Assembly: GCA_037129835.1 (NCBI GenBank)
Contig: JBAXUE010000002.1
Span: forward strand, 66,334 to 130,333
DNA from: a bacterium
GTDB taxonomy: Bacteria > Patescibacteriota > CPR2 > UBA1875 > CAIMLA01
Direction: 5' to 3'
Length of the DNA: 64,000 nucleotides
Part shown: in pieces, positions 1 through 64,000 of the stretch
Position numbering within the stretch: position 1 is the first letter of the stretch
Layout: each line of letters opens with the position of its first letter
Translations under genes and position numbers: made by a program
The notes under the pieces: generated by a model
The model's database searches: none
Told to the model about the DNA's origin: nothing
The model's input: the letters and a program-made list of their open reading frames with translations, nothing else

Positions 1-953
1 GTAGCATTGTAATTCTTCTTTTGGTTTTTGTACCGGGACTTAAGTTTTCTCATAATGGTGCCTCGCGATGGATTAATATTTTTGGGATTCAGTTTCAGCC
101 TTCAGAACTGATGAAAATTAGTATGATTATATTTTTAGCGAGCTGGCTCGAAAAAAGAAAAAATGAAATCGGAGATTTTCAAAAAGTGGTAGTACCATTT
201 GCCGGTATCGTTATTTTAGTACTCGGCCTGATATTAATCGAACCAGATATGGGAACAGCTACGGTTCTTGCGCTTACAGCAGGGGTAATGTTTTTTGTAG
301 CTGGGTCCAAAATGTCACATGTTTTCGCAGCAGTGGGTACCGCTATCGGAGGAGTAATTGTTTTAATAGCTGCCGCTCCCTATAGAATGGCCAGGTTTAC
401 TATCTTCTTAAACCCTACAGCAGATAAGTCTGGTAGTGGTTATCAAATTTCGCAAGCGCTGGTGGCAATTGGAAGTGGCGGTTTGTTTGGGCTTGGGTTC
501 GGCAGAAGTCGACAAAAATTCAATTATTTACCCGAGGCAGCTACAGATTCGATTTTTGCTGTTATCGCTGAAGAGCTTGGACTAATCATTTCCTGCGCCA
601 TCGTCTTTGTTTTTTTGCTTTTTGGCCTTCGTGGTTATAAAATATCTAGGGGAGCACCTGATATGTTTTCCAGGTTGGTAGCTACGGGGATAACTACTTG
701 GATTATTTCTCAGGCATTTATTAATATTTTAGCGATATTAAGCCTAATGCCCCTTACTGGGGTGCCTTTGCCATTTTTTAGTTATGGCGGCACATCATTA
801 ATGATGATTTTGGCTAGTTGTGGAATATTATTAAATATATCAAAATCTGCAAATCAAGGAGGAAGCGATGAGAATAATAGTATCGGGCGGTGGAACTGGC
901 GGACATATTTCCCCAGTTTTAGCAGTAATAGGCGAATTACAAAAAAAAGATAG
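1..953 (+). CDS. ftsW: Cell division/peptidoglycan polymerase FtsW/RodA (SEDS family), 5'-truncated by window edge
   Basis: Open frame continues upstream of position 21 to the window start. Multi-TM protein with a SEDS-type C-terminal region (…GVPLPFFSYGGTSL…). Lies immediately upstream of murG in the classic dcw order. Confidence 0.8.
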   Translation, partial: SIVILLLVFVPGLKFSHNGASRWINIFGIQFQPSELMKISMIIFLASWLEKRKNEIGDFQKVVVPFAGIVILVLGLILIEPDMGTATVLALTAGVMFFVAGSKMSHVFAAVGTAIGGVIVLIAAAPYRMARFTIFLNPTADKSGSGYQISQALVAIGSGGLFGLGFGRSRQKFNYLPEAATDSIFAVIAEELGLIISCAIVFVFLLFGLRGYKISRGAPDMFSRLVATGITTWIISQAFINILAILSLMPLTGVPLPFFSYGGTSLMMILASCGILLNISKSANQGGSDENNSIGRWNWRTYFPSFSSNRRITKKR

Positions 954-2058
954 TTCAGTTGAAGTTTTATATATTGGTTCTTCGGAGGGGCTAGAGAGCA
1001 AGATTATCCCTCAAACTGGAATTAAATTTGTCGAAATTCATTCAGGTAAATTTCGTCGATATCACAAAAATAAAATATTAAATATTATTGATCCCACTAC
1101 TATTTATAAGAATTTTGTAGATCTTATCAAATTCAGTAGAGGTTACTTCGAGGCTAAAGAAATTATTTCAGAATATGATCCAGATGTTGTTTTTTGCAAA
1201 GGGGGATACGTTAGTTTCCCAGTCGGACTGGCGGCTTCTTCATTGAAATACCCTCTCGTTATCCATGAATCTGACAGTATTATGGGTATGGCAAATAAGG
1301 CGCTAGCTAAAAGGGCAGACAAGGTTTGCGTTTCATATCCGCTCAAAAACTTCACTGATGTTCCAAAAGATAAACTTGTTTATTCTGGTAATCCAGTCAG
1401 AGGAGATATTTTCGAGGGAGATAGAGGTAAGGCTGTAGAGGAATTTAGCCTTGTAAGGACGCTTCCGACACTTTTAATAATTGGGGGTAGCCAAGGTTCT
1501 CTGGTTATTAATCAAGTCGTTTCTGAGGCGCTTAGGAGTTTATTGAAAAGATATCAAATTATTCACGTATCGGGGGAAAGAGATTACGATTGGCTGAGTT
1601 TTCAAGCCGGCAAGCTACCAGAGGATGTAAAGGCGAACTATCATTTATATAATTTTCTTTCTGGAAGTCTCAAGCACGCATACAAAGTATCTGATTTGGT
1701 TATTTCTCGGGCGGGTAATAACGTGATTTCCGAACTTGCAGTACTTGGTAAGCCAACTATCTTAATTCCACTTCAGTCCTCTGCTAATGACCATCAGGTT
1801 TCAAATGCAAAGATTCTTTCTAGAATGGGTGCTGCTATGTTGGTCAAGCAGGACAGCCTAACAGCCCAATCGCTTGAGCGGAAAATAAATTATTTATTTG
1901 ATAATAAGGAAGAGCTAGATGGACTTGCTAGGAAAATTTCGGAATTATCAGCACCCGAAGCTTCTAAAATAGTAGCAGATATTATTAACGAAGAAGGAAA
2001 TAAGTTTATTCAAGAAACAAGCTATGAAGAAAATGAAAATAAGTCAGAGGAGAAATAA
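868..2058 (+). CDS. murG: UDP-GlcNAc--undecaprenyl-PP-MurNAc-pentapeptide GlcNAc transferase MurG, with acidic C-terminal tail
   Basis: N-terminal GGTGGHI glycosyltransferase-28 motif. Perfect SD AAGGAGG 5 nt before the ATG. 396 aa, ending in an E/N/K-rich extension. Confidence 0.9.
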   Translation: MRIIVSGGGTGGHISPVLAVIGELQKKDSSVEVLYIGSSEGLESKIIPQTGIKFVEIHSGKFRRYHKNKILNIIDPTTIYKNFVDLIKFSRGYFEAKEIISEYDPDVVFCKGGYVSFPVGLAASSLKYPLVIHESDSIMGMANKALAKRADKVCVSYPLKNFTDVPKDKLVYSGNPVRGDIFEGDRGKAVEEFSLVRTLPTLLIIGGSQGSLVINQVVSEALRSLLKRYQIIHVSGERDYDWLSFQAGKLPEDVKANYHLYNFLSGSLKHAYKVSDLVISRAGNNVISELAVLGKPTILIPLQSSANDHQVSNAKILSRMGAAMLVKQDSLTAQSLERKINYLFDNKEELDGLARKISELSAPEASKIVADIINEEGNKFIQETSYEENENKSEEK

Positions 2059-2845
2059 TTCACGAAATATTCGAAGGGCTGTTCGTCAACCTTCTCTATA
2101 TTCAAGGACAGAAGAGCCAGCTCCTAAGCCATTCTCTTTCCGTTGGATAATTATCTTCGTTATTTTGTTGTTAATAACTGGGATTATATTTTTAGTATTT
2201 ATTTCTGACGTATTTAGGGTTAATAATGTGGTTTTTTCTCCTACGAAATACATTAGTAGGGAAGAGTTGGAAAAAACTAAGAATAATAATCAGACACTTT
2301 TTGATAATAATATTATTTCTTTTGGCTTTTTTGGTCTGGCGGGAAAGCTTGAGAAAGTGACTGGAGTTTCTAAAATTTCTGTTATTAGAAAAAGCAACCA
2401 TGACATCTATGTAAATATAAAGGAAGAATATCCTCTCTTGGTTTGGCAGACGATGAATAAAAAATATTTGGTCAATAACGATGGAATTATCTGGGCTAAT
2501 TTTGAAGATAAATATGCCAGTGTCCCGATTATAATTGATACCAAGAATGTACCCGTAGAACTGAACTCAAAGGTAATTCCGGGTACCTTTATCTCTTTTA
2601 TTACTGAACTACAGAATAATTTTCCAAAGAAAACCGCTAATACAATTATAAAAATGGAAGTTTTGGATATAATCAGCGATCTTAGGGTCACTACCAAAGC
2701 TGGCTGGTGCGTTTATTTTGATACATCGAGAACTGCCGGTAACCAGATCATAAGCTTGGGCAGAGTTCTAACCGAAGTCGCTGCTAAAAAGCAACCACTT
2801 GAATATGTCGATCTTCGGGTCAGAGACAGAATATTTTATAAGTAG
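2024..2845 (+). CDS. ftsQ: Cell division protein FtsQ/DivIB-like (basic N-terminus, single TM, POTRA-like region)
   Basis: Basic cytoplasmic N-terminus, one TM helix, then an extracytoplasmic domain. Positioned directly after murG as in dcw clusters. Confidence 0.65.
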   Translation: MKKMKISQRRNNSRNIRRAVRQPSLYSRTEEPAPKPFSFRWIIIFVILLLITGIIFLVFISDVFRVNNVVFSPTKYISREELEKTKNNNQTLFDNNIISFGFFGLAGKLEKVTGVSKISVIRKSNHDIYVNIKEEYPLLVWQTMNKKYLVNNDGIIWANFEDKYASVPIIIDTKNVPVELNSKVIPGTFISFITELQNNFPKKTANTIIKMEVLDIISDLRVTTKAGWCVYFDTSRTAGNQIISLGRVLTEVAAKKQPLEYVDLRVRDRIFYK

Positions 2846-2889
2846 GTTCGATGCTCGCTTCGGGGGAGAGGACCACAATATTTGTATAA

Positions 2890-2913
2890 TAATTTATTAA
2901 TATTAATAAATTA
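2890..2913. repeat. 24-bp perfect AT-only palindrome (TAATTTATTAAT|ATTAATAAATTA)
   Basis: Verified base by base: every position from 2890-2913 pairs with its mirror partner. Confidence 0.6.
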
Positions 2914-2954
2914 ACTTCTAGGTATAAACGTATAAATGCCATAATGTTAATTTA

Positions 2955-2994
2955 ACTAATTATTTGATAATAATACAATTATCAAATAATTAGT
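2955..2994. repeat. Inverted repeat with 17-bp perfect arms and 6-nt spacer (AACTAATTATTTGATAAT-aataca-ATTATCAAATAATTAGT)
   Basis: Arms 2955-2971 and 2978-2994 are exact reverse complements. Sits in the convergent intergenic gap and abuts the dif-like site. Confidence 0.6.
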
Positions 2995-2999
2995 ATTTT

Positions 3000-3028
3000 A
3001 CAGTTCAAATAATATATTATGTTAAACT
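3000..3028. other. dif: Candidate dif site (Xer recombinase target) at a replication-terminus-like strand switch
   Basis: ACAGTTCAAAT-AATATA-TTATGTTAAAC. The right arm matches the E. coli XerD arm TTATGTTAAAT at 10 of 11 positions. The AT central hexamer and A-rich left arm resemble the B. subtilis dif ACTTCCTAGAATATATATTATGTAAACT. It lies exactly where + strand genes meet - strand genes. Confidence 0.5.
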
Positions 3029-3456
3029 ATACATTTAACAATTTACTTGCAAAGAAAACTCCAGCCACATACTGCAGAGCTATTACAGATACAGAATAAC
3101 TTTCTCCAATATTTAGGCTTTGCAAAGATATAAACGATGTATTTTTATCGTTTTCTATGACCACTTACACCCCCAAGTCGATATAATCAAATAGTCGTCC
3201 AAGATATATTGTGCGACACAATGCTTCAAGCAGTTCTGGTAGGTAAGGGTGAGGCTATGGTAGTCATCTAAGTATTTAATTAGGTCGACCCATACCGTTT
3301 AGACTTAGGGCGCAGAGAAAAAAGGGGGAACTTCTTTTACTTTATAATGTAACAATTCTATTGTATTTTGATTAAGTAATTGAGTATTTTAAAAATAATC
3401 CCCCCAAAAAAAATTGGATATAATTTGTAATCATAAACGATAACTTAATATATTAA

Positions 3457-6453
3457 TTAAAACCGGATTTCTTCGCCTGGCTTTATCTCTTTAGTACTAC
3501 TGATGATTATTTTTTCATGTGGAAGTATCGTGGTTATGTCTTTAAAGTCACTAGGAGCTATCTCTCGTTGCTTTTTGTCGCTATGAGTACTGTTTGTATG
3601 TATTGTACTCGGTTTCGCCACTGTGACGATGATTTCTTTTATCTCAGTCTTTGTCTCCAATTTTGGTTTTTCAATGGGGGAATCCAGCTTCTTGGGTTCT
3701 ATATTTTTTGTATTTTCGGTAATTGCCTGTTTTAACTTATCTGCCAGCTGAGTGTTATCGTTTTTTACTTCACTCTTTCCCCTATTTAAATTTGAATTAG
3801 AACGAGAATTTGTGTTCTTTTCTTTATTGTTACTATTAAATTTGTTTTTACTTCTCTCATTATTGTCGTTATGATCATTACTACTATTATTGGAAATATT
3901 GGTATTACCGCTAGCGCTAGGTTTTTCTTTATCTGGTTGCGGAGTAACCATTTCTTTGTTAGCAGGTGGAATGTAATTAGGATTTGTAATAGGTCTATCG
4001 CCTTCGTTGGCATTCACGCCAGCGATTACCGAATCGATATTGTACCATTTCCGAATATCGTCTTCTACTTTCTTTTTTGGAGTACCGTATTTTTTTCGCG
4101 AAATAGCAATTACTATGCTCGTTAGATCTTCCGTTGGCTCTGCAGAGGGAATACTTTTTGCTGAGAATGGTGAGCTATTTACTCCATTTACTGGCATATT
4201 AAGGTATAAATGCCGATTGTCTAGATTGATAAGGTCATTCTGTGAAAATATAGGCTCAAATTCTTTTTCTAGAAAGCTAGCATCTGTTGCGCCCACCCTA
4301 AATGATATCAGAGTACCTACGTTGCCAAATACCGCGTCTCTAACCTCTTCCTCCATCTGTGCAACGTATTGGTTGGCCACAGCTAGGGAAAGATGGTATT
4401 TTCGGGCTTCAGAAAGAATGGTTCCAAAGGATTCTGTGGCAAAATTTTGAAACTCATCAACGTAAAGATAGAAGTCTTTCCTCTCTGATTCAGGAATAAA
4501 CGCTCTTTGCATGGCAGCGAGCTGGATTTTTGTGATTATTAATGAGCCAAGAAGTTCTGAGTTTATCTCCCCTATTTTGCCCGTTGATAGATCTACTAGT
4601 AATATTTTTCCCGTATCCATTATTTCTGAAAAGTTAACAGTGCTTTTTGGTTGACCAACAATATTGCGAATAGTTTCTGAAGCTGTAAATTGGCCAACTT
4701 TATTAAGAATAGGCGCTACAGTCTCAGTAGCCATTTTATCATTATAGGTAGAAAACTCTTTGAGCCAGAACATCTGTACTACTGGGTCAGTTACTTGGCT
4801 AACTACATTTTTGCGATAATTTTTATCGGTTAGCATTCTGACAATACCTAGCATAGTAGAGCCCTCAACTTCTGCTAGCGCTAGTACCGTGTGATTTAAG
4901 ACATATTCTAGCCTTGGCCCCCAGGAGAACCCAAACATTCTCTTCAGTACTGATATAAAGCCCTTTGCAGTCTCTTCACGCATTCCAGGGGGGCTTTCCA
5001 GGGGATTAAAACCTAGGGGAAACTCTTTATCAGAGGGGTTAAGATAAATAACATCATCTAGGCGCTCTTTGGGGATAAATTTAAGAATATTATCTATAGC
5101 CTCTCCATGAGGATCAATAAAGGCTACACCCTCCCCTCTTTGGATATCTTGTATCGCTAAACCTTCAAGAAGCCTAGACTTTCCTACTCCAGTTTTCCCG
5201 ATTATGTACATATGTCTTCGTCTATCATCTCTTTTGATCCCGAACAGTTTATCGCTATTTCGGAAAGTTGTAATCGCAAGGGGTGAAATGTCTTTATCGT
5301 TAATGTTTTCATCAGTAATGAAGGGCAAGCTTGATGGTGGTTCGCCTTTTTTCGAAGATGTCCATACGATATTGGGCGTTTCTACCGAAACATGTGGCAA
5401 GTGATATAAACTTGCAAGTTCTTCAATATTAAGATCATAGCCCTTGTCATTAAATAGTCTTGCCCGATAAGCGTTTAAGAATTCTTCACTTGTAAATAAA
5501 CCCTTCCCAGTAAAGCCATTTAAGTTTGTTGTATTAAATTGTTTAAAAGCACCAACAACGGCTTGAATTTTATCGGTAGCCTTTTCTCTGGACTTAGAAA
5601 GATATACAACCCTTATCATGACGCGATACCCGAGTTTGGCGCTCTTGTCTTCAATGGCTGTTAACTCAGTTTCTTCTGCATGAGAAAGTTTAGGCGCCTC
5701 AGGCTTAGCATCTTTTTTAGCTTCTACGGGTGCAACATTGAGCGCATTGAATATAAAATCTAGAGGGAGGGTGCCGGAGTTGGGTTTTATGGTTTTTTTA
5801 GACGCGATATATGAAAGAGCTTTTTTCCTCCAGTCGTCATTTTCTGGTTTTGCGAGTATTTGAATCCAAATTTGTTCATTTGGCTCATTGGTCATAGAAA
5901 GCATGCCCGTAATTCCTGCCAGCGGGTCAACATCAAAGTTCAAAAAAGTTTTTATTGGGTAAATATCATCTTTTGTAAGAAGTAATTCTGTTCCCGCAAT
6001 AGCATCTGGATTTTTATCACCGTCTACATCGGTTGTTTTTGAGTAGTCATTAACCACTGATATTTCCGCAGTCGGATATTGAGCATAGACTTGACCTTCT
6101 ACAAATTCTTTAATCTTCTTGGGCACCCAGATGAAAAATTCTATAGAATTTAACGTAGAGACGATTTCAAGGCTGAAATGTTCTTGTACGGTGGTTCCCT
6201 TTTTTTGTTCGCTTTTTGAATGAAGAATACCGTGTAGGGCTGCGAACATCATTTCTGCTGCCACAGGGCCTTTCTCATTATTTTTAGGTATTTTTATTGA
6301 TAAGACAGTATGTTCAATTTCGTTTACGTATGAAGCTTTTTTAAAATTTTTCCATGAAAAAAATAGAACTAGTGGTACTATAAACCACCAAGTCCAAACT
6401 ACAACACTCCACATTCCTCCAAGTATCGCTAAGCTAAGTTCCTGCAAAAACAT
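3457..6453 (-). CDS. Membrane-anchored P-loop ATPase of the VirB4/TraC-VirD4/TraD (FtsK-HerA) superfamily with disordered N/S/K-rich C-terminal tail
   Basis: N-terminal hydrophobic anchor. Walker A GKTGVGKS is followed by FIDPHGE (compare the TrwB/TraD VIDPxGD). Walker B LYVDEF and an RKYHLSLAVANQ box are present. The last ~170 aa are low-complexity N/S/K-rich. Confidence 0.6.
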   Translation of the reverse strand: MFLQELSLAILGGMWSVVVWTWWFIVPLVLFFSWKNFKKASYVNEIEHTVLSIKIPKNNEKGPVAAEMMFAALHGILHSKSEQKKGTTVQEHFSLEIVSTLNSIEFFIWVPKKIKEFVEGQVYAQYPTAEISVVNDYSKTTDVDGDKNPDAIAGTELLLTKDDIYPIKTFLNFDVDPLAGITGMLSMTNEPNEQIWIQILAKPENDDWRKKALSYIASKKTIKPNSGTLPLDFIFNALNVAPVEAKKDAKPEAPKLSHAEETELTAIEDKSAKLGYRVMIRVVYLSKSREKATDKIQAVVGAFKQFNTTNLNGFTGKGLFTSEEFLNAYRARLFNDKGYDLNIEELASLYHLPHVSVETPNIVWTSSKKGEPPSSLPFITDENINDKDISPLAITTFRNSDKLFGIKRDDRRRHMYIIGKTGVGKSRLLEGLAIQDIQRGEGVAFIDPHGEAIDNILKFIPKERLDDVIYLNPSDKEFPLGFNPLESPPGMREETAKGFISVLKRMFGFSWGPRLEYVLNHTVLALAEVEGSTMLGIVRMLTDKNYRKNVVSQVTDPVVQMFWLKEFSTYNDKMATETVAPILNKVGQFTASETIRNIVGQPKSTVNFSEIMDTGKILLVDLSTGKIGEINSELLGSLIITKIQLAAMQRAFIPESERKDFYLYVDEFQNFATESFGTILSEARKYHLSLAVANQYVAQMEEEVRDAVFGNVGTLISFRVGATDASFLEKEFEPIFSQNDLINLDNRHLYLNMPVNGVNSSPFSAKSIPSAEPTEDLTSIVIAISRKKYGTPKKKVEDDIRKWYNIDSVIAGVNANEGDRPITNPNYIPPANKEMVTPQPDKEKPSASGNTNISNNSSNDHNDNNERSKNKFNSNNKEKNTNSRSNSNLNRGKSEVKNDNTQLADKLKQAITENTKNIEPKKLDSPIEKPKLETKTEIKEIIVTVAKPSTIHTNSTHSDKKQREIAPSDFKDITTILPHEKIIISSTKEIKPGEEIRF

Positions 6454-7553
6454 TATTCCCTCCCGTTAGAAATGGTATAAGTAGCCCGAGATATTCGCCT
6501 AAATCGATCTCTTTGGAGATTGAGTAATATCGTCGTTTCTTTTACAACCCTTCGTTTCAATACCTCTATTATAATATCGTCTTTATGCATAGGTTCGCCA
6601 GATGTAATTAATATTTCTGCTATTACATCCTCTACCACGCCAGAAGTATAACCCCACTCCTTGAGCGCATAGATACCTCGACCGATTAAAATAAATCTGT
6701 CATCACGTATAAGTTCATTGTGTACGGCTTGTCTGGTAACGGTTTTTTTCTTAGTTCCAACATCTTGAATCTTTTTTGATATTTCAGAATAATGAAGAGG
6801 TTTTTTGTGTTTCTTTAAGATGTAATATGTTTTATCCTTAATACTTTTAGGATTAATTTCACGCCATTTGGTAAGGCCGAAGTGTCCTGCTTCGGTTTTG
6901 ATGATTTCCTTAGCGGTCGATAATATCGCGATAATATTTTTAGTATCTGTATTTGCTTCAGGGATAGTCATTTTTATTTCTCGTATAAGCTTTACTTCTT
7001 CTATGGGATTTTGTTCTTTTTCGAGGATACTAATAGCTGCAGCACTAATCGTTTTAATTAAGGGTATTGTAATTGGTTCGACAAAATACGATTTTTTAAA
7101 GTTATCAGCGTCAGAGAGCGTTGAGATGTTGTTACTGCAAGAGATCAAAAAACTTAGTTGATATCGTTGTTTTGTAGTAACCACAGCGGTGAAAATATCC
7201 TTTTCTAGGTCGCCAGAAACGATGATGCCACCGTTATTGATTATAATATCTTTAATGATTATATATATTTCTTGAGCTCGCATGTCGGTTTTGCCGAAGT
7301 CGCGAAGCTTACCAATGGCGTTCTTCTCTATTTGTCGTACGCGTTCCCTAGTAATGCCTAGACTCTTACCTATTTCTTCGAGAGTTTTTGGTTTTAGGCC
7401 ATCAACACCAAAGCGTTCGCTCAACACTTGTCTTTCGCGATCTTTTTTTATTTTTGCAGAATTCAAAAAAAAATTAACCTCGTCTGTTGCATTAAATTTT
7501 GCAACCGAAGGTATCTCTACTGTATTCGTGTTTTTTTCTTGTTTTCTAGGCAT
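6453..7553 (-). CDS. Sigma-70 region-4 HTH plus C-terminal HARE-HTH domain protein (sigma-factor-like DNA-binding regulator)
   Basis: LSERFG…[28 protein letters not shown] matches sigma region 4.2. C-terminal YSEISKKIQ…[17 protein letters not shown] matches the HARE-HTH of the RNAP delta subunit. Its stop overlaps the start of the downstream ATPase. Confidence 0.55.
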
Positions 7554-7613
7554 AATTCGTAATACGATTATAGCATAAAATAGCCTGTTGTGTCAACTTA
7601 TTTGCCTATAGCG

Positions 7614-8462
7614 TTATTTTATGAATATATCTATTAAAGTGCCCGCAACGGTGCTGATAACCACCAGAATCAGGGCTATTTGTGCGAGATTTTTCCACTT
7701 AATGCCTCTAGCTGCTAGAACGACGAAGACCTCTCCACCAGCGGCAGAAAGTCCAGCTACTACGGCGCCAAAGGTAATGATTTTTTCAATATATAGAGTC
7801 GCTATCGCTATAGAGGTGCCACAACCTGGTATCAACCCCACTAATGACGCAAGGAAAGGCTGTAGCCATAAAATATTCGCAAAAAAGTCGTTTAAAAAAG
7901 TCATTGTATAGGTGTCTTGAATATAATTAAAAATAGCAAGCGTGATAAATACAATAAAGACCACTCGGATAGCATGTTTGATGGCATGTATGATCTCGCC
8001 TTTCAGGCCATCATGGTGCGGATGTTGTGCGCAACAAAACTCTATTTCTTTTTCAATTTTGGTTCTGCGTATCTTAAATCCAGGGAAGAAGTCTACTAGG
8101 TAGCCAGCCGTTATGGCTATAATTAGCTTAGCCAGTAAAATCGGTATAAACTTTTCTATCCCAAGCGGTATAAATACATATATCGCTTCGTCAGAGATAG
8201 CAATAATCGCGGCTACCAAGGTTCCTAGGGTCGCTATCCCTTCCGTAAACAATATCGCTATTACAACAGCTACATTACATCCGGGAAGCATTCCGAAAAG
8301 TGCAGCGAACAGAGGCATCATTTTCTTGGATTTTTCGAGTTTATGTTCAACCTTATGTCCGTATCGATGATTAAAATAATCAACAATCACAAAGATAGGC
8401 AGGATTATTACTCCTACTCTTAGCGCAGTTTTTGCTGCTTCTATTATTGGTTCCCAATTCAT
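7614..8462 (-). CDS. Polytopic inner-membrane protein with internally duplicated halves, each carrying a PGC motif (putative small-solute or metal exporter)
   Basis: About 8 predicted TM helices. Two LPGCN/IPGCG motifs sit in equivalent positions of the N- and C-terminal halves. No confident family assignment. Confidence 0.45.
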   Translation of the reverse strand: MNWEPIIEAAKTALRVGVIILPIFVIVDYFNHRYGHKVEHKLEKSKKMMPLFAALFGMLPGCNVAVVIAILFTEGIATLGTLVAAIIAISDEAIYVFIPLGIEKFIPILLAKLIIAITAGYLVDFFPGFKIRRTKIEKEIEFCCAQHPHHDGLKGEIIHAIKHAIRVVFIVFITLAIFNYIQDTYTMTFLNDFFANILWLQPFLASLVGLIPGCGTSIAIATLYIEKIITFGAVVAGLSAAGGEVFVVLAARGIKWKNLAQIALILVVISTVAGTLIDIFIK

Positions 8463-8477
8463 TAGGTTATTTTACCA

Positions 8478-9287
8478 CTATTTAAACAATCTTTTATAAT
8501 TTAGCCAGCTAGAAAGTTCGCTTTCATTTTGAATGTATCCACGATATTCTATATTTTCTCCGAGATGTATGCCTAGGTGCAGGTGTTTTCTCTCCCCCCC
8601 ACTATTAGTACTGTAGGCTGGTGCCAAATTTGCTATTAAACTTTTTTTGTTTAAAATGTCGTTAACTTTTAGGTTTGATGAAGCAATATCAAGATGACCG
8701 TAAAGCACGGTTACTACTTGTTCTCCCACGTTGCAATCTTGGATAACAGCTCCTCCATATCCTTCTATTGGTCCGATTAGACGTATTTTTCCGTTACATA
8801 TTGCGGTTATTGGCACCGCGATATCTGCCTCATTAGATAGCGTTTCAAAATCAATGCCGGTATGAAATCCTATAAAATTCTCGGGCTGTATTGGTGATTC
8901 AGTAGGCGTGACATAGATTCCAAAAGGTTTTTTTGTTATTCTGGATAAAGAATTTGAGATGGGTTCGCCTAATGTCCCTATATTCGATGTCGTCGTCGGT
9001 ATTGGTGTAGGCGTTGGCGTTAACATCGGCGTCACACTAGGAGAAGATTTTGCATTAATGCTTCGTTGTAAATATACCCTACCTTTTACGACGCATTTTC
9101 GTGGATTGCTCATCTGAACTGGGATGCCAGCCTTTATACAACTTTCATAACTATTTATTTGGCTTAAGGTAAATTGTTTATATGCGTATACTAGAACAAT
9201 AAATATAATAAAAATTATTAATAATAAAAAATAATATATTCGCTTATTGTGTATCTTAATTCGTAAAAATTTACGTTTCCTATACAT
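8478..9287 (-). CDS. M23 family (LytM-like) peptidoglycan metalloendopeptidase, membrane anchored
   Basis: N-terminal TM helix, T/P-rich linker, then HTGIDF (HxGxD)…YGHL…HLHLGIH (HxH), the M23 zinc-ligand pattern. Confidence 0.7.
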   Translation of the reverse strand: MYRKRKFLRIKIHNKRIYYFLLLIIFIIFIVLVYAYKQFTLSQINSYESCIKAGIPVQMSNPRKCVVKGRVYLQRSINAKSSPSVTPMLTPTPTPIPTTTSNIGTLGEPISNSLSRITKKPFGIYVTPTESPIQPENFIGFHTGIDFETLSNEADIAVPITAICNGKIRLIGPIEGYGGAVIQDCNVGEQVVTVLYGHLDIASSNLKVNDILNKKSLIANLAPAYSTNSGGERKHLHLGIHLGENIEYRGYIQNESELSSWLNYKRLFK

Positions 9288-10584
9288 CTTGCTTTCTTTC
9301 TTCTAGCCTTTTTTTGATCTCTAACTCTGCACCATTTGAGCTCGGTTGATAATATTTCTTGTGCTTTAATTCTGGTGGTAAATATTCTTGTTCAACGAAG
9401 TGTCCAGGATAATCATGAGGGTACTTATACCCCTTCCCTTTTCCTTGACTTTTATCAAAACCTGTTGGTGCATTTACGATATGTTTAGGCACACCGCTGA
9501 ATTTTTCTTCTCGAACATCACGAAGTGCATTATCGATAGCAAGATATGAGGCATTCGACTTTGGTGCACTGGCGAGATATATAACACATTGTGCGAGATT
9601 GATTCTTGCTTCTGGAAGGCCGATTTTTGTAACTGCATCGAAGGTGGTATTCGCAAGCACTAGTGCCATCGGTGCTGCATTGCCGATATCTTCAGAGGCA
9701 AAGACCAACATTCTGCGAGCAATAAACTTAGGATCTTCACCGCCCTCTATCATTCTTGCTAGCCAGTAGATTGCTGCGTCAGGGTCACTACCACGCATTG
9801 ATTTGATAAAAGCCGAGATAATATCGTAGTGCTCGGCGCCCTGTTTGTAACTACTGATGAATCTTTTACTAATTGCTTGTTGTAAAATATCTTGAGTAAT
9901 TTTGTTATTCAATAATTTGGAATTTGACGCGATTTCTAATGAGTTTAGGGCCACTCTTGCATCACCGCTAGAATATTCAGCCAGAGTCTCGAGTGCTTTC
10001 TTGTCTATCTTGATTCCCCTGTCCCCAAGACCGTTTGTTTTATCCTTTAGTGCAGCCTTAATAATGTTTATTATATCTATTTCTTCAAGTGGTTTTAGTT
10101 CGAATAGTTTCGACCGAGACATGATGGCAGAGTTGATTTCAAAACCTGGATTCTCGGTCGTCGCGCCTATCAAAATAATAGTACCGTTCTCAATATGAGG
10201 AAGAAAACCGTCTTGTTGAGATTTGTTAAAACGATGTATTTCGTCAACGAAAAGAACAGTTTTTTTGTCATAAAGCTCTCTGTTTTCTTTTGCTTCTTTG
10301 ACTACTCTACGGAGATCGGCTACACCGCTAGTAACTGCGCTAAATTCTTCGAAATTGCTCTTTGTTTGGTTTGCGATAATCCGTGCGAGAGTAGTTTTGC
10401 CAGTTCCCGGTGGCCCCCATAGGATTATCGAAGAGAGAGTATCATTTTCGATAATTTGTCGTAGAAGTTTCCCTTCACCGACGATGTCCTCCTGACCAAA
10501 AAAGAGATTAAAATCAGTGGGCCTCATTCTGTCAGCAAGAGGTTTGTGAGAATTATTTTTATTAAAGATATTTGGTATTTCCAT
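9280..10584 (-). CDS. rarA: Replication-associated recombination protein A (RarA/MgsA AAA+ ATPase)
   Basis: ILWGPPGTGKTTLARIIA Walker A, a VDEIHRFNKSQQD box, and an MgsA-type C-terminal helical domain. Confidence 0.9.
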   Translation of the reverse strand: MEIPNIFNKNNSHKPLADRMRPTDFNLFFGQEDIVGEGKLLRQIIENDTLSSIILWGPPGTGKTTLARIIANQTKSNFEEFSAVTSGVADLRRVVKEAKENRELYDKKTVLFVDEIHRFNKSQQDGFLPHIENGTIILIGATTENPGFEINSAIMSRSKLFELKPLEEIDIINIIKAALKDKTNGLGDRGIKIDKKALETLAEYSSGDARVALNSLEIASNSKLLNNKITQDILQQAISKRFISSYKQGAEHYDIISAFIKSMRGSDPDAAIYWLARMIEGGEDPKFIARRMLVFASEDIGNAAPMALVLANTTFDAVTKIGLPEARINLAQCVIYLASAPKSNASYLAIDNALRDVREEKFSGVPKHIVNAPTGFDKSQGKGKGYKYPHDYPGHFVEQEYLPPELKHKKYYQPSSNGAELEIKKRLEERKQDV

Positions 10585-10627
10585 AGTCTTATTCTAAGCT
10601 TAGAGTAAGCATAATTCAAGTGTACGT

Positions 10628-12157
10628 CTAGACTGTCTGTATGCCATCATGTGTTATCTCAAGTACCTTACTTGGTTTTATGGCTTCAAGAAACTCTCTG
10701 TCGTGAGTAATTACTATGTACGTTCCAGAGTATTTGTTGATAGCGGACTGAAGCTCTTCTGCGGCAGCAATATCCAAATGATTGGTTGGTTCATCAAAGA
10801 GCAGGACATTGGCTCCTTTCCACGACAAGCTAGCAAGTATCAATCTCTGTCTTTCTCCTGGGCTCATCTTTTCAGCAACTATATTATTCTTTTCATCTAG
10901 GTTAAATCTAGCGAGAACTTGTCGTAGTTTTCCTTCGGTTAAGCTTGATTTATCTGCCTCTAGTCCAGTCATGATCTTGAAATTATCTAGTAAGCTTTTA
11001 TCTGGTGCTGGAATCGATTGATCCTGGTCAATAAGGCCAAAGTGGACACTGGGACCGATGGATATATCTCCCGAAGTGGGCTTCAGTTCTTTGAGTAATA
11101 TTTTTAATAATGTAGTTTTACCTACACCATTAGCTCCCACTATCGCTATTCTATCCCCACGATTTACCTCTAGAGTCAGGGGTCCTATCTTTCGTTCTTT
11201 GCTTAGGTTTATTTCGACTTTATCTAGCTTTGCAATCGAGTCACCCAGATATTCGTGGTTATCAAACAGGAAATTTAAGTCCAACTCCTTTTGAGGCTTC
11301 GACTTATCGTCCATTCTACCGATTCGATTTCTTAAAACTTCAGTTTGACGCCCTAGTTTTCTGGTAGCAGATTCTTTCTCCCTATTGAAAGCGAGCTTAT
11401 CGTTATCCTTTTTGTTTTTTGAATTATTCGATTTTGTCGCATTTCTTTGCATTTCCCGATAAGCTTTTTCTGCTCGTTTTTTGTCTTCTAAGTAGTTCTC
11501 ATAATCAGATTTGATTTTTTCTTTTTCTAGATGTTTTTCGTTGAGGTAATCATCATAGCTCATATTGTATGTCGCCAGTCCAGTCGCGTTAGCGCTAAGT
11601 TCCAGTACTTTTGTGCTCAATTTACGGATAAAGGTTCGATCATGAGAAACAAAAATCACAGCCTTTTTGTTATTTAGTAAATACTCTTCTAAAAGTATCA
11701 GGCCTTCTTTATCGAGGTTATTTGTAGGCTCGTCGAGTAAGAGAATGTCACTACCCGCAAGCATAATAGTAGCCAGAAGAAGCTTCGTTTTTTCTCCCCC
11801 AGAAAGTGTGCCAACCTCTCTATCTAGAGATATCTCTCTAATTCCGGTCGAATCAAATACCTTTAATCTTTGAAACTCTTCGATATCCCCTATTCTTAGC
11901 TTTAGATATTCAAGAACGCTGCCCTTATAATTTGCCGGTATTTCCTGGGGGAAATAGCAGATACTTTGTTCTTTATCTTTCACTATTTCTCCCGAGTTTG
12001 CTTCTAATTCACCGGCAATTATCCGCAAGAGAGTACTTTTACCGACCCCGTTTTCACCTATTAGGGCGACCTTTTCACCCAAATCCAAAGTAAGAGAAAT
12101 ATTATTTAGTATTTCTCGACCTGCTATATTATAGTAAATATTATTTATTTTAATCAT
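10628..12157 (-). CDS. ABC-F family translation-associated ATPase (two tandem ABC domains, no TM)
   Basis: Two Walker A sites (GENGVGKST, GANGVGKTT), two signature motifs (LSGGEKTKL, MSPGERQRL), and a charged inter-domain linker. Confidence 0.85.
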   Translation of the reverse strand: MIKINNIYYNIAGREILNNISLTLDLGEKVALIGENGVGKSTLLRIIAGELEANSGEIVKDKEQSICYFPQEIPANYKGSVLEYLKLRIGDIEEFQRLKVFDSTGIREISLDREVGTLSGGEKTKLLLATIMLAGSDILLLDEPTNNLDKEGLILLEEYLLNNKKAVIFVSHDRTFIRKLSTKVLELSANATGLATYNMSYDDYLNEKHLEKEKIKSDYENYLEDKKRAEKAYREMQRNATKSNNSKNKKDNDKLAFNREKESATRKLGRQTEVLRNRIGRMDDKSKPQKELDLNFLFDNHEYLGDSIAKLDKVEINLSKERKIGPLTLEVNRGDRIAIVGANGVGKTTLLKILLKELKPTSGDISIGPSVHFGLIDQDQSIPAPDKSLLDNFKIMTGLEADKSSLTEGKLRQVLARFNLDEKNNIVAEKMSPGERQRLILASLSWKGANVLLFDEPTNHLDIAAAEELQSAINKYSGTYIVITHDREFLEAIKPSKVLEITHDGIQTV

Positions 12158-12193
12158 TTTGTGGCCTTATTCTAGGCCAAACACGGCTTATAT

Positions 12194-13444
12194 TCAAGTA
12201 GGTATCAGGGTGTTTTCTCGAAGCAACTTATCTAGTTCCCTTGCTTCATCGCTGACCTTTAAGGACATTTCATTATATCCTAGCAAGCTTAAGCCATCGA
12301 GTTCACGAATACGAGAGAGCGCGACATATCCAAGTCCATATGTAAATGCTCGGCTGAGGTCTATTTCGGCATAATCAAGAGTCATTCCTTGGCTTTTGTG
12401 TATTGTTATCGCCCATGCAAGCCGTAGCGGAATTTGTTCGATCCAGCCATCGAAGTCGATTTCTTCTATTCCCCAACGGATCGGCATCGCGATTATTTTG
12501 TTGCCCTTAAATGTTTCTACTATTGGATTGTTGGTTTCTAAATCGAAACCGATTATTGTACCCGTGGTGCCATTTACGTATCCTTTGGCAAGATTATTAA
12601 ATACGAACATTACAACGGCGCCGATCTTTAGCTTTAGTTTCTCGGGTGCGAGACAACCTTTTTTCATTTGGCCGACGATAAAGTCATCACCGCTCGACGA
12701 CATCAGATAGACTCTTTCGGCTTCATCTATCACTGCTAATCTCTGGAGATTATAGTCATCGACATTAGAATTGTGGGTAAAAAGCTTGGTGGGTATTATT
12801 CCTTCATCGAAGCCACAGTTTATTCTAGAGCTTAGTAGCTCGCAGGATTCTTCTGTCACTCTAGATTCTCTGATCTCGTTTAGAAGCCTATAAAGGTCGT
12901 TATTGTCGCTCTGTCTGTATTGTTTCTCGAGATAACATATCTGGAGGTCCATCTGTTGCCAGGCAGTGGATTTATTAACAAAATCACCACTAGATTTACC
13001 TTTCGCAACCGGAGGCAATTGGAAAAAATCTCCACAAAGCACTACTTGCAAGCCACCAAATGGCCCTAGATCCGTTCTTACTCTACGGCAAATCTCATCT
13101 ATCATGTCTAGTTGATGGGCGTGTAGCATCGATACTTCGTCTATTATCAGAACTTTTGCTTCTTGGATTCTTTTTACTGTAGATTTGTTACGACTAAAAA
13201 GCTTTTTGATATCTGCGCTAGTTATATTGTCCTTGATCCCTATCCCCGACCAAGAGTGGATGGTCACCCCGTTTAGATGTGTCGCAGCAATGCCAGTAGA
13301 GGCGGTAATGCCAACAGCAATATCGTTTTTATTTAAATACTGAATAAACTGGTTTAGTAGAAATGTTTTTCCAGTTCCTGCTTGGCCAGTTATCAGAGCA
13401 TTTTTGCCGCTTACTAATATTTCAAAAGCTTCTTCTTGGGTCAT
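12194..13444 (-). CDS. Pif1/RecD-like SF1B DNA helicase (compact 416 aa)
   Basis: GQAGTGKTFL (motif I), LIIDEVSML (motif II), and a C-terminal ITIHKSQGMT box typical of RecD/Pif1/TraA helicases. Confidence 0.75.
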   Translation of the reverse strand: MTQEEAFEILVSGKNALITGQAGTGKTFLLNQFIQYLNKNDIAVGITASTGIAATHLNGVTIHSWSGIGIKDNITSADIKKLFSRNKSTVKRIQEAKVLIIDEVSMLHAHQLDMIDEICRRVRTDLGPFGGLQVVLCGDFFQLPPVAKGKSSGDFVNKSTAWQQMDLQICYLEKQYRQSDNNDLYRLLNEIRESRVTEESCELLSSRINCGFDEGIIPTKLFTHNSNVDDYNLQRLAVIDEAERVYLMSSSGDDFIVGQMKKGCLAPEKLKLKIGAVVMFVFNNLAKGYVNGTTGTIIGFDLETNNPIVETFKGNKIIAMPIRWGIEEIDFDGWIEQIPLRLAWAITIHKSQGMTLDYAEIDLSRAFTYGLGYVALSRIRELDGLSLLGYNEMSLKVSDEARELDKLLRENTLIPT

Positions 13445-13552
13445 TTATGTATTATCCCGTTTATTGGGAATATATTCCAGTAGACAGTCCATATATTTTG
13501 AGTACGAGTGTGTTTTTATAGATGAAGGGTTAAGGTTATTGAAAATTATGAC

Positions 13553-14188
13553 CTAAATATTTTTTAATGTCTTGACCGCCCTGTTTGTTTGTTCAATAAA
13601 ATCACCTTTGTATTCTATGATACGGAGGTTATATTTGTTTGTTTCTTTTGTAATTTTATCAGAATATTGGCTGAGCATATTGGCAATTTTGGGATAAATT
13701 TTGTTATTTTTTGATTTATTTTTCACCCAGCATGACTCACTTTGATCTAGTAGTATATTATTGATAAAATCTTCAGATTTTTGTTTCGTCACTATTACTG
13801 CCTTTATCTTTTTTTCGCCGTACTGGTCTATCATCTCTTTTATAAATTTCGGCGCCAGGTGATATCCTTCTATTATGATATTGTGTCCGTCTCCCAGGGT
13901 ATACGCTATTAGCCCCCCGATTGCAGGTTGTGTAATTGCTCCTTGAGCGGTGTAGGCACGGATAATGTCTGTTGCAGAGTTATTGTTATACATTTCTTCA
14001 TTTGATGATGTATTCTCTCTAATTGTATCGATGGGAAATAGCCTCGCAATATCAGCTTTATCAATATAAGGCTTTACCATACCCTCGATAGTGTCTGTGG
14101 AGACCCACGGGATGCCAGTATCTATGGACAGTTTATTTGCGACCGTTGTTTTCCCACATCTTGGCGGCCCGCCTATAAGATATATCAT
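13553..14188 (-). CDS. P-loop NTPase / small-molecule kinase family protein
   Basis: N-terminal IYLIGGPPRCGKTT Walker A. Size and layout resemble a nucleotide-kinase or AAA_33-like protein. Substrate unknown. Confidence 0.5.
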   Translation of the reverse strand: MIYLIGGPPRCGKTTVANKLSIDTGIPWVSTDTIEGMVKPYIDKADIARLFPIDTIRENTSSNEEMYNNNSATDIIRAYTAQGAITQPAIGGLIAYTLGDGHNIIIEGYHLAPKFIKEMIDQYGEKKIKAVIVTKQKSEDFINNILLDQSESCWVKNKSKNNKIYPKIANMLSQYSDKITKETNKYNLRIIEYKGDFIEQTNRAVKTLKNI

Positions 14189-14220
14189 ATATTACCTCAA
14201 AATTATTTTGTTCTTTAAGC

Positions 14221-15708
14221 TCATTGAATTTTTCCGAGAAATTCCCATATCTTGACCATCGCTAGTGTGTCGAGTCCACAGTAGTCCCAGAGGTCTTTTA
14301 GAATTTTCTCTTTTTCGTCTGGATTATTACCATCGAGGACCGCTCCCATCCACAGTCTTTGGGCAGCCAGTCCTTCGGATATTTCTAGGTCTTTGTGTGA
14401 AAGCTCGGGAATAAGTACAGGTAGAACGTGTTTTATTGAAGCACTACCGCCAAATCTAGCGTCCACGTAGTCAAACTCTATAAATGGAGTGATTAGATCG
14501 ATGATTCTCTCATTCAGATTATGATAAAAGGTATGAAACTCGGGCAACATCTCTCCCATATCCCGATTACATCCCTTTTCGAAATCTTCCCACCAGACTA
14601 GTACACTGCCTTTTTTGCCAATATTTTCTGCAAGAGATTGTGATAGTGGTAATACTGGATTGCTATTGTCCTTGTGTAGATATTCGAGATGTCTTACTTC
14701 TGCCCCAGGGCTATCTATAATATGTAGTGAATATTGGAAAGGCACTTGTTGAAACGGTTTATGACCGTCAAAATACGGTATCACACTGCTCATAGTCTCA
14801 TAGTCAAGAAAATATATAGGATACTCTATTGTTGCCAAGAATTGTTTAATATTTTCTTTATTAATAAGCGCTTTATTCTGTTTTAGGGCCTTTATTTGCC
14901 ATCCTTGTTTATCAGAGAGACCAGCGAAATCTTCTGGAACCTCGGCAATCTTCGTGTAACCAGCTTTTTCTAGCTTTCCTATCAGGGTCGCGCTAGGATT
15001 ATAGATATCATAGATACTGCCATCACCGCTTTTTATCCCTGCTAGTAGTTTGTATATTTCTATCCAGTCAGAAGTAGCCGAAAGACCACAGTGTGCAGGT
15101 GAAATATCTGGCATTTTATCTAGCTTGGCAGTTCTAAGAGCTTCTGCGATATTTTCTCTGGCCGCAGGTATTCGTTTTTTTACGGCATCGGTAATATCTG
15201 TGACCGTAGTAATGTCCTCGGGTTTTATTTCTCCTTGTCGAACGAAGTCTTTGTTCACATGAGCTACCATAATGTTGCGTACATGGTATCCCGAGTCCTC
15301 GATCACTATTGTCTGAAATGCCAGATCATGTTCGTGATATACTCGTGGTCCCGTGGAAGATTTGATTTCATATAGATCAATCATATTCTCGTCAACAAAC
15401 TGGATTACGTCAAAAATACAGGTTAGCTCCCCTGCTTCGAAACGACCTTGGAATATAGTTTTAGCGCCAGATTCGATTACCAGTTTTGTTCTACCCGGTA
15501 GAGATAGATACTCTTTGTAGCCGTCCCAGTTTAGCTTCACACCATCTGGAAAAAGCTTCTCGGCGTAGGTTTCAAAACGAAAACCCGCTGCGAATATCGC
15601 TTGAGTAGCCGCGTCGTATGGCGGCAGTTTCTTGGGCTCATTCTTTTTGAGCCAAAGCCAAGCAGGGTGTTTTAAATATAATAAATAATCAGATTTGGAT
15701 AATTGCAT
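14221..15708 (-). CDS. PD-(D/E)xK (RecB/Cas4-like) nuclease domain protein with DUF2779-like C-terminal region
   Basis: N-terminal RecB-like fold. D…DVIQFVDEN…DLYEIK fits the D-(E/D)xK catalytic motif. Large C-terminal domain of unknown function. Confidence 0.55.
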   Translation of the reverse strand: MQLSKSDYLLYLKHPAWLWLKKNEPKKLPPYDAATQAIFAAGFRFETYAEKLFPDGVKLNWDGYKEYLSLPGRTKLVIESGAKTIFQGRFEAGELTCIFDVIQFVDENMIDLYEIKSSTGPRVYHEHDLAFQTIVIEDSGYHVRNIMVAHVNKDFVRQGEIKPEDITTVTDITDAVKKRIPAARENIAEALRTAKLDKMPDISPAHCGLSATSDWIEIYKLLAGIKSGDGSIYDIYNPSATLIGKLEKAGYTKIAEVPEDFAGLSDKQGWQIKALKQNKALINKENIKQFLATIEYPIYFLDYETMSSVIPYFDGHKPFQQVPFQYSLHIIDSPGAEVRHLEYLHKDNSNPVLPLSQSLAENIGKKGSVLVWWEDFEKGCNRDMGEMLPEFHTFYHNLNERIIDLITPFIEFDYVDARFGGSASIKHVLPVLIPELSHKDLEISEGLAAQRLWMGAVLDGNNPDEKEKILKDLWDYCGLDTLAMVKIWEFLGKIQ

Positions 15709-15718
15709 ACTCGCCTAT

Positions 15719-15997
15719 CTAGTTGGTAAAGCCAACGTGCTTGGTATTTTCTTCTGCTTGCTCTATCTTAACTCCAAAACCGCTTTCATACTGTTCTATA
15801 TTGGTTTTGAGTGCCTCGTAGAGCCTTTTGGTGTGTCCTGGTGACATTATTATCCTTGAGAGCAACATTCCTTGGTTCTGGAAGATATTAATGAAATCTA
15901 GGGTAAATTCTTCTCTAGTATGTCCGATCATCGCGACATTGGCATAGTTTCCCTTCAGGGTGGCGTCATCGGCTTTTATTTGTACTTGTTGTTCCAT
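15719..15997 (-). CDS. DUF3467 family small protein
   Basis: 92 aa. The pattern GNYANVAMIGHTREEFTLDFINI…SRIIMSPGHTKRLYEALKTNIEQYE matches my recollection of the DUF3467 consensus. Confidence 0.55.
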   Translation of the reverse strand: MEQQVQIKADDATLKGNYANVAMIGHTREEFTLDFINIFQNQGMLLSRIIMSPGHTKRLYEALKTNIEQYESGFGVKIEQAEENTKHVGFTN

Positions 15998-16017
15998 AGT
16001 GTCTCCTTTTCTCTCTT

Positions 16018-16103
16018 CGTCATTCTGAACCGAGTGAAGAATCTAGGATTGTATCTGGATTCCTGCTTACCGCAGGCAAGCTTCTTTCCGACTCAGGATG
16101 ACG
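16018..16103. repeat. 86-bp GC-rich MITE/REP-like element (GTCATCC family) with imperfect terminal inverted repeats
   Basis: The ends CGTCATTCTGAACCGAGTG and, reverse-complemented, CGTCATCCTGAGTCGGAAA are inverted repeats. An internal CCTGCGGTAAGCAGG hairpin is present. 45 of 48 nt are identical to the copy at 19816-19863 in opposite orientation. Confidence 0.65.
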
Positions 16104-16122
16104 ATTTGGGGGTGTTAAATTA

Positions 16123-18852
16123 TTATTTTGATACTAATTTCTCTGCTACTAGTTGGGTTATTCTCTTTGGAGGTTTATTTCTAGCTTTAAATGTTTCTTG
16201 AACCAAAAGATAGAATAAAGCGATAAATATTGCTATTGCCCAGGCAGAGAAGTTAAGCGGTGCCATGCCAGCGAATTTCTGGAGAAAAGGAACGTAAATT
16301 AATAAATTTACAAACATAAAAGACACGGCCAGTCCTATCCAGACTCTTTGTGAACCAAGTAGTTTCCATACTGGTTTTCTGGCTGACCGTATAGAAAAAG
16401 CGTTGGCATATTGGCACAGGGCCATGGTGGCATAAGTGACAGTAGTGGCCGCAATATATGTTTCGTTATTCGGAAAAGCACTCCCCCAACGCCAACCATT
16501 TAGATATCCATATATGCAAAATCCCGCCACCGAAAAAACACCCAGCATTATACCACTCCTTACGATGTAGTAGATAGTATCTGTACCAAAGAGGATATCC
16601 TTTTTGTCTCTTGGCGGTTTTGACATCACATCATCCTCTTCTATATCGCCTGCAAGTGCGAGAGCCGGAAAAGCCTCTGCGCAGAGGTCGATTAATAGTA
16701 TTTGGATAACAAAAATCGGAGGCAAGCCGATAACTAGCCCAAAAACAACAGCAGTGAACTCCGCCATATTTGCAGTAAAGACATATTTTGTTGCTTTTTT
16801 GATATTGTCATAGACGATTCTGCCCTCTTTTACCGCCCAAACAATAGAAGAAAAACTGTCGTTCAGCGAAACCATTTCTGCAGCTTCTTTGGTAACATCT
16901 GTTCCTGTCAGCCCCATCGCTACGCCAATATCCGAGGTCTTTAGAGCCGGAGCGTCATTGACGCCATCGCCTGTGACCGAGACGATATTTCCATGTGCTT
17001 GTAGTACTTTCACTAGCCGCAGCTTGTGGATTGGGTCTACCCGAGAGAATATTACATCTCCAGTTTCGATAATCTGATATAGTTCATCGTCTTTCAATTG
17101 ATTTAGTTCATTACCGTCGATGACGCGCGGATCTATGTTCAGCTTGATTCTCTTACCTACGGCTGCTGCTGTCAGGCCATAGTCGCCAGTCGCCATTATT
17201 ATCTTTATTCCAGCTTCTTTAGCGATTCTGACAGTTTCTGCTACATCTTCTCTTGGTGGATCGATAATACCAAGAAGTCCTAAGAAAATCAGGTCAGAAT
17301 CGATTGTACTGCCATCCATAGGCTTATAGGCAGAGGCTATTACTCTCAGCGCATCCTTGGAATATTCGTCATTTGTTTTTTCGATATCTTTTCTATCAGC
17401 TGTAGTTAGTTCGACTGCTTTGCCACCCTTAAGTATTTTTGTACATTTTTGTAAGATAACCGCAGGCGCCCCTTTGACGTATACCGTCTTTTCACCTTTG
17501 TAGTCGACTGCCTTGGCCATGAATTTTCGTTCTGAAGTAAAGGGTATTTCCTCTACACTTTTCGCTTCCCTCTGCATCGTATAAGTATCTAGTCCTGCCT
17601 TTTCTGCTGCCACAAGCAGAGCGATCTCGGTTGAGTCACCGATATAATCTGGTTTGTGATGATTTTTTGTATCGACTTCGGCATTATTGGAAATAGTTAC
17701 AGCTTGAAACAATATATTAGTTTCATCCAGACAGCTTCTGTTGCACAGTTTTCCTTCACGGGTGATTTCCCCGTCGAGACTATATCCCACGCCCTTTATA
17801 TGATAATTTTCGTTATTAAAGTAAATCTCTTTTACGGTCATCTGGTTCTTGGTTAGGGTGCCTGTTTTGTCAGTAATGATGTAGTTTGCCTCACCTAGGG
17901 TTTCCACTGCCGAAAGTCTGCGGATAGCAGCCTTTCTTCTGGTCATTTTTTGGATGCCGATCGCAAGTGCGATAGACACCGTGGCTGGTAAACCCTCAGG
18001 GACAAGAGAAGATGCTACTCCGATGGCAAAACGAAAAGATTCTAGTGCGTCAAAGTGACCCTTTGCTACTGTATCGACTACGAGCAGGATGAGAACGACC
18101 CAGAAGGTTGCTTTGGCTACAGTCTTGGCAATCCGGTCTATCTCTATTTGTAGCGGTGATTTTGATACCTTTTGGGTCGAGGTTATTTTGGCAATTTTAC
18201 CAAAGCTAGTTTCCATTCCGGTGGATACCACCACACCGATACCGTTACCAGAGATTACGTCAGTTCCCATAAATACAGAGCCTGTTACATCGACTACGTT
18301 TCTCTCGTTCTCCTCTGTTACCATCGCTACTTTGGATTGTGTTTCAGATTCTCCTGTAAGTGCTGCATCATTCGTTTCTAACTCATTTGCAGATATTAGC
18401 CGGATGTCTGCTGGTATCTTCATTCCCTCGGAAAGAACAATAATGTCACCGGGTACGATATCCATGGCGTCGATAGTCTGGCGGTCATTGTCTCTGATAA
18501 CGGTTGCAGACTGAGCGACAAATTTCTTAAGAGCGTCTATCGCTTTATCAGCTTTGTATTCTTGGAAAAAACCAATAGTGCTATTGGCAATCACAACTAA
18601 AAAGATGACAATTGCATCTTTAGGTGCTCCTAGAATATATGCGAGACCGGCGGCCGTCAGAAGAACTATCGCTAGAAGGTCAGTGAATTGGACAAGAAAT
18701 TTGACTATATATGGAGTTCGTTTTTGCTGTACTAGCTTATTGTGGCCGTATTTATTGAGACGCGTTGTAACTTCTGCGCTCGAAAGACCTTTGTCAGTCG
18801 TCTTTAGAGTATCTAATACTTTAGTAATATCGTCATAGAGCAATGAATTCAT
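16123..18852 (-). CDS. P-type cation-transporting ATPase (P2-type, Ca2+/Mg2+-like)
   Basis: Cation_ATPase_N-like start, phosphorylation site DKTGTLT, hinge GDGVNDAPAL, and about 10 TM helices. Confidence 0.9.
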   Translation of the reverse strand: MNSLLYDDITKVLDTLKTTDKGLSSAEVTTRLNKYGHNKLVQQKRTPYIVKFLVQFTDLLAIVLLTAAGLAYILGAPKDAIVIFLVVIANSTIGFFQEYKADKAIDALKKFVAQSATVIRDNDRQTIDAMDIVPGDIIVLSEGMKIPADIRLISANELETNDAALTGESETQSKVAMVTEENERNVVDVTGSVFMGTDVISGNGIGVVVSTGMETSFGKIAKITSTQKVSKSPLQIEIDRIAKTVAKATFWVVLILLVVDTVAKGHFDALESFRFAIGVASSLVPEGLPATVSIALAIGIQKMTRRKAAIRRLSAVETLGEANYIITDKTGTLTKNQMTVKEIYFNNENYHIKGVGYSLDGEITREGKLCNRSCLDETNILFQAVTISNNAEVDTKNHHKPDYIGDSTEIALLVAAEKAGLDTYTMQREAKSVEEIPFTSERKFMAKAVDYKGEKTVYVKGAPAVILQKCTKILKGGKAVELTTADRKDIEKTNDEYSKDALRVIASAYKPMDGSTIDSDLIFLGLLGIIDPPREDVAETVRIAKEAGIKIIMATGDYGLTAAAVGKRIKLNIDPRVIDGNELNQLKDDELYQIIETGDVIFSRVDPIHKLRLVKVLQAHGNIVSVTGDGVNDAPALKTSDIGVAMGLTGTDVTKEAAEMVSLNDSFSSIVWAVKEGRIVYDNIKKATKYVFTANMAEFTAVVFGLVIGLPPIFVIQILLIDLCAEAFPALALAGDIEEDDVMSKPPRDKKDILFGTDTIYYIVRSGIMLGVFSVAGFCIYGYLNGWRWGSAFPNNETYIAATTVTYATMALCQYANAFSIRSARKPVWKLLGSQRVWIGLAVSFMFVNLLIYVPFLQKFAGMAPLNFSAWAIAIFIALFYLLVQETFKARNKPPKRITQLVAEKLVSK

Positions 18853-18967
18853 AAATATATTTTATGCTATATATAGATAATAATGAAGAGAAATAAATAC
18901 AAATGGAGAAGGTCCGCGCCGGGAAGACGCTTTATATAGCTACCTTCTCGTTGCGGACCTCTTGGAC

Positions 18968-19342
18968 CTAGTCTTCGACCTCATCGATCCCGAGCATCGC
19001 TCTCGCGACTTCGATATCGGGTGCCAGGTCGAAGTTGTTGGTGTACTTCACCAACTTCTTAGAGACCTTCTCGTCCTCGGGGACTACGATCACAAACGGA
19101 ATGTGATCATTCATCAGGTACCGACCAAAGCTGTAGATACGGCCGATAGCCGCGCTACAAAGCTTGGTGACCATTGCGAGGTCGAGAATGACTCCGGCCT
19201 TGCGGGCCTTTATCAGAGTCTTGTCGAACTCGAGTCGGAGAACCGGCTCGACACTGTCGTCGAGATTTCCTCCGAGCTTCAGGATCACGGCCTTGTGGCC
19301 GTTACCTGCTTCGAACTTTTCGATACTGTGTACACAATGCAT
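18968..19342 (-). CDS. STAS domain protein (anti-sigma-factor antagonist SpoIIAA-like) in GC-rich module
   Basis: AVILKLGGNLD…GVILDLAMVTKLCSAAIGRI matches the STAS pattern v.l.G.LD…viDls.v.fiDSsGlg.l. Strong SD GAGGGGGA 4 nt upstream. Coding GC is visibly higher than in neighbouring genes. Confidence 0.55.
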   Translation of the reverse strand: MHCVHSIEKFEAGNGHKAVILKLGGNLDDSVEPVLRLEFDKTLIKARKAGVILDLAMVTKLCSAAIGRIYSFGRYLMNDHIPFVIVVPEDEKVSKKLVKYTNNFDLAPDIEVARAMLGIDEVED

Positions 19343-19351
19343 ATATCCCCC

Positions 19352-19666
19352 TCAGTCGGTTTCTAGTATTGCCGGGTTTTCGGAAAAGAACCATGAACCC
19401 CACAGCTCTCTCTTGACACCTACTTGCAGCGAATGTACCCACATTCCCCCTATGGGGATTTCGAAAGAGGGAAAGAAATCGAGTTCGATCTCTCCCTGCC
19501 AAACCACTTTCTCACGGTCAACGATATCGTAGATGACAAGTGAGTCACCGGTCTGGAGCAAGTGCAGGCCATCATAGCCGCCTTGCCTTCCTTCTTCTTC
19601 GAAGGCCCAGAAACCTCCTTCGGTTCCGGTCTCGAAGTAGAAATGTAACGTACCCACAAGTTTCAT
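19352..19666 (-). CDS. Hypothetical 105-aa protein (GC-rich), first gene of STAS two-gene module
   Basis: Start re-assigned to MKLVG, which has SD GGAGGTG 6 nt upstream. The longer ORF prefix overlaps repeat elements. No recognisable motif. Stop lies 9 nt before the STAS gene. Confidence 0.45.
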   Translation of the reverse strand: MKLVGTLHFYFETGTEGGFWAFEEEGRQGGYDGLHLLQTGDSLVIYDIVDREKVVWQGEIELDFFPSFEIPIGGMWVHSLQVGVKRELWGSWFFSENPAILETD

Positions 19667-19711
19667 GTGGCTCACCTCCCAAACGATGTTATCGTGATTG
19701 AGACAAAGAGG

Positions 19712-19740
19712 ATTATACAACATAATGAGTGTTCTGTAAA
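19712..19740 (-). promoter_or_regulatory. Near-consensus sigma-70-type promoter TTTACA-N17-TATAAT
   Basis: On the - strand: TTTACAgaacactcattatgttgTATAAT, positioned about 45 nt upstream of the 105-aa gene start. Confidence 0.5.
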
Positions 19741-19758
19741 GATAAACATATACTCCCC

Positions 19759-19863
19759 AGTCATCCATGGCCCGCTTTCGTCATCCTTGCGAACGCGAGG
19801 GTCTCTTTTGGCAACGTCATCCTGAGTCGAAACGAAGCTTGCCTGCGGTAAGCAGGGATCCAT
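19759..19863. repeat. Cluster of three GTCATCC-family repeat units (second terminus of the inverted pair)
   Basis: AGTCATCCATGG, CGTCATCCTTGCGAACGCGAGGGTCTC and CGTCATCCTGAGTCGAAACGAAGCTTGCCTGCGGTAAGCAGGGATCC. The last unit is 45/48 identical to the inverted copy at 16.06 kb. Confidence 0.65.
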
Positions 19864-20230
19864 GTCCACTCTCCTTATCGTTCGAATTCTAATGAGAACT
19901 ACAGATACAGGTTATATGTAGTTTTCATAGGATCTACGTAATCCAACCATCAGTTCGAAAAGAAAGAGAGTAAAGTAACGAAGTTATAATAAATAACTTC
20001 CGGTATCGGCTTGTTGTTATTTATTATATTTGAGCTACTGCAACGAATGATACTTTAAAGAATCTGTTAGGTTGGGCTTTTTGCACCACTTTTATTAAAA
20101 AAGTGGCATATATTATAATATAACGTTTAAAAGATATTCGCTAAAGTCGTAATTGCTCGACCTCGAAGATAGTCGAGTACACGGTACCAAGGCGATTTTT
20201 CATTGGGATTAACGCTTAAATATACCGCCC

Positions 20231-20335
20231 CTTTGTCATCCCTGGTCGCACTTGTCCTCCAGTAGCTTGTTAGCGAAGTAGGAACCCCAGTCTGCCCGAG
20301 CCGTACGCTCGTGTCGGCCAGGGGGATCTCTCTAG
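20231..20335. repeat. Extended GTCATCC-family repeat (TGTCATCCCTGGTCGCAC…GGCCAGGGGGATCTC)
   Basis: Shares the GTCATCCCTGG…CCAGGG(G)GATCTC termini with the copies at 21.28 and 34.77 kb. GC-rich relative to the flanks. Confidence 0.45.
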
Positions 20336-20619
20336 TTCCCTTTTATAAATTCCAAAAGTTTCCTTTTAGTTTCCTCTGGGTCATTCGTATATATAAAGAT
20401 ATACTGTCTCGTCGTATTCCCACGGACGACGCATTTAAACCCACTATCGATGTCGAGAAGCTTGATGTTGCGTATTCCCCTGCCGATAACCTTGATTTCA
20501 CCGAGAGAAATCTTACTCACTTCTGGATATTTGGATGCAGCATCGACAAAATCCTCCGCAGCATCGATGATGGTGGTGTGACTGCCGGCATATTTGCTGC
20601 CAGAGCGGTGCGGACTCAT
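20332..20619 (-). CDS. Hypothetical 95-aa protein, translationally coupled (ATGA overlap) to upstream metallopeptidase-like gene
   Basis: ORF with 4-nt overlap to the preceding gene's stop. No confident family assignment. Confidence 0.4.
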   Translation of the reverse strand: MSPHRSGSKYAGSHTTIIDAAEDFVDAASKYPEVSKISLGEIKVIGRGIRNIKLLDIDSGFKCVVRGNTTRQYIFIYTNDPEETKRKLLEFIKGN

Positions 20620-21254
20620 TTCTTATTCTCTCTGGCCTTCTCCCACCGTATTTCTAGCTCTTGTTTTACTTCAGTCTCGAAATCCAAAATTGATATGCCG
20701 TATACTTTATTAAAATCCTTTGCAAAGCCCTTTTCTGTCATATCTGGGCCCATATATTTGATCATTTCTAGTAGCTTATCTTTACCGTAGTCTCGGACTA
20801 ACTTGTTTACCATCAGGATTCCCCAGCGATATGTTTGCTGATCACAGCTAGAATAATGCTTTGCACAGACATTTTCGTCAGTTTCTACTGGGAGATATGT
20901 TTTCTGTCCCGCCATGTGTTCGGCTAGTCCCTCGACAAACCAAATAGGCTCCCCGTTGTATCTTCCGACGATATGATCAAAGTACCAGTGGCTCATCTCG
21001 TGGTGGACTACTTTCCAAAAATCCCCCTTTTTATGCGGGGTGATGTCTTCCAAAACACTTTCGTCGATAAAGGCCAGTCCCCTGCTATGCGTAGTCGCCC
21101 TGACCCAGTCCTCTGTTTTCCTACCTGTGAATTCGTCCATCTCAGCCCTAGTAAATAGAAACTTTATCGGCGGATCAGGGACTTTATCAGCATCGGTGAG
21201 CTCGAAGAACTCTCGACACAGTTTTTGTATTTCTTTTATCTTCTTTGTATTCAT
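20616..21254 (-). CDS. Peptidase_MA_2-like putative zinc metallopeptidase (HExxH…EG gluzincin motif), cytoplasmic
   Basis: HHEMSHW followed 17 aa later by WFVEGLAEHMAGQ. Clear paralog of the gene at 56359-56931, which has HELVH…WLIEGVCGYVAGQ. Confidence 0.55.
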   Translation of the reverse strand: MNTKKIKEIQKLCREFFELTDADKVPDPPIKFLFTRAEMDEFTGRKTEDWVRATTHSRGLAFIDESVLEDITPHKKGDFWKVVHHEMSHWYFDHIVGRYNGEPIWFVEGLAEHMAGQKTYLPVETDENVCAKHYSSCDQQTYRWGILMVNKLVRDYGKDKLLEMIKYMGPDMTEKGFAKDFNKVYGISILDFETEVKQELEIRWEKARENKK

Positions 21255-21280
21255 AATTACTTTTCCTCTCCTGTGTCATC

Positions 21281-21311
21281 CCTGGCCACAAACCAGGGAT
21301 CTCCTGCTTAT
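21281..21311. repeat. GTCATCC-family hairpin repeat TGTCATCCCTGGCCACAAACCAGGGATCTCC
   Basis: Near-identical to the reverse complement of 34762-34792 (TGTCATCCCTGGTCACAAACCCAGGGATCTC). Confidence 0.55.
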
Positions 21312-21369
21312 TGTTCGAAGATCGGCAGTAGCCGAAGCGAGAACTAAAAAATAGCCTCTTGGTACTAGT

Positions 21370-22356
21370 TTATACCTCGCTAATTACGTCAAAGCCCTTG
21401 AAACTACCAGTTATGGCAAGGCCAATTATTTTGCCGTTTGTTAGGTGTTTTTCTCGCATTTTTCCAGCGATTTCATTAATAGTTGCGCCAGAACCGACGG
21501 CATCATCTATTATCAAGATATTTTTGTATTTACTGTTATCTTCTACCACGAATGTTTTTCTAGCATTTTCTATACGGTCCTCAAGTTTATTGAGAGTTTT
21601 CTGGGGTACTATCACTTGAGTTTTTATCTTTACGATACCTATCGTTCGAATGTGCAGATTTAGCTCTTTCTCCAGCTCTTTCATAAACTGAAGTTCACGT
21701 TTCACGGTAGGCTGAACAAAAGCCACCCCGTCTACATTCTTGTCATGTATCAGCTTCATAATCTGCGGTTTGATACTATCCACCAGATCATCGATGAGCT
21801 CCCTATTTTGGCTTTGTTTAGAATATAGTAGTAGTTGACCCAGGCGAGTTTTACCAAATCTTTCGATACTATAAAAATCGAGATAATATAGGTTGTCTAC
21901 ATTCACTTGTTCGAAACTAGTTCGAAGCTTGTCTATGCCAGATATCAAACCATTTTTTGTGTATTTCAGATACTTTTCGAGTGTTTTGATATACTCCACA
22001 GCTGTTTTTGTGATGTCTAGATGGTTTTTCTGAGTCCAGTATGCGAAACCCTCCCATCCAGTTTTCATTTCGCCAGCAGGCGTAATAATGAGGTAGTTTT
22101 TGTCTATAGTATTGATTATTTTTCTATCAACATTAAGACCGTCTAGGGTTTTGCCAGCCTCACCAGACTCACTTAGTGAATAATACACCTTGGGAGGCGT
22201 GCCACTCTTTACTAGGGCACCATTTTCTATCAGATTCTTGAGCTGTTTGTGAATAGCCTGTTCTGATATATCAAACTCAACAACCAATTCCTTGGGAGTT
22301 GCTTGTTTGTGTTCTGAGATGTATCTGATTATATTTTTTGAGGTATCTGTTTTCAT
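21370..22356 (-). CDS. Winged-helix DNA-binding domain fused to phosphoribosyltransferase (PRTase) domain; PurR-like architecture
   Basis: N-terminal wHTH (ELVVEFDISEQAIHKQLKNLIENG). C-terminal PRPP-binding loop ILIIDDAVGSGATINEIAGKM. Confidence 0.5.
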   Translation of the reverse strand: MKTDTSKNIIRYISEHKQATPKELVVEFDISEQAIHKQLKNLIENGALVKSGTPPKVYYSLSESGEAGKTLDGLNVDRKIINTIDKNYLIITPAGEMKTGWEGFAYWTQKNHLDITKTAVEYIKTLEKYLKYTKNGLISGIDKLRTSFEQVNVDNLYYLDFYSIERFGKTRLGQLLLYSKQSQNRELIDDLVDSIKPQIMKLIHDKNVDGVAFVQPTVKRELQFMKELEKELNLHIRTIGIVKIKTQVIVPQKTLNKLEDRIENARKTFVVEDNSKYKNILIIDDAVGSGATINEIAGKMREKHLTNGKIIGLAITGSFKGFDVISEV

Positions 22357-22431
22357 AGTAAGATTATATATGGTTTATGGTTTAGTGTCAACTATAAACT
22401 ATAAACTATTAATCAAATAATATTTCTGGTC

Positions 22432-22617
22432 TTATCGTATTACCCCTTCTCTTTTCTCGGCTTCTTCAAGGATTTCGTTGATTCCTCCATCAGATACGAG
22501 GAATTTGAAGGGCTGTATCAGCCTCTCGCCTTTTTTGGTGATGACTGTAGCAGTTTCATTCTTCATATTTACCTTTACTACTGTGACTTGGTTCTCAAAA
22601 TAATCAAATACTGTCAT
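22432..22617 (-). CDS. Hypothetical 61-aa protein, 8 nt downstream of DUF2130 gene
   Basis: Short ORF tightly coupled to the upstream gene. No motif. Confidence 0.3.
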   Translation of the reverse strand: MTVFDYFENQVTVVKVNMKNETATVITKKGERLIQPFKFLVSDGGINEILEEAEKREGVIR

Positions 22618-22625
22618 AATGCCCC

Positions 22626-24428
22626 TTACTTCTTATCGAGTATTTTTACATTTTTTTTAGCATAGTCAGCAGAGAGCATTTTGATCCCCGTATCTTTAAA
22701 AGAAACTCGAATTTCATCATCAGATATTCCCTCTACTTCGCCTATTCCGAAATCAGGATGACTGATAAGATCCCCAACTTCCAAGAAAGTTTCCGACTCT
22801 TCATCGATGTGTTCTACCACAGGTTCTTCGTCTGACCTATCTTCTACTCCTTTAGTATTTCCACTAAATATCGCTCGAAGTATTTTTTCTTCTGACGACT
22901 GAATAGCTTTTTCCTCTTCTACAGAAACAACTGTTTTTTCTACTTCTGTAACAGGTTTCTGGAAGTCATCTCCACCAGGAAGCTCTAGTGCCTTTATCTC
23001 AGGTAGGGCTATGTGACCACCAATATCACCATACATTCCTACAGTATTTGTGAGTACTCTGCTAAGCTGCTTTTCTCTCTCACACCATATCTTTTCGAAA
23101 GCGTTTCGCTCTTTGCGTATACCACTTTCCATAGCTCCAAAAGCCTCTACTATGGCCTCTACCCTTTGTTTAAACTCATTGCCCGTAAGGTATGTATATA
23201 GGTAGTCCATCTTGTCGTTCTTGTTGACTGCCAAGGCCTTCTCTCTATAGACATCCACCAGGCCTTTTCTCAGCACTGTAGCGAGTGCAATAGCATATTT
23301 TAACTCACATACCCAAATCTTTTCTATTTGTACGAATCCATGAGCATCTCCAGGCATAGCTGCTGTTACTATCACTCCGATATCTGCCTTTATAGCCCTC
23401 ATATCTTCTTTTAACTTATCTACCCAACCTGCACTCCAAGACTTGGTTTGCTTGGATTCCCAAGCTATTTTGCCACACAGAGCACCGGCTTTGTTTTGTA
23501 CTAGCTGTACCACATCAGCACCGTTTACACCCTTTGGTACTGGCGCGATAGCGTCAAAAGGAAAAGCGTCGGTTAGCACTTGTTCTAGCTCGAGCTCCTG
23601 AACTTCGCCTTGGGTTTGCATGGAGCCTTGCTCCAGCTTCCTAGCTAGATCGTCCTTTGCCCTGCTGACATTCGATAGCTTCATCTCTAGCTCAGCAATC
23701 TTTTTGTGCTGTTGCTCTTCGGCCTTTCTACCCGCTTCTTCTTGAATCTTCTGACGCTCCTCGTCTAGCTGTCTCATCTTCTCTAGCTCAAAGCTCTGCT
23801 TGTCTTCCTCTAGGGTAATCTTTTGCTTTCGAAGTTCCAGCTCTTTTTCCTGAGCTTTACGGAGCTTCTCGTCCTTTTCATTCATTTGCTCTTGGAAACT
23901 ACGTTTCTCTAGCTCCAGCTCTTTTTGAGTTTCGTCGGCTAGCTCTTTTTTGAGCTCTAGGCGATAGGCCTCAGTCTTCTCGGCGTATTTCTTCTCGACT
24001 TCGAGCTCTATCTTGATTTTTTCCTCTTCTAGCCTAGTCTTTTCTTTTCTGAGCTCTATTTCACTCTCTTGAGCTTTTTCGAGCTTTTCATTTTTTTCCA
24101 AAATTAACTGCTCAAAATTATGTTTTTCTAGCTCTAGCTCTTTTTTTGCCTCTATTGATAATTCTTTTTTGAGTTCTAGCCGATAATTTTCTATCTTTTC
24201 GGCATACTTTATCTCAGCCTCTAGTTCTATCTTGGTTTTCTCTTTTTCTATCTCAGATTCTCTGGTGGCCAGAAGCCTATTAGTCTGCTCTAGCTCATCT
24301 TTTAGCTTTTGCTGTTCACTACTTAGCTCTTTGCGAACCTTTAGTTCCATCTGCTCTTTTAGGATGTCGTCGATGTCTATATCCCAACCGCATTTTGGGC
24401 ACTTAATGTTTTGTTCTGAATCTGTCAT
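22626..24428 (-). CDS. DUF2130-like protein: N-terminal Zn-ribbon, long duplicated coiled coil, conserved C-terminal alpha/beta domain
   Basis: A CPKC…C start, then about 250 aa of E/K/L heptad-rich sequence containing two ~73-aa near-identical blocks. The C-terminal region (AIAPVPKGVNGADVVQ…IWVCELKYAIALA) resembles DUF2130. Confidence 0.5.
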   Translation of the reverse strand: MTDSEQNIKCPKCGWDIDIDDILKEQMELKVRKELSSEQQKLKDELEQTNRLLATRESEIEKEKTKIELEAEIKYAEKIENYRLELKKELSIEAKKELELEKHNFEQLILEKNEKLEKAQESEIELRKEKTRLEEEKIKIELEVEKKYAEKTEAYRLELKKELADETQKELELEKRSFQEQMNEKDEKLRKAQEKELELRKQKITLEEDKQSFELEKMRQLDEERQKIQEEAGRKAEEQQHKKIAELEMKLSNVSRAKDDLARKLEQGSMQTQGEVQELELEQVLTDAFPFDAIAPVPKGVNGADVVQLVQNKAGALCGKIAWESKQTKSWSAGWVDKLKEDMRAIKADIGVIVTAAMPGDAHGFVQIEKIWVCELKYAIALATVLRKGLVDVYREKALAVNKNDKMDYLYTYLTGNEFKQRVEAIVEAFGAMESGIRKERNAFEKIWCEREKQLSRVLTNTVGMYGDIGGHIALPEIKALELPGGDDFQKPVTEVEKTVVSVEEEKAIQSSEEKILRAIFSGNTKGVEDRSDEEPVVEHIDEESETFLEVGDLISHPDFGIGEVEGISDDEIRVSFKDTGIKMLSADYAKKNVKILDKK

Positions 24429-24514
24429 CTTATCTCCTTATTCTTTTTAGCATTTATTAATAGCTCCTGCATTATACACCCCAATAATGCCAAAAGTGCC
24501 CATTTACGAAAAAA

Positions 24515-24757
24515 TTAATCAAAAAGTATAAAAGGATTCATCTCCGCCGGTGTTTTCCAGCGTATTTTATACTTCTTCCTAAGTATTTCTTTTTTCTTAT
24601 GCCAAAAGGTATGGCAATATCCCAAATCACCTTCTTTGATTGGCGAATCTTTCAACGCATCCGTGACTTCATTATTGATTTTTGCGAAAATATCACGATA
24701 CCTCGGGTCTCGCTCTATTGGATCGTTAGCTATGTCGTCATCGTACATATTAATCAT
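24515..24757 (-). CDS. Hypothetical 80-aa protein
   Basis: ORF only. Basic C-terminus. Confidence 0.3.
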   Translation of the reverse strand: MINMYDDDIANDPIERDPRYRDIFAKINNEVTDALKDSPIKEGDLGYCHTFWHKKKEILRKKYKIRWKTPAEMNPFILFD

Positions 24758-24768
24758 CTTTGTTCTTC

Positions 24769-25110
24769 TTATTCCGGAGCTTGAATTGGCTTCGCTTCTC
24801 GTCTTTTCTTTATGTAGCTAACTAGGTTAATTATATCTACAACGAATGACCCAAGCAAAATCACTACGAAAAAGAATAGACCAAGTGCATAAGAGATGGC
24901 ATCACCCCAGGCCTGGTTTGGTAATGTGCGTATATAGGTTCCGAATAGAAAAAATCCGACGGCTACTACGACGCTAGTTATCTTTAGACCTATTGATAGA
25001 TCTCCGAGTTTTTTCCCGGTCTTGATATAGATAATGATCGAAGGTGCGACCATAGCCGCGATAGCAAGCAAGAGTATGAATAGCCCAGTAATTAGACCCA
25101 TAAGCACCAC
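24769..25110 (-). CDS. Hypothetical small membrane protein (3 TM)
   Basis: Three hydrophobic helices and a basic C-terminus. Confidence 0.4.
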   Translation of the reverse strand: MVLMGLITGLFILLLAIAAMVAPSIIIYIKTGKKLGDLSIGLKITSVVVAVGFFLFGTYIRTLPNQAWGDAISYALGLFFFVVILLGSFVVDIINLVSYIKKRREAKPIQAPE

Positions 25111-25146
25111 CCTCCAGACGCGATACGTAACGATTTTGTTATGATA

Positions 25147-26121
25147 TTACTTTTGTACATGTTCCTCTCCTTTTGCATGAATTATATTTTCCATATTATC
25201 ATACAGATAAACAAAATATTTTTCTATTTCATTCATTTTATTTGGTAACATATTTTTTGTAAGAGCTGCCGATTCTGCAAAAAACTCTTCGAAATATTCT
25301 GCATATTCAAGAATAAAGTCGTCAGTGAACTCTCCCTTAATTATACATTCATCATAGAGTGGTTTGATCGCCTTTACTCTGGTCTTTAGATATGGGGTAA
25401 AGGGATTATCTATTAGATATCCCATCCCTGGTGGGTTGTAATACATATTGCCTTCGTCATCTTTGATAAAGAAGAACTGTCCGAATTCGGTATTTGCTAG
25501 TATTCCTCGTTCTAGTTGAGCGCCAGTCCCGTTTTCTGTAGCGTAAAGATTTTTAAAATAAAAATGTCCGATTTCATGTGCAAGTAGATATTCGAGTAGC
25601 GCCTCTTCTTTGTTATCTGCTTCTTTTACTACATCTGGCATCTCGTATGGATAGTCATAGGTATCAAATAGCTTTATATCGCCAAAGTGCTCGCTTTCTC
25701 TGTCGGAAATGGCATGTGCCCGTACCCTCAACCACTCATCACCCTCAGGTAGCTCGTTGTTTGCTTTGGCTTTTTCGTATTCTTCCCTGTTATAAAGCTT
25801 CTTTTCATTCTCTATTCCTGGGGTGTAGACATACATTATTACATTATCATAGATTATTTTTGATATACCGACTTTTTTAAAATCCTCTAATTCGTAATTT
25901 CTCGCGATGAACTCCAAGGCGCTCTCTCCTAGATTCTTGTTTTCTTCAAATCCTTCGAAACCGAGATATGCTCGAAAATCATCTAGCTTCTCCTTTGATA
26001 TTTCATCATGAGTTTCCGTATAGACACTACTAGTAGGCGCACTTTCTTTAAGTTTTGTTCTTTCCCACAGCTTACTAGCCTCACGCTCAGCAGGTCCTAT
26101 TGGTAATGGTATATGTTCCAC
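25147..26121 (-). CDS. Hypothetical cytoplasmic protein with HExxH (AHEIGHF) zinc-binding motif
   Basis: HEIGH motif in the middle of an acidic 324-aa protein. No other recognisable domain. Confidence 0.4.
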   Translation of the reverse strand: MEHIPLPIGPAEREASKLWERTKLKESAPTSSVYTETHDEISKEKLDDFRAYLGFEGFEENKNLGESALEFIARNYELEDFKKVGISKIIYDNVIMYVYTPGIENEKKLYNREEYEKAKANNELPEGDEWLRVRAHAISDRESEHFGDIKLFDTYDYPYEMPDVVKEADNKEEALLEYLLAHEIGHFYFKNLYATENGTGAQLERGILANTEFGQFFFIKDDEGNMYYNPPGMGYLIDNPFTPYLKTRVKAIKPLYDECIIKGEFTDDFILEYAEYFEEFFAESAALTKNMLPNKMNEIEKYFVYLYDNMENIIHAKGEEHVQK

Positions 26122-26140
26122 TATTATCCTTTCTTTGTAT

Positions 26141-26812
26141 TTATTTCTCTTTCGTCACCAAGAACGGAAAAACTCTGTTCATTTCATCGTTCCGAAGGAT
26201 AAATGCCGCCTCGAGGAAAGTATACAGTAAATCTTTTGTATTTTTCAGTACATCAGCACTACAAAAGACGACGAAATCAGCTTCGTTTATCTCTGAGGGC
26301 GATTGGATGTGGATCTTGTTTCTCAAGTTCTTGAGCTGTTTCAAATCATTTCGATAAAAGGCAAATGACAGCCCGAATGTCTGCTCCTGCGCAGACTTAT
26401 AGAGTAAGCTCTTAAAATCATGGATATCGTCATAGCTGGCACCTGTTTCTTTGTGCTGGATATACAGAATAGACTCTATTATTAGTGCCGATATCAGAAC
26501 AAATGTCTTCACATTCTGCCCATAGAGAGAGCTGGTGAGATATAGCTGCTTGGTGCATTCGTCTAGATAGTGAAGATATTGGAGATTATAGGCGATGTTA
26601 CTAAAAGCAGCATACTTTGGGTCATCATCAGAAAATTCGTAATCTATCAGCCGTGGGAATATAGTACTGCGATAGAAATCTATTGAGTTTGGCAGAAACT
26701 TGTTCGAACCCTCCTCTTTGGAACAAACCCGACACAAGATATTAGGCTTGTCTGGATTGTACAAGTCCTGCTTTACAAAGCCTGAATTGCTGTGTTGTTC
26801 TGTTTTAGTCAT
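26141..26812 (-). CDS. Hypothetical protein at the edge of defense island (N-terminal CxxC)
   Basis: 223-aa ORF with an N-terminal CRVC pair. Helical C-terminus. Confidence 0.4.
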   Translation of the reverse strand: MTKTEQHSNSGFVKQDLYNPDKPNILCRVCSKEEGSNKFLPNSIDFYRSTIFPRLIDYEFSDDDPKYAAFSNIAYNLQYLHYLDECTKQLYLTSSLYGQNVKTFVLISALIIESILYIQHKETGASYDDIHDFKSLLYKSAQEQTFGLSFAFYRNDLKQLKNLRNKIHIQSPSEINEADFVVFCSADVLKNTKDLLYTFLEAAFILRNDEMNRVFPFLVTKEK

Positions 26813-26873
26813 TTTTCCCTTTTATAAAAGAATACATTGTTCTATCTTACTTTGTAAAAAATTATTAACTAAA

Positions 26874-28229
26874 CTAGTCTCTGCCACCCCTTTGTCTATT
26901 ACAATATCGGTGGACTAATCTGGCGTTTGATAGCTTGGTTTCTCCACCTCGCCAGTAAAACTCAATATGATCAACCTCAGAATCGTCTAAAACACGTATT
27001 TTTTGACCACATATTTTACAGGTTGAATCAGTGTCAAAAAGTTGCTTTTTCTCGTCGTGTGAATAGTTTCTTGTCTGTGACTTGGAATAATCTACGATTT
27101 TCCTCAAAGATTCTAGCCATTTCTCAAATCTGTATTGCACATTTTCTGGCTTATCTGTTGATGACTTCAAGGAATCTTCAAATTTCTTGACAGCTGTCAT
27201 TAAGTGTAAAAGTTCTTCGCGAATAGAATCAAGGTGAGGGATAATTTCGTTTTTTTGATACATCGTGAAACCCCACATTACGATGTCAAATAAGCCTTTG
27301 TTTATTTTTGTATTTTCCCACTTTCCGTTTGAGTCAGATTCTTCGCCTACAACAAACCTACGAAAAGCATTGTCACCAAATACTGAGCGAGTTAGGTCAA
27401 CAGATTTTTTAAAAACCTCACGAAGTTCTTTTGCTTTTTCTTCATTTAGATTTTGGTTATTATGCATTTCTTGATTTAGAAACTGTCTCATGGGTGCTTT
27501 GTATTTTAAGTATGAGTTATTATAAAAAGCGAAAAATCGTAATAAAAGCTCTCTATCAATCATTCTTATGGACATAGCTGGTGATTTTAATAATGTTTGA
27601 TATTCTTTATTTTCGGCAAGCTCGATTAGTAAGTCGTTATATTTTCCACGGTAAATACAGTTTCTGAGTTCCTGGTCGTTCAGCTTCACTGCGCCAGTAT
27701 TTAGTCTTTCGAAAACCTCAAATCTAACATTGATATCAGAATCCTTTTTGATTCTGATAAATGGTATAAGATAAGAATCAACTTTTCGCTGTGTTATTTT
27801 GTCTAGTTCCTTAAATGATTTCCTGTTTAGTCCTGTCAAAACCTTTAATCCCGAAAGGGCAAATTTTTCGTGCTTGTCTTGAAAGTACCCGTCCTTAAAA
27901 GAAAAGATAGAAATTAGTCTTTGTTGCCCGTCTATTACTGATTGGGTACCGTCATCTTCTTCGGCAGTGTATATTACTGGTATCGGGACTCCCAAGAGAA
28001 TAGATTCTATCAGTCTACTAGCTTTGCTTTTATCCCAGACATATCCTCTTTGAAAGTATGGTCTTACATCAAGTTCCCCTGCCTTGTAATCAGAATATAA
28101 GTCTTTTATGGCTCTACTGGGGTTGTCAAAGGTAATTCTTCTTTCATCCTCAGGTATATCAAAAACCAGTGGTTCGTTGTCATTATTGTCTTCTTCAAGA
28201 ATAACGTCATTATTATCTATTACCGTCAT
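26874..28229 (-). CDS. GmrSD-like type IV restriction protein: DUF262 (ParB-like NTPase/nuclease) N-domain + HNH/DUF1524 C-domain
   Basis: VIDGQQRLISIF is the DUF262 hallmark. The C-terminus CKICGQ…DHIEFYWRGGETKLSNARLVHRYCN is an HNH motif. Confidence 0.8.
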   Translation of the reverse strand: MTVIDNNDVILEEDNNDNEPLVFDIPEDERRITFDNPSRAIKDLYSDYKAGELDVRPYFQRGYVWDKSKASRLIESILLGVPIPVIYTAEEDDGTQSVIDGQQRLISIFSFKDGYFQDKHEKFALSGLKVLTGLNRKSFKELDKITQRKVDSYLIPFIRIKKDSDINVRFEVFERLNTGAVKLNDQELRNCIYRGKYNDLLIELAENKEYQTLLKSPAMSIRMIDRELLLRFFAFYNNSYLKYKAPMRQFLNQEMHNNQNLNEEKAKELREVFKKSVDLTRSVFGDNAFRRFVVGEESDSNGKWENTKINKGLFDIVMWGFTMYQKNEIIPHLDSIREELLHLMTAVKKFEDSLKSSTDKPENVQYRFEKWLESLRKIVDYSKSQTRNYSHDEKKQLFDTDSTCKICGQKIRVLDDSEVDHIEFYWRGGETKLSNARLVHRYCNRQRGGRD

Positions 28230-28285
28230 AATTCTCCTTTACTTTGATCTATCGTTTTTGCTTATCAAGTTTTTTCATTGGTTCG

Positions 28286-29449
28286 CTATTTATTTCCCTT
28301 GGCACGGTTATGTGTTTTACAAAGCATCTCACAGTTATTGATATCTGTGGCGCCACCTTTACTCCATGCTGTAACATGGTCAGCATCCATTTCGGTAAGA
28401 CTCCAGATTTTTGTCTTGTTGGCGTCGTGACCGATTACGCAATTCGGACAATTTGAAATGCCTTTAGATTTAGCGGTCGTAGTTTGTGACGAATATACCG
28501 CTTTTTTAGTTGCCTCATCAAAAACACGAACTTCAAGTAGTTTCTTTTCATTAGACCCACCTAGAATATATTCAAATATTCCCTTTCGATTTTTTATGTA
28601 TGGGTCTCCATAAAGCTTTTGTACGGCCAATGACACTTTTGCAGGATCATAGGCTTTTGTATGAAATTTTTTATAAAGTCGACCCCAATCCAGGCCTCGC
28701 ATTTCACTTTCAACATCTATAAATACACCAGAAACCCATTCTATTACGCTTTTAAAATATGCTTTTAACTCAGTGATATTGTTATCAAAGCGGTGACGAC
28801 TCATATATTCGCCGTTATTACCACAACTAATCCAGTCTAAGGCTCTCTCTAGAAATTCCTGTCTGTTGGCACTGCCAGTTACATAAGCACTCCATTTTTG
28901 AATGTTGGCATTTTGACTATTACTGAATTCCTCTTTACCAAGTGTGACAAATGGACCAGAATAAACCGCATTTAATAGTTCTTGATTATTTAGCGGTACA
29001 CCGGCAATGTTTATGGTTTTGAACCACTCTTTTATTTCACTTTCTTCGCCCTCGCATTCGTATATAAGAAGCTCAGCGTTCATGATTTTAGCCTGCTTAT
29101 CTGAAGCAATTCCACTGAAGTATTGTTCCATGCCGTTTTCGTCTTTTATGGCAAATTTGTTATAAACGAATCGTCCGATACTAGTGATACGTTGTTGTCC
29201 GTCCAATACTTCTAAGTTGTCAGTGCTCACTTTGTTAAAATATATTAAGCCCAGCGGATAGTCTTTGAGTAATGAGTCAATGACCGCGACGTCTTTTTTA
29301 CCATCAGCATAGATGTAGTTACGTTGATACTCTGGCTGAATAGTGAGCTTGCCAGAGAGTCCGAACAAACCCTTGCCTTCATGCTGGTTATACACAAATC
29401 CTTCACATATATTTCTTACGGTTATGTTAGTTACTAAAGTAGTTTTCAT
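28286..29449 (-). CDS. Second DUF262 + HNH (GmrSD-like) protein, paralog of upstream gene
   Basis: [14 protein letters not shown] (DUF262). The C-terminus CPNC…[25 protein letters not shown] is an HNH motif. Confidence 0.75.
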
Positions 29450-30648
29450 GCTATACCTTTCTTGTGTTTGATTAAAATCCTAGCGAATGGAACCACAACA
29501 GTTTCATCTTTTATCATATATAAATCACCGTTCACCGTTCCTCTTTTTTGCACTTCTTTCCGATACTTTTTATGCTCAGGTTTATACGGTTTGACTCCGA
29601 TGGATAAGCCCAGGTTTGCTATTCCCAAACCAATAATATCAAATTGTTCAGGAGAATATTTGTCAAGGAAACTAATTGGCACGCCCATAATACCCTTAAA
29701 GTCTCCAGGAATATGTTTAACGAAAGGAACTTCTATTGCATTAAAATTATCATAATTATCAAAAGATCTTTTAGTGCCAAATTTTATAACGTCTGACAAT
29801 TTCATTAATGGTAAGAATTCGTGAAGCCTTCCGTGGTCAAGATTAGTAAACCAGCGAACACCTTGGACTCTCGTGATGTAAACTTTCTTACCATTTTCAT
29901 CCGTCCGTATTTCGCGTACTTGCTCTAGATTGGCAATATCTTCTGGTATTTCATAAAACATTGCTCCACCATTCACTTTATGATTATTGCCAAGCCAAAT
30001 CTTGTTATCCTTAATTAATGGAAAGACTTCTTTATAAGTAATAGCGTTCATACTACCAATTATTAAGAACTTTTTTTTGTACTCAATAAGTTGTTTTAAG
30101 TACTCGCGGAACAAACTGAAAGGCGGGTTAGTTACCACTATATCAGCCTGCTTTAGTAGCTCAACACACTCGTTGCTCCGAAAATCTCCGGCTGCGTATT
30201 TATCATCGCCAAGTAAAAGCGAATAAGCATTATTGTCATGTTCTAAAAGCCATTTCACATCATTAAGGTTGGTTATGCCATCTTTATTAAGGTCTGAAAC
30301 CTCATTGATCTCAATTTTAAATGCTTTTTTATTTTTTCGATTAGAAAGTGTCTTATTTTTACCCATTTCTTCGAAACCCGGTATTTGTATCTGTGTTTGT
30401 ACAATCGGCGAACCAACGTAGCTTGTCGTTATCAACTTTTTTAAGCCAAATTCCTTAAATTTATTTGCAAAATACTTGAAGAAATTACTTTCAAATGGGT
30501 CATCGCAGTTGCAATAGACTATCTTGCCGCGAAAAACATCAGGATCGTAATCAATGTAGGCTTGGATTTCCTTCTGAATATCTTGATATTGAGTATAAAA
30601 CTCGTCGTTTTTAGTCTTTTTTGCGTTATGTAAATTTTTTTGTGCCAT
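29446..30648 (-). CDS. N6-adenine DNA methyltransferase of the M.EcoRI family
   Basis: The N-terminus …[19 protein letters not shown]…[18 protein letters not shown] and the catalytic [15 protein letters not shown] closely resemble M.EcoRI as I remember it. Its stop overlaps the downstream DUF262 gene start (ATGA). Confidence 0.8.
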
Positions 30649-30660
30649 TTAAAACCTTAT

Positions 30661-31128
30661 TTATTTTTCAAAGCAAATTGGATTAAATATCTTTTCAGGA
30701 AAATCGTTATCTCCAATTTTATATTTTAATTCACCGTTTGTTCCATGTACTGAATATTTTTCTCGATTGCGCTTTGACACAGAAATTGATTTGACTCCGG
30801 ACTGGCTAGGCCTTAACAACCTCTCAATTTCGTCATAGTTTAAGCAACAAACTCCTGCATCGTAACATACAAGTAGGACAAAAACCTTCTCAAACTTTGA
30901 TTTTAGCTCTAATAGTTTTTCGAGATGATTCTCCGAAAATGTAAAGCTCCAGGGGATTAACCGACTCTCAGTATATTTAACATATAAGCCACTTTCTCTG
31001 AGCTGAGAGAGAATCTTAAAACTAGAATTGTCATCATCAACATAATCACTAACACCAAGACATCTTTGGTCTTGAATTATTTTTAGTAAAGCTGCCCCGT
31101 AATATAGTTGATATTTAAAATTTGCCAT
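30661..31128 (-). CDS. Hypothetical 155-aa protein between Z1 NTPase and methyltransferase (candidate effector/specificity partner)
   Basis: 7-nt gap to the Z1 gene and 13-nt gap to the MTase gene. No confident motif; there is a possible acidic cluster after a beta-strand (VFVLLVCYDAG…NYDEIE). Confidence 0.4.
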   Translation of the reverse strand: MANFKYQLYYGAALLKIIQDQRCLGVSDYVDDDNSSFKILSQLRESGLYVKYTESRLIPWSFTFSENHLEKLLELKSKFEKVFVLLVCYDAGVCCLNYDEIERLLRPSQSGVKSISVSKRNREKYSVHGTNGELKYKIGDNDFPEKIFNPICFEK

Positions 31129-31134
31129 AATAAT

Positions 31135-33018
31135 TTATCTTAGCCTATAGTTTGCCTTTTTAAGGCTATCTTTAAAATAGTAAACAAATCTACACTTTCC
31201 TGCCTCGTTTCTGATCAACATAATATGGTGCTTTGCATTGGGAAAAGCGACCATTTCTGTACCACCAAAAACACCCCTACTTCTGTATAAAAAGTCCTTA
31301 TATTCAAGGTCATCTGTTTTTGAAACCATTCTTATTGGATGGAATGCTATGTCCTTGTCTGCAGTCATTCCACTGTATACAATAAAATTAATTAGAAATA
31401 GAGGCACCACACTGCCACCGTAAAGCCGGTTAACTTCTTTTAGCTTTTGGATATTACTTATTCCTTTTTTACTAATAATATCTGAAAAAATGCTAGCGTA
31501 ATCAAACATAGGAAAATACATTTCGTTTTTGTCAGTTAATATATTCTTCTTGTCGATACTAGAACTAGAGGCGGGCTTAACTCTTTGGCTTGAAATCCAA
31601 ACTGGTGCTGCACCCTCGTCATTGCTTTTTAATGATTTTAAAGATAAATCATGAAAAATAAAACAACGGTGCCAGTCCTCGAAAAGTGATTTTGGTATTG
31701 AGAGTTCAAAGAAGTCTTTGTATTTGCCTCTACTGCCGAACATTCTAGCTCTTTGGATATAAGTGTCTTGTTGAATCCTGTGTTTAGCAGTTCGTGTGAA
31801 GAACATGCCCAAAAGATTCTTTATTGTTAAGCCCCGGGAAATTATATTTCCACCAATTATTATTGTAAAAAGAGCTGGTGCATTAGTTGGGTCTTCTTCC
31901 ATTTTATTATTTGAGTTAATAACATAAACTTTTTTCTTATTAACATAATCTTTGACAAATGTTGTCACTTCTTTTGCTGCTATATCACCAAATCTTTCTT
32001 CTGCAATACTGTGTATTATTCCAAGGTAACGTTCCCATTTGGGACCCTTATTTGTATCTGCCAGTGCGTCAAAAAAATTATCTACAATTTTTTTATCTCT
32101 TTCGTGTTCACTTTTAATGCCACTTGTATGAATAATAAAAGCAAAATTAACATCATCATTATTCGCATTTTGTTCTACGAGCTTTTCCTTGTACTCGGGA
32201 TTTATATTTAAATAAGAAGCATTAACTAAAAAGCTTGCTAAAGCTTCATGTAAATATGATGGGTCATCTCCATTCTCAGGAAGTATATTCACCATGTATT
32301 CAACTTCGGTTATTTTTTCTAGATTAATTGGAAAAAAAAAGTCTTTGCCTACATAATTTTTATGAGAATCAAAAAATACCCATTCTTCAGATAAATTATC
32401 AAAAGTATTGTTAAGATCTAGTCGTGCTGGAGTGGCTGTTACCCCAACGTAGGTGCCGTCTCTTCGAAGTAATTTGCCGATTTCGTTATTAATTGCCGTT
32501 ACTTCATCTTTATTTATTTTAGAATTTGGGCTGGCATAATCAGCCTCGTCATCAATTATTATTAAACCACTTCTATTTCTTAGTTTTTCGTTTAAATTTG
32601 TTAAATTGCGGATATTTTTCTTTGAAAAAATTATAACCTGCCCATCATTTAAGTCTTCTTCAAGAAAAGCCCTGCTAGACATGGTATCTGGTGTAGGGTC
32701 GATACCTGAACTAGTAAATCTTTCGAGATTTTGAAGTTCAAGCTTTTTATTGTCATTCATGAGAATAACAATAGTGTTGTTGCCAATATCAAGTAATTTT
32801 GCTGTAAGCGATATCATCATTTCGGTTTTGCCACTTTGTGGCTCACCGTAAATCACAAATGATGTTATACCCTTTTGAATTTTTTCTACTGAATCTGAAA
32901 CAGCGTTTTCAATTTGAAAAGTATCAATACCCTTTTTATCTCTAAGGAAATTAATTCTTTTCTCATATCGGCTGTTTCTTCTATTTTCTGAGTCTCTATA
33001 ATCATCTGGATTAAACAT
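31135..33018 (-). CDS. Z1-domain P-loop NTPase (restriction-modification-associated ATPase family)
   Basis: Walker A GEPQSGKTEMM and a Walker B/DEAD-like LIIIDDEADYAS, the pattern I recall for Z1-domain proteins (…QSGKT…DEADxAS). Confidence 0.55.
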   Translation of the reverse strand: MFNPDDYRDSENRRNSRYEKRINFLRDKKGIDTFQIENAVSDSVEKIQKGITSFVIYGEPQSGKTEMMISLTAKLLDIGNNTIVILMNDNKKLELQNLERFTSSGIDPTPDTMSSRAFLEEDLNDGQVIIFSKKNIRNLTNLNEKLRNRSGLIIIDDEADYASPNSKINKDEVTAINNEIGKLLRRDGTYVGVTATPARLDLNNTFDNLSEEWVFFDSHKNYVGKDFFFPINLEKITEVEYMVNILPENGDDPSYLHEALASFLVNASYLNINPEYKEKLVEQNANNDDVNFAFIIHTSGIKSEHERDKKIVDNFFDALADTNKGPKWERYLGIIHSIAEERFGDIAAKEVTTFVKDYVNKKKVYVINSNNKMEEDPTNAPALFTIIIGGNIISRGLTIKNLLGMFFTRTAKHRIQQDTYIQRARMFGSRGKYKDFFELSIPKSLFEDWHRCFIFHDLSLKSLKSNDEGAAPVWISSQRVKPASSSSIDKKNILTDKNEMYFPMFDYASIFSDIISKKGISNIQKLKEVNRLYGGSVVPLFLINFIVYSGMTADKDIAFHPIRMVSKTDDLEYKDFLYRSRGVFGGTEMVAFPNAKHHIMLIRNEAGKCRFVYYFKDSLKKANYRLR

Positions 33019-33241
33019 AGCTCTCCAAATTTAATATATATTATATTCTACTCTCCTTTTGTGCTTATCGCAAGCATAAATTCGGTTTGACGGCTCTAGG
33101 CATCGGATATTGACAACTAAAATACGCGGAGTATAATTATTCATGAAGAGAGCAGTAATGCCTATGTAACGCCGAGTGGAGGCACCTCGATAGAGGGCCC
33201 GTGAAGCGAGGAGCACGAGTATATAGGTCACCTCTTCTTTT

Positions 33242-33877
33242 TTATAGCTTATTTTCTAAATATATTAAATTAACTTTTTTACCTAGTTTAGTCAGAGTTT
33301 TTTTATTTCCATACAGGTGACTATGAATAATTCCACATATCTGATCTGCTATTTGTAGATTTGCTTCTTCTGACGTGCCAAAATCAATACGAAAGTCCGA
33401 CTCTGGGTACTCTAGTTTTAGTTCGGTCTCGATAGTTCTTGATAAACCTTCTTTATTAATTAATTTTGTTTTAAAACTATCTAAAGTCACTATAGTCACC
33501 TTTTCACGTTTAAATGTTTTGCTAGATTCAAGCAAAACCTTCTTTACAAGGTTGATGTACAACCTGTCATAGACAAGCTTACTTTTGTAATAATATTTCT
33601 GAGACAGCAGATTCTTGCTCTGAGAAGCAGCGAATACTGTAATCTCAGGTGCTGGACACTCAGGACTAAAGATATATGGCAATATATACAAGTCTGATAA
33701 AGCATTTGAGCTCTTTATTTCACCTTTCGGATAACTGGCAGGTAGTGCCTTCCTCTTAACCTTCTTATACCATTTCGCCGTCTCACCCGGATTTGCAGTG
33801 CTAAAACCGGCCACAGCCATAAACTGATTTTTTGTGCCCTTTTCTAAGTTAAAAGTTTCGTCGATATAGATAAACAT
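33242..33877 (-). CDS. DUF3800-like protein
   Basis: MFIYIDETFN… start, typical of DUF3800 (…YIDESG…). About 210 aa. Confidence 0.45.
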   Translation of the reverse strand: MFIYIDETFNLEKGTKNQFMAVAGFSTANPGETAKWYKKVKRKALPASYPKGEIKSSNALSDLYILPYIFSPECPAPEITVFAASQSKNLLSQKYYYKSKLVYDRLYINLVKKVLLESSKTFKREKVTIVTLDSFKTKLINKEGLSRTIETELKLEYPESDFRIDFGTSEEANLQIADQICGIIHSHLYGNKKTLTKLGKKVNLIYLENKL

Positions 33878-33941
33878 ACTTATATTTTACCCTTGCCATA
33901 GGATAAAACTAGTAGACAAGTTGAAACAGCACGCTAGCCTA

Positions 33942-34661
33942 CTATTTCAAATCACGTAATTCCTCTATCACTCCGACTTTATTAAGAATGGGTATCATTT
34001 CGGAGCTACCTTCATAATTACTATAGTAGAAAGTTCCACCGATTTCGTACCATCTTTTAAATGGTTTCCCTTTCTCTGGAGTGAACAAAAAATGTGTCCA
34101 AAGTCTGTAGTCTAGCATGTCGATGTGATTTGTCTCGACATGTAGAAATGAGTGCGGCTTCAACACGCCTAGTGAGTTCTCTGCTATCCCCATCGGTGCT
34201 GGCGGGTCATCATCTTGAGGTATATTACCCCCTACAATATCCTCGACACTGGTATAGTGATTACTTGAATCATTTATAATATAGGCGTCATAGAAGCCAG
34301 ACTCTTTTTCGTCAAAGACGATTGCAATGTAGAGTCCCTTGTTATGTTTTCTGATTTTGTCCCACTCTTTCTGTTCTTCTATCTCTGGACATATCATCTT
34401 GGCACTGCATTTAGGGCATGGATGACTAGCTGGCCAGATGTGATACTTTTCGTCATGACAATATGGGCATAGATTCACTAGAGACTGAAAGTATTTCTCT
34501 GGATCCCACGGCACATCCCAAGCCTTGGTAGTGACTTCTACTAATATCTTTCTTCTATCACAGACACAAGTCCGCGTTTCCTGATCGGCACAGCGGCCAA
34601 AACCAGCAATAGTCTTTTTTTGATAATTACACTTTGTGCATTTGTATAACTTGTGTGTCAT
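33942..34661 (-). CDS. Hypothetical Cys-rich protein with multiple Zn-ribbon-like CxxC pairs
   Basis: Start re-assigned to MTHKLYKCTKC, because the longer ORF prefix consists of repeat hairpins. CxxC…CxC…CPYC…CPKC pattern. Confidence 0.45.
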   Translation of the reverse strand: MTHKLYKCTKCNYQKKTIAGFGRCADQETRTCVCDRRKILVEVTTKAWDVPWDPEKYFQSLVNLCPYCHDEKYHIWPASHPCPKCSAKMICPEIEEQKEWDKIRKHNKGLYIAIVFDEKESGFYDAYIINDSSNHYTSVEDIVGGNIPQDDDPPAPMGIAENSLGVLKPHSFLHVETNHIDMLDYRLWTHFLFTPEKGKPFKRWYEIGGTFYYSNYEGSSEMIPILNKVGVIEELRDLK

Positions 34662-34688
34662 ATTTGCAATATACGCTCGTTTTGTGCC

Positions 34689-34792
34689 TGGGGCAAGACC
34701 CAGGAGGTCATCCTTACGAAAGTAAGGATGACCTCCGGAGGGTAAGAAAGAGATCCCTGGGTTTGTGACCAGGGATGACAACGGGTGTTCCC
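34689..34792. repeat. Cluster of three GC-rich hairpin repeats (GTCATCC family), BIME-like
   Basis: CCTGGGgcaagaCCCAGG; GTCATCCTTACgaaagTAAGGATGAC (a perfect 10-bp stem); GAGATCCCTGGGTTTGTGACCAGGGATGACA. Confidence 0.6.
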
Positions 34793-34976
34793 ACGAAAAA
34801 TAACTCAGTCCGCAGACCGACACTTTGAGAAATATGTATGCTGTAGCTCGGCTACTAAAAGTATTTTTAAAAGAGAGTTGTTATTTTTCTTGAACTTAAC
34901 TCCATTTTCTTTCAAGAGAAAATGGATAATAAATAATTAATAAATTTTTAGTTAGAATAAATTGGTATATTGCGAA

Positions 34977-35546
34977 TTAATGTCCGCCGTAGACAGTGAA
35001 GCCTTTTTGTTTTAGCTCTTCGGCGAGCTTTATCTCGGCCTTTTTTGCTTCTTCTCTATTTTCTATCTTTCCTATCTTGCCGTAGAGGTCTGGGCGGAGC
35101 TTTGGATTGTCTGCCTTTCGGACCTTTACTGATGAGTTCAGCCCTGCCATGTGTTGCTCCAGTCGTATTTCTGGATCATAGATACTTTGCCCGATATATA
35201 TTTTCTTCTCGTTGTTATCTAGTTCGATAGCATATACTTGCCAAAAATCATTCTGGACCATGGGTCCAGCGATAACCATATATTTTTTTGCTTCGAGAGC
35301 GACGATAACCGCTTTTGCGGCCTCTATCGCCTCTTCGGCAGTATCATACTCTGGTAATTCTTTTGTCCATTTGGTCAGATTAGCGGGGTGACGTTCTTTG
35401 CGAACGCTAGTCACAAACTTTTCAAAGGCTTGCTGGTGATTGCTCGTGCCATATCCGACAAATACTTTTTTCTTACCTTGGTCTATTTCAAATACGTTTA
35501 CTATGTATTTATTATCTTCCATTTTTTTGGTCTCCTGTAGCGTCAT
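34977..35546 (-). CDS. Protein with C-terminal GIY-YIG nuclease-like domain
   Basis: KIYIGQSIYDPEIRLEQH…N fits GIY-YIG (YIG…R..EH). The N-terminal ~110 aa are unassigned. Confidence 0.5.
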   Translation of the reverse strand: MTLQETKKMEDNKYIVNVFEIDQGKKKVFVGYGTSNHQQAFEKFVTSVRKERHPANLTKWTKELPEYDTAEEAIEAAKAVIVALEAKKYMVIAGPMVQNDFWQVYAIELDNNEKKIYIGQSIYDPEIRLEQHMAGLNSSVKVRKADNPKLRPDLYGKIGKIENREEAKKAEIKLAEELKQKGFTVYGGH

Positions 35547-35577
35547 TTTACTCCTATTTTGTGCTTAGAGCAAGGGA

Positions 35578-36651
35578 TTATTTATCCCAAACGCAGCTAC
35601 TCCCAAAGTGTCCGTGCTTTGCGGTTTCTAGATACATTGGCTTTTTTAGTTTTAGAAAACTGATGATTCCCCGAGGGGTCAAGTCGTACTCGTTCGATCC
35701 CAGTAGGTTTACCTCGGTTCTGTTATCAATAATAGCGATGGCCATCACCGGCTCTGCGACACCGATACTATAAGCAAGCTTCACGAGCACTTCATGGGCA
35801 TTTTCTTTGCGGAGATAGTCTACGGCGATACGGCGCGCCATATAGGCAGCGCTTCTGTCTACCTTCGTGGCGTCTTTGCCACTAAAACAGCCACCTCCTA
35901 TGGGAATCTGAGGACCGTAATTGTCTACTGCTAGCTTGCGACCGGTGAGACCAGTGTCGGCGGTAAAGCCTCCTACTACAAATTCCCCTGTCGGGTTAAT
36001 GTGAATATGTTTTGGTTCAAGTGTTTCCGCTAATATTCTCAGGGGTGTAAAGTCTGCGCCTTCAAGATGCTGGGCACTGATGACTACTGTGTCTACTTTA
36101 CCATTTTCACCCAACGTTACTTGACTTTTCGCATCTGGACCGAAACCTTTCGGTAAATTCTTCATCAGTTGTCTGGCTAAATATAGCTCCTGCGGGATCA
36201 TTTCTTCGTTTTCATCGCAGGCATATCCGACCATGATTCCTTGGTCCCCCGCCCCACCAGTATCTACTCCTTGGGCGATTTCTGGGCTTTGATGAACGAT
36301 ATTTATGTGTATCTCGAGTTCGTCAGAATATCCGATTTCTGAATAAATATTTTGTACAATATTTTTGACGTCTACTTTTGCACATGATGTCACTTCTCCG
36401 GTGATATATATGTGCCCATGACCTCCCATCGTCTCTATCGCTACCCTACTTTCTGGGTCTTGTCTTAGATATTCGTCTAGTAATCCGTCGGATATTTGGT
36501 CGCAGACTTTATCGGGGTGTCCAGGGCTGACGCACTCGGCTGTCCGTATCCCCTTCTTGCTATAATATTCTACTTTTTCTTTTCGCGAGTTTATCGCCGT
36601 CATCGCTTCTTTCACTACTTCCTCCTTTGTCTTACCATGGGTATCGATCAT
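35578..36651 (-). CDS. metK: S-adenosylmethionine synthetase
   Basis: GHPDKVCDQISD signature, GGGCFSGKDATKVDRSAAYMARRIA, and a C-terminal MetK domain. Confidence 0.9.
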   Translation of the reverse strand: MIDTHGKTKEEVVKEAMTAINSRKEKVEYYSKKGIRTAECVSPGHPDKVCDQISDGLLDEYLRQDPESRVAIETMGGHGHIYITGEVTSCAKVDVKNIVQNIYSEIGYSDELEIHINIVHQSPEIAQGVDTGGAGDQGIMVGYACDENEEMIPQELYLARQLMKNLPKGFGPDAKSQVTLGENGKVDTVVISAQHLEGADFTPLRILAETLEPKHIHINPTGEFVVGGFTADTGLTGRKLAVDNYGPQIPIGGGCFSGKDATKVDRSAAYMARRIAVDYLRKENAHEVLVKLAYSIGVAEPVMAIAIIDNRTEVNLLGSNEYDLTPRGIISFLKLKKPMYLETAKHGHFGSSCVWDK

Positions 36652-36668
36652 AAATAATAGTTCTTTTG

Positions 36669-36881
36669 TTATTTCTTCCTTCTTTCTTTTTCACATCTAT
36701 CAATATAATTAATAGTTACTTCTGCAATTGTTTCTGGTGTTTCATTTAGCACATCAGTCAGGTATCCTATCCCGAATCGAATTTCTTGTTTTTCTTTTTC
36801 TGTTAGATACATAAACATCCCTTTCTTTTCTTTCTTTTCTTTTGAAAAATCATTAGGTAGCCTCAGCTGCCCGACTATCAA
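36669..36881 (-). CDS. Small ORF in the metK leader (possible uORF/leader peptide; doubtful)
   Basis: 70-aa ORF ending 17 nt before metK. Basic C-terminus. It sits in a long structured leader. Confidence 0.2.
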   Translation of the reverse strand: MIVGQLRLPNDFSKEKKEKKGMFMYLTEKEKQEIRFGIGYLTDVLNETPETIAEVTINYIDRCEKERRKK

Positions 36882-37370
36882 CGATTGCCAGAAATTGCGT
36901 TAAACGAATTTCTTAATGAGTTGAAGGAGTCGATTTTCCTGAACCTGGCGCCACCTGCTTTCAAGAGGAGGTGGCAATTAATAAAATTAATCTGCCGTAA
37001 TCTATAACTATTTAACTACTTATTTTGATACCTTTGTCTTTCGTCACAAAGGTATCGCCAAAAGACTCTTTTCATGCGGACTCACTGCGGTTCACCGCAA
37101 TGTCTGATAATATTTTGTTTTCAGAAACATCGTTGTCATTGAATCAACTTTCATCAAGTTAGTTATTTACCAATCAAAAAATCTTTCCATTTGGAAAGAT
37201 AAGTTCGACCTTTGAGTTTTCACTCCTTATCGTTCCGCATTTGCGGCTAGCATTGGCACCCATTTGGTGTGGGTTGCCGGCAGGTACCGCCGTCGCGACG
37301 CTATGTCGGTCAGGCATCGGGCTAGTTCCCTATCTGCACTCTTGATATATTTGATTGTAGATATATTATA

Positions 37371-37940
37371 TCACATCTTTGATTTTCTCGTTTCGGTAAG
37401 TAGCCTTTCATATTCGTCTATTATATTGCTATCTAGTTTTGTTTTCAGCACTCTTAGTATTTCTTCGTGATACCAGAGTCTTTCTTCTGGAGTGGAGTTA
37501 AAGTTTTTTCCAGCTTCTTCGCCTACTAATTTCTTGTCGTCTAATAGGTTTCTCATATTATGAATTTTGTCTGCGGCACACACCATCAGAGACTCTACTC
37601 TGTCGTTTTCCAGATTCTCAATATAGGCATCTTTTCTGACTTTCCATGGCAGTTTCTCTTTGCCATCTGATTTCTTTTCAGTAACGCCCATAACTATCTC
37701 ACAGACATCTGGTCCAAAATCTCTGGTAAGCTCCTCCGGAGTGTATTCTGAGTCTTCTATCGTATCGTGAAGTAGCCCGGCTACTATGGTATTTTCGTCA
37801 TCGGTGTAGTTTGACAAGATAATAGCGACAGCAAAAGGATGAATGATATATGGAATGGCTACGTCTGATTTTCTTAGTTGATCTCGGTGGCAGACTGCTG
37901 CTACCTTTAGGGCTTTTTCGATCTTTGGTGTATATTTCAT
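37371..37940 (-). CDS. HD-domain hydrolase of the RelA/SpoT (p)ppGpp-hydrolase type (small alarmone hydrolase-like)
   Basis: HP…VA…LLHDTIEDSEYTPEEL…FGPDVCEIVMGVTE matches the RelA/SpoT HD (HD_4) pattern. Confidence 0.7.
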   Translation of the reverse strand: MKYTPKIEKALKVAAVCHRDQLRKSDVAIPYIIHPFAVAIILSNYTDDENTIVAGLLHDTIEDSEYTPEELTRDFGPDVCEIVMGVTEKKSDGKEKLPWKVRKDAYIENLENDRVESLMVCAADKIHNMRNLLDDKKLVGEEAGKNFNSTPEERLWYHEEILRVLKTKLDSNIIDEYERLLTETRKSKM

Positions 37941-38093
37941 ACAACCTCCATTTCTTTGTTAATGCATTTATAAACAAAAAGCGGTCAATAAACAAGGTAC
38001 AATCCTTGTAATAACCGCAATGGACGCTCCTCGGAGCCGCTGACCTATTACATGTTTATTATATCATTATGGGTTGAAAAATCAACTTTAGGA

Positions 38094-39956
38094 TTAGCAC
38101 CCGCCTCCACCGCCACCGCCGCCACCACCACCAGCTCCACCAGAACCAGACATCGAAGAGCTAGCGACAGATGATGAAACAGAAGACATGGCCGATGAAA
38201 AAGAGTCGGCATTGAAGTTATTAAAAGAGCCGACATACCAAACGGGTGCATATGTATTGAAGTATTCCTTGCCATAGATATCTTCCATTTTCTTTGCCCA
38301 TTCTTTGGTAATGCCAAATACGATTGCATAGGGCAGTAGCTTTTCAAATATCCCCTCTTTTTCATAGAATCTTTGGCGATATTTTTCGGCAATATTCATA
38401 TAATATCTCAGTCCTTCTATTCTCCATCTAGCTTCTGCTCCCTTGGGCGTTACTTTGTCCATCAGAATCCCAAAGATAATGAGTATAGCCGCCGAGATAC
38501 CAAATGATGCGGTAACAAAAAAATTGGAACTTGCGATAATATAGGCAAGAAAAGCAAAGAAGCCACCTATGCTTAAAATAATTATTTGATTTTTACTACC
38601 GCTAGTATCTAAATATCCAGCTGAAACCAACTCTGCTTTTATTAGTTTTTCTACCATCGTATACGTGGTTGTGAATTTATTTTTTAAAGCCGATAGTTTC
38701 CTAGTTGTTTGAAGACCCATATCTACTTCGTTTTTGGGGTCATAGTCTCCTGGAGTTATTTTTGGCTTGCCCGAGAATATTAGTCCAATTTTGCCGATAA
38801 CATTTACCGGATCCATAAAAACACCTCGAATAAGTATCCTTTGATGCTCTTTGAGTTTACTAAAGTCCCGATTGAGTAGGGTGAATTGAAAATCCTTTCC
38901 GAGTCCTAGAAAGCTACCCTTGATTTCCTCGATTTTTAGATATTTGTTTGTTGCTAGATATACAAGTTCAGCAGCGATAAATTTATCTTTACCACCACCA
39001 CCTTGTAAGTAGCTGATCTCCCCAGGAGATAATTCGTCTGGTGGGTCGTATTCGGCAACTATCGCGGCTTTCTTCTTTGGGTCGCGGCCGTATTTATACC
39101 AAAACCAAAATACAAACGGGAAGAGGAACAAAGGGATTATTAACCAAAAAACATCAAAAGGAACGATATCGAAGAGTCCGAGCTTGGCGGCCGTGAATGT
39201 GTTTTTGGGTAGTTTTGCATCAATCGTAATCCCATCCCCTTTTCGCATAAGTTCTGTCCGCGTAAGTGATAAGGTGTTGTCGGTGTTCCAAGAAGCCGTA
39301 GAGCTAATGTTATTAGTGCCCCCTTGACTACCGTAGTATATCTTGTAATCTATCTGGTTTTCGGTAACGTTATCAGGGAATCTAATCGTCGCGACAACTT
39401 GGTCTATCTCCATGTCCCAGCTGTTGCCAGTAATATTCCAATTAAATCTGTCATAGTCAGAATTGGAATAGTCTATACCGTTTTTGACATGATAAGTTAC
39501 CATATATTCATTCACCCCCGATACATTTACTAGGTCATCCGCGATTCTCAAAGTGATGAGGCCACTTAAAGAATCAATAGTAGTTGTATAGTATCGGTTT
39601 TTTCCGGAAAAGTCAGTAACAGAAGAAATAACTATTGGCGTAAAGATAATATTACCCTGATCGCTTAGATAGCGAGTAGGTAAAACTCTAAAGATACCGT
39701 GTTTGTCATATACATCGCCAATATCTGCGGTAATTTTCTCCGTAATGTCTAATGATGAGTCCTGATTTACTATAATATTGGTCTCAAAATTCTGTACGTA
39801 CCACTCGGTGATGTTGGTGCGGCGAGGTGGTATCGATAACTCATTAAAGGTTAAATTGTCTGTGTTTAAGCTATCAGCTGTGAAACTATTTAGGGTCTGA
39901 GCTGATACGGTGATTGGAAACAATAATAAAGTTAAGAATATAAAAATTTTCTTCAT
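38094..39956 (-). CDS. DUF2207-like membrane protein with signal peptide, large extracytoplasmic domain, TM helices and C-terminal poly-Gly tail
   Basis: Signal peptide, about 270-aa ectodomain, 3 or more TM helices, and a tail GSGGAGGGGGGGGGGGC encoded by a (GGN)n tract at 38101-38150. Confidence 0.5.
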   Translation of the reverse strand: MKKIFIFLTLLLFPITVSAQTLNSFTADSLNTDNLTFNELSIPPRRTNITEWYVQNFETNIIVNQDSSLDITEKITADIGDVYDKHGIFRVLPTRYLSDQGNIIFTPIVISSVTDFSGKNRYYTTTIDSLSGLITLRIADDLVNVSGVNEYMVTYHVKNGIDYSNSDYDRFNWNITGNSWDMEIDQVVATIRFPDNVTENQIDYKIYYGSQGGTNNISSTASWNTDNTLSLTRTELMRKGDGITIDAKLPKNTFTAAKLGLFDIVPFDVFWLIIPLFLFPFVFWFWYKYGRDPKKKAAIVAEYDPPDELSPGEISYLQGGGGKDKFIAAELVYLATNKYLKIEEIKGSFLGLGKDFQFTLLNRDFSKLKEHQRILIRGVFMDPVNVIGKIGLIFSGKPKITPGDYDPKNEVDMGLQTTRKLSALKNKFTTTYTMVEKLIKAELVSAGYLDTSGSKNQIIILSIGGFFAFLAYIIASSNFFVTASFGISAAILIIFGILMDKVTPKGAEARWRIEGLRYYMNIAEKYRQRFYEKEGIFEKLLPYAIVFGITKEWAKKMEDIYGKEYFNTYAPVWYVGSFNNFNADSFSSAMSSVSSSVASSSMSGSGGAGGGGGGGGGGGC

Positions 39957-40063
39957 AAATATATCTTACACTTTATTGAAATTATTTAATACTAAAGTAT
40001 AAAATCTTAATTAAAATAATCTTTACAGTAATTCAGAAAGCGTTAAAAACTAAGCTTATGAGA

Positions 40064-43000
40064 TTATTCTTCTTTGCTTTCGATTTCCGCAGCTGCCTTG
40101 ATGGCTATCATGGTTTTCCAGAGATCTTGTAATGTGCTTAAGCCCTCGGTATGGCTAAGTGCGGCCTGACTCGGTTTGCTTATTTCGACGAAACCGGCTT
40201 TACCGATAATCTCAGGGACAAAACCTTGTGAGTCATCATTAATCGGTTTCTCATAGTCAGTCCACGGGTCTACAAAGGCTACTTCCATGTGTTTTTCGGT
40301 CGGCATTATCTCAACAAATTTTGTATGATCTTCACCGACACCATCCTTGGTTTTACCAAAAAATCGTAATGTTACTCCACCGAGAGATTCCTGTCTTCTG
40401 TTTAAAAAGTTGTAAAGACACTCGAGAGATCGGGGTGCTCTTCTAGTAGATTCATCCATAAATAAAGCTCTTCCTCCAAGCATTGAAATCATTTTGAGGA
40501 ATGTGAGATACTCATCGATCCCCTCTGGCTCATCTTTACTGGCGTTAGAAAGACTAGAAGGAATTTTCGTGCCATATATTGGTATTATAAGCTCATCGTC
40601 ATATCCAATAGCTTCTTTTGCCTCTGTAATTAATGTTTCGTCTAAGGCGCCAGTTTGTTCATACTCTTCAAAGGCGGCTTCAATCCGATCTTTATTTGCT
40701 CGTACAAAATTGCGAATATCATCGGTACGAAGCTCTTGGAGTATTTTTCTTTCTTTAGCAAACTGTTCTGGTAAGTATTCGGCTGCTACATCGGCAGGAC
40801 CAGTCCTCTCATTGGCAAGCAAAAAAACAGGGCTTTCTGGATTTTCTCTTTGATATAACAGAGCCGTATTCCAAGTAGTGACTGATGACTCAATATTATG
40901 TTCCATAGTTTCTATCAATTGCTCTGGAGTAAAATTTGATTTTCTACGATTTCTACCTTTTTTGTCTTCTAGTGAACCAAGCTGTTCGTAAAAAATATCT
41001 CCAGTAGTATAGGCTGAACCCTTTTCTATAATTTTTTGTGCGATATATTTTGCCATTTCTACCAGTGGTATTGCATTAGGATGTTCTCTTTTTATCTTCA
41101 CAAATTCTCTTAGAAACTCAACAGGCATCTTAAAATTCTTTGGCTTAATATTTAGATCGCTGACAATCTCATCGTAGATCTTTCTGATGTGTATATAATC
41201 GGAGGAAAAACGGTCAATCTGTGCTGCATCTTGGGAAAAAGGAACAAAACCTTCCTTGAAACCATCCAAAGAGGCTTCTAGCTTACTCTGTATCTGCTCT
41301 ACAGTATCATCTAGGGTTACTTGGTCTTCTGTCAGCCACCTAAGTGCCCGTGAAATTATTTGAAATCTATCGGCGTCAGAATAATTTTCTAGTTCCCTTG
41401 TTAGTATTTGTAGTTTTATTGGGTTATCAAACTGTTTATAACAGGAAATGTCCAGTAGTATCTGTGTGGCTTCTTTTCCCTCTGCAAACAAAGATGCTGT
41501 CAACTGTCCCAACTCAGAATTTTTTGTTTCCTCTAGGTCAGATATTCTTTCGTCGGAAATATTCGTAATGTTATCCACAAAAGTCATAAAAGAATCAAGT
41601 AATAGTTCTCGATTTTCTTTTTTGATACTACCGCTTTCTATAGTGTCTTGGTAAACGTCTATAAAATACCAGAAATTATCAAGACCGGTTTTGTCGATCA
41701 CTTTACTAAAAAATTCTATATCATCATCTCCGCTAAATAATTCGGGATTCGACACAAGATATTCGCAAAGCCTTGTATAATTTATTGCTTCAGTGTGATC
41801 TGTGGCAGACCCCAATATTTTATTTATAAAATCCTTGAAACCAGGCTTTTCGGCAAGAATAAAGACATTCGGCAAAGCCTCTTCGGATAAATATAGGTCA
41901 TAAAATAATTCATTATTTGCCCTTAAGTCTGTTATGTATGCGACATATTCGCTAGCTGCAGTCACCTGCTCTTTTGTAACTCCATGTACCTGTCCATATA
42001 ATTCGAACCCAGACTCGGAAATTTTGTCAGAAAGGAAAAGAGCATCCAATAACATTTTTGCAGTATTTTTGCTTTTCCCAAGCCTTTCGTAATTGTTCAA
42101 CAATACAAGGATAGCAGTCCTAACATATTCTAAATCTCCTTTATAGGTAAATTCTTGGAAGATTTCCACTAAAGAAGCTATAACTCTTGGGTTGGTAGCG
42201 GTTTGAAGTGCTTGGTCGAGCTCGTTTAGATGATCAGCTTTTGCTTGCTCTACATTCTCACTACCATCTTTATCTTTTTCTGGAAAATCTTCCATAATCC
42301 CAATGATAAAAAATCGCTCTTCTTCAGTTCCATTGTTGGCAAAATATAGTGCAGTTTGCCTTAAAAGGCGGCGAAATTCACGGTCATTGTCAAAATTACT
42401 TTTTTCTCCACTGTCTTGATACCAAAGTTGCAGGGTATTCGGATTGGCCTTGATGAAAAGTATAAAATCCAGAAGCTCTTTGGGGAGCTCTATTAGGTTT
42501 CTCAAGTCATCAGATGAAAGTGACTCTAGATATCCGGGTAACTGATCAATATATGGCCAACCTCCAGAATAACCTACCTCTCTAAAGGCATTTAGGACAT
42601 TAATCTTTACGGCCTCGGGATCTTTAAAAGAAAGAAGCATAGAGCTACATCTCACCGAAAGGTCTGAATGGTCGTTTATTACTGTCATTTCATCGATAAT
42701 TGATCTTTTTATTTTAGTACGGATTATATCGACTAGGGTTTCTCCAAAAATATCTGACAAACCAGGGGCTTCTATTAAGAATTTGATTAAATCACGTTTT
42801 TGATTAAGAAAATCACCATCAATTTCAGTTATTAATCGTTTTAGCATTGTGGTATCTGCAATTGAGTCTTTTTGAGGGTTGCTTTCGACTTGTCGTATGC
42901 GTTTTCTTATCAATTCGGCTAGATCATTGTATTTATCGAATTCTGTAAAAATAGTAACGGCATCTGCAATATTATTTCTACTAATATTCATTGATTTCCT

Positions 43001-43846
43001 GATCTCAGAGGCTAAATCATGGCCACCGATCTCCCTAATTTTTTCTTCAGTCTCTGAAAAGTCACCGTCTTGGTAAAATTCTAAAAGGGGTACTCTCGCT
43101 TTTTCTAAGTTTTCATCAGAAAGTGCTTTTATTTGTTTGACCAGATAGTCGCGATAAGGCCAGACAATCAATTCTTTTTCTGCTTCTTCTCGTGTCTTCC
43201 GAGCTTCTTGAACAAAGTATTCATAGAAGGAAAGACCCATCTTCTTTTGTAATTCTACCCCTGGATCTAACTCATCTTTTTCGGTTAGGATGCTATTTAC
43301 GGCTTGTTTCATCTCGTCGATCTCTTCCCAACCGACAGACATAGATGGTTCTGCGATACTAATGATTGAACTTATAGTTAGCGCGCCATTAAAATTATAA
43401 TATTCTGGTTGTACGGGGCTAGTAATATTTGAAGATTCTTTAAGTCTTGGGAGGTTATTTTGTAAAACCTTGATTCTAACGTTATTTTCTCTGATGGAAA
43501 TGCTCAGCTGGACAATTTCTGTGATGATTGTTTCTAGTTCTTGATTTGTATTATCTTTAGATAATATCTCTCTCAATTGAGACATTAATGTGAATAATTT
43601 TTCATCAAACCTGCCGTTCATTTCCACCCAAATTTTAAGAGACTTGCATAGTTCTTCATACTCCGTCACATCAATTTGTTCTTTCGACTCTAGTTCCATC
43701 TTATAGTCTACGATAGAGGGCAAAAGCGGTTTTGTAATGTCAATATATAGACGAGAAAGTAGTTCGTTCTTGTCAATGCGTTTTTCTAATCTTTGATAAG
43801 GCGTTTCCGGGAACTCTGTATTCTCATGTTCTATTTCTTGGCTCAT
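40064..43846 (-). CDS. Giant (1260 aa) acidic, predominantly alpha-helical cytoplasmic protein without recognisable domains
   Basis: Uninterrupted ORF with no TM helix and no nucleotide-binding or catalytic motif I can recognise. Last gene of a three-gene same-strand cluster. Confidence 0.6.
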   Translation of the reverse strand: MSQEIEHENTEFPETPYQRLEKRIDKNELLSRLYIDITKPLLPSIVDYKMELESKEQIDVTEYEELCKSLKIWVEMNGRFDEKLFTLMSQLREILSKDNTNQELETIITEIVQLSISIRENNVRIKVLQNNLPRLKESSNITSPVQPEYYNFNGALTISSIISIAEPSMSVGWEEIDEMKQAVNSILTEKDELDPGVELQKKMGLSFYEYFVQEARKTREEAEKELIVWPYRDYLVKQIKALSDENLEKARVPLLEFYQDGDFSETEEKIREIGGHDLASEIRKSMNISRNNIADAVTIFTEFDKYNDLAELIRKRIRQVESNPQKDSIADTTMLKRLITEIDGDFLNQKRDLIKFLIEAPGLSDIFGETLVDIIRTKIKRSIIDEMTVINDHSDLSVRCSSMLLSFKDPEAVKINVLNAFREVGYSGGWPYIDQLPGYLESLSSDDLRNLIELPKELLDFILFIKANPNTLQLWYQDSGEKSNFDNDREFRRLLRQTALYFANNGTEEERFFIIGIMEDFPEKDKDGSENVEQAKADHLNELDQALQTATNPRVIASLVEIFQEFTYKGDLEYVRTAILVLLNNYERLGKSKNTAKMLLDALFLSDKISESGFELYGQVHGVTKEQVTAASEYVAYITDLRANNELFYDLYLSEEALPNVFILAEKPGFKDFINKILGSATDHTEAINYTRLCEYLVSNPELFSGDDDIEFFSKVIDKTGLDNFWYFIDVYQDTIESGSIKKENRELLLDSFMTFVDNITNISDERISDLEETKNSELGQLTASLFAEGKEATQILLDISCYKQFDNPIKLQILTRELENYSDADRFQIISRALRWLTEDQVTLDDTVEQIQSKLEASLDGFKEGFVPFSQDAAQIDRFSSDYIHIRKIYDEIVSDLNIKPKNFKMPVEFLREFVKIKREHPNAIPLVEMAKYIAQKIIEKGSAYTTGDIFYEQLGSLEDKKGRNRRKSNFTPEQLIETMEHNIESSVTTWNTALLYQRENPESPVFLLANERTGPADVAAEYLPEQFAKERKILQELRTDDIRNFVRANKDRIEAAFEEYEQTGALDETLITEAKEAIGYDDELIIPIYGTKIPSSLSNASKDEPEGIDEYLTFLKMISMLGGRALFMDESTRRAPRSLECLYNFLNRRQESLGGVTLRFFGKTKDGVGEDHTKFVEIMPTEKHMEVAFVDPWTDYEKPINDDSQGFVPEIIGKAGFVEISKPSQAALSHTEGLSTLQDLWKTMIAIKAAAEIESKEE

Positions 43847-43945
43847 AAAGTAATATTAATATTATTTAAGCTTTATTACAAGAAACTATTATCATTGAGA
43901 TTCTTATTTCCTAGATATATGACATGGGTCTATTTTGTATATATG

Positions 43946-44752
43946 TTATAAAACTTTTAATTCTTTCGCACGCTTTATTTGAGAAATATCTTCTGGTATT
44001 TTCCCAGCTAGAGAGTTTCCTTTAAATGATTGAATAATCCTAACTTCTTCAATATCAATATCGACTCGACTGGTAGAGGCTAATACCAGTCCTGGTTCTC
44101 TGATTGTGCCTTTTGACGGACCACCCGTGATAAAGCATTTTCTAGCATCCATAATGATGAGATCTGGTGTATAGATAGTATTCATCTCAGCGACTTTCTC
44201 GGATACTTTGCCGAGATGTAGACTGATTCTCTCTGTTGGCTTCATAAAGCCAATAATAATCTTCAGTGCACCGGTAAAGTCAGCGATAAAGTGGGTTTTG
44301 CAGCAGGGCAAGAGAATAATCTTGTCTACTTCATCCATGATCTTTGGCACTGATACTTTCTTTAGATATTTTCCTTCTGGGATTTGTTTTGTCACCCACT
44401 GATGGTCATCAAAAATGTATATATCCGGTGGTGTCTTGGATTTCTGCAGGTCATAGACACATGCCTTGCACAATGTCTTTTCTGTTGATATAGAGTGATT
44501 ACTGATAGTAAAAGTTGAGCTCTCGCCCACTATCACCCTTTTGGCTCCAGCTGCGAAGACGAGCTCGACAGTAGCTGCCAAGAAGTCTGGTGCTGTCGAT
44601 GCCGGTGATTCATCCGCGGTATTGTAGTTGGGCTTTATTAGTACAGTCTCACCTTTTTTAACGAAATTATCAAAACCACCAATTTCATCAACTGCTTTTT
44701 GAATTGATGGCTTAATATCTTTTTCTGCTTTTACCTTGGCTATATGCATCAT
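43946..44752 (-). CDS. DUF362 domain protein
   Basis: ETVLIKPNYNTADESPASTAPDFLAATVELVFAAGAKRVIVGESS fits the DUF362 N-terminal pattern (vliKPN…tT.p.vv.a…ag). Confidence 0.5.
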   Translation of the reverse strand: MMHIAKVKAEKDIKPSIQKAVDEIGGFDNFVKKGETVLIKPNYNTADESPASTAPDFLAATVELVFAAGAKRVIVGESSTFTISNHSISTEKTLCKACVYDLQKSKTPPDIYIFDDHQWVTKQIPEGKYLKKVSVPKIMDEVDKIILLPCCKTHFIADFTGALKIIIGFMKPTERISLHLGKVSEKVAEMNTIYTPDLIIMDARKCFITGGPSKGTIREPGLVLASTSRVDIDIEEVRIIQSFKGNSLAGKIPEDISQIKRAKELKVL

Positions 44753-44765
44753 AATTTTTTTATCC

Positions 44766-46043
44766 TTATCTGATTATGTCTTCCATCCCATGTTTTAAAA
44801 GTAATCTAATGAACTCCCCAGAGGTAAATATCTTTGCGAAGTTTGGTCCACTAGCGGTAAGGTCCGCACCTTCTTTTTCTGAGAGCAGCTTAAGTAGCGC
44901 TTCGGCTTCTTCTGGGTCAACGATATTTTCTACTGAGTGTGAGCTTTTCCCTCCGATTTGAATAGCTGATTTTCTTCTTTGTTTTCTTGTTTCTGACATG
45001 TAATAATCAGTCATAAATTTATCATAGTCTGGGTCCATCATAGATACCTCTCGATAGATTCCTTCATTGGTTAACTCAGTCATTTCTTCATTTATCTCAT
45101 ATCCGGTCATCATGACAGTGTCGCCTTCACTATTATCTATCCTGATTCTCCCACCCAAAATCTTAACAGCATATCCGTCTTTTAGTGTTCCGTCTGGTTT
45201 TAGTAGCCTTTCTTTGTAAAAGTTTTCAACTCTAGTCTTGAACTCGGCATTCTGCTTATAATGATTGTTATTTTTGATAAAACTGTTTATCAGCTGTCTT
45301 TCGAAATTAGCTATTATCACTTTTGCTAGTCTATCTTTTTCTTCTGGGTCGGTTACTAACTCTGGCTTTGACTCTAGGTGAATATATTCATGAGACAGTG
45401 TATGTGATACATCAAGTAGCTTCATTTGTCGTATTTGCTCTGGTGTATGAATAGCTGTGATCTCTGGGCTCTCAAACTGATATGAAAATTCCTGCATATT
45501 CTTTTTTACGTCTGCATAAGTCATATATGCCTTACCGTCCTCGACGAAGCTAGTAGTGGCAAATACATAATCTTTTCCTGGTTCTAGGTACATGGTGAAT
45601 TCAAATTCGTCCTTAAGAATCTTTTGTAGATCTTTTGTTTCAGTAGAACGACTGTCAGATTCTTTCTTTTCTATTACTTCGCCGTCCACTATTTCGAATA
45701 AATCGGCTGAGAAATCTGCTGCGATATCTGGGACAATTTTTTCCATTGCTTGTTTTACAGATATAGATGCTTCAGCTATCAATGATTGCATAACAGGGAT
45801 AATCTCTGCCTTTTCTTTCTCAATATCTCGGGTCATCTCATTAGCTTCATTTATTTGATCAATACTGTCTTGAGACCCCTTGGGGTCGTTCTCACGGTGT
45901 TTTGTAAAAAATCCCTCTGCTCTTGAGTAATCTTCTGTGCTAGGCAATGTAACATTGCGATCACTCGCTATTGCTTCTGCAATTTTCTTTACTACGAGTC
46001 CTTCTTTGTAGGCTTCGTCGTTGCTAAGTCTTTCTGGTGTCAT
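44766..46043 (-). CDS. Hypothetical 425-aa protein with HExxH (SHEYIH) motif; first gene of the giant-protein operon
   Basis: HEYIH motif. No TM. 13-nt gap to the DUF362 gene. Confidence 0.45.
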   Translation of the reverse strand: MTPERLSNDEAYKEGLVVKKIAEAIASDRNVTLPSTEDYSRAEGFFTKHRENDPKGSQDSIDQINEANEMTRDIEKEKAEIIPVMQSLIAEASISVKQAMEKIVPDIAADFSADLFEIVDGEVIEKKESDSRSTETKDLQKILKDEFEFTMYLEPGKDYVFATTSFVEDGKAYMTYADVKKNMQEFSYQFESPEITAIHTPEQIRQMKLLDVSHTLSHEYIHLESKPELVTDPEEKDRLAKVIIANFERQLINSFIKNNNHYKQNAEFKTRVENFYKERLLKPDGTLKDGYAVKILGGRIRIDNSEGDTVMMTGYEINEEMTELTNEGIYREVSMMDPDYDKFMTDYYMSETRKQRRKSAIQIGGKSSHSVENIVDPEEAEALLKLLSEKEGADLTASGPNFAKIFTSGEFIRLLLKHGMEDIIR

Positions 46044-46168
46044 ATTATTCTTCCCTTATTATCAAATATTACCTCAGTTAGTTGTTGTAAACAACCTTAG
46101 TTTACAAAAGTTCGGAGCCCAAGATCGGGCCCCATTAGGGTGCCGTCCATGGGCTCATATTGTTCTAC

Positions 46169-46492
46169 TTACTTCTTCTCGAAGGCTGGTGGTTTTACCC
46201 ACACACCTCTTTTGCGAAGTAGCTTATAGAAACCTTTTAGGATATCTTGGTATTCCGACTCTACAGTCGAAATGTTGAGCTGTTGCCAAGCCTCCTTTAG
46301 TTCTCGATACGAGATGTTGCTCGCTAGTGACTTCCACTGGTCTTGAGCCCCAAAGTAGAAGATATAGCTACTAGGGCCGCATCGCTTTCCGGTGATGTGT
46401 ATCACTATTTCTCGACGACGATTCGACTTGCATAAATAGACTTTGACACAGTTGTGTCGAAAGCATCTGCCGATAAAGCCAAGCTTACTCAC
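46169..46492 (-). CDS. Hypothetical ~107-aa Cys/His-rich protein in GC-rich island (probable GTG start)
   Basis: SD GAGAGGAGGA lies 6 nt before the GTG (VSKLGFIGRCFRHNCVKVYLCKSNRRR…). GC-rich coding sequence unlike its surroundings. Confidence 0.4.
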   Translation of the reverse strand: MSKLGFIGRCFRHNCVKVYLCKSNRRREIVIHITGKRCGPSSYIFYFGAQDQWKSLASNISYRELKEAWQQLNISTVESEYQDILKGFYKLLRKRGVWVKPPAFEKK

Positions 46493-46533
46493 GATGGGTC
46501 CTCCTCTCACTAGGGGCAGATTGTGCGACTACT

Positions 46534-46650
46534 CTAGCTGCGGTGCTTCTTCTTCCCTTTTCTTGGGTGAGCAGCAGTTACGGCCTTGCCACAACCTCTG
46601 GCGCAACATTTCCTGCAACGCCGCAGATCCTTTTCGTTACAGATTCGCAT
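46534..46650 (-). CDS. Candidate 38-aa Cys-rich basic peptide (MRICNEKDLRRCRKCCARGCGKAVTAAHPRKGKKKHRS)
   Basis: Strong SD GGGGGGAG 5 nt before the ATG. The longer annotated ORF prefix is AT-rich and probably non-coding. Confidence 0.35.
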   Translation of the reverse strand: MRICNEKDLRRCRKCCARGCGKAVTAAHPRKGKKKHRS

Positions 46651-47066
46651 GCTCGCTCCCCCCGATAGTAATGGATACCAGACTAGGTGATAATATACTA
46701 AAATATTTGTCAGAGCAAGGTAAATCTGCTCAAAATTAATTAATAATTGTAAATATATTTTGTAATATGCGGCCATTTTCTTTGCATAAAGCCACAAAGG
46801 TTCTCTCAGCTTTTGCTCAGATTTGATGTATACAATATAGATGTCATTTAAACAAGGAAGGAGATGAATGACAAAACCTGGCGAGTAGTGATCGCCGCTA
46901 TCAAGACTTGGCGCCACTGGAGGACACGAATTTCACAAAGAGTTGGTGCTAGTGTGTCGCAAAAGTCGGATAGCAAATACAGTTCAGGGCTAGAAGTACA
47001 TATTCTCAGCTCGGGCAGGGTCACGAAAACCACCACAACTAAATATATATTTTTCATTCCACTCAA

Positions 47067-47099
47067 AATAATAGAGGCCATCCCCCGGCCTCTATTATT
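47067..47099. terminator. Perfect 13-bp stem-loop AATAATAGAGGCC-atccccc-GGCCTCTATTATT, probable intrinsic terminator
   Basis: Verified stem and 7-nt loop. T-rich flanks on both strands. Confidence 0.5.
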
Positions 47100-47269
47100 A
47101 TTAATATCAATAATGCAAAAAGCCATCGTTTGGGAACGATAGCTTCCATAGGCATTCCTCTCTGTTGTTGGAATAATAGATGGTTTGCTGTTTGGTCGAA
47201 GTCCTCTGCGATATTACTCGCTCTCTCACCTACTGGTGAGACCCATGGGCTCCATTGTTGCGGTGTTGA

Positions 47270-47512
47270 CTAGCTTGGGAATTTGATTCGCTTGCCAATT
47301 TTTTCGGCTCTTACTGCCTTAAGGAATTCTTCGGGTTCTATCCCAAAGTGCTCCGAGAGCCAGTTTTGAACCTCACAGAGGGCGTAGTTGCGTTCCCACA
47401 ACGTATCTCCTCTAAAGGACTGTGAAGCCAAAGCGATAACCTCCGCTCTGCTAAAACTGTCATAACCGTCTTTGTTGGTACTGTTACTCCCTTTCTTCAT
47501 GATTGTCTCCAA
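47270..47512 (-). CDS. Hypothetical 80-aa protein (GC-rich island)
   Basis: ORF with acidic/aromatic composition. No motif. Confidence 0.35.
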   Translation of the reverse strand: METIMKKGSNSTNKDGYDSFSRAEVIALASQSFRGDTLWERNYALCEVQNWLSEHFGIEPEEFLKAVRAEKIGKRIKFPS

Positions 47513-47630
47513 TCGCTAAACGCTGGTTTGATCCAACGCTGTCGTCTTATGAACGACAAGAACTGATAGGACTTAACACAAACGATATTATAGTCATTTA
47601 ACGGGGTTTTGTCAATAAGCATCAATAATA

Positions 47631-47664
47631 AAGCCGAGGTGATCTTTCCCCCTCGGTTTTATTT
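47631..47664 (-). terminator. Intrinsic terminator downstream of ABC transporter operon (bidirectional character)
   Basis: AAGCCGAGG-tgatctttccc-CCTCGGTTT stem-loop followed by TTTTATTT. Lies 10 nt after the ABC ATPase stop. Confidence 0.55.
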
Positions 47665-47672
47665 AATGGTAA

Positions 47673-48554
47673 TTATTTTGCTACTTTGCCGTCGACTATC
47701 GTGATCGTACGAGTGCAGAGTTTGGCCACTTCTGGATTATGGGTAACAATTATAAATGTCTGCCCGTGCTGATTGAGTCGAACTATAAGATCCATTATTT
47801 CTTTGGTCATTTTGATATCTAGTTCTCCTGTAAGCTCATCACCAAATATAATTGCTGGTTTATTTACTAGAGAGCGAGCTATTGCTACTCTCTGCCGTTG
47901 ACCGCCCGAAAGTTCGTTTGGAGTGTGAGTAAGTCTATCTCCAAGCCCCACAAGCCTTAACGATTTTTCTGCAAGTGCCCTTCGTTCGTTTCTCGGAGTT
48001 TTTCCATAACGGAGTGGTAGCATCACATTTTCTATGGCTGTCAGCGTTGGAATCAGATTGAAAGATTGAAAGACAAAGCCGAGCTCGCTAGATCGGACTT
48101 CTGGTAGTTTGTTTTGACTAATTCCAGTAACATTGACGCCTCGTAGAAATATCTGCCCAGTCGTTGGCTCGTCTAGAAGGCCTAGCATATTTAAAAGAGT
48201 TGATTTCCCAGAACCAGATGGTCCCATAATAGCAACCATCTCCCCCTTTTTAATATCTATGTCCACGCCATTTAGGGCATGGACAACAACCCCTTTTTCA
48301 TTTTTGCCTTCTTTTATTTTTTTACCCGTTAGAAAATGATAAGTTTCGACGTATTTTTCTTTATCAAATAAATCTTGTGCTTTTTCTAGTCTTATCTCAA
48401 TTTCAGAAATTTTTTCAGTATTATTCTTTGAAACTGCTTTTTCATAAGCATGATGAAGTTTGTGGATTGCTTCCTGGGCCTTTATTGCCACCTTCTTATT
48501 CCCCATAATGTAAACCTTGCGAAGGTTATTAAGCTTTAGAATAGTATCGGCCAT
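47673..48554 (-). CDS. ABC transporter ATP-binding protein (FtsE/MacB/LolD-like) with unusual ~70-aa coiled insertion near N-terminus
   Basis: GPSGSGKSTLLNML Walker A, LSGGQRQRVAIARSL signature, and FGDELTGELD Walker B. Confidence 0.85.
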   Translation of the reverse strand: MADTILKLNNLRKVYIMGNKKVAIKAQEAIHKLHHAYEKAVSKNNTEKISEIEIRLEKAQDLFDKEKYVETYHFLTGKKIKEGKNEKGVVVHALNGVDIDIKKGEMVAIMGPSGSGKSTLLNMLGLLDEPTTGQIFLRGVNVTGISQNKLPEVRSSELGFVFQSFNLIPTLTAIENVMLPLRYGKTPRNERRALAEKSLRLVGLGDRLTHTPNELSGGQRQRVAIARSLVNKPAIIFGDELTGELDIKMTKEIMDLIVRLNQHGQTFIIVTHNPEVAKLCTRTITIVDGKVAK

Positions 48555-48556
48555 GA

Positions 48557-49711
48557 TTATTCCTCCCTCAGTGATTTAACAATACTGATTTTCACCGCAT
48601 AGTAAGCGGGGTAAATACCCGCAATTACGCCGATGGCGAGCGAGAATATCATTGAACCGATAAGTAACCTAGGAGTGAGTAAAAATATCTTGTCCCCAGT
48701 CTGCTCCATATAATAGTTCACTAAATATACAATAACAGCTCCAAGGGCTATCCCGATGGCGCCACCAAAAAATCCGATAACGCCAGCTTCTGTAAGATAT
48801 TCGAGTAATATATTGCGGTTTTTTGCCCCTAGAGCTTTCTTTATCCCTATTTCCTTAGTTCTTTCTGAAATTGACATCGTCATGGTATTGACTATTGATA
48901 GCGTGCCAACAAGAAGTGAGATGATACAAATTCCGTAAATAATTGAGTTAAAAGTTTGCATTGTAGATGCTATTTGGTCTTGAAATTGTTTCGGTCCAAG
49001 AGTATCAACGCCTTTGACCTCTTTCTTTATTTTTTCTGATAATTTATTTGGGTCTACACCTTTTTTAGGATAGGCAATAAAGCCATAAACCAGATCGTCT
49101 GGTTTCGTAGTATTTCTAAGTAATTCGGGTAATTCATTGTACATTATTTCTCTACCATCATGTAAAGAGACGGATATTTGAGTATCAGGTAGAGTGAAAG
49201 TTTTTTCGGCAATGCCAACAACTTCAAAATTTTTACCTCTAATTTTGATATTTTCTCCCACCTTGGCTTTTAGTTTTTTTACTAGGTCTGCGCCGACCAA
49301 TGCCTTGTTACGGTCTGAAGCAGTAATAGCTCGCCCACTAGTAAGTCTAATTTTAAAGCTTTCGTAATCGTTGGATTTTTCGTCAATGCTAATAATGTTT
49401 GCTAGTGGTCCAAGACTAGCAGTGATGTTATCACTAAGTAGTGAATAAGTTTCGGCCGCTACATATGCGACGCCATCGACTTTTTCTATTTCTTTTTTCT
49501 TATCAATCTTTAATGGGCTACTATATGTACTTATTTTGGCAGATATTTCTACTTTGTCCTTATAATATTCTGCCCCTCCATCTACAAGCAAACTCAGTTT
49601 CTCGGCGATAGCTCCCATAACCACAAGGGCCAGGATACCGATGGCGATACCAAAAACCGTCAGTAGTGTTCTGGTTTTTCGTCTCCACATATTTTTTAAG
49701 ATTTCAAACAT
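48557..49711 (-). CDS. ABC transporter permease of the FtsX/MacB/LolC family
   Basis: N-terminal TM helix, large extracytoplasmic domain, and a C-terminal 3-TM FtsX domain (…LGAKNRNILLEYLTEAGVIGFFGG…). Confidence 0.8.
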   Translation of the reverse strand: MFEILKNMWRRKTRTLLTVFGIAIGILALVVMGAIAEKLSLLVDGGAEYYKDKVEISAKISTYSSPLKIDKKKEIEKVDGVAYVAAETYSLLSDNITASLGPLANIISIDEKSNDYESFKIRLTSGRAITASDRNKALVGADLVKKLKAKVGENIKIRGKNFEVVGIAEKTFTLPDTQISVSLHDGREIMYNELPELLRNTTKPDDLVYGFIAYPKKGVDPNKLSEKIKKEVKGVDTLGPKQFQDQIASTMQTFNSIIYGICIISLLVGTLSIVNTMTMSISERTKEIGIKKALGAKNRNILLEYLTEAGVIGFFGGAIGIALGAVIVYLVNYYMEQTGDKIFLLTPRLLIGSMIFSLAIGVIAGIYPAYYAVKISIVKSLREE

Positions 49712-49761
49712 TTAATTCCTTATGATTATGAAAATATTTTAACATAATTATGAATGATAAA

Positions 49762-49816
49762 TAATAAAAAGAAAAGGCCCGCACTAGGGTAGGTGTGAAC
49801 CTTCTCTTTGCGGGCC
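49762..49816 (-). terminator. Intrinsic terminator (GGCCCGCA…TGCGGGCC 8-bp stem + TTTTCTTTTTATT) for GC-rich three-gene module
   Basis: Stem 49776-49783 pairs with 49809-49816. The U-tract on the - strand lies immediately 3' of the stem. Confidence 0.55.
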
Positions 49817-49828
49817 GTTGTGTCTTGT

Positions 49829-50191
49829 TTAGAACAGGGAGGGCTGGTCTTTCCCAGCAGCATCAGACGTATCTGATACTTGCAGTTTGTCGATAGGTCC
49901 CTTTGGAAACCTCTCGACAAACTCCTCGAGATTACTGTCTTGCACCAACCAGCTCTGTTCTATCTTGCGATTGAACTTCCTACTCAGTGCATTGCTGATG
50001 ATGTGTGAGAAGTTCACAGTAGTAGTGAACTCCCGGGGACGAGCGTGCCACGCGTCGTGTTGCTTCTGCGTGACATAGATACCGACACTCAAGCCGGCGA
50101 CCTTGAATACCCCGATGTAGGGGCAATTGGGTCTGGTGACCTTCATTTTTGTTACATCTGTAGTGCTAGTGCGTTTGGCCAAGCCAAACAC
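49829..50191 (-). CDS. Hypothetical 120-aa protein (GC-rich island B)
   Basis: ORF with 5-nt gap to the upstream gene. No motif. Confidence 0.4.
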   Translation of the reverse strand: MFGLAKRTSTTDVTKMKVTRPNCPYIGVFKVAGLSVGIYVTQKQHDAWHARPREFTTTVNFSHIISNALSRKFNRKIEQSWLVQDSNLEEFVERFPKGPIDKLQVSDTSDAAGKDQPSLF

Positions 50192-50196
50192 CCCCT

Positions 50197-50550
50197 TCAG
50201 TTTAGTGAGATGTACAGGTCGGTTCTTGCTCTTTCAGGTTCGTGCCGGGCTGCCATAAAGAGTAAAACAATCGCTCTTCTGCTGGCCAAAACCAGTGTTT
50301 CAGGATCTTTGGTTGTTGGGCCGAAGCAACCGCTTTCGATGTACTCGATCTGATCGCCGATAATCTCAGCAATCGTGATCATGTCATCGGGCACTTGATA
50401 ATGTGCCGCGAAGTTTAGTACCGCCTCTCTTTGGACAGAAGCCGTTAACAGTACAGTAATACTGAGTTCAGGCTCGAGACCTAGATCTTCACAGCGTTGA
50501 ACTAGCATGTCTTGGACTGCCCCAAGTATTAGTGTGCTTAAAGCCGCCAT
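50197..50550 (-). CDS. Hypothetical ~118-aa protein (GC-rich island B); start re-assigned to MAALSTLILG
   Basis: SD GAGGGG lies 8 nt before the internal ATG. The longer annotated prefix would cover the promoter. Confidence 0.4.
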   Translation of the reverse strand: MAALSTLILGAVQDMLVQRCEDLGLEPELSITVLLTASVQREAVLNFAAHYQVPDDMITIAEIIGDQIEYIESGCFGPTTKDPETLVLASRRAIVLLFMAARHEPERARTDLYISLN

Positions 50551-50598
50551 TGACAATCCCCTCGTTTCTAGACGAATTGTGTAGGTACAATGTAAATT

Positions 50599-50627
50599 AC
50601 TATACCACTTTATGGTATATTTGTAAA
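50599..50627 (-). promoter_or_regulatory. Sigma-70-type promoter TTTACA-N17-TATAGT with ATACCAtaaagTGGTAT palindrome in spacer
   Basis: On the - strand: TTTACAaatataccataaagtggTATAGT. The 6-bp inverted repeat in the spacer is a candidate operator. Confidence 0.5.
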
Positions 50628-50635
50628 GCATGATT

Positions 50636-50667
50636 TACGCAAAAAACAGCCCTAAGTCGGGGCTGTT
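50636..50667 (-). terminator. Intrinsic terminator AACAGCCC-taagtcg-GGGCTGTT + TTTTTTGCG
   Basis: Verified 8-bp stem, and a T6 tract on the - strand directly after it. It terminates the 115-aa gene upstream. Confidence 0.6.
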
Positions 50668-50842
50668 TGTAATAAATTGCAGGTTGAGCCGCACTGTAGG
50701 GTAACAGTAGTGCGCGGCTTTGCCCATAGGCGAATCCTCTCTCATGAAGGGTTGTGGTATCTTACTTGAGTTATTGAGATTGACCTAATCCCAGAATCAA
50801 ACTGTTTCCAGTTACCCTTGATTCTGAGTGCAGAGTTTTGGG

Positions 50843-51190
50843 TTATCTTTTTTGGAAGAAGACTTTGCGACCAAGGTCCTGTGGTTTACAAACGGCCCAG
50901 AAAAGACTAAGTCCCATCTCGGATAAACCAAGAAGGTCATCTAGTAATTCTGGGTTATTCCATCGAACCTCTTTGCCGGCATACTTCTTGAGTAGTTCGT
51001 CGACGTCCCTGATATTTTGGTCTCTTTCGATTTCACGCCGTTGTTCTTCAAGGTCTACTAAGACCTCAATGTGATACCCATTACGCTGCAGAGCTTGTAA
51101 AAGAGCTAATTGAGTCATAAAGACTCCCTTCGTTTGACAGCACTTCGCAATATTGCGGAGTAACTGCATCATCACGTTGCCGCGACTCAT
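50843..51190 (-). CDS. Hypothetical 115-aa protein (GC-rich island B)
   Basis: ORF with charged helical composition. No motif. Confidence 0.4.
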   Translation of the reverse strand: MSRGNVMMQLLRNIAKCCQTKGVFMTQLALLQALQRNGYHIEVLVDLEEQRREIERDQNIRDVDELLKKYAGKEVRWNNPELLDDLLGLSEMGLSLFWAVCKPQDLGRKVFFQKR

Positions 51191-51268
51191 GTGCGGTATT
51201 ATACTCTTTTTTACCTATATGTCAAGATAATTTACTGTTACAAGTTTTTGTTATAGGAATAGGTTGCT

Positions 51269-53377
51269 TTAGTTGAATTTAACTTCTGCGACCTTTGAGA
51301 TATCGCTAAGTTTATGACCCTGAATCATCGAATCCGAAATTGTGTACAAAATGTCACCAATATATAAAATTCTAGATATTGTACTGTTGGCTGCATAGTC
51401 GTAAGAATAATTATTTTTTGAGTTTTCGTTAGTTGTTTTGTGTGTGATGCGATCGCGGAACTGGAATCCTTTTTCTAAGTCCACTTTGTAAACATAGGCT
51501 CCTTGGAAAGTATCCGTACCATATGTATTTGCCTCTGCCCCAGTACTCGCCTTTTGTTCTGGTGTTAGCTCGGCAAGAGATATTGGTAACGATAATAGGC
51601 TTTTTGCTTTATCAAACAGAAACGCCTTTGGGTCTGTAAGGACTGGTGAATCAGTCCCTCGGTCACCTATTACCGTCTTGAACATTTCTTTTGGATTGGT
51701 AACATCTGTAACATCAAATATAGCCATCTTTACGCCCTGGTACCAAGCGAAGTCCAAATTTCTGCTTTCGATCGCTTCGGTGGAGGCGTCGATAGCTTCT
51801 TTTCCGATGCCGATAATGTGGTTTTCGTCATATGGATGTAAATAGTCAGAGTATCCCGGTATCTTTAGGTATCCAAGAACAGCGGGTTTCTCGGGATCCT
51901 TAAGGTCAATAACATAAAAAGGATCTACTTTTTTGAAAGTGACAAGGTACCCTCTATCTCCCATAAATCTGGCGGAATATATCTCTTCTCCTGGCGCAAG
52001 ATCTTCTAGGGCGCCAACTTGTTTCATGTCACCATTAAAAACATAAATATTATTTGTCGATTTATTGACTGTATCAGTAATACTTCCCTTGGTAGCGGCT
52101 ACTCTAAAAAATCCATTGCTCTCGTCCATAGAATATTGATTAAGCGCACTACCCTCTATCGAAGCCGAACTAAGATATTCAGAATTGTTACCTACTAGTT
52201 TAAATTTGTGGAACTGTGTTTTTGAGACAGTGTTCCTGGTATAGTTTGTATAAATTGGTTGTTCAAGACTGGCAAGATACAGGTTTTGGCTGGATGCATA
52301 TACAATGTCTGAATTTCCGATAATTGTCCGTCTATTGATTTCCTTGGTTTCGTCTTTGATCGATAGACTCACAACACTTACAAAGGTGTTATTGGTCTTA
52401 TCTTCTATATTATTAACGTTTTTGAAATATTCCACATCGGCACAGCCACAAGTGGGTTTATAAACTGCTTTGGCAGAACCTTGAACATCAGAATATTTAG
52501 GAAGTAGAGATAGGGCATCTGTTTGGGGTGTAATGACATTATAATTTGGATATGTATTAAGAACTAAGTGAACATTGTCACCAATCATTCTGCCAGCACT
52601 ATAATTACCTTCATACTCAACACTTCTAGTGAGTTTTGGGTTTGTCTTATTGCTAGTATCCCAGATTTTGATAAAAGTATAGGTGGTAGAGGGATTATAG
52701 GGTTTTGTAAACCTTTCGATAATACTATTATTTGTAGAGGTCTCTTTTGTAACTGTTTTATTGCCGATGGCTAATAACCTATTTTTCGCGATAAATAATT
52801 GACTAACATTTCCATAATCGCTACCCGTATATTCTTCAGGCATTATAGAGGAAGGGCTAGCATCGGTATTGTTACTTTCTACTACCTTGATTGTTTTTAC
52901 AAGTTTGGCATCTTCGGCGGGATAAGCTTTAACGATGTCAATGTTACCTTGCCTGACAGTATAGATATATTCACCATCATTCTTAACAGTATCAGCTTCG
53001 TCAACTCCCTCAACTTGCACATTCGTTTTAGAATAATCACTACTACCTCCTGTAGTATCTGCGGTAGTGGCTTCACCGGCCTCTATACTCATGCCAAGCG
53101 GGGCATTAACGCCTATGTTTTTTGTTTGTACATCTCTTGCGAGCATTTTAGTAATATCTCCGCAGGATTTTGCAGTTCCAATGTACGTATTATTAACTTT
53201 GATAGCGCTTTTCGATGTATTTCTTACGCGATAATACCAGCCCAAGGCGATAATTGAAAATAAGAATATAATTGCTATAGATCCAAAGAAAATTTTCATA
53301 AAGACAGGGCTTTTGTAAAAATTATTTTTTATAGAGTCCTTTTTTGTTATATCCATATCATCTCCTTTAATATACAT
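51269..53377 (-). CDS. Secreted/membrane-anchored beta-propeller domain protein (Beta_propel-like)
   Basis: N-terminal TM/signal anchor. C-terminal region …YVFNGDMKQVGALEDLAPGEEIYSARFMGDRGYLVTFKKVDPFYVIDLKDPEKP… resembles the archaeal/Firmicutes beta-propeller family. Confidence 0.5.
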   Translation of the reverse strand: MYIKGDDMDITKKDSIKNNFYKSPVFMKIFFGSIAIIFLFSIIALGWYYRVRNTSKSAIKVNNTYIGTAKSCGDITKMLARDVQTKNIGVNAPLGMSIEAGEATTADTTGGSSDYSKTNVQVEGVDEADTVKNDGEYIYTVRQGNIDIVKAYPAEDAKLVKTIKVVESNNTDASPSSIMPEEYTGSDYGNVSQLFIAKNRLLAIGNKTVTKETSTNNSIIERFTKPYNPSTTYTFIKIWDTSNKTNPKLTRSVEYEGNYSAGRMIGDNVHLVLNTYPNYNVITPQTDALSLLPKYSDVQGSAKAVYKPTCGCADVEYFKNVNNIEDKTNNTFVSVVSLSIKDETKEINRRTIIGNSDIVYASSQNLYLASLEQPIYTNYTRNTVSKTQFHKFKLVGNNSEYLSSASIEGSALNQYSMDESNGFFRVAATKGSITDTVNKSTNNIYVFNGDMKQVGALEDLAPGEEIYSARFMGDRGYLVTFKKVDPFYVIDLKDPEKPAVLGYLKIPGYSDYLHPYDENHIIGIGKEAIDASTEAIESRNLDFAWYQGVKMAIFDVTDVTNPKEMFKTVIGDRGTDSPVLTDPKAFLFDKAKSLLSLPISLAELTPEQKASTGAEANTYGTDTFQGAYVYKVDLEKGFQFRDRITHKTTNENSKNNYSYDYAANSTISRILYIGDILYTISDSMIQGHKLSDISKVAEVKFN

Positions 53378-53397
53378 TATTATTAATACTTTACACT

Positions 53398-53871
53398 TTA
53401 CAATTTCTTTTGAAAAGTAACATCTGTTTCCGTAAGGCCCATTTTGGTATAAAAGTTTCTGCCAAAACTATTATTGTAAGACGCAGTAATAGTCATTAGA
53501 TTTGAATCTTGCGCTATGGCCCATTTTTCAATCATCGTATACAACTGTTCACCGATACCCATTCTGCGGTATTCTTTTTTGATGAAGGTGTTTTCAACTT
53601 CTGCTAATTTTAGGTCCTTTCGCATATGGTCGGGAGTTTCTGTCAAATGTGCAATCATGTACCCAATAATCTTTTCGTCAGTTTCAACTACAAGAACTAG
53701 CGAGTCGCTTATGTTTATTCTTTTTTCGAAATAGTCTCTACCCCACTGAGAATCTGGCCAGGCAACATCCAATGTATCGTCAAAAACATAATCGTGTTCA
53801 AATAGCGCGGTATTTAAGTTTACGATAGTATCGATATCTTTTGTTGTAGCTTTTCTTATATTGGTATTCAT
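53398..53871 (-). CDS. GNAT family N-acetyltransferase
   Basis: RRMGIGEQLYTMIEKWA acetyl-CoA binding motif. 157 aa. Confidence 0.8.
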   Translation of the reverse strand: MNTNIRKATTKDIDTIVNLNTALFEHDYVFDDTLDVAWPDSQWGRDYFEKRINISDSLVLVVETDEKIIGYMIAHLTETPDHMRKDLKLAEVENTFIKKEYRRMGIGEQLYTMIEKWAIAQDSNLMTITASYNNSFGRNFYTKMGLTETDVTFQKKL

Positions 53872-54007
53872 ATAAAAATCCGTTAGTAGACCATTTTATA
53901 GGTTATTCTAACCTAACTTCGAGATAATGCAAAATTACGTTTTTTTTGTATAATTAATAAGCTCAAAATATTATCTATCCGAGAGCACAAATAAATATAT
54001 TATAGTA

Positions 54008-54109
54008 TTATTTCTCGGCTTGAACTGAAGAAGTAATTTGAATACCTTTAGGCTTTTTTGCCTGCTTTGGTTTCTTGGTATTCTTTTGTGAATTTTTTCC
54101 TTTAGCCAT
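54008..54109 (-). CDS. Unlisted 33-aa basic small protein MAKGKNSQKNTKKPKQAKKPKGIQITSSVQAEK, coupled downstream of topA
   Basis: Perfect SD AAGGAGG with a 5-nt spacer before the ATG. Starts 17 nt after the topA stop. It is below the 60-aa cut-off of the ORF track. Confidence 0.4.
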   Translation of the reverse strand: MAKGKNSQKNTKKPKQAKKPKGIQITSSVQAEK

Positions 54110-54126
54110 TTTTCCTCCTTGTAGCA

Positions 54127-56289
54127 TTATACATTTTTATGTGGATTATGATTAGGACAATCTTTGCTAGAACAACGCTCTGGGATAGTTTTGGTCCCTT
54201 CCATCATCAGAGAGCCGCATTCTTTACATATATTACCTGTCGGTTTCGCTTTAATAGCGTATTTGCATTTTGGATAATTGTTACAAGAATAGAATATTCC
54301 GAAACGACCTTTTCTTTCAGCCATTTCACCTTTTTTGCAGACTGGGCACTTTACGCCAGTACCATTATCGATTACAGCCGTTTCGTCTTTTCTGATATAT
54401 TTGCATTTCGGATAATTTGAACAAGAAATGAATTTGCCGTATTTTCCCTCACGTTCAATAAGATCTCCGCCACATTCGGGGCAGGGTTCACCGATTGGTT
54501 TCGGCCCTTCCATCTCTTCGCCTTCCATAGTAAGTGCACCCTGGCATTCTGGATACTTGGAGCAACTAAGAAATTTACCGTTCTTCCCAAGCTTTATTAT
54601 CATACTACTTTTGCATTTTGGGCATTTGAATTTTGGATCCGCAGGTTCTGGTTTTACTGGTTCTTTGAGCTCTGTTTTTACTTTTTTGATAAATGGACCA
54701 TAAAATTCTGACAGTATTTGGACATACTTGGCTTTTCCGTTAGCTATAAGGTCAAGTTCATCTTCCATTTCAGCAGTAAAGGTGTCGCTGATGTATTCGG
54801 CAAAATATTTTTCAAGAAAGGTACTAACAACATCGCCGGTATCTGTAGGAATGAGTGTTCGACCCTCTTTTGTAACATAGCCACGATCTTCTAGTGTTTT
54901 CATAATGGAAGCATAAGTACTAGGTCTGCCGATACCTCTTTTCTCTAATTCCTTAATCAGGCCAGCTTCCGTGTATCTGGTTGGAGGTTCGGTCTGTTTG
55001 GCAGTAGTAACAAAATCTATCAGTGTTAGCTCGTCACCGATATTAACTTTTGGTAGGTTGACTTCTTCGCCTGCCACTGCCGGATCAGCTGAAAGCCAGC
55101 CGGCGAATAGTTGATGACTACCATTGGCTGTAAATAAAGGAAATTTGTTGTCATCGTAATACTTGGCAGTTATCTTGCTTCGAAGAAGTTTGGCATCAGC
55201 CATCTGACTTGCCACTGTTCTGCCCCATATCAGCTTGTAGAGTTTCTTTTGTTCGTCATTGTGACCAGCATTGTCATGTTCAAAATTTGTGGGACGGATT
55301 GCCTCATGAGCTTCCTGGGCATTTTTACTCGTAGTTTTGTATTTATGAGGGGATAAATATTCTTTGCCGTACTTACTCGTCACCACTTGGTTTATTTGTT
55401 CTAGCGCTGTCTCTGAAAGATTAGTACTATCGGTACGCATATAACTGATTAAACCTGCTTCATATAGTTTCTGTGCTACTCCCATGGTTCGTGATGGCGA
55501 GAATCCTAGTCTAGTGCTCGCTGTCTGCTGTAGTGTAGATGTAGTAAATGGTGGTTTTGGTGCTCTTTTTGCTTCTGTACTTGTGACATTGGCAACTATC
55601 CATTGTCCATTTTTGGCAACGGTTTCTATTTCGGTTAATCGTTCTATATTTTTTGGCTCTTCGGTACAGGTAAGCGAAAGATTATCTTTGCCCAGAGTCT
55701 TTGTTTCGGCAACTAGTGTCCAAAAATCTTCACTGACAAAAGCTCGTCTTTCTCTTTCTCTTTCCATAATAATTCTAAGTGCAGGAGATTGTACTCGGCC
55801 TGCAGATAGACCATATCGAACCTTTTTCCAGATGACTCCAGAAAGGTCATAGCCAACAAGACGGTCTAGGACACGCCTAGCCTGTTGTGCATCTACTAAG
55901 TCAATATTTATCTTGCGTGGATTATTGGCGGCATGTTCAACTGCGCTTTTGGTGATTTCATGAAATTCAATCCTGTCATAATCGCTTTCTTTTAGCTTCA
56001 ACGCTTGGGCCAAGTGCCACGAAATTGCTTCACCTTCACGATCAGGATCAGTCGCCAGTAGTACTTGGTCGGCTTTCACTGCTACCGCTCGTAGATCACT
56101 GATAATTTTTTTACCACGGGGAGTAATAATGTATTTTGGTTTAAACCCGTGTTCGATATCTACGGCGTCTTTATTGCTTTTTGGTAGATCTCGCACATGT
56201 CCAAAAGAAGCCATTACTTTGTGGCCTGGACCTAAATATTTTTCTATTGTCTTCCCTTTTGCGGGAGACTCTACAATTACAAGTTTCAT
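54127..56289 (-). CDS. topA: DNA topoisomerase I with C-terminal zinc-ribbon repeats
   Basis: Toprim start MKLVIVESPAKGKTIEKYLG. Active-site region GLISYMRTDS. Multiple C4 zinc ribbons at the C-terminus. Confidence 0.95.
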   Translation of the reverse strand: MKLVIVESPAKGKTIEKYLGPGHKVMASFGHVRDLPKSNKDAVDIEHGFKPKYIITPRGKKIISDLRAVAVKADQVLLATDPDREGEAISWHLAQALKLKESDYDRIEFHEITKSAVEHAANNPRKINIDLVDAQQARRVLDRLVGYDLSGVIWKKVRYGLSAGRVQSPALRIIMERERERRAFVSEDFWTLVAETKTLGKDNLSLTCTEEPKNIERLTEIETVAKNGQWIVANVTSTEAKRAPKPPFTTSTLQQTASTRLGFSPSRTMGVAQKLYEAGLISYMRTDSTNLSETALEQINQVVTSKYGKEYLSPHKYKTTSKNAQEAHEAIRPTNFEHDNAGHNDEQKKLYKLIWGRTVASQMADAKLLRSKITAKYYDDNKFPLFTANGSHQLFAGWLSADPAVAGEEVNLPKVNIGDELTLIDFVTTAKQTEPPTRYTEAGLIKELEKRGIGRPSTYASIMKTLEDRGYVTKEGRTLIPTDTGDVVSTFLEKYFAEYISDTFTAEMEDELDLIANGKAKYVQILSEFYGPFIKKVKTELKEPVKPEPADPKFKCPKCKSSMIIKLGKNGKFLSCSKYPECQGALTMEGEEMEGPKPIGEPCPECGGDLIEREGKYGKFISCSNYPKCKYIRKDETAVIDNGTGVKCPVCKKGEMAERKGRFGIFYSCNNYPKCKYAIKAKPTGNICKECGSLMMEGTKTIPERCSSKDCPNHNPHKNV

Positions 56290-56358
56290 AACTAAGTGTT
56301 AATGTTATTTTAATTAGTGCTATGTGTCAATCTTTTCCATTCATGGCTGCCGGTAAAG

Positions 56359-56931
56359 CTATTCTTTGTTTAGCCATGGAAACATTTTGACGAGCTCTAT
56401 GTTTCTTTCGTCATTTTTTTCTAACGAGGCAAGGTTAAATAGTTTTTCTTTGCCAAATTCGGACATGATCAAATTGACCATAGTTATACCCACTTGATAT
56501 TTATCACCGTTTTGGGTGTAGCTAAGTTTATTCAGTAACTGTATATTTATATCTTCTTGGGTCCAAGTACTACTTTGGCCAGCAACGTATCCGCAGACAC
56601 CTTCTATTAACCATCCTGGCGTATGCTTATTGCTGACAGGGCGTAAATATTTATGAACCAGTTCGTGTTTTAAAACTTTCTGAAATCTGATGTGACCTGG
56701 ATCCTTTTGCGGGGGCATTCCATTTGGACCAATAATGTAAATATGGTTTTGGGGAGAAAAGCCAACGAGGTAGTCTGGGGCTGGGATATCATCATTTCTG
56801 TTTTTGTCATAAAAAGTAATAATATCTTTTTGACTATCAAACAAAACAACGTCTATATCTTTTAGTGGTTTGGTGCCGAAAAAGTCTGCCACTTCCTGAT
56901 TGTACCTTTGGGCTAGATCGTTTGTATCCAT
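56359..56931 (-). CDS. Peptidase_MA_2-like putative zinc metallopeptidase, paralog of 20616-21254
   Basis: HELVHKY…GWLIEGVCGYVAGQ…VGITMVNLIMSEFGKEKL aligns with the first copy (HEMSHWY…IWFVEGLAEHMAGQ…WGILMVNKLVRDYGKDKL). Confidence 0.55.
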   Translation of the reverse strand: MDTNDLAQRYNQEVADFFGTKPLKDIDVVLFDSQKDIITFYDKNRNDDIPAPDYLVGFSPQNHIYIIGPNGMPPQKDPGHIRFQKVLKHELVHKYLRPVSNKHTPGWLIEGVCGYVAGQSSTWTQEDINIQLLNKLSYTQNGDKYQVGITMVNLIMSEFGKEKLFNLASLEKNDERNIELVKMFPWLNKE

Positions 56932-56949
56932 ATTATCTCCTTAAATATT

Positions 56950-58095
56950 TTAATTGATTCTATATACCATACCACCAATATGCTTAATTTTGCCAGATAT
57001 TTCCATAATGGTTATAGCAGAGCTTATTTCACTTTGGGAGAGCCCGGCTTTTTTTGAAATCTCGTCAATGTGTTTTGGTTCTAGTCTTAGCACTTCGATA
57101 ATTGTTTTTTCTGTTTTATTGCTACCAACTGCTTGGCGCATCTCGGAAACTACTTCAGGGCAAGAAAACCCAAATTCATCATAGACGTCTTGAACACTGG
57201 TAAGGACATGAGCTCCAGATTTGATCAGGTTGTTTGTTCCAATACTGGCTAAACTAAATATATTTCCAGGAACGGCAAAAACTTCTCTGTTCTGGTTCAG
57301 TGCCGAAAGCGCAGTGATGAGGCTTCCAGAGCTCTCTGCTGCTTCGGTAACGATGAGACCCTGAGATATACCGCTAATGATTCGGTTTCTGGCTGGGAAG
57401 TTTTGTTTTAATGGAGGAGTGTCGAATGGATATTCAGAGATTATTGCTCCGTTACCGATGATTTCGCGAGATAATCTAAAGTTGCTGCTCGGATAGATCT
57501 GATTCAGGCCGCAGCCGATAACCGCAATAGTCTGCCCACCGCCAGATAGGGCTCCTTTGTGAGCGGCAGTATCGATGCCAATTGCTAGCCCACTAACGAC
57601 TGTCACACCTCCCATGGCAAGTTCGCTGGTAATCTTTTCTGTGACGCGGAGGCCATAGTCAGAGGGTCTTCTACTGCCTACTACGCCGATACATAACTGA
57701 TTTAGCTTGGCTGTGCCCTTTTTGTATAGAATAAATGGAGGATCGTAAATCTGTTTCAACAGTTCGGGGTAGTCATTTTCAAAAATAAAGACAGGCTCTA
57801 TATTATTTTGTTTAAGTTCGTGGAGAACGTTTTCTGGTTTGTAGTTCTCTTTTGAGAATATGAATTCTTTGAGACATCGCTTGCTTAGTTTGAGAGCTCT
57901 TAGCTTGCTATCGGGTAGCTCGAACAAATTATTTATGGGAGCGTCTAAGGCGAAAACCTCAAGAAACAGAGAGGCAGTGAATCGAGCATTTCTACCTAGT
58001 GTAAGCCAATATATGTAGTCTTCAATATTCTTTTCCACAACCCCTCCAAAAAACACTTGACAAAAGTAGCCAACAGTGCTAGAATAAATAGTCAA
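56950..58095 (-). CDS. dprA: DNA-processing protein DprA (Smf) with N-terminal extension
   Basis: GVVGSRRPSDYGL…VVSGLAIGIDTAAHKGAL Rossmann core, and a C-terminal wHTH. Confidence 0.85.
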   Translation of the reverse strand: MTIYSSTVGYFCQVFFGGVVEKNIEDYIYWLTLGRNARFTASLFLEVFALDAPINNLFELPDSKLRALKLSKRCLKEFIFSKENYKPENVLHELKQNNIEPVFIFENDYPELLKQIYDPPFILYKKGTAKLNQLCIGVVGSRRPSDYGLRVTEKITSELAMGGVTVVSGLAIGIDTAAHKGALSGGGQTIAVIGCGLNQIYPSSNFRLSREIIGNGAIISEYPFDTPPLKQNFPARNRIISGISQGLIVTEAAESSGSLITALSALNQNREVFAVPGNIFSLASIGTNNLIKSGAHVLTSVQDVYDEFGFSCPEVVSEMRQAVGSNKTEKTIIEVLRLEPKHIDEISKKAGLSQSEISSAITIMEISGKIKHIGGMVYRIN

Positions 58096-58297
58096 CCTAA
58101 ATCAGGATGACATTTGACAATAAGTTTCTCTAGGTAAACGCCAGTTATGGCGAGTGTCCTATCAATGAGTAAGGCCTTAAACACCCTCCTTTAAGCTTAC
58201 TTGTTGGTAGGGTTCTCCCCGTAACCGCCAGCCAATATTTTGGGCTAGGTAAAGTCTTCGGATCGAGTTACACTAACGGGAGAACTTTGAAACAAAA

Positions 58298-58335
58298 GTA
58301 AGGGAGTCGTATTTATACGGCTCCCTTACTTTATT
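58298..58335 (-). terminator. Intrinsic terminator GTAAGGGAGTCG…CGGCTCCCTTAC flanked by T-tracts on both strands
   Basis: 11/12-bp stem. The - strand has TTTTGTTTC after the stem, 46 nt downstream of the 322-aa gene's stop. Confidence 0.5.
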
Positions 58336-58375
58336 ATATTTAAGTGTTTATGACTAGTGGACAAGGAAAAATTAA

Positions 58376-59344
58376 CTATTCTTTAACTATTTTCACAACA
58401 TTAATTTTCGGGGTTACTTTTACCACTACAGGTTGCTTTATTTTTGGTAGGCTCACATCACTTCCCTCTCGCACTTCAGCTGTGGCAAAGATGTTATTAG
58501 ATTCTTTCGGTAATACTCTCTCTCGGATAAACGCCAGTCTTTCTGGGTCTAAAGAGTCAGGATCTACAATTGCTGCTACCATACTGTCACAAAAATCTTC
58601 AGCAGCAGAATGGATTGCATATTCGCTGATACACCTTGATGGATCTTTGGGTTTAAAATACAAAGTAAGGCCACCAGGTGTTGTTATGCCTTCTGGGACG
58701 TGTTCCCAGCCAAAATCTTTCTGCCATTTATCTAGTTGTTTAGAGGCCAAACTGTGAGAAAGCTCATGAATTAATGTCCCTTCAAAGTTTGATGTAGCCG
58801 ATATTCGGTGTTGTTTGTCTTCTAACGCAGGAGGATAAAGCTTAATTGCACCTTCGCCTGTTTCTGCGTAACCATTTAGTGGCTCATTAGTGTATTTATT
58901 AATCTCGTTTTTGTCATCAATTAGAATATATTTAACGGTATTAAGAGCTTCGCCACCTAAGATATTAGAGAATTTCTCTAATATGGATTTTAGCTGAAAT
59001 ATTCTCTTGTCTTCTATTTTTTGACTAAAACTGTATAATTCAAGGCTGTACTCACCTACTTTAATCGATACTTGTTGTTCTGGTATGCCTTTTTCTCTCC
59101 ACTTATCCTGTAACCACCAATTATTACTAATAATTTCTTCTTTTGCTTTTTCTTCAATATTTTCTTGAGAAACTGTAATATCTGCCACTCGATCACTACC
59201 ATCTTCTAGAAATTCAAATTTAATGTCGTTTATTTTTTCATACTCTCGATCTTTCGGTAATTGGAATTCAGAAGCCTTGATATTAGAAATAATTTTGTGA
59301 CTTTCTTTTTTCATTTCTTGAAAATCTACTAGTTGTTTTTCCAT
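58376..59344 (-). CDS. Hypothetical cytoplasmic protein with HExxH (HELSH) motif
   Basis: HELSH followed about 35 aa later by EYAIHSAAEDF. No signal peptide. Confidence 0.45.
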   Translation of the reverse strand: MEKQLVDFQEMKKESHKIISNIKASEFQLPKDREYEKINDIKFEFLEDGSDRVADITVSQENIEEKAKEEIISNNWWLQDKWREKGIPEQQVSIKVGEYSLELYSFSQKIEDKRIFQLKSILEKFSNILGGEALNTVKYILIDDKNEINKYTNEPLNGYAETGEGAIKLYPPALEDKQHRISATSNFEGTLIHELSHSLASKQLDKWQKDFGWEHVPEGITTPGGLTLYFKPKDPSRCISEYAIHSAAEDFCDSMVAAIVDPDSLDPERLAFIRERVLPKESNNIFATAEVREGSDVSLPKIKQPVVVKVTPKINVVKIVKE

Positions 59345-59383
59345 ATAAACCCTTAATCTTTTACTATTGCTGGATACTGTTAT

Positions 59384-59938
59384 TTAAATACTAATATGCT
59401 CTATGCCTTCTGCGAGGGCTTTTTCTATTTCTGACACTGTTTTTGTGACAACTTCTTGTGCAAGGGCCTCTTCATCTTTAGTAAATTTCTGTAACACAAA
59501 AGCTTCTGTGGGTATATTATCACATTCTTTTGTTTTGATTCCCATTCGAAACCTGGCAAATTCATCAGTGCCGATACACTCTATGATAGATTTAACACCT
59601 TTGTGTCCCGCAGAGCTACCACCTTGTCTGACTCTGACTACACCAAGCTCGAGATCGATATCGTCATAAGCGACCCAGAGATGTTCAGTATTAATATTAA
59701 AATAACTCATTACAGATTGTATAGCTTCTCCAGATAGGTTCATAAAAGTCTGAGGTTTAAGAAGTTTGATCTTTTCGCCACTTACTATTATTTCGCAGAT
59801 CTCAGCCTTGAACTTTTTCTCAAGCTTAAAATCACCGTCATATTTATCTGCTAGGTTATCAACCGTAGCGAAGCCGAAATTATGGCGTGTGCCGATATAT
59901 TCTTTTCCCGGATTACCAAGTCCAACGATTAGTTTCAT
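59384..59938 (-). CDS. pth: Peptidyl-tRNA hydrolase
   Basis: MKLIVGLGNPGKEY…TRHNFGF signature. Confidence 0.95.
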   Translation of the reverse strand: MKLIVGLGNPGKEYIGTRHNFGFATVDNLADKYDGDFKLEKKFKAEICEIIVSGEKIKLLKPQTFMNLSGEAIQSVMSYFNINTEHLWVAYDDIDLELGVVRVRQGGSSAGHKGVKSIIECIGTDEFARFRMGIKTKECDNIPTEAFVLQKFTKDEEALAQEVVTKTVSEIEKALAEGIEHISI

Positions 59939-60036
59939 GGTTTATGTACTTTCCCCCGTCATGCTGAATTTATTTCAGTATCCCGAGATCCTGAATCGAG
60001 TTCAGGAAGACGCAAAGAGGTGTGCGACGAGTGTAG

Positions 60037-61437
60037 TTATTTTTTCTTTTTACTTTTCTTATTATACTCAGCATTTTTCTTTTTGAAAACCAGTCTTATG
60101 GCCGTACCTGAGAAATCCCAGTGGTCGCGAATTCGATTTTCGAGATATCTTTTGTAAGAAAAGTGAATATGTTCTGGGTGACTTGAGAAGAAAATAAATG
60201 TCGGTGGATTGATATCGGCTTGAGTGATGTAGTTGATTTTGGGTAATACATTCTTCTTTGCTGGTGGTGATTTTTTCAAGATGTCCGCACCTATAAGTAG
60301 GTTTAGCTCGGATGTTGGGATTCGGCGGGCACGTGCTTCTGTTACTTCGAAGACTACATCGGGGATTTTCTCGATATTTTTACTTGTTTTTGCTGAAACG
60401 AATACAACTGGAGCAAAAGGTAGGAATGAAATCTTGTTATGAAGATAGGCAAGATAGTTTTGCATGTCGGTTTCGTCTTTATCAATTGCGTCCCATTTGT
60501 TAACAACTATTACAACACCTTTTGCTTGATCGGCGGCGAATCCTGCGATGTGTAGGTCTTGTGATGTAAGTCCTTCTGTTGGATCTATAAGTATTAGCAC
60601 GATATCAGCGTCTTCAACGGCACGGAATGAACGAAGGACTGAGTATTTCTCTATTTTACCTTCTTCATATTTGGTTCCTAGATCTCCAACTTTACCTCTT
60701 CTTCGGATTCCAGCAGTATCGATAAAGTTTATTTTTCCTCTTTCGTCTTCGAAACTCGAAATAGTAAAGTCTCTGGTGGTGCCAGCAATATCAGAGATAA
60801 TTGCTAGCTTTTTGCCGATGAGAGCATTGAAAAGGCTTGATTTGCCGACGTTCGGACGACCCGCAATAGCGACGTTTATTCCTTCTTCGTTGTCTATGAC
60901 CACTTTTCTTTGTGGTTCGATATCTTTTAGATTTGTGACAATACCGTCCATAAGATCGCCCATATTGCGGCCTGTGAGCGCAGATATCGGTGTTATTTCA
61001 CTTGCGCCAAGGCGGTGAAGCTCTGATAAATTTGAAAGATATTTTTCACTATCATATTTGTTGGCAGCAACAATAAACGGTTTTTTTGCTTTTTGTACCA
61101 TTCTAATGGCATTGTCATCGTCTTTAGTCGGTCCGACAGAGGCATCAACGATAAATACTATTAGATCTGCTTCATCGAGTGCTACTAATACCTGTTCTTT
61201 GACATCTTCATCGAGAACTGTGTAAGCAGTTCCTTCTGATTCTATTCCTGCGGTATCAACTAATATAAATTCGGTACTATTCCAGGTTGTCCTTGCATAT
61301 AGACGGTCTCTAGTCGTTCCAGCCCAGTCGGCAGTAACTGCTTGTTGTTTTCCTAAGATACGATTAAAAAGAGTCGATTTTCCGACATTCGGTCTGCCCA
61401 CAATGGCAATAACTGGGATATTAGCATTTTCTGACAT
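60037..61437 (-). CDS. der: Ribosome-biogenesis GTPase Der (EngA), two G-domains + KH-like domain, Lys-rich C-terminal tail
   Basis: Two GRPNVGKSTLFN/GRPNVGKSSLFN P-loops, two DTAG motifs, and a tail …KKKNAEYNKKSKKKK. Confidence 0.9.
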   Translation of the reverse strand: MSENANIPVIAIVGRPNVGKSTLFNRILGKQQAVTADWAGTTRDRLYARTTWNSTEFILVDTAGIESEGTAYTVLDEDVKEQVLVALDEADLIVFIVDASVGPTKDDDNAIRMVQKAKKPFIVAANKYDSEKYLSNLSELHRLGASEITPISALTGRNMGDLMDGIVTNLKDIEPQRKVVIDNEEGINVAIAGRPNVGKSSLFNALIGKKLAIISDIAGTTRDFTISSFEDERGKINFIDTAGIRRRGKVGDLGTKYEEGKIEKYSVLRSFRAVEDADIVLILIDPTEGLTSQDLHIAGFAADQAKGVVIVVNKWDAIDKDETDMQNYLAYLHNKISFLPFAPVVFVSAKTSKNIEKIPDVVFEVTEARARRIPTSELNLLIGADILKKSPPAKKNVLPKINYITQADINPPTFIFFSSHPEHIHFSYKRYLENRIRDHWDFSGTAIRLVFKKKNAEYNKKSKKKK

Positions 61438-61468
61438 ATTTTCTCTTTGGTTTACTTAACGATGTATT

Positions 61469-62368
61469 TTACCACACAAAGTGGGTAAAAATCCATGAGT
61501 TTATGTTATAAGATTCAGAAAATCTACTCGCTGAGCCGATCACTGCCGTCAGAACCTCGTGGCCATCTTGCTTTTCTAGGGATATTAGGCACTCTCCTGC
61601 CCCAAAAGTATAACCGGTTTTGACACCGAAATATTTCTTTCCATCGAGCAAGATATTTGTATTCGTGAGATAGATCGGTCTTCCGGCCGTGGTGTAGACC
61701 ACCTTTTGTGTTGTCGCCACTGTTTCTGCGAAGAAATTATTTCTGAGTAATATTCGGCTTAGCTCTAACATGTCTTTGGCGCTAGAATAGTTGCCTGCAT
61801 CGTCCCAACCTACAGGATTGGCAAAATGAGTATTTGATAGGTTTAGGCTCTCTGCTGCTAGATTCATTTTTGTCACAAAACCATCAACGCTCCCAGCATC
61901 TAGAGTCGCTAGCGAGGTAGCGGCGTCAGAGCCAGAATTCAACAGCATTCCAGTAAGTAGATCGCGCTTAGATATTTCCTCGCCTTTACTTATGCCCATC
62001 AGGGCGTCGCCAGCTTGAGTGATGTAATCTGGGATTGTAACTTTCTCGTCTAGGTTTGGGCTGTCTTTTAGGACTACATATGCCGTCATTAGCTTCGTTA
62101 GGCTGGCAATCTGAAGCTTTTCGTCTTTGTTGCTCTCGTTTAGAGCTGTGTTGCTGCCAAGATCAATACTATAAACTGATTTCGCCAAATTTTGGTATTC
62201 TGCATCAACGCTAGATAAAGTAGGACCGCTTACAATCTCCGGCAATTTTGTAACTACAGTTTCTTTTTGAGGGGATGGCTTCAAAAAATTATCAAGATAA
62301 GCCCTTGGTCCGTCGAAAATATGCCAACCGGGTGTCAGTAATAGTAGTATTAAGGCTATTTCACGCAT
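61469..62368 (-). CDS. Serine-type D-Ala-D-Ala carboxypeptidase (PBP5/S11-like)
   Basis: Signal peptide. SxxK as ASLTKLM, an SGSD box, and KTG in YFGVKTGYT. Confidence 0.75.
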   Translation of the reverse strand: MREIALILLLLTPGWHIFDGPRAYLDNFLKPSPQKETVVTKLPEIVSGPTLSSVDAEYQNLAKSVYSIDLGSNTALNESNKDEKLQIASLTKLMTAYVVLKDSPNLDEKVTIPDYITQAGDALMGISKGEEISKRDLLTGMLLNSGSDAATSLATLDAGSVDGFVTKMNLAAESLNLSNTHFANPVGWDDAGNYSSAKDMLELSRILLRNNFFAETVATTQKVVYTTAGRPIYLTNTNILLDGKKYFGVKTGYTFGAGECLISLEKQDGHEVLTAVIGSASRFSESYNINSWIFTHFVW

Positions 62369-63059
62369 CTAGAAGGCTCCTGAGCTCTTTTTCTGTTAGA
62401 TTGCGATATTCACCCATCTTCAAATTACCTAGTTCTAGTGGGCCTACTTTGGCCCTGTGAAGCTTGGTAATGTTTTTACCAAAGTGCTCAATAGAACGCC
62501 GAATCAGTCTATTTCGGCCCTCGTGGACTCTAACCAGATATTTACCCTGAGAAAGCACTTCTAGGTGATCTGGTTTAAACTCGCCATCTTCTAGGGCAAT
62601 CCCCTTTTTCATCTTCGCTAATTCTACATCAGAGAGCGGTCTATCTACTGAAAAACTATATTCTTTGAGTTTTTGATGGCTCGGATGTGTAATCTTTTGG
62701 GTTAGGTCTCCGTCATTTGTCATAATAATCAGACCCGAGGTGTTTTTGTCTAGTCTACCAACAGGCCAAACGCTGGGACTTCCTGGGACGAGCTCGGTAA
62801 TAAGAAGATCGGCGTGTCTGTCTGAGACCGTAGAAGTATAGCCAACGGGCTTATTTAGCAGATAATACACCTTATTGCTTATCTGCACTTCTTTACCATC
62901 AAGTAATATCTTATCTACTTCAGACACAGAAAAAGCAGGATCGATAATGTTTGTACCGTTTACTGTAACTCTGCCAGACTGAATAATGTCTTCACTTTTT
63001 CTTCTCGAAGAAACCCCGGTAGATGCTAAATATTTAGCTAGCCTCATCGTTTTTCTCAA
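62361..63059 (-). CDS. rluB: 23S rRNA pseudouridine synthase, RsuA/RluB family (S4 + catalytic domain)
   Basis: S4 RNA-binding N-terminus and catalytic GRLDKNTSGLIIMTNDG. Confidence 0.85.
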   Translation of the reverse strand: MRKTMRLAKYLASTGVSSRRKSEDIIQSGRVTVNGTNIIDPAFSVSEVDKILLDGKEVQISNKVYYLLNKPVGYTSTVSDRHADLLITELVPGSPSVWPVGRLDKNTSGLIIMTNDGDLTQKITHPSHQKLKEYSFSVDRPLSDVELAKMKKGIALEDGEFKPDHLEVLSQGKYLVRVHEGRNRLIRRSIEHFGKNITKLHRAKVGPLELGNLKMGEYRNLTEKELRSLLDA

Positions 63060-63585
63060 AAAGATTTAATTCTTCCATCTTGGGTAGTGCATTTTCGTTT
63101 TCTAGACCACAATATTGGATAAATTCCATAGTAGTACCGTAAAGTATCGGTTTACCGACACTTTCTTTGCGGCCTATTTCGGCTATAAGCCCTCGAACCA
63201 TTAGATTTCGAACTATCTGGTCGGAGTTTACTCCTCGGATTTCTTCGATTTCGGCTTTTGTCAGGGGCTGTTTGTAGGTAATTATAGCTAGTGTCTCTAG
63301 AGCTGCTTGTGATAAATCGTGTCTGAGCTCTTCGTTGAGTAGTCTGCTTACTTCCTTTGAATTTTCAGGAGCCGAGATAAGGGCAAAATATTCACCTTTA
63401 TTTATGAGGCTTATTCCCCTATTTTTGTAATCAGCTTCAAGCTCTTTTAGCGATTTCTGTATCTCCGAAACTGGGATGCCGATCGCTTCGGCGATTTCTA
63501 GTAGAGAAAGTGGTTTTTCGGCAACAAAAAGTAAGCTTTCTACGATAGATTTGATATTAATATTTTTTGTTTCTATTCCGCTCAT
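63034..63585 (-). CDS. scpB: Segregation and condensation protein B
   Basis: Tandem wHTH; IVESLLFVAEKPLSLLEIAEAIG. Confidence 0.85.
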   Translation of the reverse strand: MSGIETKNINIKSIVESLLFVAEKPLSLLEIAEAIGIPVSEIQKSLKELEADYKNRGISLINKGEYFALISAPENSKEVSRLLNEELRHDLSQAALETLAIITYKQPLTKAEIEEIRGVNSDQIVRNLMVRGLIAEIGRKESVGKPILYGTTMEFIQYCGLENENALPKMEELNLFEKNDEAS

Positions 63586-63589
63586 AGCT

Positions 63590-64000
63590 TTATTTTAAAC
63601 CCATTATAAGGATATCCGCAAAGGATTCTTTTTGGATGACCCCTATTTCTTTCTGTTTTATCATTTCTAATATTGCCAAAAAGGTCACAATAACCTCGGT
63701 TTTATTCTTTGCACCAGCTAATATTTCTTTGAATCTAATAGTTTTTTTCTTTTTAGTTAGGGAATAAATAATCTTTTTTTTGTCTTCTATGGTAATTTTT
63801 TGCTCAGGTGAATCTGTAATAACTCTTTCCTCTATTTGCTCTGGTAATTTGTTTAGAGTTTCTTGGAAAATCGCGAAAAGCATTTGATGATTAATGTCCT
63901 GTGGAGGTAAAAAGATTATTTCTGACTCTGATTTTGCGCGTCTGGAATAGCCTCTTTGGCCGTCTATAAGGATAGATTCTAAATTTGCTGCCGCTTTTTT
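63590..64000 (-). CDS. scpA: Segregation and condensation protein A (kleisin), N-terminus beyond window edge
   Basis: C-terminal ScpA region (…IVTFLAILEMIKQKEIGVIQKESF…). The same frame stays open, with no stop, up to position 64000. Conserved scpA-scpB-rluB order. Confidence 0.7.
   Translation of the reverse strand, partial: KKAAANLESILIDGQRGYSRRAKSESEIIFLPPQDINHQMLFAIFQETLNKLPEQIEERVITDSPEQKITIEDKKKIIYSLTKKKKTIRFKEILAGAKNKTEVIVTFLAILEMIKQKEIGVIQKESFADILIMGLK

What the first reader, a model, noticed from the sequence alone, without database searches (positions are those of the whole stretch)
2846..3456. Probable replication terminus: convergent strand switch with a dif-like Xer site flanked by large AT palindromes
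Every gene left of 2846 is on + and every credible gene from 3457 to 64000 is on -. This pattern suggests the two replichores meet here. Inside the gap, 3000-3028 reads ACAGTTCAAATAATATATTATGTTAAAC. Its right arm TTATGTTAAAC matches the E. coli XerD-binding arm at 10/11 positions, and the whole site resembles the B. subtilis dif (ACTTCCTAGAATATATATTATGTAAACT). A 17-bp-arm perfect inverted repeat (2955-2994) abuts it and a 24-bp perfect AT palindrome lies at 2890-2913. dif sites are rarely annotated in CPR-like genomes. The adjacent palindromes are unusual and could be accessory-factor sites or a termination feature.
Basis: partly seen in the sequence, partly recalled or inferred. Interest (0 to 1): 0.62.

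Follow-up and report, generated by a model that had tools for sequence, protein, structure and literature searches.

The report
Conserved recombination site at gene convergence

Summary
The sequence facts are correct. All genes left of 2846 are on +, and 56 minus-strand ORFs cover 91.5% of 3457-64000. GC skew changes sign in the gap. The 28-mer (3000-3027), the 17-bp-arm hairpin (2955-2994) and the 24-bp AT palindrome (2890-2913) all exist.

The 28-mer is not a dif site. Its XerD-arm match occurs at chance frequency (3 found, 4.15 expected). It lacks dif palindromy. It is deleted in the closest relative (84% FtsQ identity) and absent from all other syntenic gaps.

What is conserved is a 24-28-bp site at 3192-3219: TA GTCGTCCAA GATATA TTGTGCGAC AC. 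It has two inverted XerC-like half-sites (GTCG-Y-M-Y-AA) around a 6-bp spacer.
- It is single-copy.
- It sits in the same ftsQ -> gap <- ATPase convergence in the other 19 syntenic host lineages examined, out to CPR2. A 21st contig (L017) carries it in a different convergent gap.
- It is not coding, matches no Rfam family, and shows no hairpin covariation.
- The same core, with the same two spacer alleles, occurs in 18 tailed-phage contigs.
- In one host contig a prophage starts right beside it, with the junction apparently inside the core.

Best reading: this is a dif-type, tyrosine-recombinase site at a likely terminus, exploited by phages. No Xer gene was found, and whole-genome skew could not be tested.

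The parts
21..2845 (+). End of the dcw cell-division cluster: ftsW (21-953, partial), murG (868-2058), ftsQ (2024-2845). mraZ-rsmH-PBP-murF-mraY lie further upstream on the source contig.
   Evidence: Pfam hits. The FtsQ homologues carry POTRA_1/FtsQ names. Contig context is in L001.
2862..2871 (+). G-rich box (GGGGGAGAGG) just after the ftsQ stop. Related boxes (ACAGGGGAG..., GGGTGGAGTG) occupy the same place in relatives.
   Evidence: Alignment A2. In L031 the box lies beyond a 3.4-kb insertion, on the core's side. It is present in CPR2 locus L034. Its function is unknown.
2890..2913 (.). Perfect 24-bp AT palindrome TAATTTATTAATATTAATAAATTA. A TAATTA-type palindrome is conserved in position, not in exact sequence, in relatives.
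   Evidence: 0 of 1000 shuffles reach it. Equivalents exist in L004, L006, L007, L008, L021 and L030, and in L034. It folds weakly as RNA (z = -0.75).
2955..2999 (+). Perfect hairpin with 17-bp arms and a 6-nt loop, followed by ATTTT. It is probably an AU-rich intrinsic terminator of ftsQ and the dcw operon.
   Evidence: (dG -17.2, z -9.2). L004 keeps a hairpin here with 12-13-bp arms TATTTGATA/TATCAAATA. The simple terminator scan, which requires G+C-rich stems, does not call it.
3000..3027 (+). It is judged a chance resemblance.
   Evidence: It has no fold and no palindromy.
3111..3249 (+). Block kept at over 90% identity between the window and L004 while the rest of the gap is about 50-60% identical. 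It contains a small palindrome/hairpin GGCTTTGCAAAG (3116-3127), ATAAA, a small hairpin (3132-3154), ATGAC at a fixed -37 (3157-3161), the core site, and a purine-rich stretch.
   Evidence: Alignments A1, A2 and A3. Spacing is constant with no indels in 16 lineages. ATGAC at -37 is also present in CPR2 locus L034. The role of these flanks is unknown.
3192..3219 (+). Candidate dif/att core: TA GTCGTCCAA GATATA TTGTGCGAC AC. It has 9-bp conserved arms (11 with the looser outer bases) in inverted orientation around a 6-bp spacer. The invariant 24-mer is 3194-3217.
   Evidence: It is unique in the window with up to 3 mismatches and is present in all 20 syntenic host lineages, plus L017 in another context. 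It occurs once per assembly in 7 Patescibacteria species genomes. There are 18 phage copies. A prophage junction lies at it in L030.
3457..6453 (-). 998-aa DUF8128 + TrwB/TraD-like (FtsK/HerA-superfamily) P-loop ATPase. Its 3' end always faces the site. It is co-transcribed with a sigma-70 region 4 + HARE-HTH protein (6453-7553).
   Evidence: Pfam, NCBIfam and PDB hits. 7057 homologues across CPR. Synteny in every host locus except L017 and L030.

Best explanation
The gap is a conserved convergence point of two long co-oriented gene blocks and is probably the replication terminus. It carries one copy of a site-specific recombination site at 3192-3219.

The site has two inverted half-sites of consensus GTCG-Y-M-Y-AA. 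These are very close to the XerC-binding half-sites of known dif, cer and psi sites. They flank a 6-bp spacer, GATATA, with GATACA as a second allele in other lineages.

Inferred mechanism: a host Xer-type tyrosine recombinase binds both arms. Because the arms are near-symmetric and there is no XerD-type arm, it may be a single enzyme, as in the XerH, XerS and XerA systems. It would exchange strands across the spacer to resolve chromosome dimers. Temperate tailed phages of these bacteria carry the same core as attP and integrate there, as IMEX elements do at dif.

Shown here:
- the architecture, uniqueness and deep conservation of the site;
- that it is not coding and shows no RNA-type covariation;
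- that it is shared with phages;
- that a prophage abuts it.

Inferred only:
- that the recombinase is a host Xer;
- that the site resolves dimers;
- that this is the terminus.

The adjacent 17-bp hairpin is most simply a terminator.
For: 1. Conservation. The core is present in all five lineages found through FtsQ, without reference to the motif. It is present in three distant lineages reached through the ATPase (49-58% identity), including CPR2, as GTCGCATAAGATA[T/C]ATTGT[G/A]CGAC.
2. Copy number. There is one copy in the window and one per assembly in 7 Patescibacteria species genomes.
3. Architecture. The layout is 9-11 + 6 + 9-11 bp. The half-sites GTCGCATAA, GTCGTACAA, GTCGCACAA and GTCGTCCAA compare with the XerC arms of H. 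influenzae ATTTCGCATAA, cer GGTGCGTACAA, E. coli GGTGCGCATAA and psi GGTGCGCGCAA (PMC2410131).
4. Not a gene. No reading frame is conserved in any of six frames. There is no Rfam match. RNAalifold finds only the core's own palindrome.
5. No pairing constraint. The two variable positions that would pair vary independently. The covariation score is 0.077 against a shuffled mean of 0.092, and 486 of 500 shuffles score at least as high.
6. Phage copies. Eighteen IMG/VR contigs carry the core once each, in intergenic positions. The six whose flanking ORFs were annotated encode terminases, a portal, a primase or a helicase. Both spacer alleles occur in hosts and in phages, and L051 has the window's exact 24-mer. 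A profile of 120 Xer-like recombinases finds an integrase near the core only in L035.
7. Prophage junction. In host contig L030 (353,668 bp) the order is murG, ftsQ, host-type left flank, core, then immediately phage genes: a CHAP endolysin (phrog_635, E 1.6e-30), HNH endonucleases and a Laminin_G_3-domain protein, and no ATPase gene. An IMG/VR contig identical to that prophage over 8,307 nt ends inside the core.
8. Terminus-like setting. Genes converge and GC skew goes from +0.14 to -0.06. The same left-positive pattern holds in 20 of 21 host loci.
9. Xer-type recombinases do exist in Patescibacteria (names of P0255, P0262 and P0263).
Against: - No tyrosine recombinase was found in the 64-kb window or in any host locus. 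Whether this genome has a xer gene is untested.
- The skew and strand switch are confounded, because every gene is co-oriented. Only about 11 kb to the left of the gap could be seen.
- The site lacks the XerD arm, which is the most conserved part of canonical dif. It meets only 3-4 of the 6 inner palindromic pairs required in PMC3025954.
- Flanking features at fixed spacing (ATGAC at -37, a small palindrome, a G-box plus AT palindrome) are not expected for a chromosomal dif and are unexplained.
- In phages the core often lies just upstream of the terminase genes, a cos/pac-like position.
- Relatives of the L035 integrase phage lack the core within 8 kb on either side of the integrase.
- The second junction (attR) of the L030 prophage was not seen, and no free-phage junction was found.
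- The 3.4-kb insertion in L031 is not flanked by core copies.
- Most host loci were retrieved with the motif itself, so its invariance within the close clade is partly by construction.
Confidence: 0.58

Rival explanations
1. The core is only a phage attachment site (attB) lying inside a conserved non-coding element that has some other job. That element could be an unannotated CPR-specific RNA gene whose hairpin serves as the crossover site, as anticodon stem-loops do in tRNA genes. Phage-encoded integrases, not a host Xer, would act on it.
For: - A conserved block of about 140 nt with fixed spacing surrounds the core.
- A hairpin in the block between the window and L004 shows one compensatory change (my reading).
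- On the + strand the core folds at -8.6 kcal/mol, z = -2.4, with G-U pairs possible only on that strand.
- L035 has a XerD-like integrase 2.7 kb from its core.
Against: - There is no Rfam family, no consensus structure beyond the core and no covarying stems.
- Paired positions vary independently, including 6 C-A combinations.
- In L032 and L033 the core sits about 40 nt from the ftsQ stop and lacks the upstream block.
- Phage-host identity stops at the 24-mer, so integration would split any RNA that spans it.
- Most phage copies have no integrase nearby.
Confidence: 0.2
2. The core is an operator or organising site for a DNA-binding protein that does not recombine DNA. Candidates are the neighbouring sigma-r4/HARE-HTH protein, the TrwB-like translocase (a loading or oriT-like site), or a terminus-organising factor. 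Phages would copy it to hijack that protein.
For: - The site is tightly linked to the 3' end of the ATPase/sigma-HARE operon across CPR.
- It has flanking boxes at fixed distance.
- In phages it lies beside the DNA-packaging genes.
Against: - A conserved asymmetric 6-bp spacer shared between phage and host copies is what strand exchange needs, not what a dimeric repressor needs.
- A prophage-host junction lies at the core.
- The half-sites match XerC arms.
- L017 and L030 carry the core without the ATPase gene beside it.
Confidence: 0.12
3. In the phages the core is a packaging (cos/pac) site, and the chromosomal copy is a domesticated or fortuitous equivalent.
For: - The core lies 0.2-2.2 kb upstream of terS/terL in L042, L044, L045, L048 and L051.
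- A subset has repeated ACAGGGG boxes at -15 and +40, reminiscent of cosB-type repeats.
Against: - The same core sits next to three unrelated terminase families (Terminase_6, Terminase_3, GpA), whereas cos sites are terminase-specific.
- This reading does not explain single-copy conservation in host chromosomes from Saccharibacteria-like lineages to CPR2.
- It does not explain the prophage-host junction.
Confidence: 0.05
4. The first reader's 28-mer at 3000-3027 is the functional dif of this genome.
For: - Its right arm equals the pSC101 psi XerD arm TTATGTTAAAC.
- It is unique in the window.
- It lies in the convergence gap.
Against: - The arm match is at chance frequency.
- The left arm is unlike any XerC arm and only 3 of 6 palindromic pairs are present.
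- It is deleted or mutated in the 84%-identity relative and absent in all others, while the 3192-3219 site is invariant.
- Its left half is the U-tract of the preceding terminator-like hairpin.
Confidence: 0.03

Closest known systems
XerCD/dif chromosome dimer resolution (E. coli, B. subtilis)
   Same: - A single-copy 28-bp site with 11 + 6 + 11 bp layout in a terminus-like convergence.
- Half-sites nearly identical to XerC arms: TCGCATAA equals the inner 8 bp of the H. influenzae arm, and CGTACAA matches the cer arm.
- An AT-rich 6-bp spacer.
   Different: - There is no XerD-type arm (TTATGTTAAAT). Both arms are XerC-like and almost symmetric, and the outer 4 bp are complementary rather than the inner ones.
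- Conserved flanking features lie at fixed spacing.
- No xerC, xerD or ftsK gene was seen in the 64 kb.
Single-recombinase Xer systems (XerH/difH of Helicobacter, XerS/difSL of streptococci, XerA/dif of archaea)
   Same: Near-palindromic arms suggest that one recombinase binds both sides. Each of these systems is a lineage-specific divergent dif.
   Different: - There is no sequence similarity to difH or difSL as I recall them.
- In XerS and XerH systems the recombinase gene is often next to its site. Here no recombinase gene lies within 10 kb to the left or 60 kb to the right.
IMEX: mobile elements that integrate at dif using host Xer (CTX-phi, VGJ-phi, TLC-phi, Neisseria GGI)
   Same: - Phage genomes carry a dif-like core with a matching spacer, and mostly have no integrase next to it.
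- A prophage is inserted at the chromosomal site.
- Some viral copies have one good arm and one degenerate arm (L065-L067).
   Different: - The known phage IMEX are filamentous phages of Proteobacteria; here the elements are tailed phages of 20-49 kb with terminase and portal genes.
- Dependence on a host Xer is inferred, not shown.
Plasmid resolution sites cer and psi with accessory sequences
   Same: A Xer core with XerC-type arms, plus conserved flanking DNA on one side at fixed distance. In cer and psi that DNA binds accessory proteins and imposes resolution selectivity.
   Different: - This site is chromosomal.
- The flanks show no resemblance to PepA, ArgR or ArcA sites.
- An accessory role for them is pure speculation.
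Phage integration into hairpins of tRNA, tmRNA or small-RNA genes
   Same: The crossover site is an inverted repeat around a 6-7-nt centre, in a highly conserved sequence.
   Different: - No RNA gene was detected.
- There is no covariation.
- attP does not carry a replacement 3' part of a gene.

Membership tests
dif (Xer target site) | 28-bp site: two roughly 11-bp recombinase-binding arms in inverted orientation around a 6-8-bp central region | tested here: met
For 3192-3219, the layout is GTCGTCCAA-GATATA-TTGTGCGAC with loosely conserved outer bases in 37 copies.
dif (Xer target site) | Sequence similarity to known XerC and XerD arms | tested here: inconclusive
   Both arms resemble XerC arms (TCGCATAA, CGTACAA). 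No XerD-type arm is present. Inner palindromy is 3-4 of 6, against more than 4 required in PMC3025954.
dif (Xer target site) | One copy per chromosome | tested here: met
   One copy in the 64 kb with up to 3 mismatches. One hit per assembly in 7 Patescibacteria species genomes. These assemblies are incomplete MAGs, so this is a lower-confidence 'met'.
dif (Xer target site) | Located at the GC-skew shift point, opposite the origin | tested here: inconclusive
   There is a local sign change and a convergent strand switch. Only about 11 kb to the left was visible, and the skew is confounded with gene strand. The full contig could not be fetched, because the look-up tool's stated rules exclude proteins that lie outside the window.
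dif (Xer target site) | A Xer-type tyrosine recombinase encoded in the same genome | not testable with these tools
   None was found in the window or the host loci. Patescibacteria do encode such enzymes.
dif (Xer target site) | Recombination at the site resolves dimers (FtsK- or accessory-dependent) | not testable with these tools
   This needs genetics or biochemistry.
IMEX-type phage integration at dif | The element carries a dif-like attP whose central region matches the host site | tested here: met
   Eighteen phage contigs carry the core. Spacers GATATA and GATACA occur in both hosts and phages. L051 is identical to the window's 24-mer.
IMEX-type phage integration at dif | The integrated element is flanked by two dif-derived sites | tested here: inconclusive
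   One junction was seen in L030, and the matching viral contig ends inside the core. The other junction lies outside the DNA that could be fetched.
IMEX-type phage integration at dif | No integrase of its own; uses the host Xer | tested here: inconclusive
   A profile search finds an Xer-like integrase only in L035. Only 1-15 kb of each 5-49-kb contig was held, and other integrase families were not modelled.
Structured non-coding RNA gene | Conserved secondary structure supported by covariation, or a match to a known family | tested here: not met
   Rfam gives nothing. RNAalifold finds only the core palindrome with 0 compensatory pairs. There are no covarying stems. The core covariation score is below the shuffled mean.

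The most novel reading that the evidence does not exclude
CPR/Patescibacteria may use a previously undescribed dif variant. It would have two XerC-like arms, no XerD arm, and conserved flanking 'accessory' DNA. It would be permanently placed between the dcw cluster and a TrwB/FtsK-superfamily translocase gene. A group of tailed phages without their own integrase would lysogenise by exploiting the host Xer at this site, making them the first tailed-phage IMEX. The neighbouring translocase or the flanking boxes would take the place of FtsK-gamma control.
Probability: 0.25. Interest if true: 0.72.

Novelty: new variant of a known kind. Interest (0 to 1): 0.55.

Why it matters
If the 3192-3219 site is the dif of these bacteria, it would do four things.
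- It would give a one-line sequence marker for the replication terminus in Saccharibacteria-like and other CPR genomes. Origins and termini are rarely annotated there, and most genomes are fragmented MAGs.
- It would define a dif type with two XerC-like arms.
- It would link uncultured tailed phages to CPR hosts through a shared att core, which is a practical host-prediction handle.
- It would extend Xer exploitation (IMEX) from filamentous phages to tailed phages.

I found no paper that treats dif or Xer in Saccharibacteria, Patescibacteria or the CPR.

For the original finding, the lesson is cautionary. In AT-rich DNA a 10/11 match to the XerD arm is expected by chance.

Tried and rejected
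- Rfam at gathering threshold on the window and on 10 relatives' loci, and at E<=10 on the gap, gave nothing beyond noise.
- tRNA/tmRNA scan found none in the 64 kb.
- The sigma-70 promoter and G+C-rich terminator scan of the gap found nothing above the shuffles.
- Small-ORF hypothesis: stops fall at different places in all six frames, and only the invariant core 'translates' alike.
- RNA structure: RNAalifold, an all-pairs covariation scan of the ungapped -60..+84 block and the count of structure pairs gave no support.
- The phage integrase of L035 was used as bait to find the host's xer through contig length. None of the top 120 hits lies on the 372,584-bp contig.
- Relatives of that integrase phage lack the core within 8 kb on either side of the integrase.
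- Walking the source contig for whole-genome skew was not attempted. By the look-up tool's stated rules it accepts only proteins of the window or listed homologues.
- Search for a second core or a half-core around the 3.4-kb insertion in L031 found none.
- Search for the free-phage junction of the L030 prophage in IMG/VR found none. The left-half pattern did not recover that contig's other end. After assembling the full 29,881-bp viral contig, its start has no core.
- Literature searches for dif or Xer in Saccharibacteria, Patescibacteria or CPR found nothing relevant.
- L012 and L014 from the genome scan are chance partial matches, because the outer bases differ.
Full report
**What the window is**

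The window comes from a CPR-type MAG. The ftsQ product is NCBI 'MAG: hypothetical protein WCP14_01800 [bacterium]', and it lies on a 372,584-bp contig, ERZ27300174 k141_20016. Seven GTDB species genomes that share the conserved site described below are labelled Candidatus Saccharibacteria or Patescibacteria group.

Left of the gap is the end of the dcw cluster:
- ftsW, murG and ftsQ (2024-2845);
- mraZ, rsmH, a PBP, a Mur ligase and mraY upstream on the contig, all on +.

Right of the gap, every gene is on -. 56 minus-strand ORFs cover 91.5% of 3457-64000. The first two are a 998-aa DUF8128 + TrwB/TraD-like P-loop ATPase (3457-6453) and a sigma-70 region 4 + HARE-HTH protein (6453-7553).

**Checking the observation**

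- The 28-mer is at 3000-3027 and is unique.
- The 17-nt-arm perfect inverted repeat is at 2955-2971 and 2978-2994. The 12+12 palindrome is at 2890-2913.
- Both repeats exceed 1000 dinucleotide shuffles of the gap.
- The hairpin folds at -17.2 kcal/mol, z = -9.2.
- GC skew is +0.14 over the 10.8 kb to the left, including contig DNA outside the window. It is -0.057 over the 60.5 kb to the right. The cumulative maximum falls at the gap.

The 'dif-likeness' of the 28-mer does not hold up:
- 11-mers within one mismatch of the XerD arm occur 3 times in the window, against 4.15 expected.
- The left arm matches the E. coli XerC arm at 4 of 11 positions.
- Only 3 of the 6 inner positions are complementary. 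The published criterion is more than 4 (PMC3025954).

FtsQ homologues led to syntenic loci from lineages at 84% and about 48% FtsQ identity. All have ftsQ -> gap of 530-660 nt <- ATPase. None has the 28-mer. In the 84% relative (L004), 26 nt covering its left arm and spacer are missing and the 'XerD arm' reads TTATTTTAAAC.

The 17-bp hairpin is kept in L004 with shorter arms. It is followed by a T-run in both genomes. This fits an AU-rich intrinsic terminator of the dcw operon.

**What is conserved instead**

In all five lineages the stretch GTCGTCCAAGATATATTGT[G/A]CGAC (window 3194-3217) is invariant, inside a gap that is otherwise about 50-60% identical.
- It is unique in the window even with 3 mismatches.
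- A scan of 185,579 species genomes with CGTCCAAGATATATTGTNCG found it once in each of seven Saccharibacteria/Patescibacteria assemblies. Each copy is beside the 3' end of the ATPase gene. It was also found once in a GC-rich contig binned as Gammaproteobacteria (L017), again between convergent genes. Two further hits are chance partial matches.
- A metagenome scan added ten loci.
- Homologues of the ATPase are very widespread in CPR, with 7057 hits.
- Loci at 49-58% ATPase identity, including CPR2, keep the same convergence and carry variants GTCGCATAAGATA[T/C]ATTGT[G/A]CGAC in the gap.

**Anatomy of the site**

The site has two 9-bp arms in inverted orientation around a 6-bp spacer. The outer two bases on each side are loosely conserved, giving 11 + 6 + 11 = 28 bp at 3192-3219.
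- Arms seen in 37 copies, with the right arm read as its reverse complement: GTCGTCCAA, GTCGCACAA, GTCGCATAA, GTCGTACAA and GTCGTATAA, plus GTCGGACAA as the right arm of L017 and L048.
- Spacers: GATATA (28 copies) or GATACA (9 copies).
- These arms are strikingly like XerC-binding arms tabulated in PMC2410131: H. influenzae ATTTCGCATAA, ColE1 cer GGTGCGTACAA, E. coli GGTGCGCATAA and psi GGTGCGCGCAA.
- There is no XerD-type arm.

**Is it a gene?**

It does not appear to be.
- No reading frame is conserved. Stops fall at different places in all six frames.
- Rfam finds nothing in the window or in ten relatives.
- RNAalifold on 16 lineages predicts only the core's own palindrome, with no compensatory pair. 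An all-against-all scan of the ungapped block found no covarying stem.
- On 37 cores, positions 5 and 20, which would pair in a hairpin, occur as T/G, T/A, C/G and also C/A (6 times), T/C and C/C. The covariation score is 0.077, against 0.092 in shuffles.
- The arms therefore behave as two independently degenerate protein-binding half-sites, not as a helix.

**Phages**

The degenerate core occurs once in each of 18 IMG/VR contigs, none of which has ftsQ, murG or the ATPase nearby.
- The six contigs whose flanking ORFs were annotated (L042, L044, L045, L046, L048, L051) are tailed phages. Between them they encode large terminases of three Pfam families, a portal, a primase and a helicase.
- The core is mostly intergenic, often 0.2-2.2 kb upstream of terS/terL.
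- Both spacer alleles occur in phages and in hosts. L051 carries the window's exact 24-mer.
- A profile built from 120 Xer-like recombinases detects an integrase near the core only in L035. Relatives of that integrase phage lack the core within 8 kb on either side.
- In host contig L030 (353,668 bp) the order is murG, ftsQ, the host-type left flank (small palindrome, ATGAC at -37), the core, then directly phage genes. These are an HNH endonuclease, a CHAP endolysin (phrog_635, E 1.6e-30), another HNH endonuclease, a Laminin_G_3-domain protein and a 1151-aa protein. There is no ATPase gene within 8.3 kb.
- An IMG/VR contig of 29,881 bp is identical to this prophage over 8,307 nt. It ends inside the core, at ...GTCGTACAATATATCTTG, and starts about 120 nt upstream of a terS-like ORF.

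The core is therefore a junction between phage and host DNA, which makes it an att site.

**Interpretation**

A single-copy 11-6-11 site with XerC-like arms fits the dif/IMEX paradigm best. It is conserved far beyond what a phage's convenience would explain. It lies at a conserved convergence with a skew sign change. Phages that mostly show no integrase beside it share its spacer.

Three points remain untested: a xer gene in this genome, the whole-chromosome skew, and the second prophage junction. The strand switch and the skew are confounded, because every visible gene is co-oriented. I therefore put 0.58 on 'dif-type site at a probable terminus, exploited by phages'.

The main rival, at 0.2, is that the core is a phage attB inside a conserved non-coding element of other function. 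Several unexplained features keep that rival alive:
- ATGAC at exactly -37, also present in CPR2;
- the palindrome GGCTT....AAGCC followed by ATAA;
It stays with the core when 3.4 kb are inserted next to ftsQ in L031.

These features could equally be accessory sequences of the cer/psi kind. That is speculation.

**Verdict on the finding**

The specific 28-mer should be dropped in favour of 3192-3219.

Noticed in passing
window 6453-7553 (-) and 3457-6453 (-): A sigma-70 region 4 + HARE-HTH (RNA polymerase delta-like) fusion protein always sits immediately upstream of the DUF8128/TrwB-like ATPase. The pair is conserved from Saccharibacteria-like lineages to CPR2, and in relatives topA lies just upstream. 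The ATPase's best NCBIfam and PDB matches are the coupling proteins TraD and TrwB and the DNA-translocating ATPase CedD, through the P-loop region only.
   Followed up: partly
window 9280-54127: In relatives (L031-L034) topA lies within a few kb of the sigma-HARE/ATPase pair. Here about 46 kb separate them. This stretch includes a defence-like cluster: DUF2130 (22626-24428), two GmrSD-type endonucleases (26874-28229; 28286-29449, the second with HNH), an EcoRI-type adenine methylase (29446-30648) and a Z1-domain protein (31135-33018). It looks like a variable island next to the conserved site.
   Followed up: partly
window 54127-58095 (-): topA (54127-56289) and dprA (56950-58095) are neighbours, as in Firmicutes, where xerC (codV) lies nearby in the smf-topA-trmFO-codV cluster (from memory). 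No recombinase gene follows here.
   Followed up: partly
L031:8271-12308 (842,305-bp contig): A 3.4-kb insertion with a SRAP-domain gene and about eight small ORFs lies between the ftsQ terminator and the G-box/AT-palindrome/core unit. It is not flanked by copies of the core. This shows that the G-box and the AT palindrome belong with the core rather than with ftsQ.
   Followed up: partly
L017:4158-4181 (contig CAYJVP010000029.1, binned as Gammaproteobacteria, GC 0.52-0.59): The full 24-mer (position 20 = C) lies between convergent genes: an M23 peptidase on +, and phosphoglucose isomerase followed by an FtsQ-like gene on -. This is a GC-rich contig with no ATPase gene beside the core. It is either a mis-binned relative or evidence that the site reaches beyond the AT-rich clade.
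   Followed up: partly
L035, L036, L038, L039, L041, L046, L050 (viral loci), +/-50 nt around the core: A subset of phage copies has ACAG[G/A]GG / CC[C/T]CTGT boxes at -15 and about +40 from the core. They occur as direct repeats in L039 and L046 and look like arm-type or accessory binding sites. Seven host loci have ACAGGGG 275-404 nt upstream of the core; in L007 and L008 it begins right after the ftsQ stop.
   Followed up: partly
L058/L061/L068/L069 = IMGVR_UViG_3300042810_000006 (29,881 bp): This viral contig is 100% identical to the L030 prophage over 8.3 kb. It terminates within the core, after the spacer plus 3 nt. This points to either an att-defined provirus boundary or an assembly break where the attL and attP sequences diverge.
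   Followed up: yes
L053-L057 and proteins P0162-P0224: A family of phages whose longest contigs are mostly 26-43 kb (many about 41 kb) encodes a 280-aa XerD-like recombinase. In the two members fetched (L053, L056) it sits in the divergent region between the packaging module (GpA terminase) and the early module. Only L035 of this family carries the core in the part that was seen.
   Followed up: partly
L065, L066, L067 (viral): These are partial cores: a good left arm, the GATATA spacer and TTG, followed by an unrelated right arm. That is the arrangement known from degenerate IMEX att sites, or it could be chance.
   Followed up: no
window 19768-20332 and 36651-37371: These are two non-coding gaps of 564 and 720 nt between minus-strand genes. 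The first lies in the most G+C-rich part of the window (0.45). There is no tRNA and no Rfam match anywhere in the 64 kb.
   Followed up: no
host loci L008, L020, L030, L032: Position 20 of the core is A in these hosts instead of G, giving a right arm TTGTACGAC. That arm is common in phage copies, and L030 is the locus with the prophage. The allele could be a footprint of past integration and excision that swapped the right arm.
   Followed up: no

Follow-up and report, generated by a model that had tools for sequence, protein, structure and literature searches.

CGTC-tagged REP hairpins of the Ssn-related class in a Patescibacteria genome

The short hairpin repeats scattered through the 64,000-nt stretch of Patescibacteria DNA analysed here (the window) are CGTC-tagged REP elements, the class that includes Neisseria dRS3/NTS, Rickettsia RPE-4/6 and Ssn-related motifs. 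They belong to an already-described superfamily, now seen in a Patescibacteria genome, and are no new kind of element. As for the host, the named relatives of its TopA protein are Paceibacterota, Kaiserbacteria and Patescibacteria. Taking the evidence as a whole, the best explanation is probably that these CGTC-tagged REPs form single-stranded DNA (ssDNA) hairpins that are nicked by Ssn nucleases, and that they have spread from repeat-ssn-repeat units. The original prediction described a scattered, GC-rich, always intergenic family of REP/BIME-like hairpin repeats with no described match. The scattered units are real and their sequences were found, with refined coordinates and counts far above chance, and the REP/BIME-like character holds; the claim of novelty does not, as the units agree point by point with the published CGTC-tagged REP superfamily (PMC3733652).

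Eleven related units lie at six places in five intergenic regions, spanning positions 16018-60012 of the window. U1 (16018..16046, + strand, CGTCATTCTGAACCGAGTGAAGAATCTAG) has the tag CGTC, a basal stem of 5 bp (ATTCT/AGAAT) and the tail CTA; it forms the left half of a head-to-head (HH) dimer, dimer A, and sits 20 nt upstream of the start of a DUF3467 gene. The right half, with its tag outside, is the composite U2 (16056..16103, - strand, CGTCATCCTGAGTCGGAAAGAAGCTTGCCTGCGGTAAGCAGGAATCCA), 19 nt from the stop codon of a P-type ATPase gene. U2 is an inverted copy of U5 (94% identity over 48 nt), its 57-nt arms being 88% complementary to 19815-19871, and these two 57-nt inverted composite units bracket the P-type ATPase block at 16.1-19.7 kb. 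The next place holds a tandem arrangement of three units on the + strand: the partial U3 (19759..19779, AGTCATCCATGGCCCGCTTTC), reduced to tag and 5' arm; U4 (19779..19805, CGTC-ATCCTTGC-GAAC-GCGAGGGT-CTC), whose 8-bp stem includes two T.G pairs; and U5 (19815..19862, CGTCATCCTGAGTCGAAACGAAG[CTTGCCTGCGGTAAGCAG]GGATCCA), a composite made of a unit of the 'GTCATCCTGAG...GAAGGATC' type plus an extra inner hairpin. In U6 (20234..20330, +), a unique 73-nt insert between TGTCATCCCTGG and CCAGGGGGATCTC disrupts the loop; the insert had no second copy in any sequence compared, and the tail of the unit stops 1 nt short of a DUF2103 gene's stop codon.

U7 (21274..21303, +, TGTC-ATCCCTGG-CCACAAA-CCAGGGAT-CTC) is intact and single, and near-identical units (GTCATCCCTGGCCGCAAACCAGGGATCCA) occur in Patescibacteria and Levyibacteriota MAGs (loci L067 and L099). 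U8 (34703..34736) is a perfect 34-nt palindrome, GGAGGTCATCCTTAC-GAAA-GTAAGGATGACCTCC, in which a unit can be read on either strand. Paired with it, tag outward, is the intact U9 (34750..34780, -, TGTC-ATCCCTGG-TCACAAAC-CCAGGGAT-CTC), 94% identical to U7. Three hairpins had been proposed at 34689-34792; two are family units, and the third, a small hairpin at about 34688-34705 that overlaps with a promoter-like site, is separate from the family. The last place is a degenerate HH dimer, dimer E, with U10a (59957..59984, +, CGTC-ATGCTGAA-TTTAT-TTCAGTAT-CCC) as its left half and the degenerate U10b (59985..60012, -, CGTCTTCCTGAACTCGATTCAGGATCTC), with T for A as first stem base, as its right; for comparison with U10a, TGTCATCCTGAATTTATTTCAGGATCTC is found in Gracilibacteria loci L112 and L137. 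About half of the units are thus degenerate or composite (U1, U2, U3, U5, U6 and U10b). The partial copy placed by the original prediction at about 58137 was not borne out: the nearest GTCATCC is at 58105-58111 (-), lacks a 3' arm and could be there by chance.

The units share a common anatomy. GTC precedes the stem in all 11, and the tag is C/T-GTC in nine, the exceptions being U3 (AGTC) and U8, which starts GGTC because its palindrome runs through the tag. Stems of 8 bp starting with AT are present in U4, U7, U8, U9 and U10a, the stem beginning A-T-(C/T)-C, while U1, U2 and U5 retain the AT start on a basal stem of 5-6 bp. Loop length is 4 nt for both U4 and U8 and rises to 5 nt for U10a, 7 nt for U7 and 8 nt for U9. 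A C-initial tail follows in nine of ten complete units (CTC in five, CCA in two, CTA and CCC in one each); U8, with GAC, is the sole complete unit without C after the stem, and U3 has no 3' end. Tags point outside in window dimers A, D and E and in the L001 cluster, and tandem units are limited to U3-U5. Stable ssDNA hairpins were computed for intact units and dimers: the fold of 34700-34785 reaches -24.6 kcal/mol (z = -7.1), dimer E has z = -4.5 and dimer 16018-16103 z = -2.8, whereas U5 alone folds no better than shuffles (z = -0.3).

This anatomy occurs far more often than expected by chance. GTCATCC is found 14 times in the window vs 4.8 expected, GTCATCCYTG four times vs 0.16, and complete units, defined as GTC followed by an AT-initial stem of 8 bp, a 3-12 nt loop and a C, four times vs 0.018, with a maximum of one in 500 shuffles. 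Ten of the 14 GTCATCC copies are non-coding, though non-coding DNA makes up 11% of the window (binomial P = 2e-7). In a window that is 88.9% coding, none of the 11 units overlaps a coding base, which upholds the claim that they are always intergenic, and inverted pairing is frequent. They are also GC-rich by comparison with the genome (window GC 39%). The window contains no tRNA and gives no Rfam match.

The superfamily to which we assign the units was described by Di Nocera, De Gregorio and Rocco (2013, BMC Genomics 14:522, PMC3733652), who recognized families CGTC-1 to CGTC-4 and included Neisseria dRS3 and Rickettsia RPE-4/RPE-6 among the members. In that definition, a CGTC tag (often TGTC, with a CCTC variant too) is followed by a stem of 8-9 bp with A and T in the first positions, a loop of 4-5 nt (other lengths are noted in some species) and an unpaired 3-nt tail with the consensus CCA. 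HH dimers with tags outside predominate while TT and HT pairs are rare, and the elements are intergenic, mostly between unidirectional or convergent ORFs, with no associated transposase (PMC3733652). Relatives of the window units show the same features. The pattern GTCATCCYTGG-N3-14-CCARGGATC occurs at no fewer than 116 genome loci and, among the matches listed, exact relatives come from Alphaproteobacteria, Gammaproteobacteria, Bacteroidota, Planctomycetota and many Patescibacteria; C or T stands just before GTC in 129 of 132 of these, with the tail CCA in 77 and CTA in 26. In a census of 341 units from a wider set, all were tagged (T before GTC in 203, C in 138), the first tail base was C in 328 and the tail CCA in 191, and pairs were arranged as 104 HH, 20 TT and 8 HT. 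In the same census, G.T vs A.C pairs on the tag strand numbered 20 vs 32; there is no G.T excess, and the sequences therefore give no independent sign of the strand used.

A nuclease partner for such hairpins has recently been documented. Small GIY-YIG nucleases, Ssn, bind and cut NTS/SRM hairpins in ssDNA only (Chenal et al. 2025, Nat Commun 16:2388, PMC11893778). The determinants in NTS (CGTCATTCCCGCGMAVGCGGGAATCYRG) are GTC directly 5' of the palindrome for cleavage and C directly 3' for binding, and ssn genes themselves lie between two repeats, as NTS-ssnA-NTS (PMC11893778). That study does not mention CPR or cite the 2013 CGTC classification. We recovered the same gene arrangement in other Patescibacteria independently of it. 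Among repeat-selected loci, outward-tagged units enclose each of the intact small GIY-YIG genes, those of Patescibacteria L121 and of Saccharibacteria L115 included; on the upstream side of both, the unit is TGTCATCCCTGGCTTGACCAGGGATCT, with the stem ATCCCTGG of window units U7 and U9, and the downstream unit has a different stem. In the reciprocal test, with loci chosen by protein alone from plasmids and chromids, outward-tagged CGTC-type units lie close on both sides in 11 of 16, and two more genes lie among units otherwise arranged. L156/L159 is a further metagenomic repeat-flanked example. Ssn-like proteins number at least 8000, some of them named from Patescibacteria, Berkelbacteria, Saccharimonadales and Gracilibacteria.

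On the host contig, the search for a cognate ssn gene (cd10448 GIY-YIG type, about 95 aa) covered the window plus L001, L006 and L155, about 84 kb of 372 kb. HMM search and Pfam lists gave no ssn gene in the window, in 20 kb of flanks or in the syntenic loci of three relatives. A GIY-YIG protein encoded in the window at 34977-35546 was considered as an Ssn and rejected, as it falls outside the Ssn family. The published SRM string, HGTCWYN(0-2)YYVSBRHN(0-5)WNVSBRGN(0-2)RNCYNB, has no match in the window, none in L001 and one in L018. The stems of the window units (CCCTGG and others) fall outside its YYVSBRH positions. By pattern inspection, the unit upstream of ssn in L121 and L115, with the same CCCTGG stem, also fails the string. 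Since a repeat beside Patescibacteria ssn genes fails it, the string is narrower than the biology it targets.

Comparison of copy positions among relatives shows gain and loss. Between Der and Pth, L161 has a spacer of 9 nt; in L160 this spacer reaches 108 nt and contains one HH dimer, and in the window genome it is 98 nt long and contains a different dimer, dimer E. Units occupy the response regulator-AspRS spacer of L160, of L018 and of the window genome, and that of L161 is empty. Among the genomes compared, the PBP-Der spacer is filled in L161 alone. Because orthologous sites are empty or carry different pairs, units have been gained and lost.

In the mechanism that we propose, the tag strand would fold in single-stranded DNA, whether at replication or on entry by transformation, and an Ssn-family nuclease, small and with a single GIY-YIG domain, would bind the hairpin and nick a few nucleotides 5' of the tag. 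IS-like repeat-ssn-repeat units would be the probable source of the scattered copies. Those in the host genome are few, partly decayed and placed at neutral spots between same-direction genes. The ssDNA-specific cutting is taken from the literature (PMC11893778). We infer that Ssn acts, or once acted, on the window copies and spreads them; in the literature, Ssn-driven spread is solely a hypothesis.

The positions of the units also bear on a different reading, in which the hairpins act mainly in RNA, as terminators, 3'-end stabilisers or 5'-UTR regulators, and their repetition reflects convergent or co-opted use. Both flanking genes of every unit are on the minus strand, so that all flanking pairs are unidirectional; several units lie 18-20 nt before the next start codon or directly after a stop; and, in L018 as in the window genome, the units before AspRS are preceded by a -10-like TATAAT and followed by the start codon. 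Two units are terminator-like, with the tail CTCTTT, and the 2013 paper favours transcribed REPs (PMC3733652). Against this, the orientation of the units is mixed (seven +, three - and one palindromic) although the neighbouring genes are all on the minus strand. Terminator-like sites in the window show no enrichment (18 vs 14.0 +/- 3.6), most units lack a T-run, and only U4 and U9 reach the full terminator score, the third listed site (21294-21306) being a small hairpin at the 3' end of U7. Close relatives lack units in orthologous spacers, as with the 9-nt Der-Pth spacer of L161, and the genes therefore do not need the hairpins. Folding in RNA also leaves the conserved unpaired GTC and C unexplained, and SsnA does not bind the RNA form (PMC11893778). 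As the main explanation we consider a role in RNA unlikely; as a secondary effect, compatible with Ssn-nicked CGTC REPs, it may exist.

Classical REP/REPIN elements moved by RAYT, the Y1/HUH tyrosine transposase of IS200-like type, closely resemble the window units, being short intergenic hairpins that carry an unpaired tag on the 5' side and form inverted doublets, and could likewise be gained and lost at orthologous sites. Yet the tag is YGTC where RAYT REPs would be expected to carry GTAG, and in the 2013 survey CGTC units were not seen to flank any RAYT, even where a species encodes RAYTs (PMC3733652). Pfam lists for the window and flanks include no Y1_Tnp domain, nor any DDE transposase domain, among the called genes, and what such units do enclose, inside Patescibacteria and outside, is a gene for a GIY-YIG nuclease. 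We therefore regard mobilisation by RAYT as very unlikely, and the RAYT/IS200-like partner suggested in the original prediction as probably wrong, the documented partner being the Ssn GIY-YIG nuclease (PMC11893778). More improbable still are MITEs, which would derive by deletion from a DDE-type insertion sequence and have the outward CGTCATCC ends as terminal inverted repeats. Pairs do have 10-11 nt inverted termini (e.g. CGTCATTCTGA...TCAGGATGACG at 16018-16103), and the filled response regulator-AspRS site of L160 is bordered by a direct duplication of 11 nt (TTTTCGTTTAC / TTTACGTTTAC), present once in the empty L161 site. But neither the filled Der-Pth sites nor the surroundings of dimers A, D and E in the window show a duplication, single units with the full conserved architecture are common, identical ends are found in several phyla on stems that vary, and no IS with such ends was seen, the gene bounded by them being ssn.

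Returning to Ssn-nicked CGTC REPs, Patescibacteria may own Ssn/hairpin pairs with specificities beyond the published SRM definition (stems such as ATCCCTGG, ATTCCTGC and ATCCTGAA). The outward-tagged pair may be the actual inserting unit in tiny Patescibacteria genomes, and such pairs may insert time and again into the same short spacers and delimit exchangeable gene cassettes, for example the P-type ATPase block. The system might also act together with DprA-dependent uptake of single-stranded DNA. All of this taken jointly is a tentative reading that we think has a small chance of being right; if it is, the filled and empty sites would offer a tractable route to how CGTC REPs spread. In any case, such orthologous sites in close relatives are raw material for that question.

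The finding leaves knowledge of the CGTC REP class itself unchanged, and its practical use is in annotation. Hairpins of this kind cause annotation errors in CPR metagenome-assembled genomes: both spurious ORFs that had been attributed to the repeats in the window were found (CLPQASFFPTQDD in 15920-16201, +, and CLPQASFVSTQDD in 19672-19869, -), and the public AspRS gene call places the start within a repeat, 120 nt too far upstream. Once recognized as CGTC REPs or Ssn-type motifs, the hairpins can be masked by annotators. In addition, the finding adds Patescibacteria to the CGTC-REP catalogue of 2013 and to the range of the Ssn system of 2025, and the published SRM search string is seen to miss CPR variants.

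Among known systems, the GTAG REPs/REPINs of E. coli, Pseudomonas and Stenotrophomonas resemble the window units as tagged hairpins in inverted doublets, and the CGTC/Ssn and GTAG/RAYT systems are alike in that a single-stranded hairpin is recognized by a single-copy nuclease gene that is itself repeat-flanked. They differ in the tag and in the fold of the nuclease (HUH/Y1 vs GIY-YIG), and no RAYT was found in the window and flanks. With NTS (CGTC-ATTCCCGC-GMAV-GCGGGAAT-CYRG), the window units share the overall repeat, with GTC before the palindrome and C after it; NTS/SRM repeats and their Patescibacteria counterparts both flank genes, variable genes in the case of NTS/SRM. Compared with the CGTC REPs of 2013, the window units differ in a host phylum, Patescibacteria/CPR, outside the 2013 coverage, in the 7-8 nt loop of the ATCCCTGG units (U7 and U9) vs 4-5 nt in the definition, in a tail that is mostly CTC where the consensus is CCA, and in being few, with many degenerate or composite copies (the inner hairpin of U2 and U5, the 73-nt insert of U6). 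What they have in common with those REPs is the YGTC tag, the A-T stem of about 8 bp, the short loop and the 3-nt unpaired tail, as well as HH dimers, spacers between unidirectional ORFs, no transposase nearby, and the spurious ORFs and false N-terminal gene extensions to which both give rise.

Direct reading of the window identified 11 related GC-rich hairpin units in six places and five intergenic regions, at or close to the coordinates where the original prediction had put them: U1 and U2 (16018-16103), U3, U4 and U5 (19759-19862), U6 (20234-20330), U7 (21274-21303), U8 and U9 (34703-34780), and U10a and U10b (59957-60012). Three more units lie just beyond the window, upstream of the AspRS gene (7857-7975 in L001, the same-genome flank). 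The units share a GTCAT(C/T)C end and an opposite G(G/A)ATC end, and the stretches between the two are complementary. GTCATCC occurs 14 times in the window against 4.8 expected, GTCATCCYTG four times against 0.16, and units of complete architecture four times against 0.018 in 500 shuffles; chance as their source is excluded. A generic hairpin scan requiring only GTCAT (17 matches, about 7 in shuffles) was too noisy in this AT-rich DNA, and architecture-aware scans were therefore used instead. Although 88.9% of the window is coding, no unit overlaps any of the public gene calls for the contig, and the non-coding 11% holds 10 of the 14 GTCATCC copies (P = 2e-7). The spurious ORFs that had been ascribed to the repeat do exist, at 15920-16201 (+) and 19672-19869 (-), and are translations of repeat units. 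A partial copy placed at about 58137 did not hold up, the nearest GTCATCC (58105-58111, minus strand) being without a partner arm. The window was checked for tRNA and Rfam matches and had none. The window, with nearly all of its genes on the minus strand, is contained in metagenome contig ENA ERZ27300174 k141_20016 (372,584 bp), and the host is a Patescibacteria (CPR) bacterium because its topoisomerase I has its named relatives (64-66% identity) in Candidatus Paceibacterota, Pacebacteria, Kaiserbacteria, and Patescibacteria.

On its GTCAT-reading strand, each unit has an unpaired C/T-GTC tag, a stem, a loop of 4-8 nt, and an unpaired tail with C as its first base (CTC, CCA, or CTA). The stem begins A-T-(C/T)-C and measures 8 bp in U4, U7, U8, U9, and U10a, which are intact; about half of the units have decayed or are composite. 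Over 48 nt, U2 and U5 share 94% identity, both with an extra inner hairpin, and the loop of U6 is interrupted by a unique 73-nt insert. Tags are outside (the HH orientation) in pairs A (U1 and U2), D (U8 and U9), and E (U10a and U10b) and in the pair beyond the window, and these pairs as ssDNA folded far better than shuffled controls (z = -2.8, -7.1, -4.5, and -2.9, respectively), while composite units folded singly did no better than shuffles. An excess of G.T wobbles on the tag strand, sought as a mark of single-strand function, was not found (20 G.T versus 32 A.C).

Searching the literature for the raw sequence strings returned primer matches only. Di Nocera, De Gregorio and Rocco 2013 (PMC3733652) recognise two superfamilies of prokaryotic REPs, one GTAG-tagged and one CGTC-tagged. 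An exact-pattern scan (GTCATCCYTGG-N3-14-CCARGGATC) over one genome per species matched at least 116 loci, at least 13 of them in Patescibacteria (Saccharibacteria, Gracilibacteria, Daviesbacteria, Levyibacteriota, and Collierbacteria). Alphaproteobacteria were commonest among the matches listed (Agrobacterium, Rhizobiaceae, a Rickettsiales MAG, and Anderseniella), which also included Coxiellaceae and further Gammaproteobacteria, a Bacteroides MAG, Ca. Uabimicrobium, and Obscuribacterales. The positions that the pattern leaves unfixed behave as the CGTC-REP family predicts: among the 132 matches listed, the base before GTC is C or T in 129, CCA tails number 77, and CTA tails 26. GTCATCCCTGGCCGCAAACCAGGGATCCA, one base off U7, is present at two loci (L067 and L099). 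Across 341 units in 0.97 Mb, 104 pairs were HH, with 20 TT and 8 HT. Viral contigs scanned with the ATCCCTGG pattern gave two matches. In the uncultured Bacteroides MAG MGYG-HGUT-03992 (L027, L034, L124, and L128), as many as six units per 8 kb share one orientation and read GTCATCCCTGGC(C/T)(A/C/T)GGACCAGGGATC; most have conserved flanks (GA-ACC before, T-ATCTCA after), and the tandem-like array is unlike the usual outward-tagged pairs.

We clustered the ORFs adjoining units in the exact-pattern loci to seek a partner protein, and the sole recurring real protein was a GIY-YIG protein of ~95 aa. All of its intact copies, in Patescibacteria (L121, protein sequence MAYYTYILASKKDGVLYIGVTSNLKRR...), Saccharibacteria (L115), and Rickettsiales (L093), are flanked by two outward-tagged units 5-40 bp from the gene. 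In the reciprocal test, loci were picked by protein alone (tblastn against plasmids and chromids); CGTC-type units stood on both sides, tags outward and within ~20-80 bp, at 11 of the 16 loci fetched, and two further loci lay among units otherwise arranged, one in a Neisseria dRS3 cluster and one in Methylobacterium, where the tags point inward. The stem type on either side of each gene is the one proper to its host, and the hosts, including Sinorhizobium, Azospirillum, Novosphingobium, Sphingobium, and Neisseria, show strong overlap with those listed for CGTC REPs in 2013. One more metagenomic locus (L156/L159) has the same sandwich layout. The link between CGTC-type units and a GIY-YIG gene has already been published: Chenal et al. 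2025 (PMC11893778) named the family Ssn (cd10448), described the NTS-ssnA-NTS arrangement, and reported an effect on natural transformation. Neisseria meningitidis SsnA binds its target repeat, NTS (CGTCATTCCCGCGMAVGCGGGAATCYRG), solely as ssDNA and on one strand, does not bind RNA, and makes its cut a few nucleotides upstream of the repeat; for binding the key base is the C that directly follows the palindrome, and for cutting the key bases are the three ahead of it. Spread of the repeat by the ssn element is offered there as a hypothesis only, and that paper neither cites the 2013 classification nor mentions Patescibacteria. The family has at least 8000 proteins at E <= 1e-10, several named from Patescibacteria lineages. 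The published degenerate search string (SRM) has no match in the window, and inspection shows that it misses the unit upstream of Patescibacteria ssn genes too, a unit with the same CCCTGG stem, so the window units fall outside the letter of that definition and inside its biology.

No ssn-type gene is present in the window, in 20 kb of flanking sequence, or in the syntenic loci from three relatives, and in a protein-database search for this genome's copy the most promising cluster by source mix (P0007) came from other samples. The window does encode a 189-aa protein at 34977-35546 (-), its gene ~200 nt upstream of U8 and U9; the protein ends in a GIY-YIG domain (Pfam E = 2.7e-7), and its N-terminal half (~100 aa) is unassigned. 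We rejected it as the partner nuclease; it was negative as an Ssn type by HMM, BLASTP, and NCBIfam, its similarity is that of the generic Pfam domain only, and it lacks a unit upstream. The original prediction had instead pointed to a RAYT or IS200-like transposase, as would apply if the pairs were REPINs driven by RAYT, the Y1 transposase partner of GTAG REPs. This is unlikely, and the suggested partner probably wrong: the units bear the wrong tag, the same window, flanks, and syntenic loci hold no Y1 transposase, and the 2013 survey was negative on the point.

The population's remaining contigs show 100% identity in each of the five element regions and are thus uninformative on presence/absence or mobility. 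A metagenome scan for AspRS relatives gave five loci, one of them useful (L018, AspRS 71% identical), to which L160 and L161 (TopA 83% and 81% identical) add two further syntenic relatives. Gene order is conserved across the three and spacers differ, which indicates that units were inserted or lost on short evolutionary timescales. The Der-Pth spacer measures 9 nt in L161; in L160 it has 108 nt and one HH dimer, and in the window genome 98 nt and the different dimer E. Between the response regulator and AspRS genes, L161 has an empty spacer of 108 nt, whereas L160, L018, and the window genome each have it filled with different units; the PBP-Der spacer has units in L161 only. Gain or loss thus often involves whole pairs and recurs within the same short spacers. 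A primary role of the hairpins at the RNA level is not supported, as unit orientation is mixed, terminator-like sites show no enrichment, and relatives have these spacers empty; the hairpins may have local side effects on transcripts nearby. At L160 860-1000, a 119-nt repeat-bearing insertion has an 11-nt direct duplication on its two sides (TTTTCGTTTAC / TTTACGTTTAC), with a single copy at the empty L161 site (1290-1300), and no such duplication occurs at the other filled/empty pairs, so no consistent target duplication can be claimed; a DDE-type MITE origin therefore lacks this as well as a parent IS. In L018, a canonical unit at 13808-13835 (TGTCATTCCCGCGAAGGCGGGAATCCAG) lies within a long ORF matching a pseudouridine synthase gene, and is either an intragenic REP or a sign of two genes merged by the ORF call.

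The window and its surroundings hold several further features. The sole long repeat pair in the window (16047-16103 / 19815-19871; 57 nt, 88% complementary, tags inward) encloses a P-type ATPase gene and two small ORFs (16123-19666), and GC is 0.42-0.48 across 15-21 kb versus 0.37-0.40 nearby; 16047-19871 looks like a REP-bounded gene cassette, possibly acquired. Between repeat sites C and D, 22626-33018 looks like a defence island, with defence/restriction-type genes by Pfam (DUF2130, GmrSD_N+HNH, EcoRI_methylase, and ResIII/SWI2_SNF2/Z1). A three-copy direct repeat (33045-33074, 34668-34697, and 35545-35574; 73-80% identity) lies directly upstream of three consecutive minus-strand genes and on that strand resembles a shared promoter, CTTGC-N17-TA(G/T/A)A(A/T)T. 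A second small hairpin repeat, TTTTCTTGAACTTAACTCCATTTTCTTTCAAGAGAAAATGG (34885-34932 and 36934-36981), has a close copy in L161 (~6290-6350), where it neighbours CGTC units of the PBP-Der spacer, and may be a terminator-type repeat travelling with REP units. The 1260-aa protein at 40064-43846 (-) has no Pfam hit on record. Beyond the window, the public AspRS gene call takes in 120 nt too many at its start (L001 7871-7990), which places that start within the repeat cluster; the true start is the ATG at L001 7991, with a GAGGAG ribosome-binding site.

CGTC-tagged REPs, which include Neisseria dRS3 and Rickettsia RPE-4 and RPE-6, have a terminal CGTC (often TGTC), a stem of 8-9 bp with A and T in its first two positions, and an unpaired 3-nt tail (mainly CCA), form predominantly HH dimers, defined by tags outside, and sit between unidirectional or convergent ORFs without an associated transposase (PMC3733652). 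The window units share these features one by one, and differ in the longer loops of U7 and U9 and in having CTC instead of CCA tails. The description of the family as REP/BIME-like was right in kind, and its novelty falls away: the units are CGTC-tagged REPs, alias Ssn-type hairpins, in a CPR genome.

Follow-up and report, generated by a model that had tools for sequence, protein, structure and literature searches.

Three minus-strand genes at this locus lie between the two copies of an inverted repeat, in a 64-kb stretch of DNA (the window) from a probable Patescibacteria (CPR) bacterium. The enclosed genes are those given by an earlier, sequence-only reading of this DNA, namely a P-type ATPase with native composition and a GC-rich module of two genes, one of them for a STAS protein. 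The ATPase (16123..18852, minus strand) is cation-transporting, 909 aa in length, with five Pfam ATPase domains and a GC3 of 0.387 (window mean 0.354 +/- 0.05). The adjacent gene (18968..19342, minus strand, GC3 0.70) encodes a 124-aa protein that has no direct Pfam match. Its family points to a divergent STAS-domain protein, because 9 of the 11 members of this small family match PF01740 and the family profile matches structures of SpoIIAA and an anti-sigma antagonist (E = 1e-14 to 1e-10). An AlphaFold single-sequence model of the protein was unusable (pLDDT 36). The third gene (19352..19666, minus strand) is also GC-rich (GC3 0.55) and encodes a 104-aa protein with no family match and no Pfam match even at E = 10. 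It is hypervariable among strains, with 61-75% nucleotide identity. Among promoter-like sites of the region, the best (TTTACA-17-TATAAT, 11/12; 19712..19740, minus strand) is found between this gene and the upstream repeat and is kept in all three strains.

Structure of the flanking repeats

The inverted pair is real: the 48-nt core at 19815-19862 is the reverse complement of 16056-16103 at 45/48 positions (3 mismatches on the minus strand), and 0 of 100 dinucleotide shuffles gave any match. The earlier placement of the second copy at 19816-19863 was right as to the sequence match and shifted by 1 base as to the coordinates. A repeat finder gave arms of 57 nt at 16047-16103 and 19815-19871, 88% complementary with 3711 nt between them; the longest uninterrupted identity between the arms is 23 nt. 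The downstream copy is part of an 86-nt element (element 1, 16018..16103) that starts with CGTCATTCTGA and ends with TCAGGATGACG, which form the imperfect terminal inverted repeat already noticed in the sequence-only reading (11 nt, 1 mismatch). Of the two termini of this element, the upstream copy (element 2, 19815..19862) has one. The ends of these repeats read CGTCATCCTGA, and the motif CGTCATYCTGAR is present 6 times where 0.84 occurrences are expected, with 1 mismatch at most.

Element 1 lies 19 nt past the ATPase stop codon and 20 nt ahead of the DUF3467 start codon. Two CGTC-tagged units in opposite orientation, their tags outermost, make up this inverted dimer. One is a near-canonical unit on the plus strand (16018..16045), CGTC-ATTCTGAA-CCGAG-TGAAGAAT-CTA, with 6 of 8 stem pairs. 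The other, unit A, is on the minus strand (16056..16103) and reads CGTC-ATCCTG, a 28-nt loop with the hairpin GCCTGCGGTAAGCAGG, and CAGGAAT-CCA. On either strand, element 1 folds at -30 to -31 kcal/mol (z = -3.6), and its sequence is identical across the strain contigs L001-L004. The element has no U-tract and is thus not a canonical terminator. Its flanks (...TCTCTCTT / element / ATTTGGGG...) have no direct repeat in common, and so there is no target-site duplication.

Element 2 is the second copy of unit A (plus strand), likewise with a CGTC tag and CCA tail. It is found in a compound block of ~170 nt (19741..19909) together with a companion module, TTATCGTTCGAA...GAGAACTA (19875..19901, plus strand), an adjacent CGTC unit in the same orientation as element 2, CGTC-ATCCTTGC-GAAC-GCGAGGGT-CTC (19779..19805, plus strand), and ~40 nt. 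The companion module is also found beside CGTC units at 21308-21346 and at locus L031, and common modules recur at 34790-34950 as well as at 21308-21346. The repeats are also traversed by two mechanical ORFs (15920-16201, plus strand; 19672-19869, minus strand), which we rejected as candidate small genes since L003 does not preserve the start.

Related units in the window and beyond

When long-loop and degenerate units are counted, the repeat family numbers at least 10 units, spread over 7 intergenic spacers of the 64 kb. Strict canonical units number 5, where 0.53 would be expected and 200 shuffles gave 4 at most, and all four exact CGTCATYC sites are intergenic. The contig measures at least 372 kb, so any genome-wide copy number is an extrapolation from the 64 kb read. 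A TGTC-tagged long-loop unit (20234..20330, plus strand) immediately follows the DUF2103 stop codon, where L003 has a canonical CGTC unit instead. At 21274..21346 (plus strand), the canonical unit TGTC-ATCCCTGG-CCACAAA-CCAGGGAT-CTC is followed by the companion module. Two further units at 34706..34780 are the palindrome GGTC-ATCCTTAC-GAAA-GTAAGGAT-GACC and a minus-strand TGTC-ATCCCTGG unit. A second inverted dimer, made of canonical CGTC units with the tags outermost, lies between the GTPase stop and pth start codons (59957..60012) and folds on the plus strand at -22.3 kcal/mol (z = -4.05).

Outside the window, IMG/VR has 82 occurrences of the canonical unit YGTC-ATCCTGAA-N5-TTCAGGAT-CTC, in 54 stretches of 28-71% GC, and the major loop types there include three loops of the window lineage. 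A scan of JGI metagenomes with a 20-nt core returned 21 contigs, 4 of them of the window lineage. The remaining contigs have the hairpin in unrelated, mostly GC-rich contexts, including two (L017 and L021) where it is nested inside other TGTC units. The exact unit-A core is absent from GTDB species representatives. A GTDB scan for the unit-A core with stem and tail gave 6 matches, all inside coding sequence of unrelated genomes and three of them reading as lipoprotein signal peptides, which we set aside as apparent chance matches. Rfam gave zero matches in the window at gathering thresholds and chance-level matches only in 15900-20100; the repeats do not belong to any described RNA family. The window contains no tRNA gene that could have been an integration target.

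Relation to CGTC-tagged REPs

The CGTC-tagged REP superfamily takes in Neisseria dRS3 and Rickettsia RPE and is divided into the families CGTC-1 to CGTC-4, with dRS3 being CGTC-1 (Di Nocera, De Gregorio and Rocco 2013, PMC3733652). Like these, the units in the window have an unpaired tag followed by a stem beginning A-T, T-A. The tag, for which the superfamily also admits TGTC and CCTC, is CGTC at 16018(+), 16103(-), 19779(+), 19815(+), 59957(+) and 60012(-), and the variant TGTC at 20234, 21274 and 34780. A stem of 8-9 bp with A-T and T-A as the first pairs is found in the units at 19779, 21274, 34706, 34780 and 59957, as well as in units of L003, L013 and L031, with 7-8 of 8 pairs in canonical units. 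The canonical units of the window resemble the published ones in having 8-bp stems and short loops (here 4-8 nt), and loops of the types CTTGA, TTTAT and CTCGA recur among the IMG/VR copies. The 3-nt tail is also shared, with the consensus CCA in both copies of unit A (16056-16058, minus strand; 19860-19862), and so is the formation of inverted dimers, the oppositely oriented pairs at 16018-16103 and 59957-60012 each folding as one hairpin. Finally, the units are multi-copy, dispersed and extragenic within the 64-kb window, being placed between co-directional genes and often right past stop codons; near-identical units occur in unrelated hosts; and a transposase is not linked, since neither the scanned window ORFs nor the precomputed Pfam lists contain a transposase or recombinase domain.

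There are also differences from the described REPs. The host, a probable member of Patescibacteria/CPR, is outside the five phyla listed in PMC3733652, most tails other than those of unit A are CTC, and both dimers have their tags outermost. Unit A deviates from the class, with a loop of 28 nt containing a nested GC hairpin, compared to 4-5 nt of recurrent types in the published definition, and a stem that begins AT and has only 6-7 pairs and a 1-nt bulge. Because of its loop, unit A is filed as a derivative or variant rather than as a canonical member of the CGTC-tagged REPs.

The arrangement is reminiscent of Neisseria dRS3/NIMEs in that CGTC-type units are interspersed among other short repeated modules, resulting in strain-variable mosaic spacers (19770-20330 compared with L003). 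Unlike the Neisseria case, the sequence relation is limited to the tag and the stem logic, and there is no evidence for phage or IS targeting of the units in the window. In REPINs/RAYT, doublets of GTAG REPs are mobilised by a Y1 transposase of the IS200/IS605 type. Element 1 and the dimer at 59957-60012 are similar in being inverted doublets that form a single long hairpin, non-autonomous and without target-site duplication; they differ in their tag, which is CGTC rather than GTAG, and neither RAYT nor a Y1 transposase is found within the 64-kb window. We know of no dedicated transposase for CGTC REPs, the mobilising enzyme being unknown in all organisms studied, and their mechanism of spreading has therefore been open since 2013.

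Comparison of strains and relatives

The sequence-only reading had proposed a comparison of synteny in related genomes, and contigs of strains assembled from the same lakes allowed this to be made. First, L004 has the 104-aa gene, the STAS gene, the ATPase and the operon-downstream copy (element 1), and lacks the operon-upstream copy (element 2). The compound block around element 2 is present in L001 and L003, and L004 has 23 unrelated nt instead, which makes this a replacement rather than a clean insertion. A clean insertion, of a 19-nt hairpin, distinguishes L003/L008 from L004. Second, a recently exchanged block comprising the STAS gene and the ATPase is near-identical between strains (3324/3326 in comparison with L004 and 3451/3452 with L003), and its flanks are 92-97% identical. 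The block extends from the STAS start codon to element 1 or further. Third, contigs of several samples that cross either repeat or contain flanking genes have a single gene order and a single orientation, and absence, relocation or inversion of the segment is seen in no such assembled contig.

More distant relatives have other gene contexts. No gene neighbourhood is common to the window and the ATPase orthologues at 71-74% identity (L044, L045 and a third without DNA), and the two with readable DNA carry no such repeats. The same absence of a shared neighbourhood applies to the DUF2779 homologues L039-L041 (65-71% identity), although comparisons at 65-74% identity are too deep to show an empty site.

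Discussion

The flagged repeats are probably a lineage-specific subfamily, unit A, of CGTC-tagged REP-type palindromes that litter the spacers of a probable Patescibacteria (CPR) genome. Element 1 is an inverted dimer squeezed in between the ATPase stop codon and the ribosome-binding site of the following gene, and element 2 is a monomer within a compound repeat block just upstream of the putative operon promoter. Copies on both sides of the operon are expected because the family fills at least 7 intergenic spacers in 64 kb. The units are non-autonomous and probably spread or are reshuffled unit by unit or module by module, either by a trans-acting enzyme encoded elsewhere or by recombination or conversion among units. 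Turnover of this type is seen in the absence of the element 2 block from L004 and in the different units of L001 and L003 after the DUF2103 stop codon, as well as in the 19-nt hairpin insertion that sets L003/L008 apart from L004. The ATPase segment would not be carried along by the units. The STAS-ATPase block does pass between co-existing strains, exchanged in place through homologous recombination, and the ends of the exchange do not coincide with the repeat pair. If transcribed with the minus-strand genes, element 1 would form a stable stem-loop in the 3´-UTR, which, by analogy with REPs, could shield the end of the ATPase mRNA or damp read-through into DUF3467.

An unlikely alternative for element 1 is that homologous or illegitimate exchange preferentially has its junction there, such that the repeats shape the swapped block without being transposon ends. 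REPs are described as targets of insertion and recombination in other bacteria (review of REPs in PMC3733652), and in comparison with L004, the identity spans from the STAS start codon to no more than 2 nt past the outer end of element 1 (first difference at L001 12837, element end at 12835). In comparison with L003, however, the block overruns element 1 by 157 nt into DUF3467, its left end coincides with no repeat, and only these two comparisons bear on the question.

The label MITE-like, given in the sequence-only reading, is roughly appropriate in the sense of small, non-autonomous, palindromic, multi-copy and intergenic elements. The repeats match the CGTC-tagged REPs more closely than a classical MITE, with no target-site duplication found and no related insertion sequence in the window. 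That element 1 is a deletion derivative of an insertion sequence, moved in trans by a DDE transposase reading the 11-nt terminal inverted repeats, is quite improbable. Its length of 86 nt, intergenic location, termini and long hairpin fold would be in keeping with such an origin, but it has no flanking direct repeat, nothing similar to it is found in phage or plasmid collections, and the window has no transposase. Moreover, the "inverted repeat" consists of the CGTC tag and stem, which are common to many otherwise unrelated units, including monomers.

As in MITEs flanking cargo, two small, similar elements with terminal inverted repeats are inverted around genes, and a composite or mobilisable segment had been suggested on these grounds, the two copies acting as transposon-like ends that carry the 104-aa gene, the STAS gene and the ATPase. 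The flanking copies are the closest known unit A pair, two of the enclosed genes look foreign in composition, and the neighbours of the ATPase vary in relatives at 71-74% identity. The strain data make this very improbable, since the cargo persists in L004 with element 1 and without element 2, the exchanged block ends elsewhere and leaves out element 2 and the 104-aa gene, and the segment is invariably at one locus. Target-site duplications are absent and no transposase is encoded in the window, element 2 has a single terminus of the 86-nt element, and a STAS homologue of 49% identity is not linked to an ATPase. An inversion site, also suggested earlier, is hardly credible: 57-nt inverted arms of 88% identity located 3.7 kb apart might recombine and flip the operon relative to its promoter or neighbours, but every contig crossing an arm has the same orientation (at assembly level, where a rare minority orientation could escape), the promoter-like site is inside the segment beside the first gene, so that a flip would not turn expression on or off, a gene for a site-specific recombinase is not found nearby, and the longest perfect stretch of 23 nt is short for RecA-dependent exchange.

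The ATPase operon is very probably neither a repeat-bounded mobile cassette nor an invertible switch. The element type is ordinary; the host and the form are new. CGTC-tagged REPs appear to reach into the candidate phyla radiation, and a full-text literature search found no paper that pairs Patescibacteria with REPs. Strain-level turnover of these units in a streamlined genome offers a good opportunity to seek the mechanism by which CGTC REPs spread. One speculative and rather doubtful extension is that a CGTC-REP system is currently active in this small CPR genome, perhaps without a RAYT-type transposase, with turnover unit by unit between strains of 92-97% identity and with a GC-rich mini-hairpin of ~19 nt (core CCTGC-N5-GCAGG) that inserts precisely and without target duplication. 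Its targets may include REP loops, as in unit A, and other intergenic modules (L003:1170-1188). If this were true, the small gene complement would make the mobilising activity findable, and the repeats might guide the ends of recombination blocks exchanged between strains. The STAS-ATPase block, which is sharply bounded and has 1-2 differences in ~3.3 kb in backgrounds that are 3-8% apart, beside the hypervariable 104-aa gene, represents a clean case of gene-specific recombination in an uncultured lineage.

Exact unit-A cores occur at three sites only in the window lineage. The two copies flanking the operon are mutually closest among known relatives, a relationship that purely random scatter would not predict.

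The inverted repeats and their family

The sequence-only reading had described an inverted, near-identical pair of elements, and the pair was recovered by a repeat finder as arms at 16047–16103 and 19815–19871 (57 nt, 88% complementary, spacing 3711 nt). The 48-nt core at 19815–19862 pairs with 16056–16103 at all but 3 positions (45/48), with no matches in 100 shuffles. Element 1 (16018–16103) is separated by 19 nt from the stop codon of a P-type ATPase gene and by 20 nt from the start codon that follows. It has terminal inverted repeats of its own, as first reported; the element begins with CGTCATTCTGA and ends with TCAGGATGACG, and it folds on either strand as a single long hairpin (-30 to -31 kcal/mol, z ~ -3.6). 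Both copies contain a repeat variant, here named unit A, with the anatomy CGTC-ATCCTG-(28-nt loop)-CAGGRAT-CCA and a hairpin, GCCTGCGGTAAGCAGG, nested in the loop. Element 1 combines unit A with a near-canonical unit as an inverted dimer. Element 2 (19815–19862) is a unit A monomer. On its tag side is another CGTC unit, identically oriented, and on its tail side a companion module (TTATCGTTCGAA...GAGAACTA) that is also found with units at 21308–21346 and at another locus from the same lakes (L031). Two independent Logan contigs (L002 and L011) begin within the hairpin nested in element 2 (...|GCAGGCAAGC...); this palindrome, or strain-variable point, seems to be a place where assemblies break.

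The same block recurs in other spacers of the window and consists of a CGTC or TGTC tag, a stem that starts with AT and whose two arms enclose a short loop, and a tail of 3 nt. It is seen as TGTC-ATCCCTGG-CCACAAA-CCAGGGAT-CTC at 21274 and again on the opposite strand at 34780, GGTC-ATCCTTAC-GAAA-GTAAGGAT-GACC at 34706, CGTC-ATCCTTGC-GAAC-GCGAGGGT-CTC at 19779, and a second inverted dimer at 59957–60012. A strict scan (GTCAT, at least 7/8 Watson-Crick pairs, loop 3–9) found 5 units in the window, compared to 0.53 expected; none of 200 shuffles gave more than 4. Counting long-loop and degenerate units too, the number is at least 10, distributed over 7 spacers, and the four sites with an exact CGTCATYC all fall between genes. 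These units form a dispersed family of palindromes.

The anatomy of the window units is that of the CGTC-tagged REPs, defined by a CGTC (sometimes TGTC or CCTC) tag, stems of 8–9 bp in which the first bases are nearly always complementary A and T, a small set of loop types 4–5 nt long, and tails close to CCA (Di Nocera et al., 2013; PMC3733652). Members of this superfamily include dRS3 of Neisseria and RPE-4/6 of Rickettsia; inverted dimers are frequent, most copies are downstream of coding regions, and no transposase is associated with them (PMC3733652). The flagged elements differ by an expanded loop with a nested hairpin and by their organization into compound modules, and are a structural variant of this known kind of repeat. 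The label “MITE-like” first given to them is roughly apt for such small, apparently non-autonomous repeats; they match the CGTC-tagged REPs better than a classical MITE. No Rfam entry matches these repeats. For the host group, no earlier description of such repeats was found, and a full-text literature search gave no paper pairing Patescibacteria with REPs.

The window is contained in a 372-kb metagenome contig (ENA ERZ27300174 k141_20016) of a MAG with the NCBI locus-tag prefix WCP14_. The lake metagenomes it comes from correspond to ENA assemblies ERZ27300174, ERZ27300140, ERZ27300155, ERZ27299960 and ERZ27300165, runs SRR7053571/2 and JGI 3300021074/3300021601. Named homologues of its DUF2779 and ATPase proteins are mostly from Patescibacteria, Parcubacteria, Saccharibacteria and CPR2. 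In JGI metagenomes, the exact unit-A core is found at the flagged locus and once more in DNA from the same lakes (L031), and elsewhere as the bare hairpin only, on unrelated, mostly GC-rich contigs; in two of these (L017 and L021) the hairpin is nested in other TGTC units. A search of GTDB species genomes for the core with stem and tail returned only apparent chance coding matches. The canonical unit, YGTC-ATCCTGAA-N5-TTCAGGAT-C, is present in 82 copies in 54 IMG/VR stretches (L046–L099) of 28–71% GC, and its major loop types there include three loops known from the window lineage. CGTC REPs have been described as uniform across phyla, and this spread agrees with that. Up to 9 copies are seen on a single 30-kb contig, IMGVR_UViG_3300028845_000195. 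The family seems to have expanded in the window lineage, since no such units were found in about 80 kb of readable DNA from relatives of this genome (L039–L045).

The genes between the copies

Three genes, all on the minus strand, are placed between the copies: the P-type ATPase (909 aa, 16123–18852, GC3 0.387), a 124-aa gene (18968–19342, GC3 0.70) and a 104-aa gene (19352–19666, GC3 0.55), compared to a window mean GC3 of 0.354 +/- 0.05. The 124-aa protein has no direct match in Pfam. An exhaustive search gave a small family in which 9 of 11 aligned members match Pfam STAS, and the family profile matches SpoIIAA-type structures at E = 1e-14, so the designation of the two small genes as a GC-rich STAS module stands. 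The 104-aa gene is without a family match and hypervariable, with 61–75% nucleotide and roughly 50–70% amino-acid identity between the window strain (L001) and two strains with the same locus (L003 and L004); its three alleles are all GC-rich relative to the genome (GC3 0.52–0.62). The best promoter-like site in the region, TTTACA-17-TATAAT, is at 19740–19712 on the minus strand, within the bracketed segment. A GC-rich hairpin, GGTCCGC...GCGGACC followed by TCTCCATT, is found after the STAS stop codon (18853–18967), and in another genome it likewise follows the STAS gene, which is 49% identical (L043:465–520).

Strain comparison

The locus is also present on contigs from other samples. Alignment of L001 with L003 and L004 reveals a sharply bounded block that is identical at 3324/3326 positions relative to L004 (window 16017–19342, with one end at the STAS start codon and the other no more than 2 nt from the outer end of element 1) and at 3451/3452 relative to L003 (window 15861–19312). 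The STAS gene, the ATPase and element 1 are inside the block, and element 2 and the 104-aa gene, which is directly upstream, are outside. The right flank is 92–97% identical among L001, L003 and L004 (DUF2103, 92%). Because the block is near-identical while the contig flanks differ by 3–8%, the alignments bear the mark of a recent recombinational sweep, in which the STAS–ATPase–element 1 block has spread among co-existing strains through recombination in place. Of the four block ends, a single one coincides with a repeat.

The bracketing by inverted copies had suggested a composite or mobilisable segment. This is at odds with L004, which keeps all three genes with their promoter as well as element 1 and has 23 unrelated bases instead of a ~170-nt block with element 2 (window about 19741–19909), and with the exchanged block, which contains neither element 2 nor the 104-aa gene. 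Nor is there a target-site duplication around element 1 or any transposase or recombinase domain in the scanned ORFs of the window. ATPase orthologues with 71–74% identity have other gene neighbourhoods, the two such loci with readable DNA are without the repeats, and the STAS homologue closest in sequence (49%) has no ATPase next to it. Against inversion between the copies, also proposed, speak a gene order and orientation that are constant in every assembled contig, including those from other samples, that crosses either repeat or has identical flanking proteins; with the promoter-like site inside the segment, inversion would also leave the operon coupled to its promoter. The repeat pair itself is confirmed, and a composite, mobilisable or invertible segment is not supported.

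The intergenic regions are mosaics of shared modules, reminiscent of the NIMEs of Neisseria. An intergenic module of ~170 nt at window 34790–34950 is found again in L003, L004 and a further strain (L008), where it precedes the ATPase operon, and is missing from that position in the window strain; the L004 copy is without an internal 84-nt piece.

Turnover of units and possible function

Modules turn over one by one between close strains. After the DUF2103 stop codon, the same position is occupied by a long-loop TGTC unit in the window strain (20234–20330) and by the canonical unit CGTC-ATCCTGAA-CTTGA-TTCAGGAT-CTC in L003 (L003:1025–1055). A 19-nt hairpin, CCCGCCTGCGGCAGGCAGG, is cleanly inserted at L003:1170–1188 and L008:523–537, flanked by CTTGAAC and TTAACTCC and without target duplication; the site is empty in L004 and at window ~34893, in a paralogous module. 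The CCTGC-N5-GCAGG hairpin of the insert is very similar to the one nested in the unit A loop.

The units are probably non-autonomous and copied or converted by a trans-acting activity. That a single operon is flanked by the two most similar copies of a rare subfamily is best accounted for if adjacent spacers exchange sequence locally, by copying or conversion; of the whole arrangement, this flanking is the least explained part. As RNA, element 1 would form a 3´-UTR stem-loop that may stabilise the mRNA end or attenuate read-through. It is not a classical terminator, since it has no U-tract.

Other features of the window

A SAM-I riboswitch-like sequence is found at 37224–37351 (minus strand), upstream of metK (35578–36651). 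It scores 30.8 bits in Rfam (E = 8e-5), below the gathering score of 44.4, apparently due to a 51-nt insertion, and a similar leader precedes metK in the relative L043. The repeat locus is adjoined by a defence-type gene cluster (22626–33018) that includes a DUF2130 protein, two GmrSD_N+HNH proteins (26874–29449), an EcoRI-type adenine methylase (29446–30648) and a Z1/ResIII helicase (31135–33018). A PIF1-like helicase is encoded at 12194–13444.
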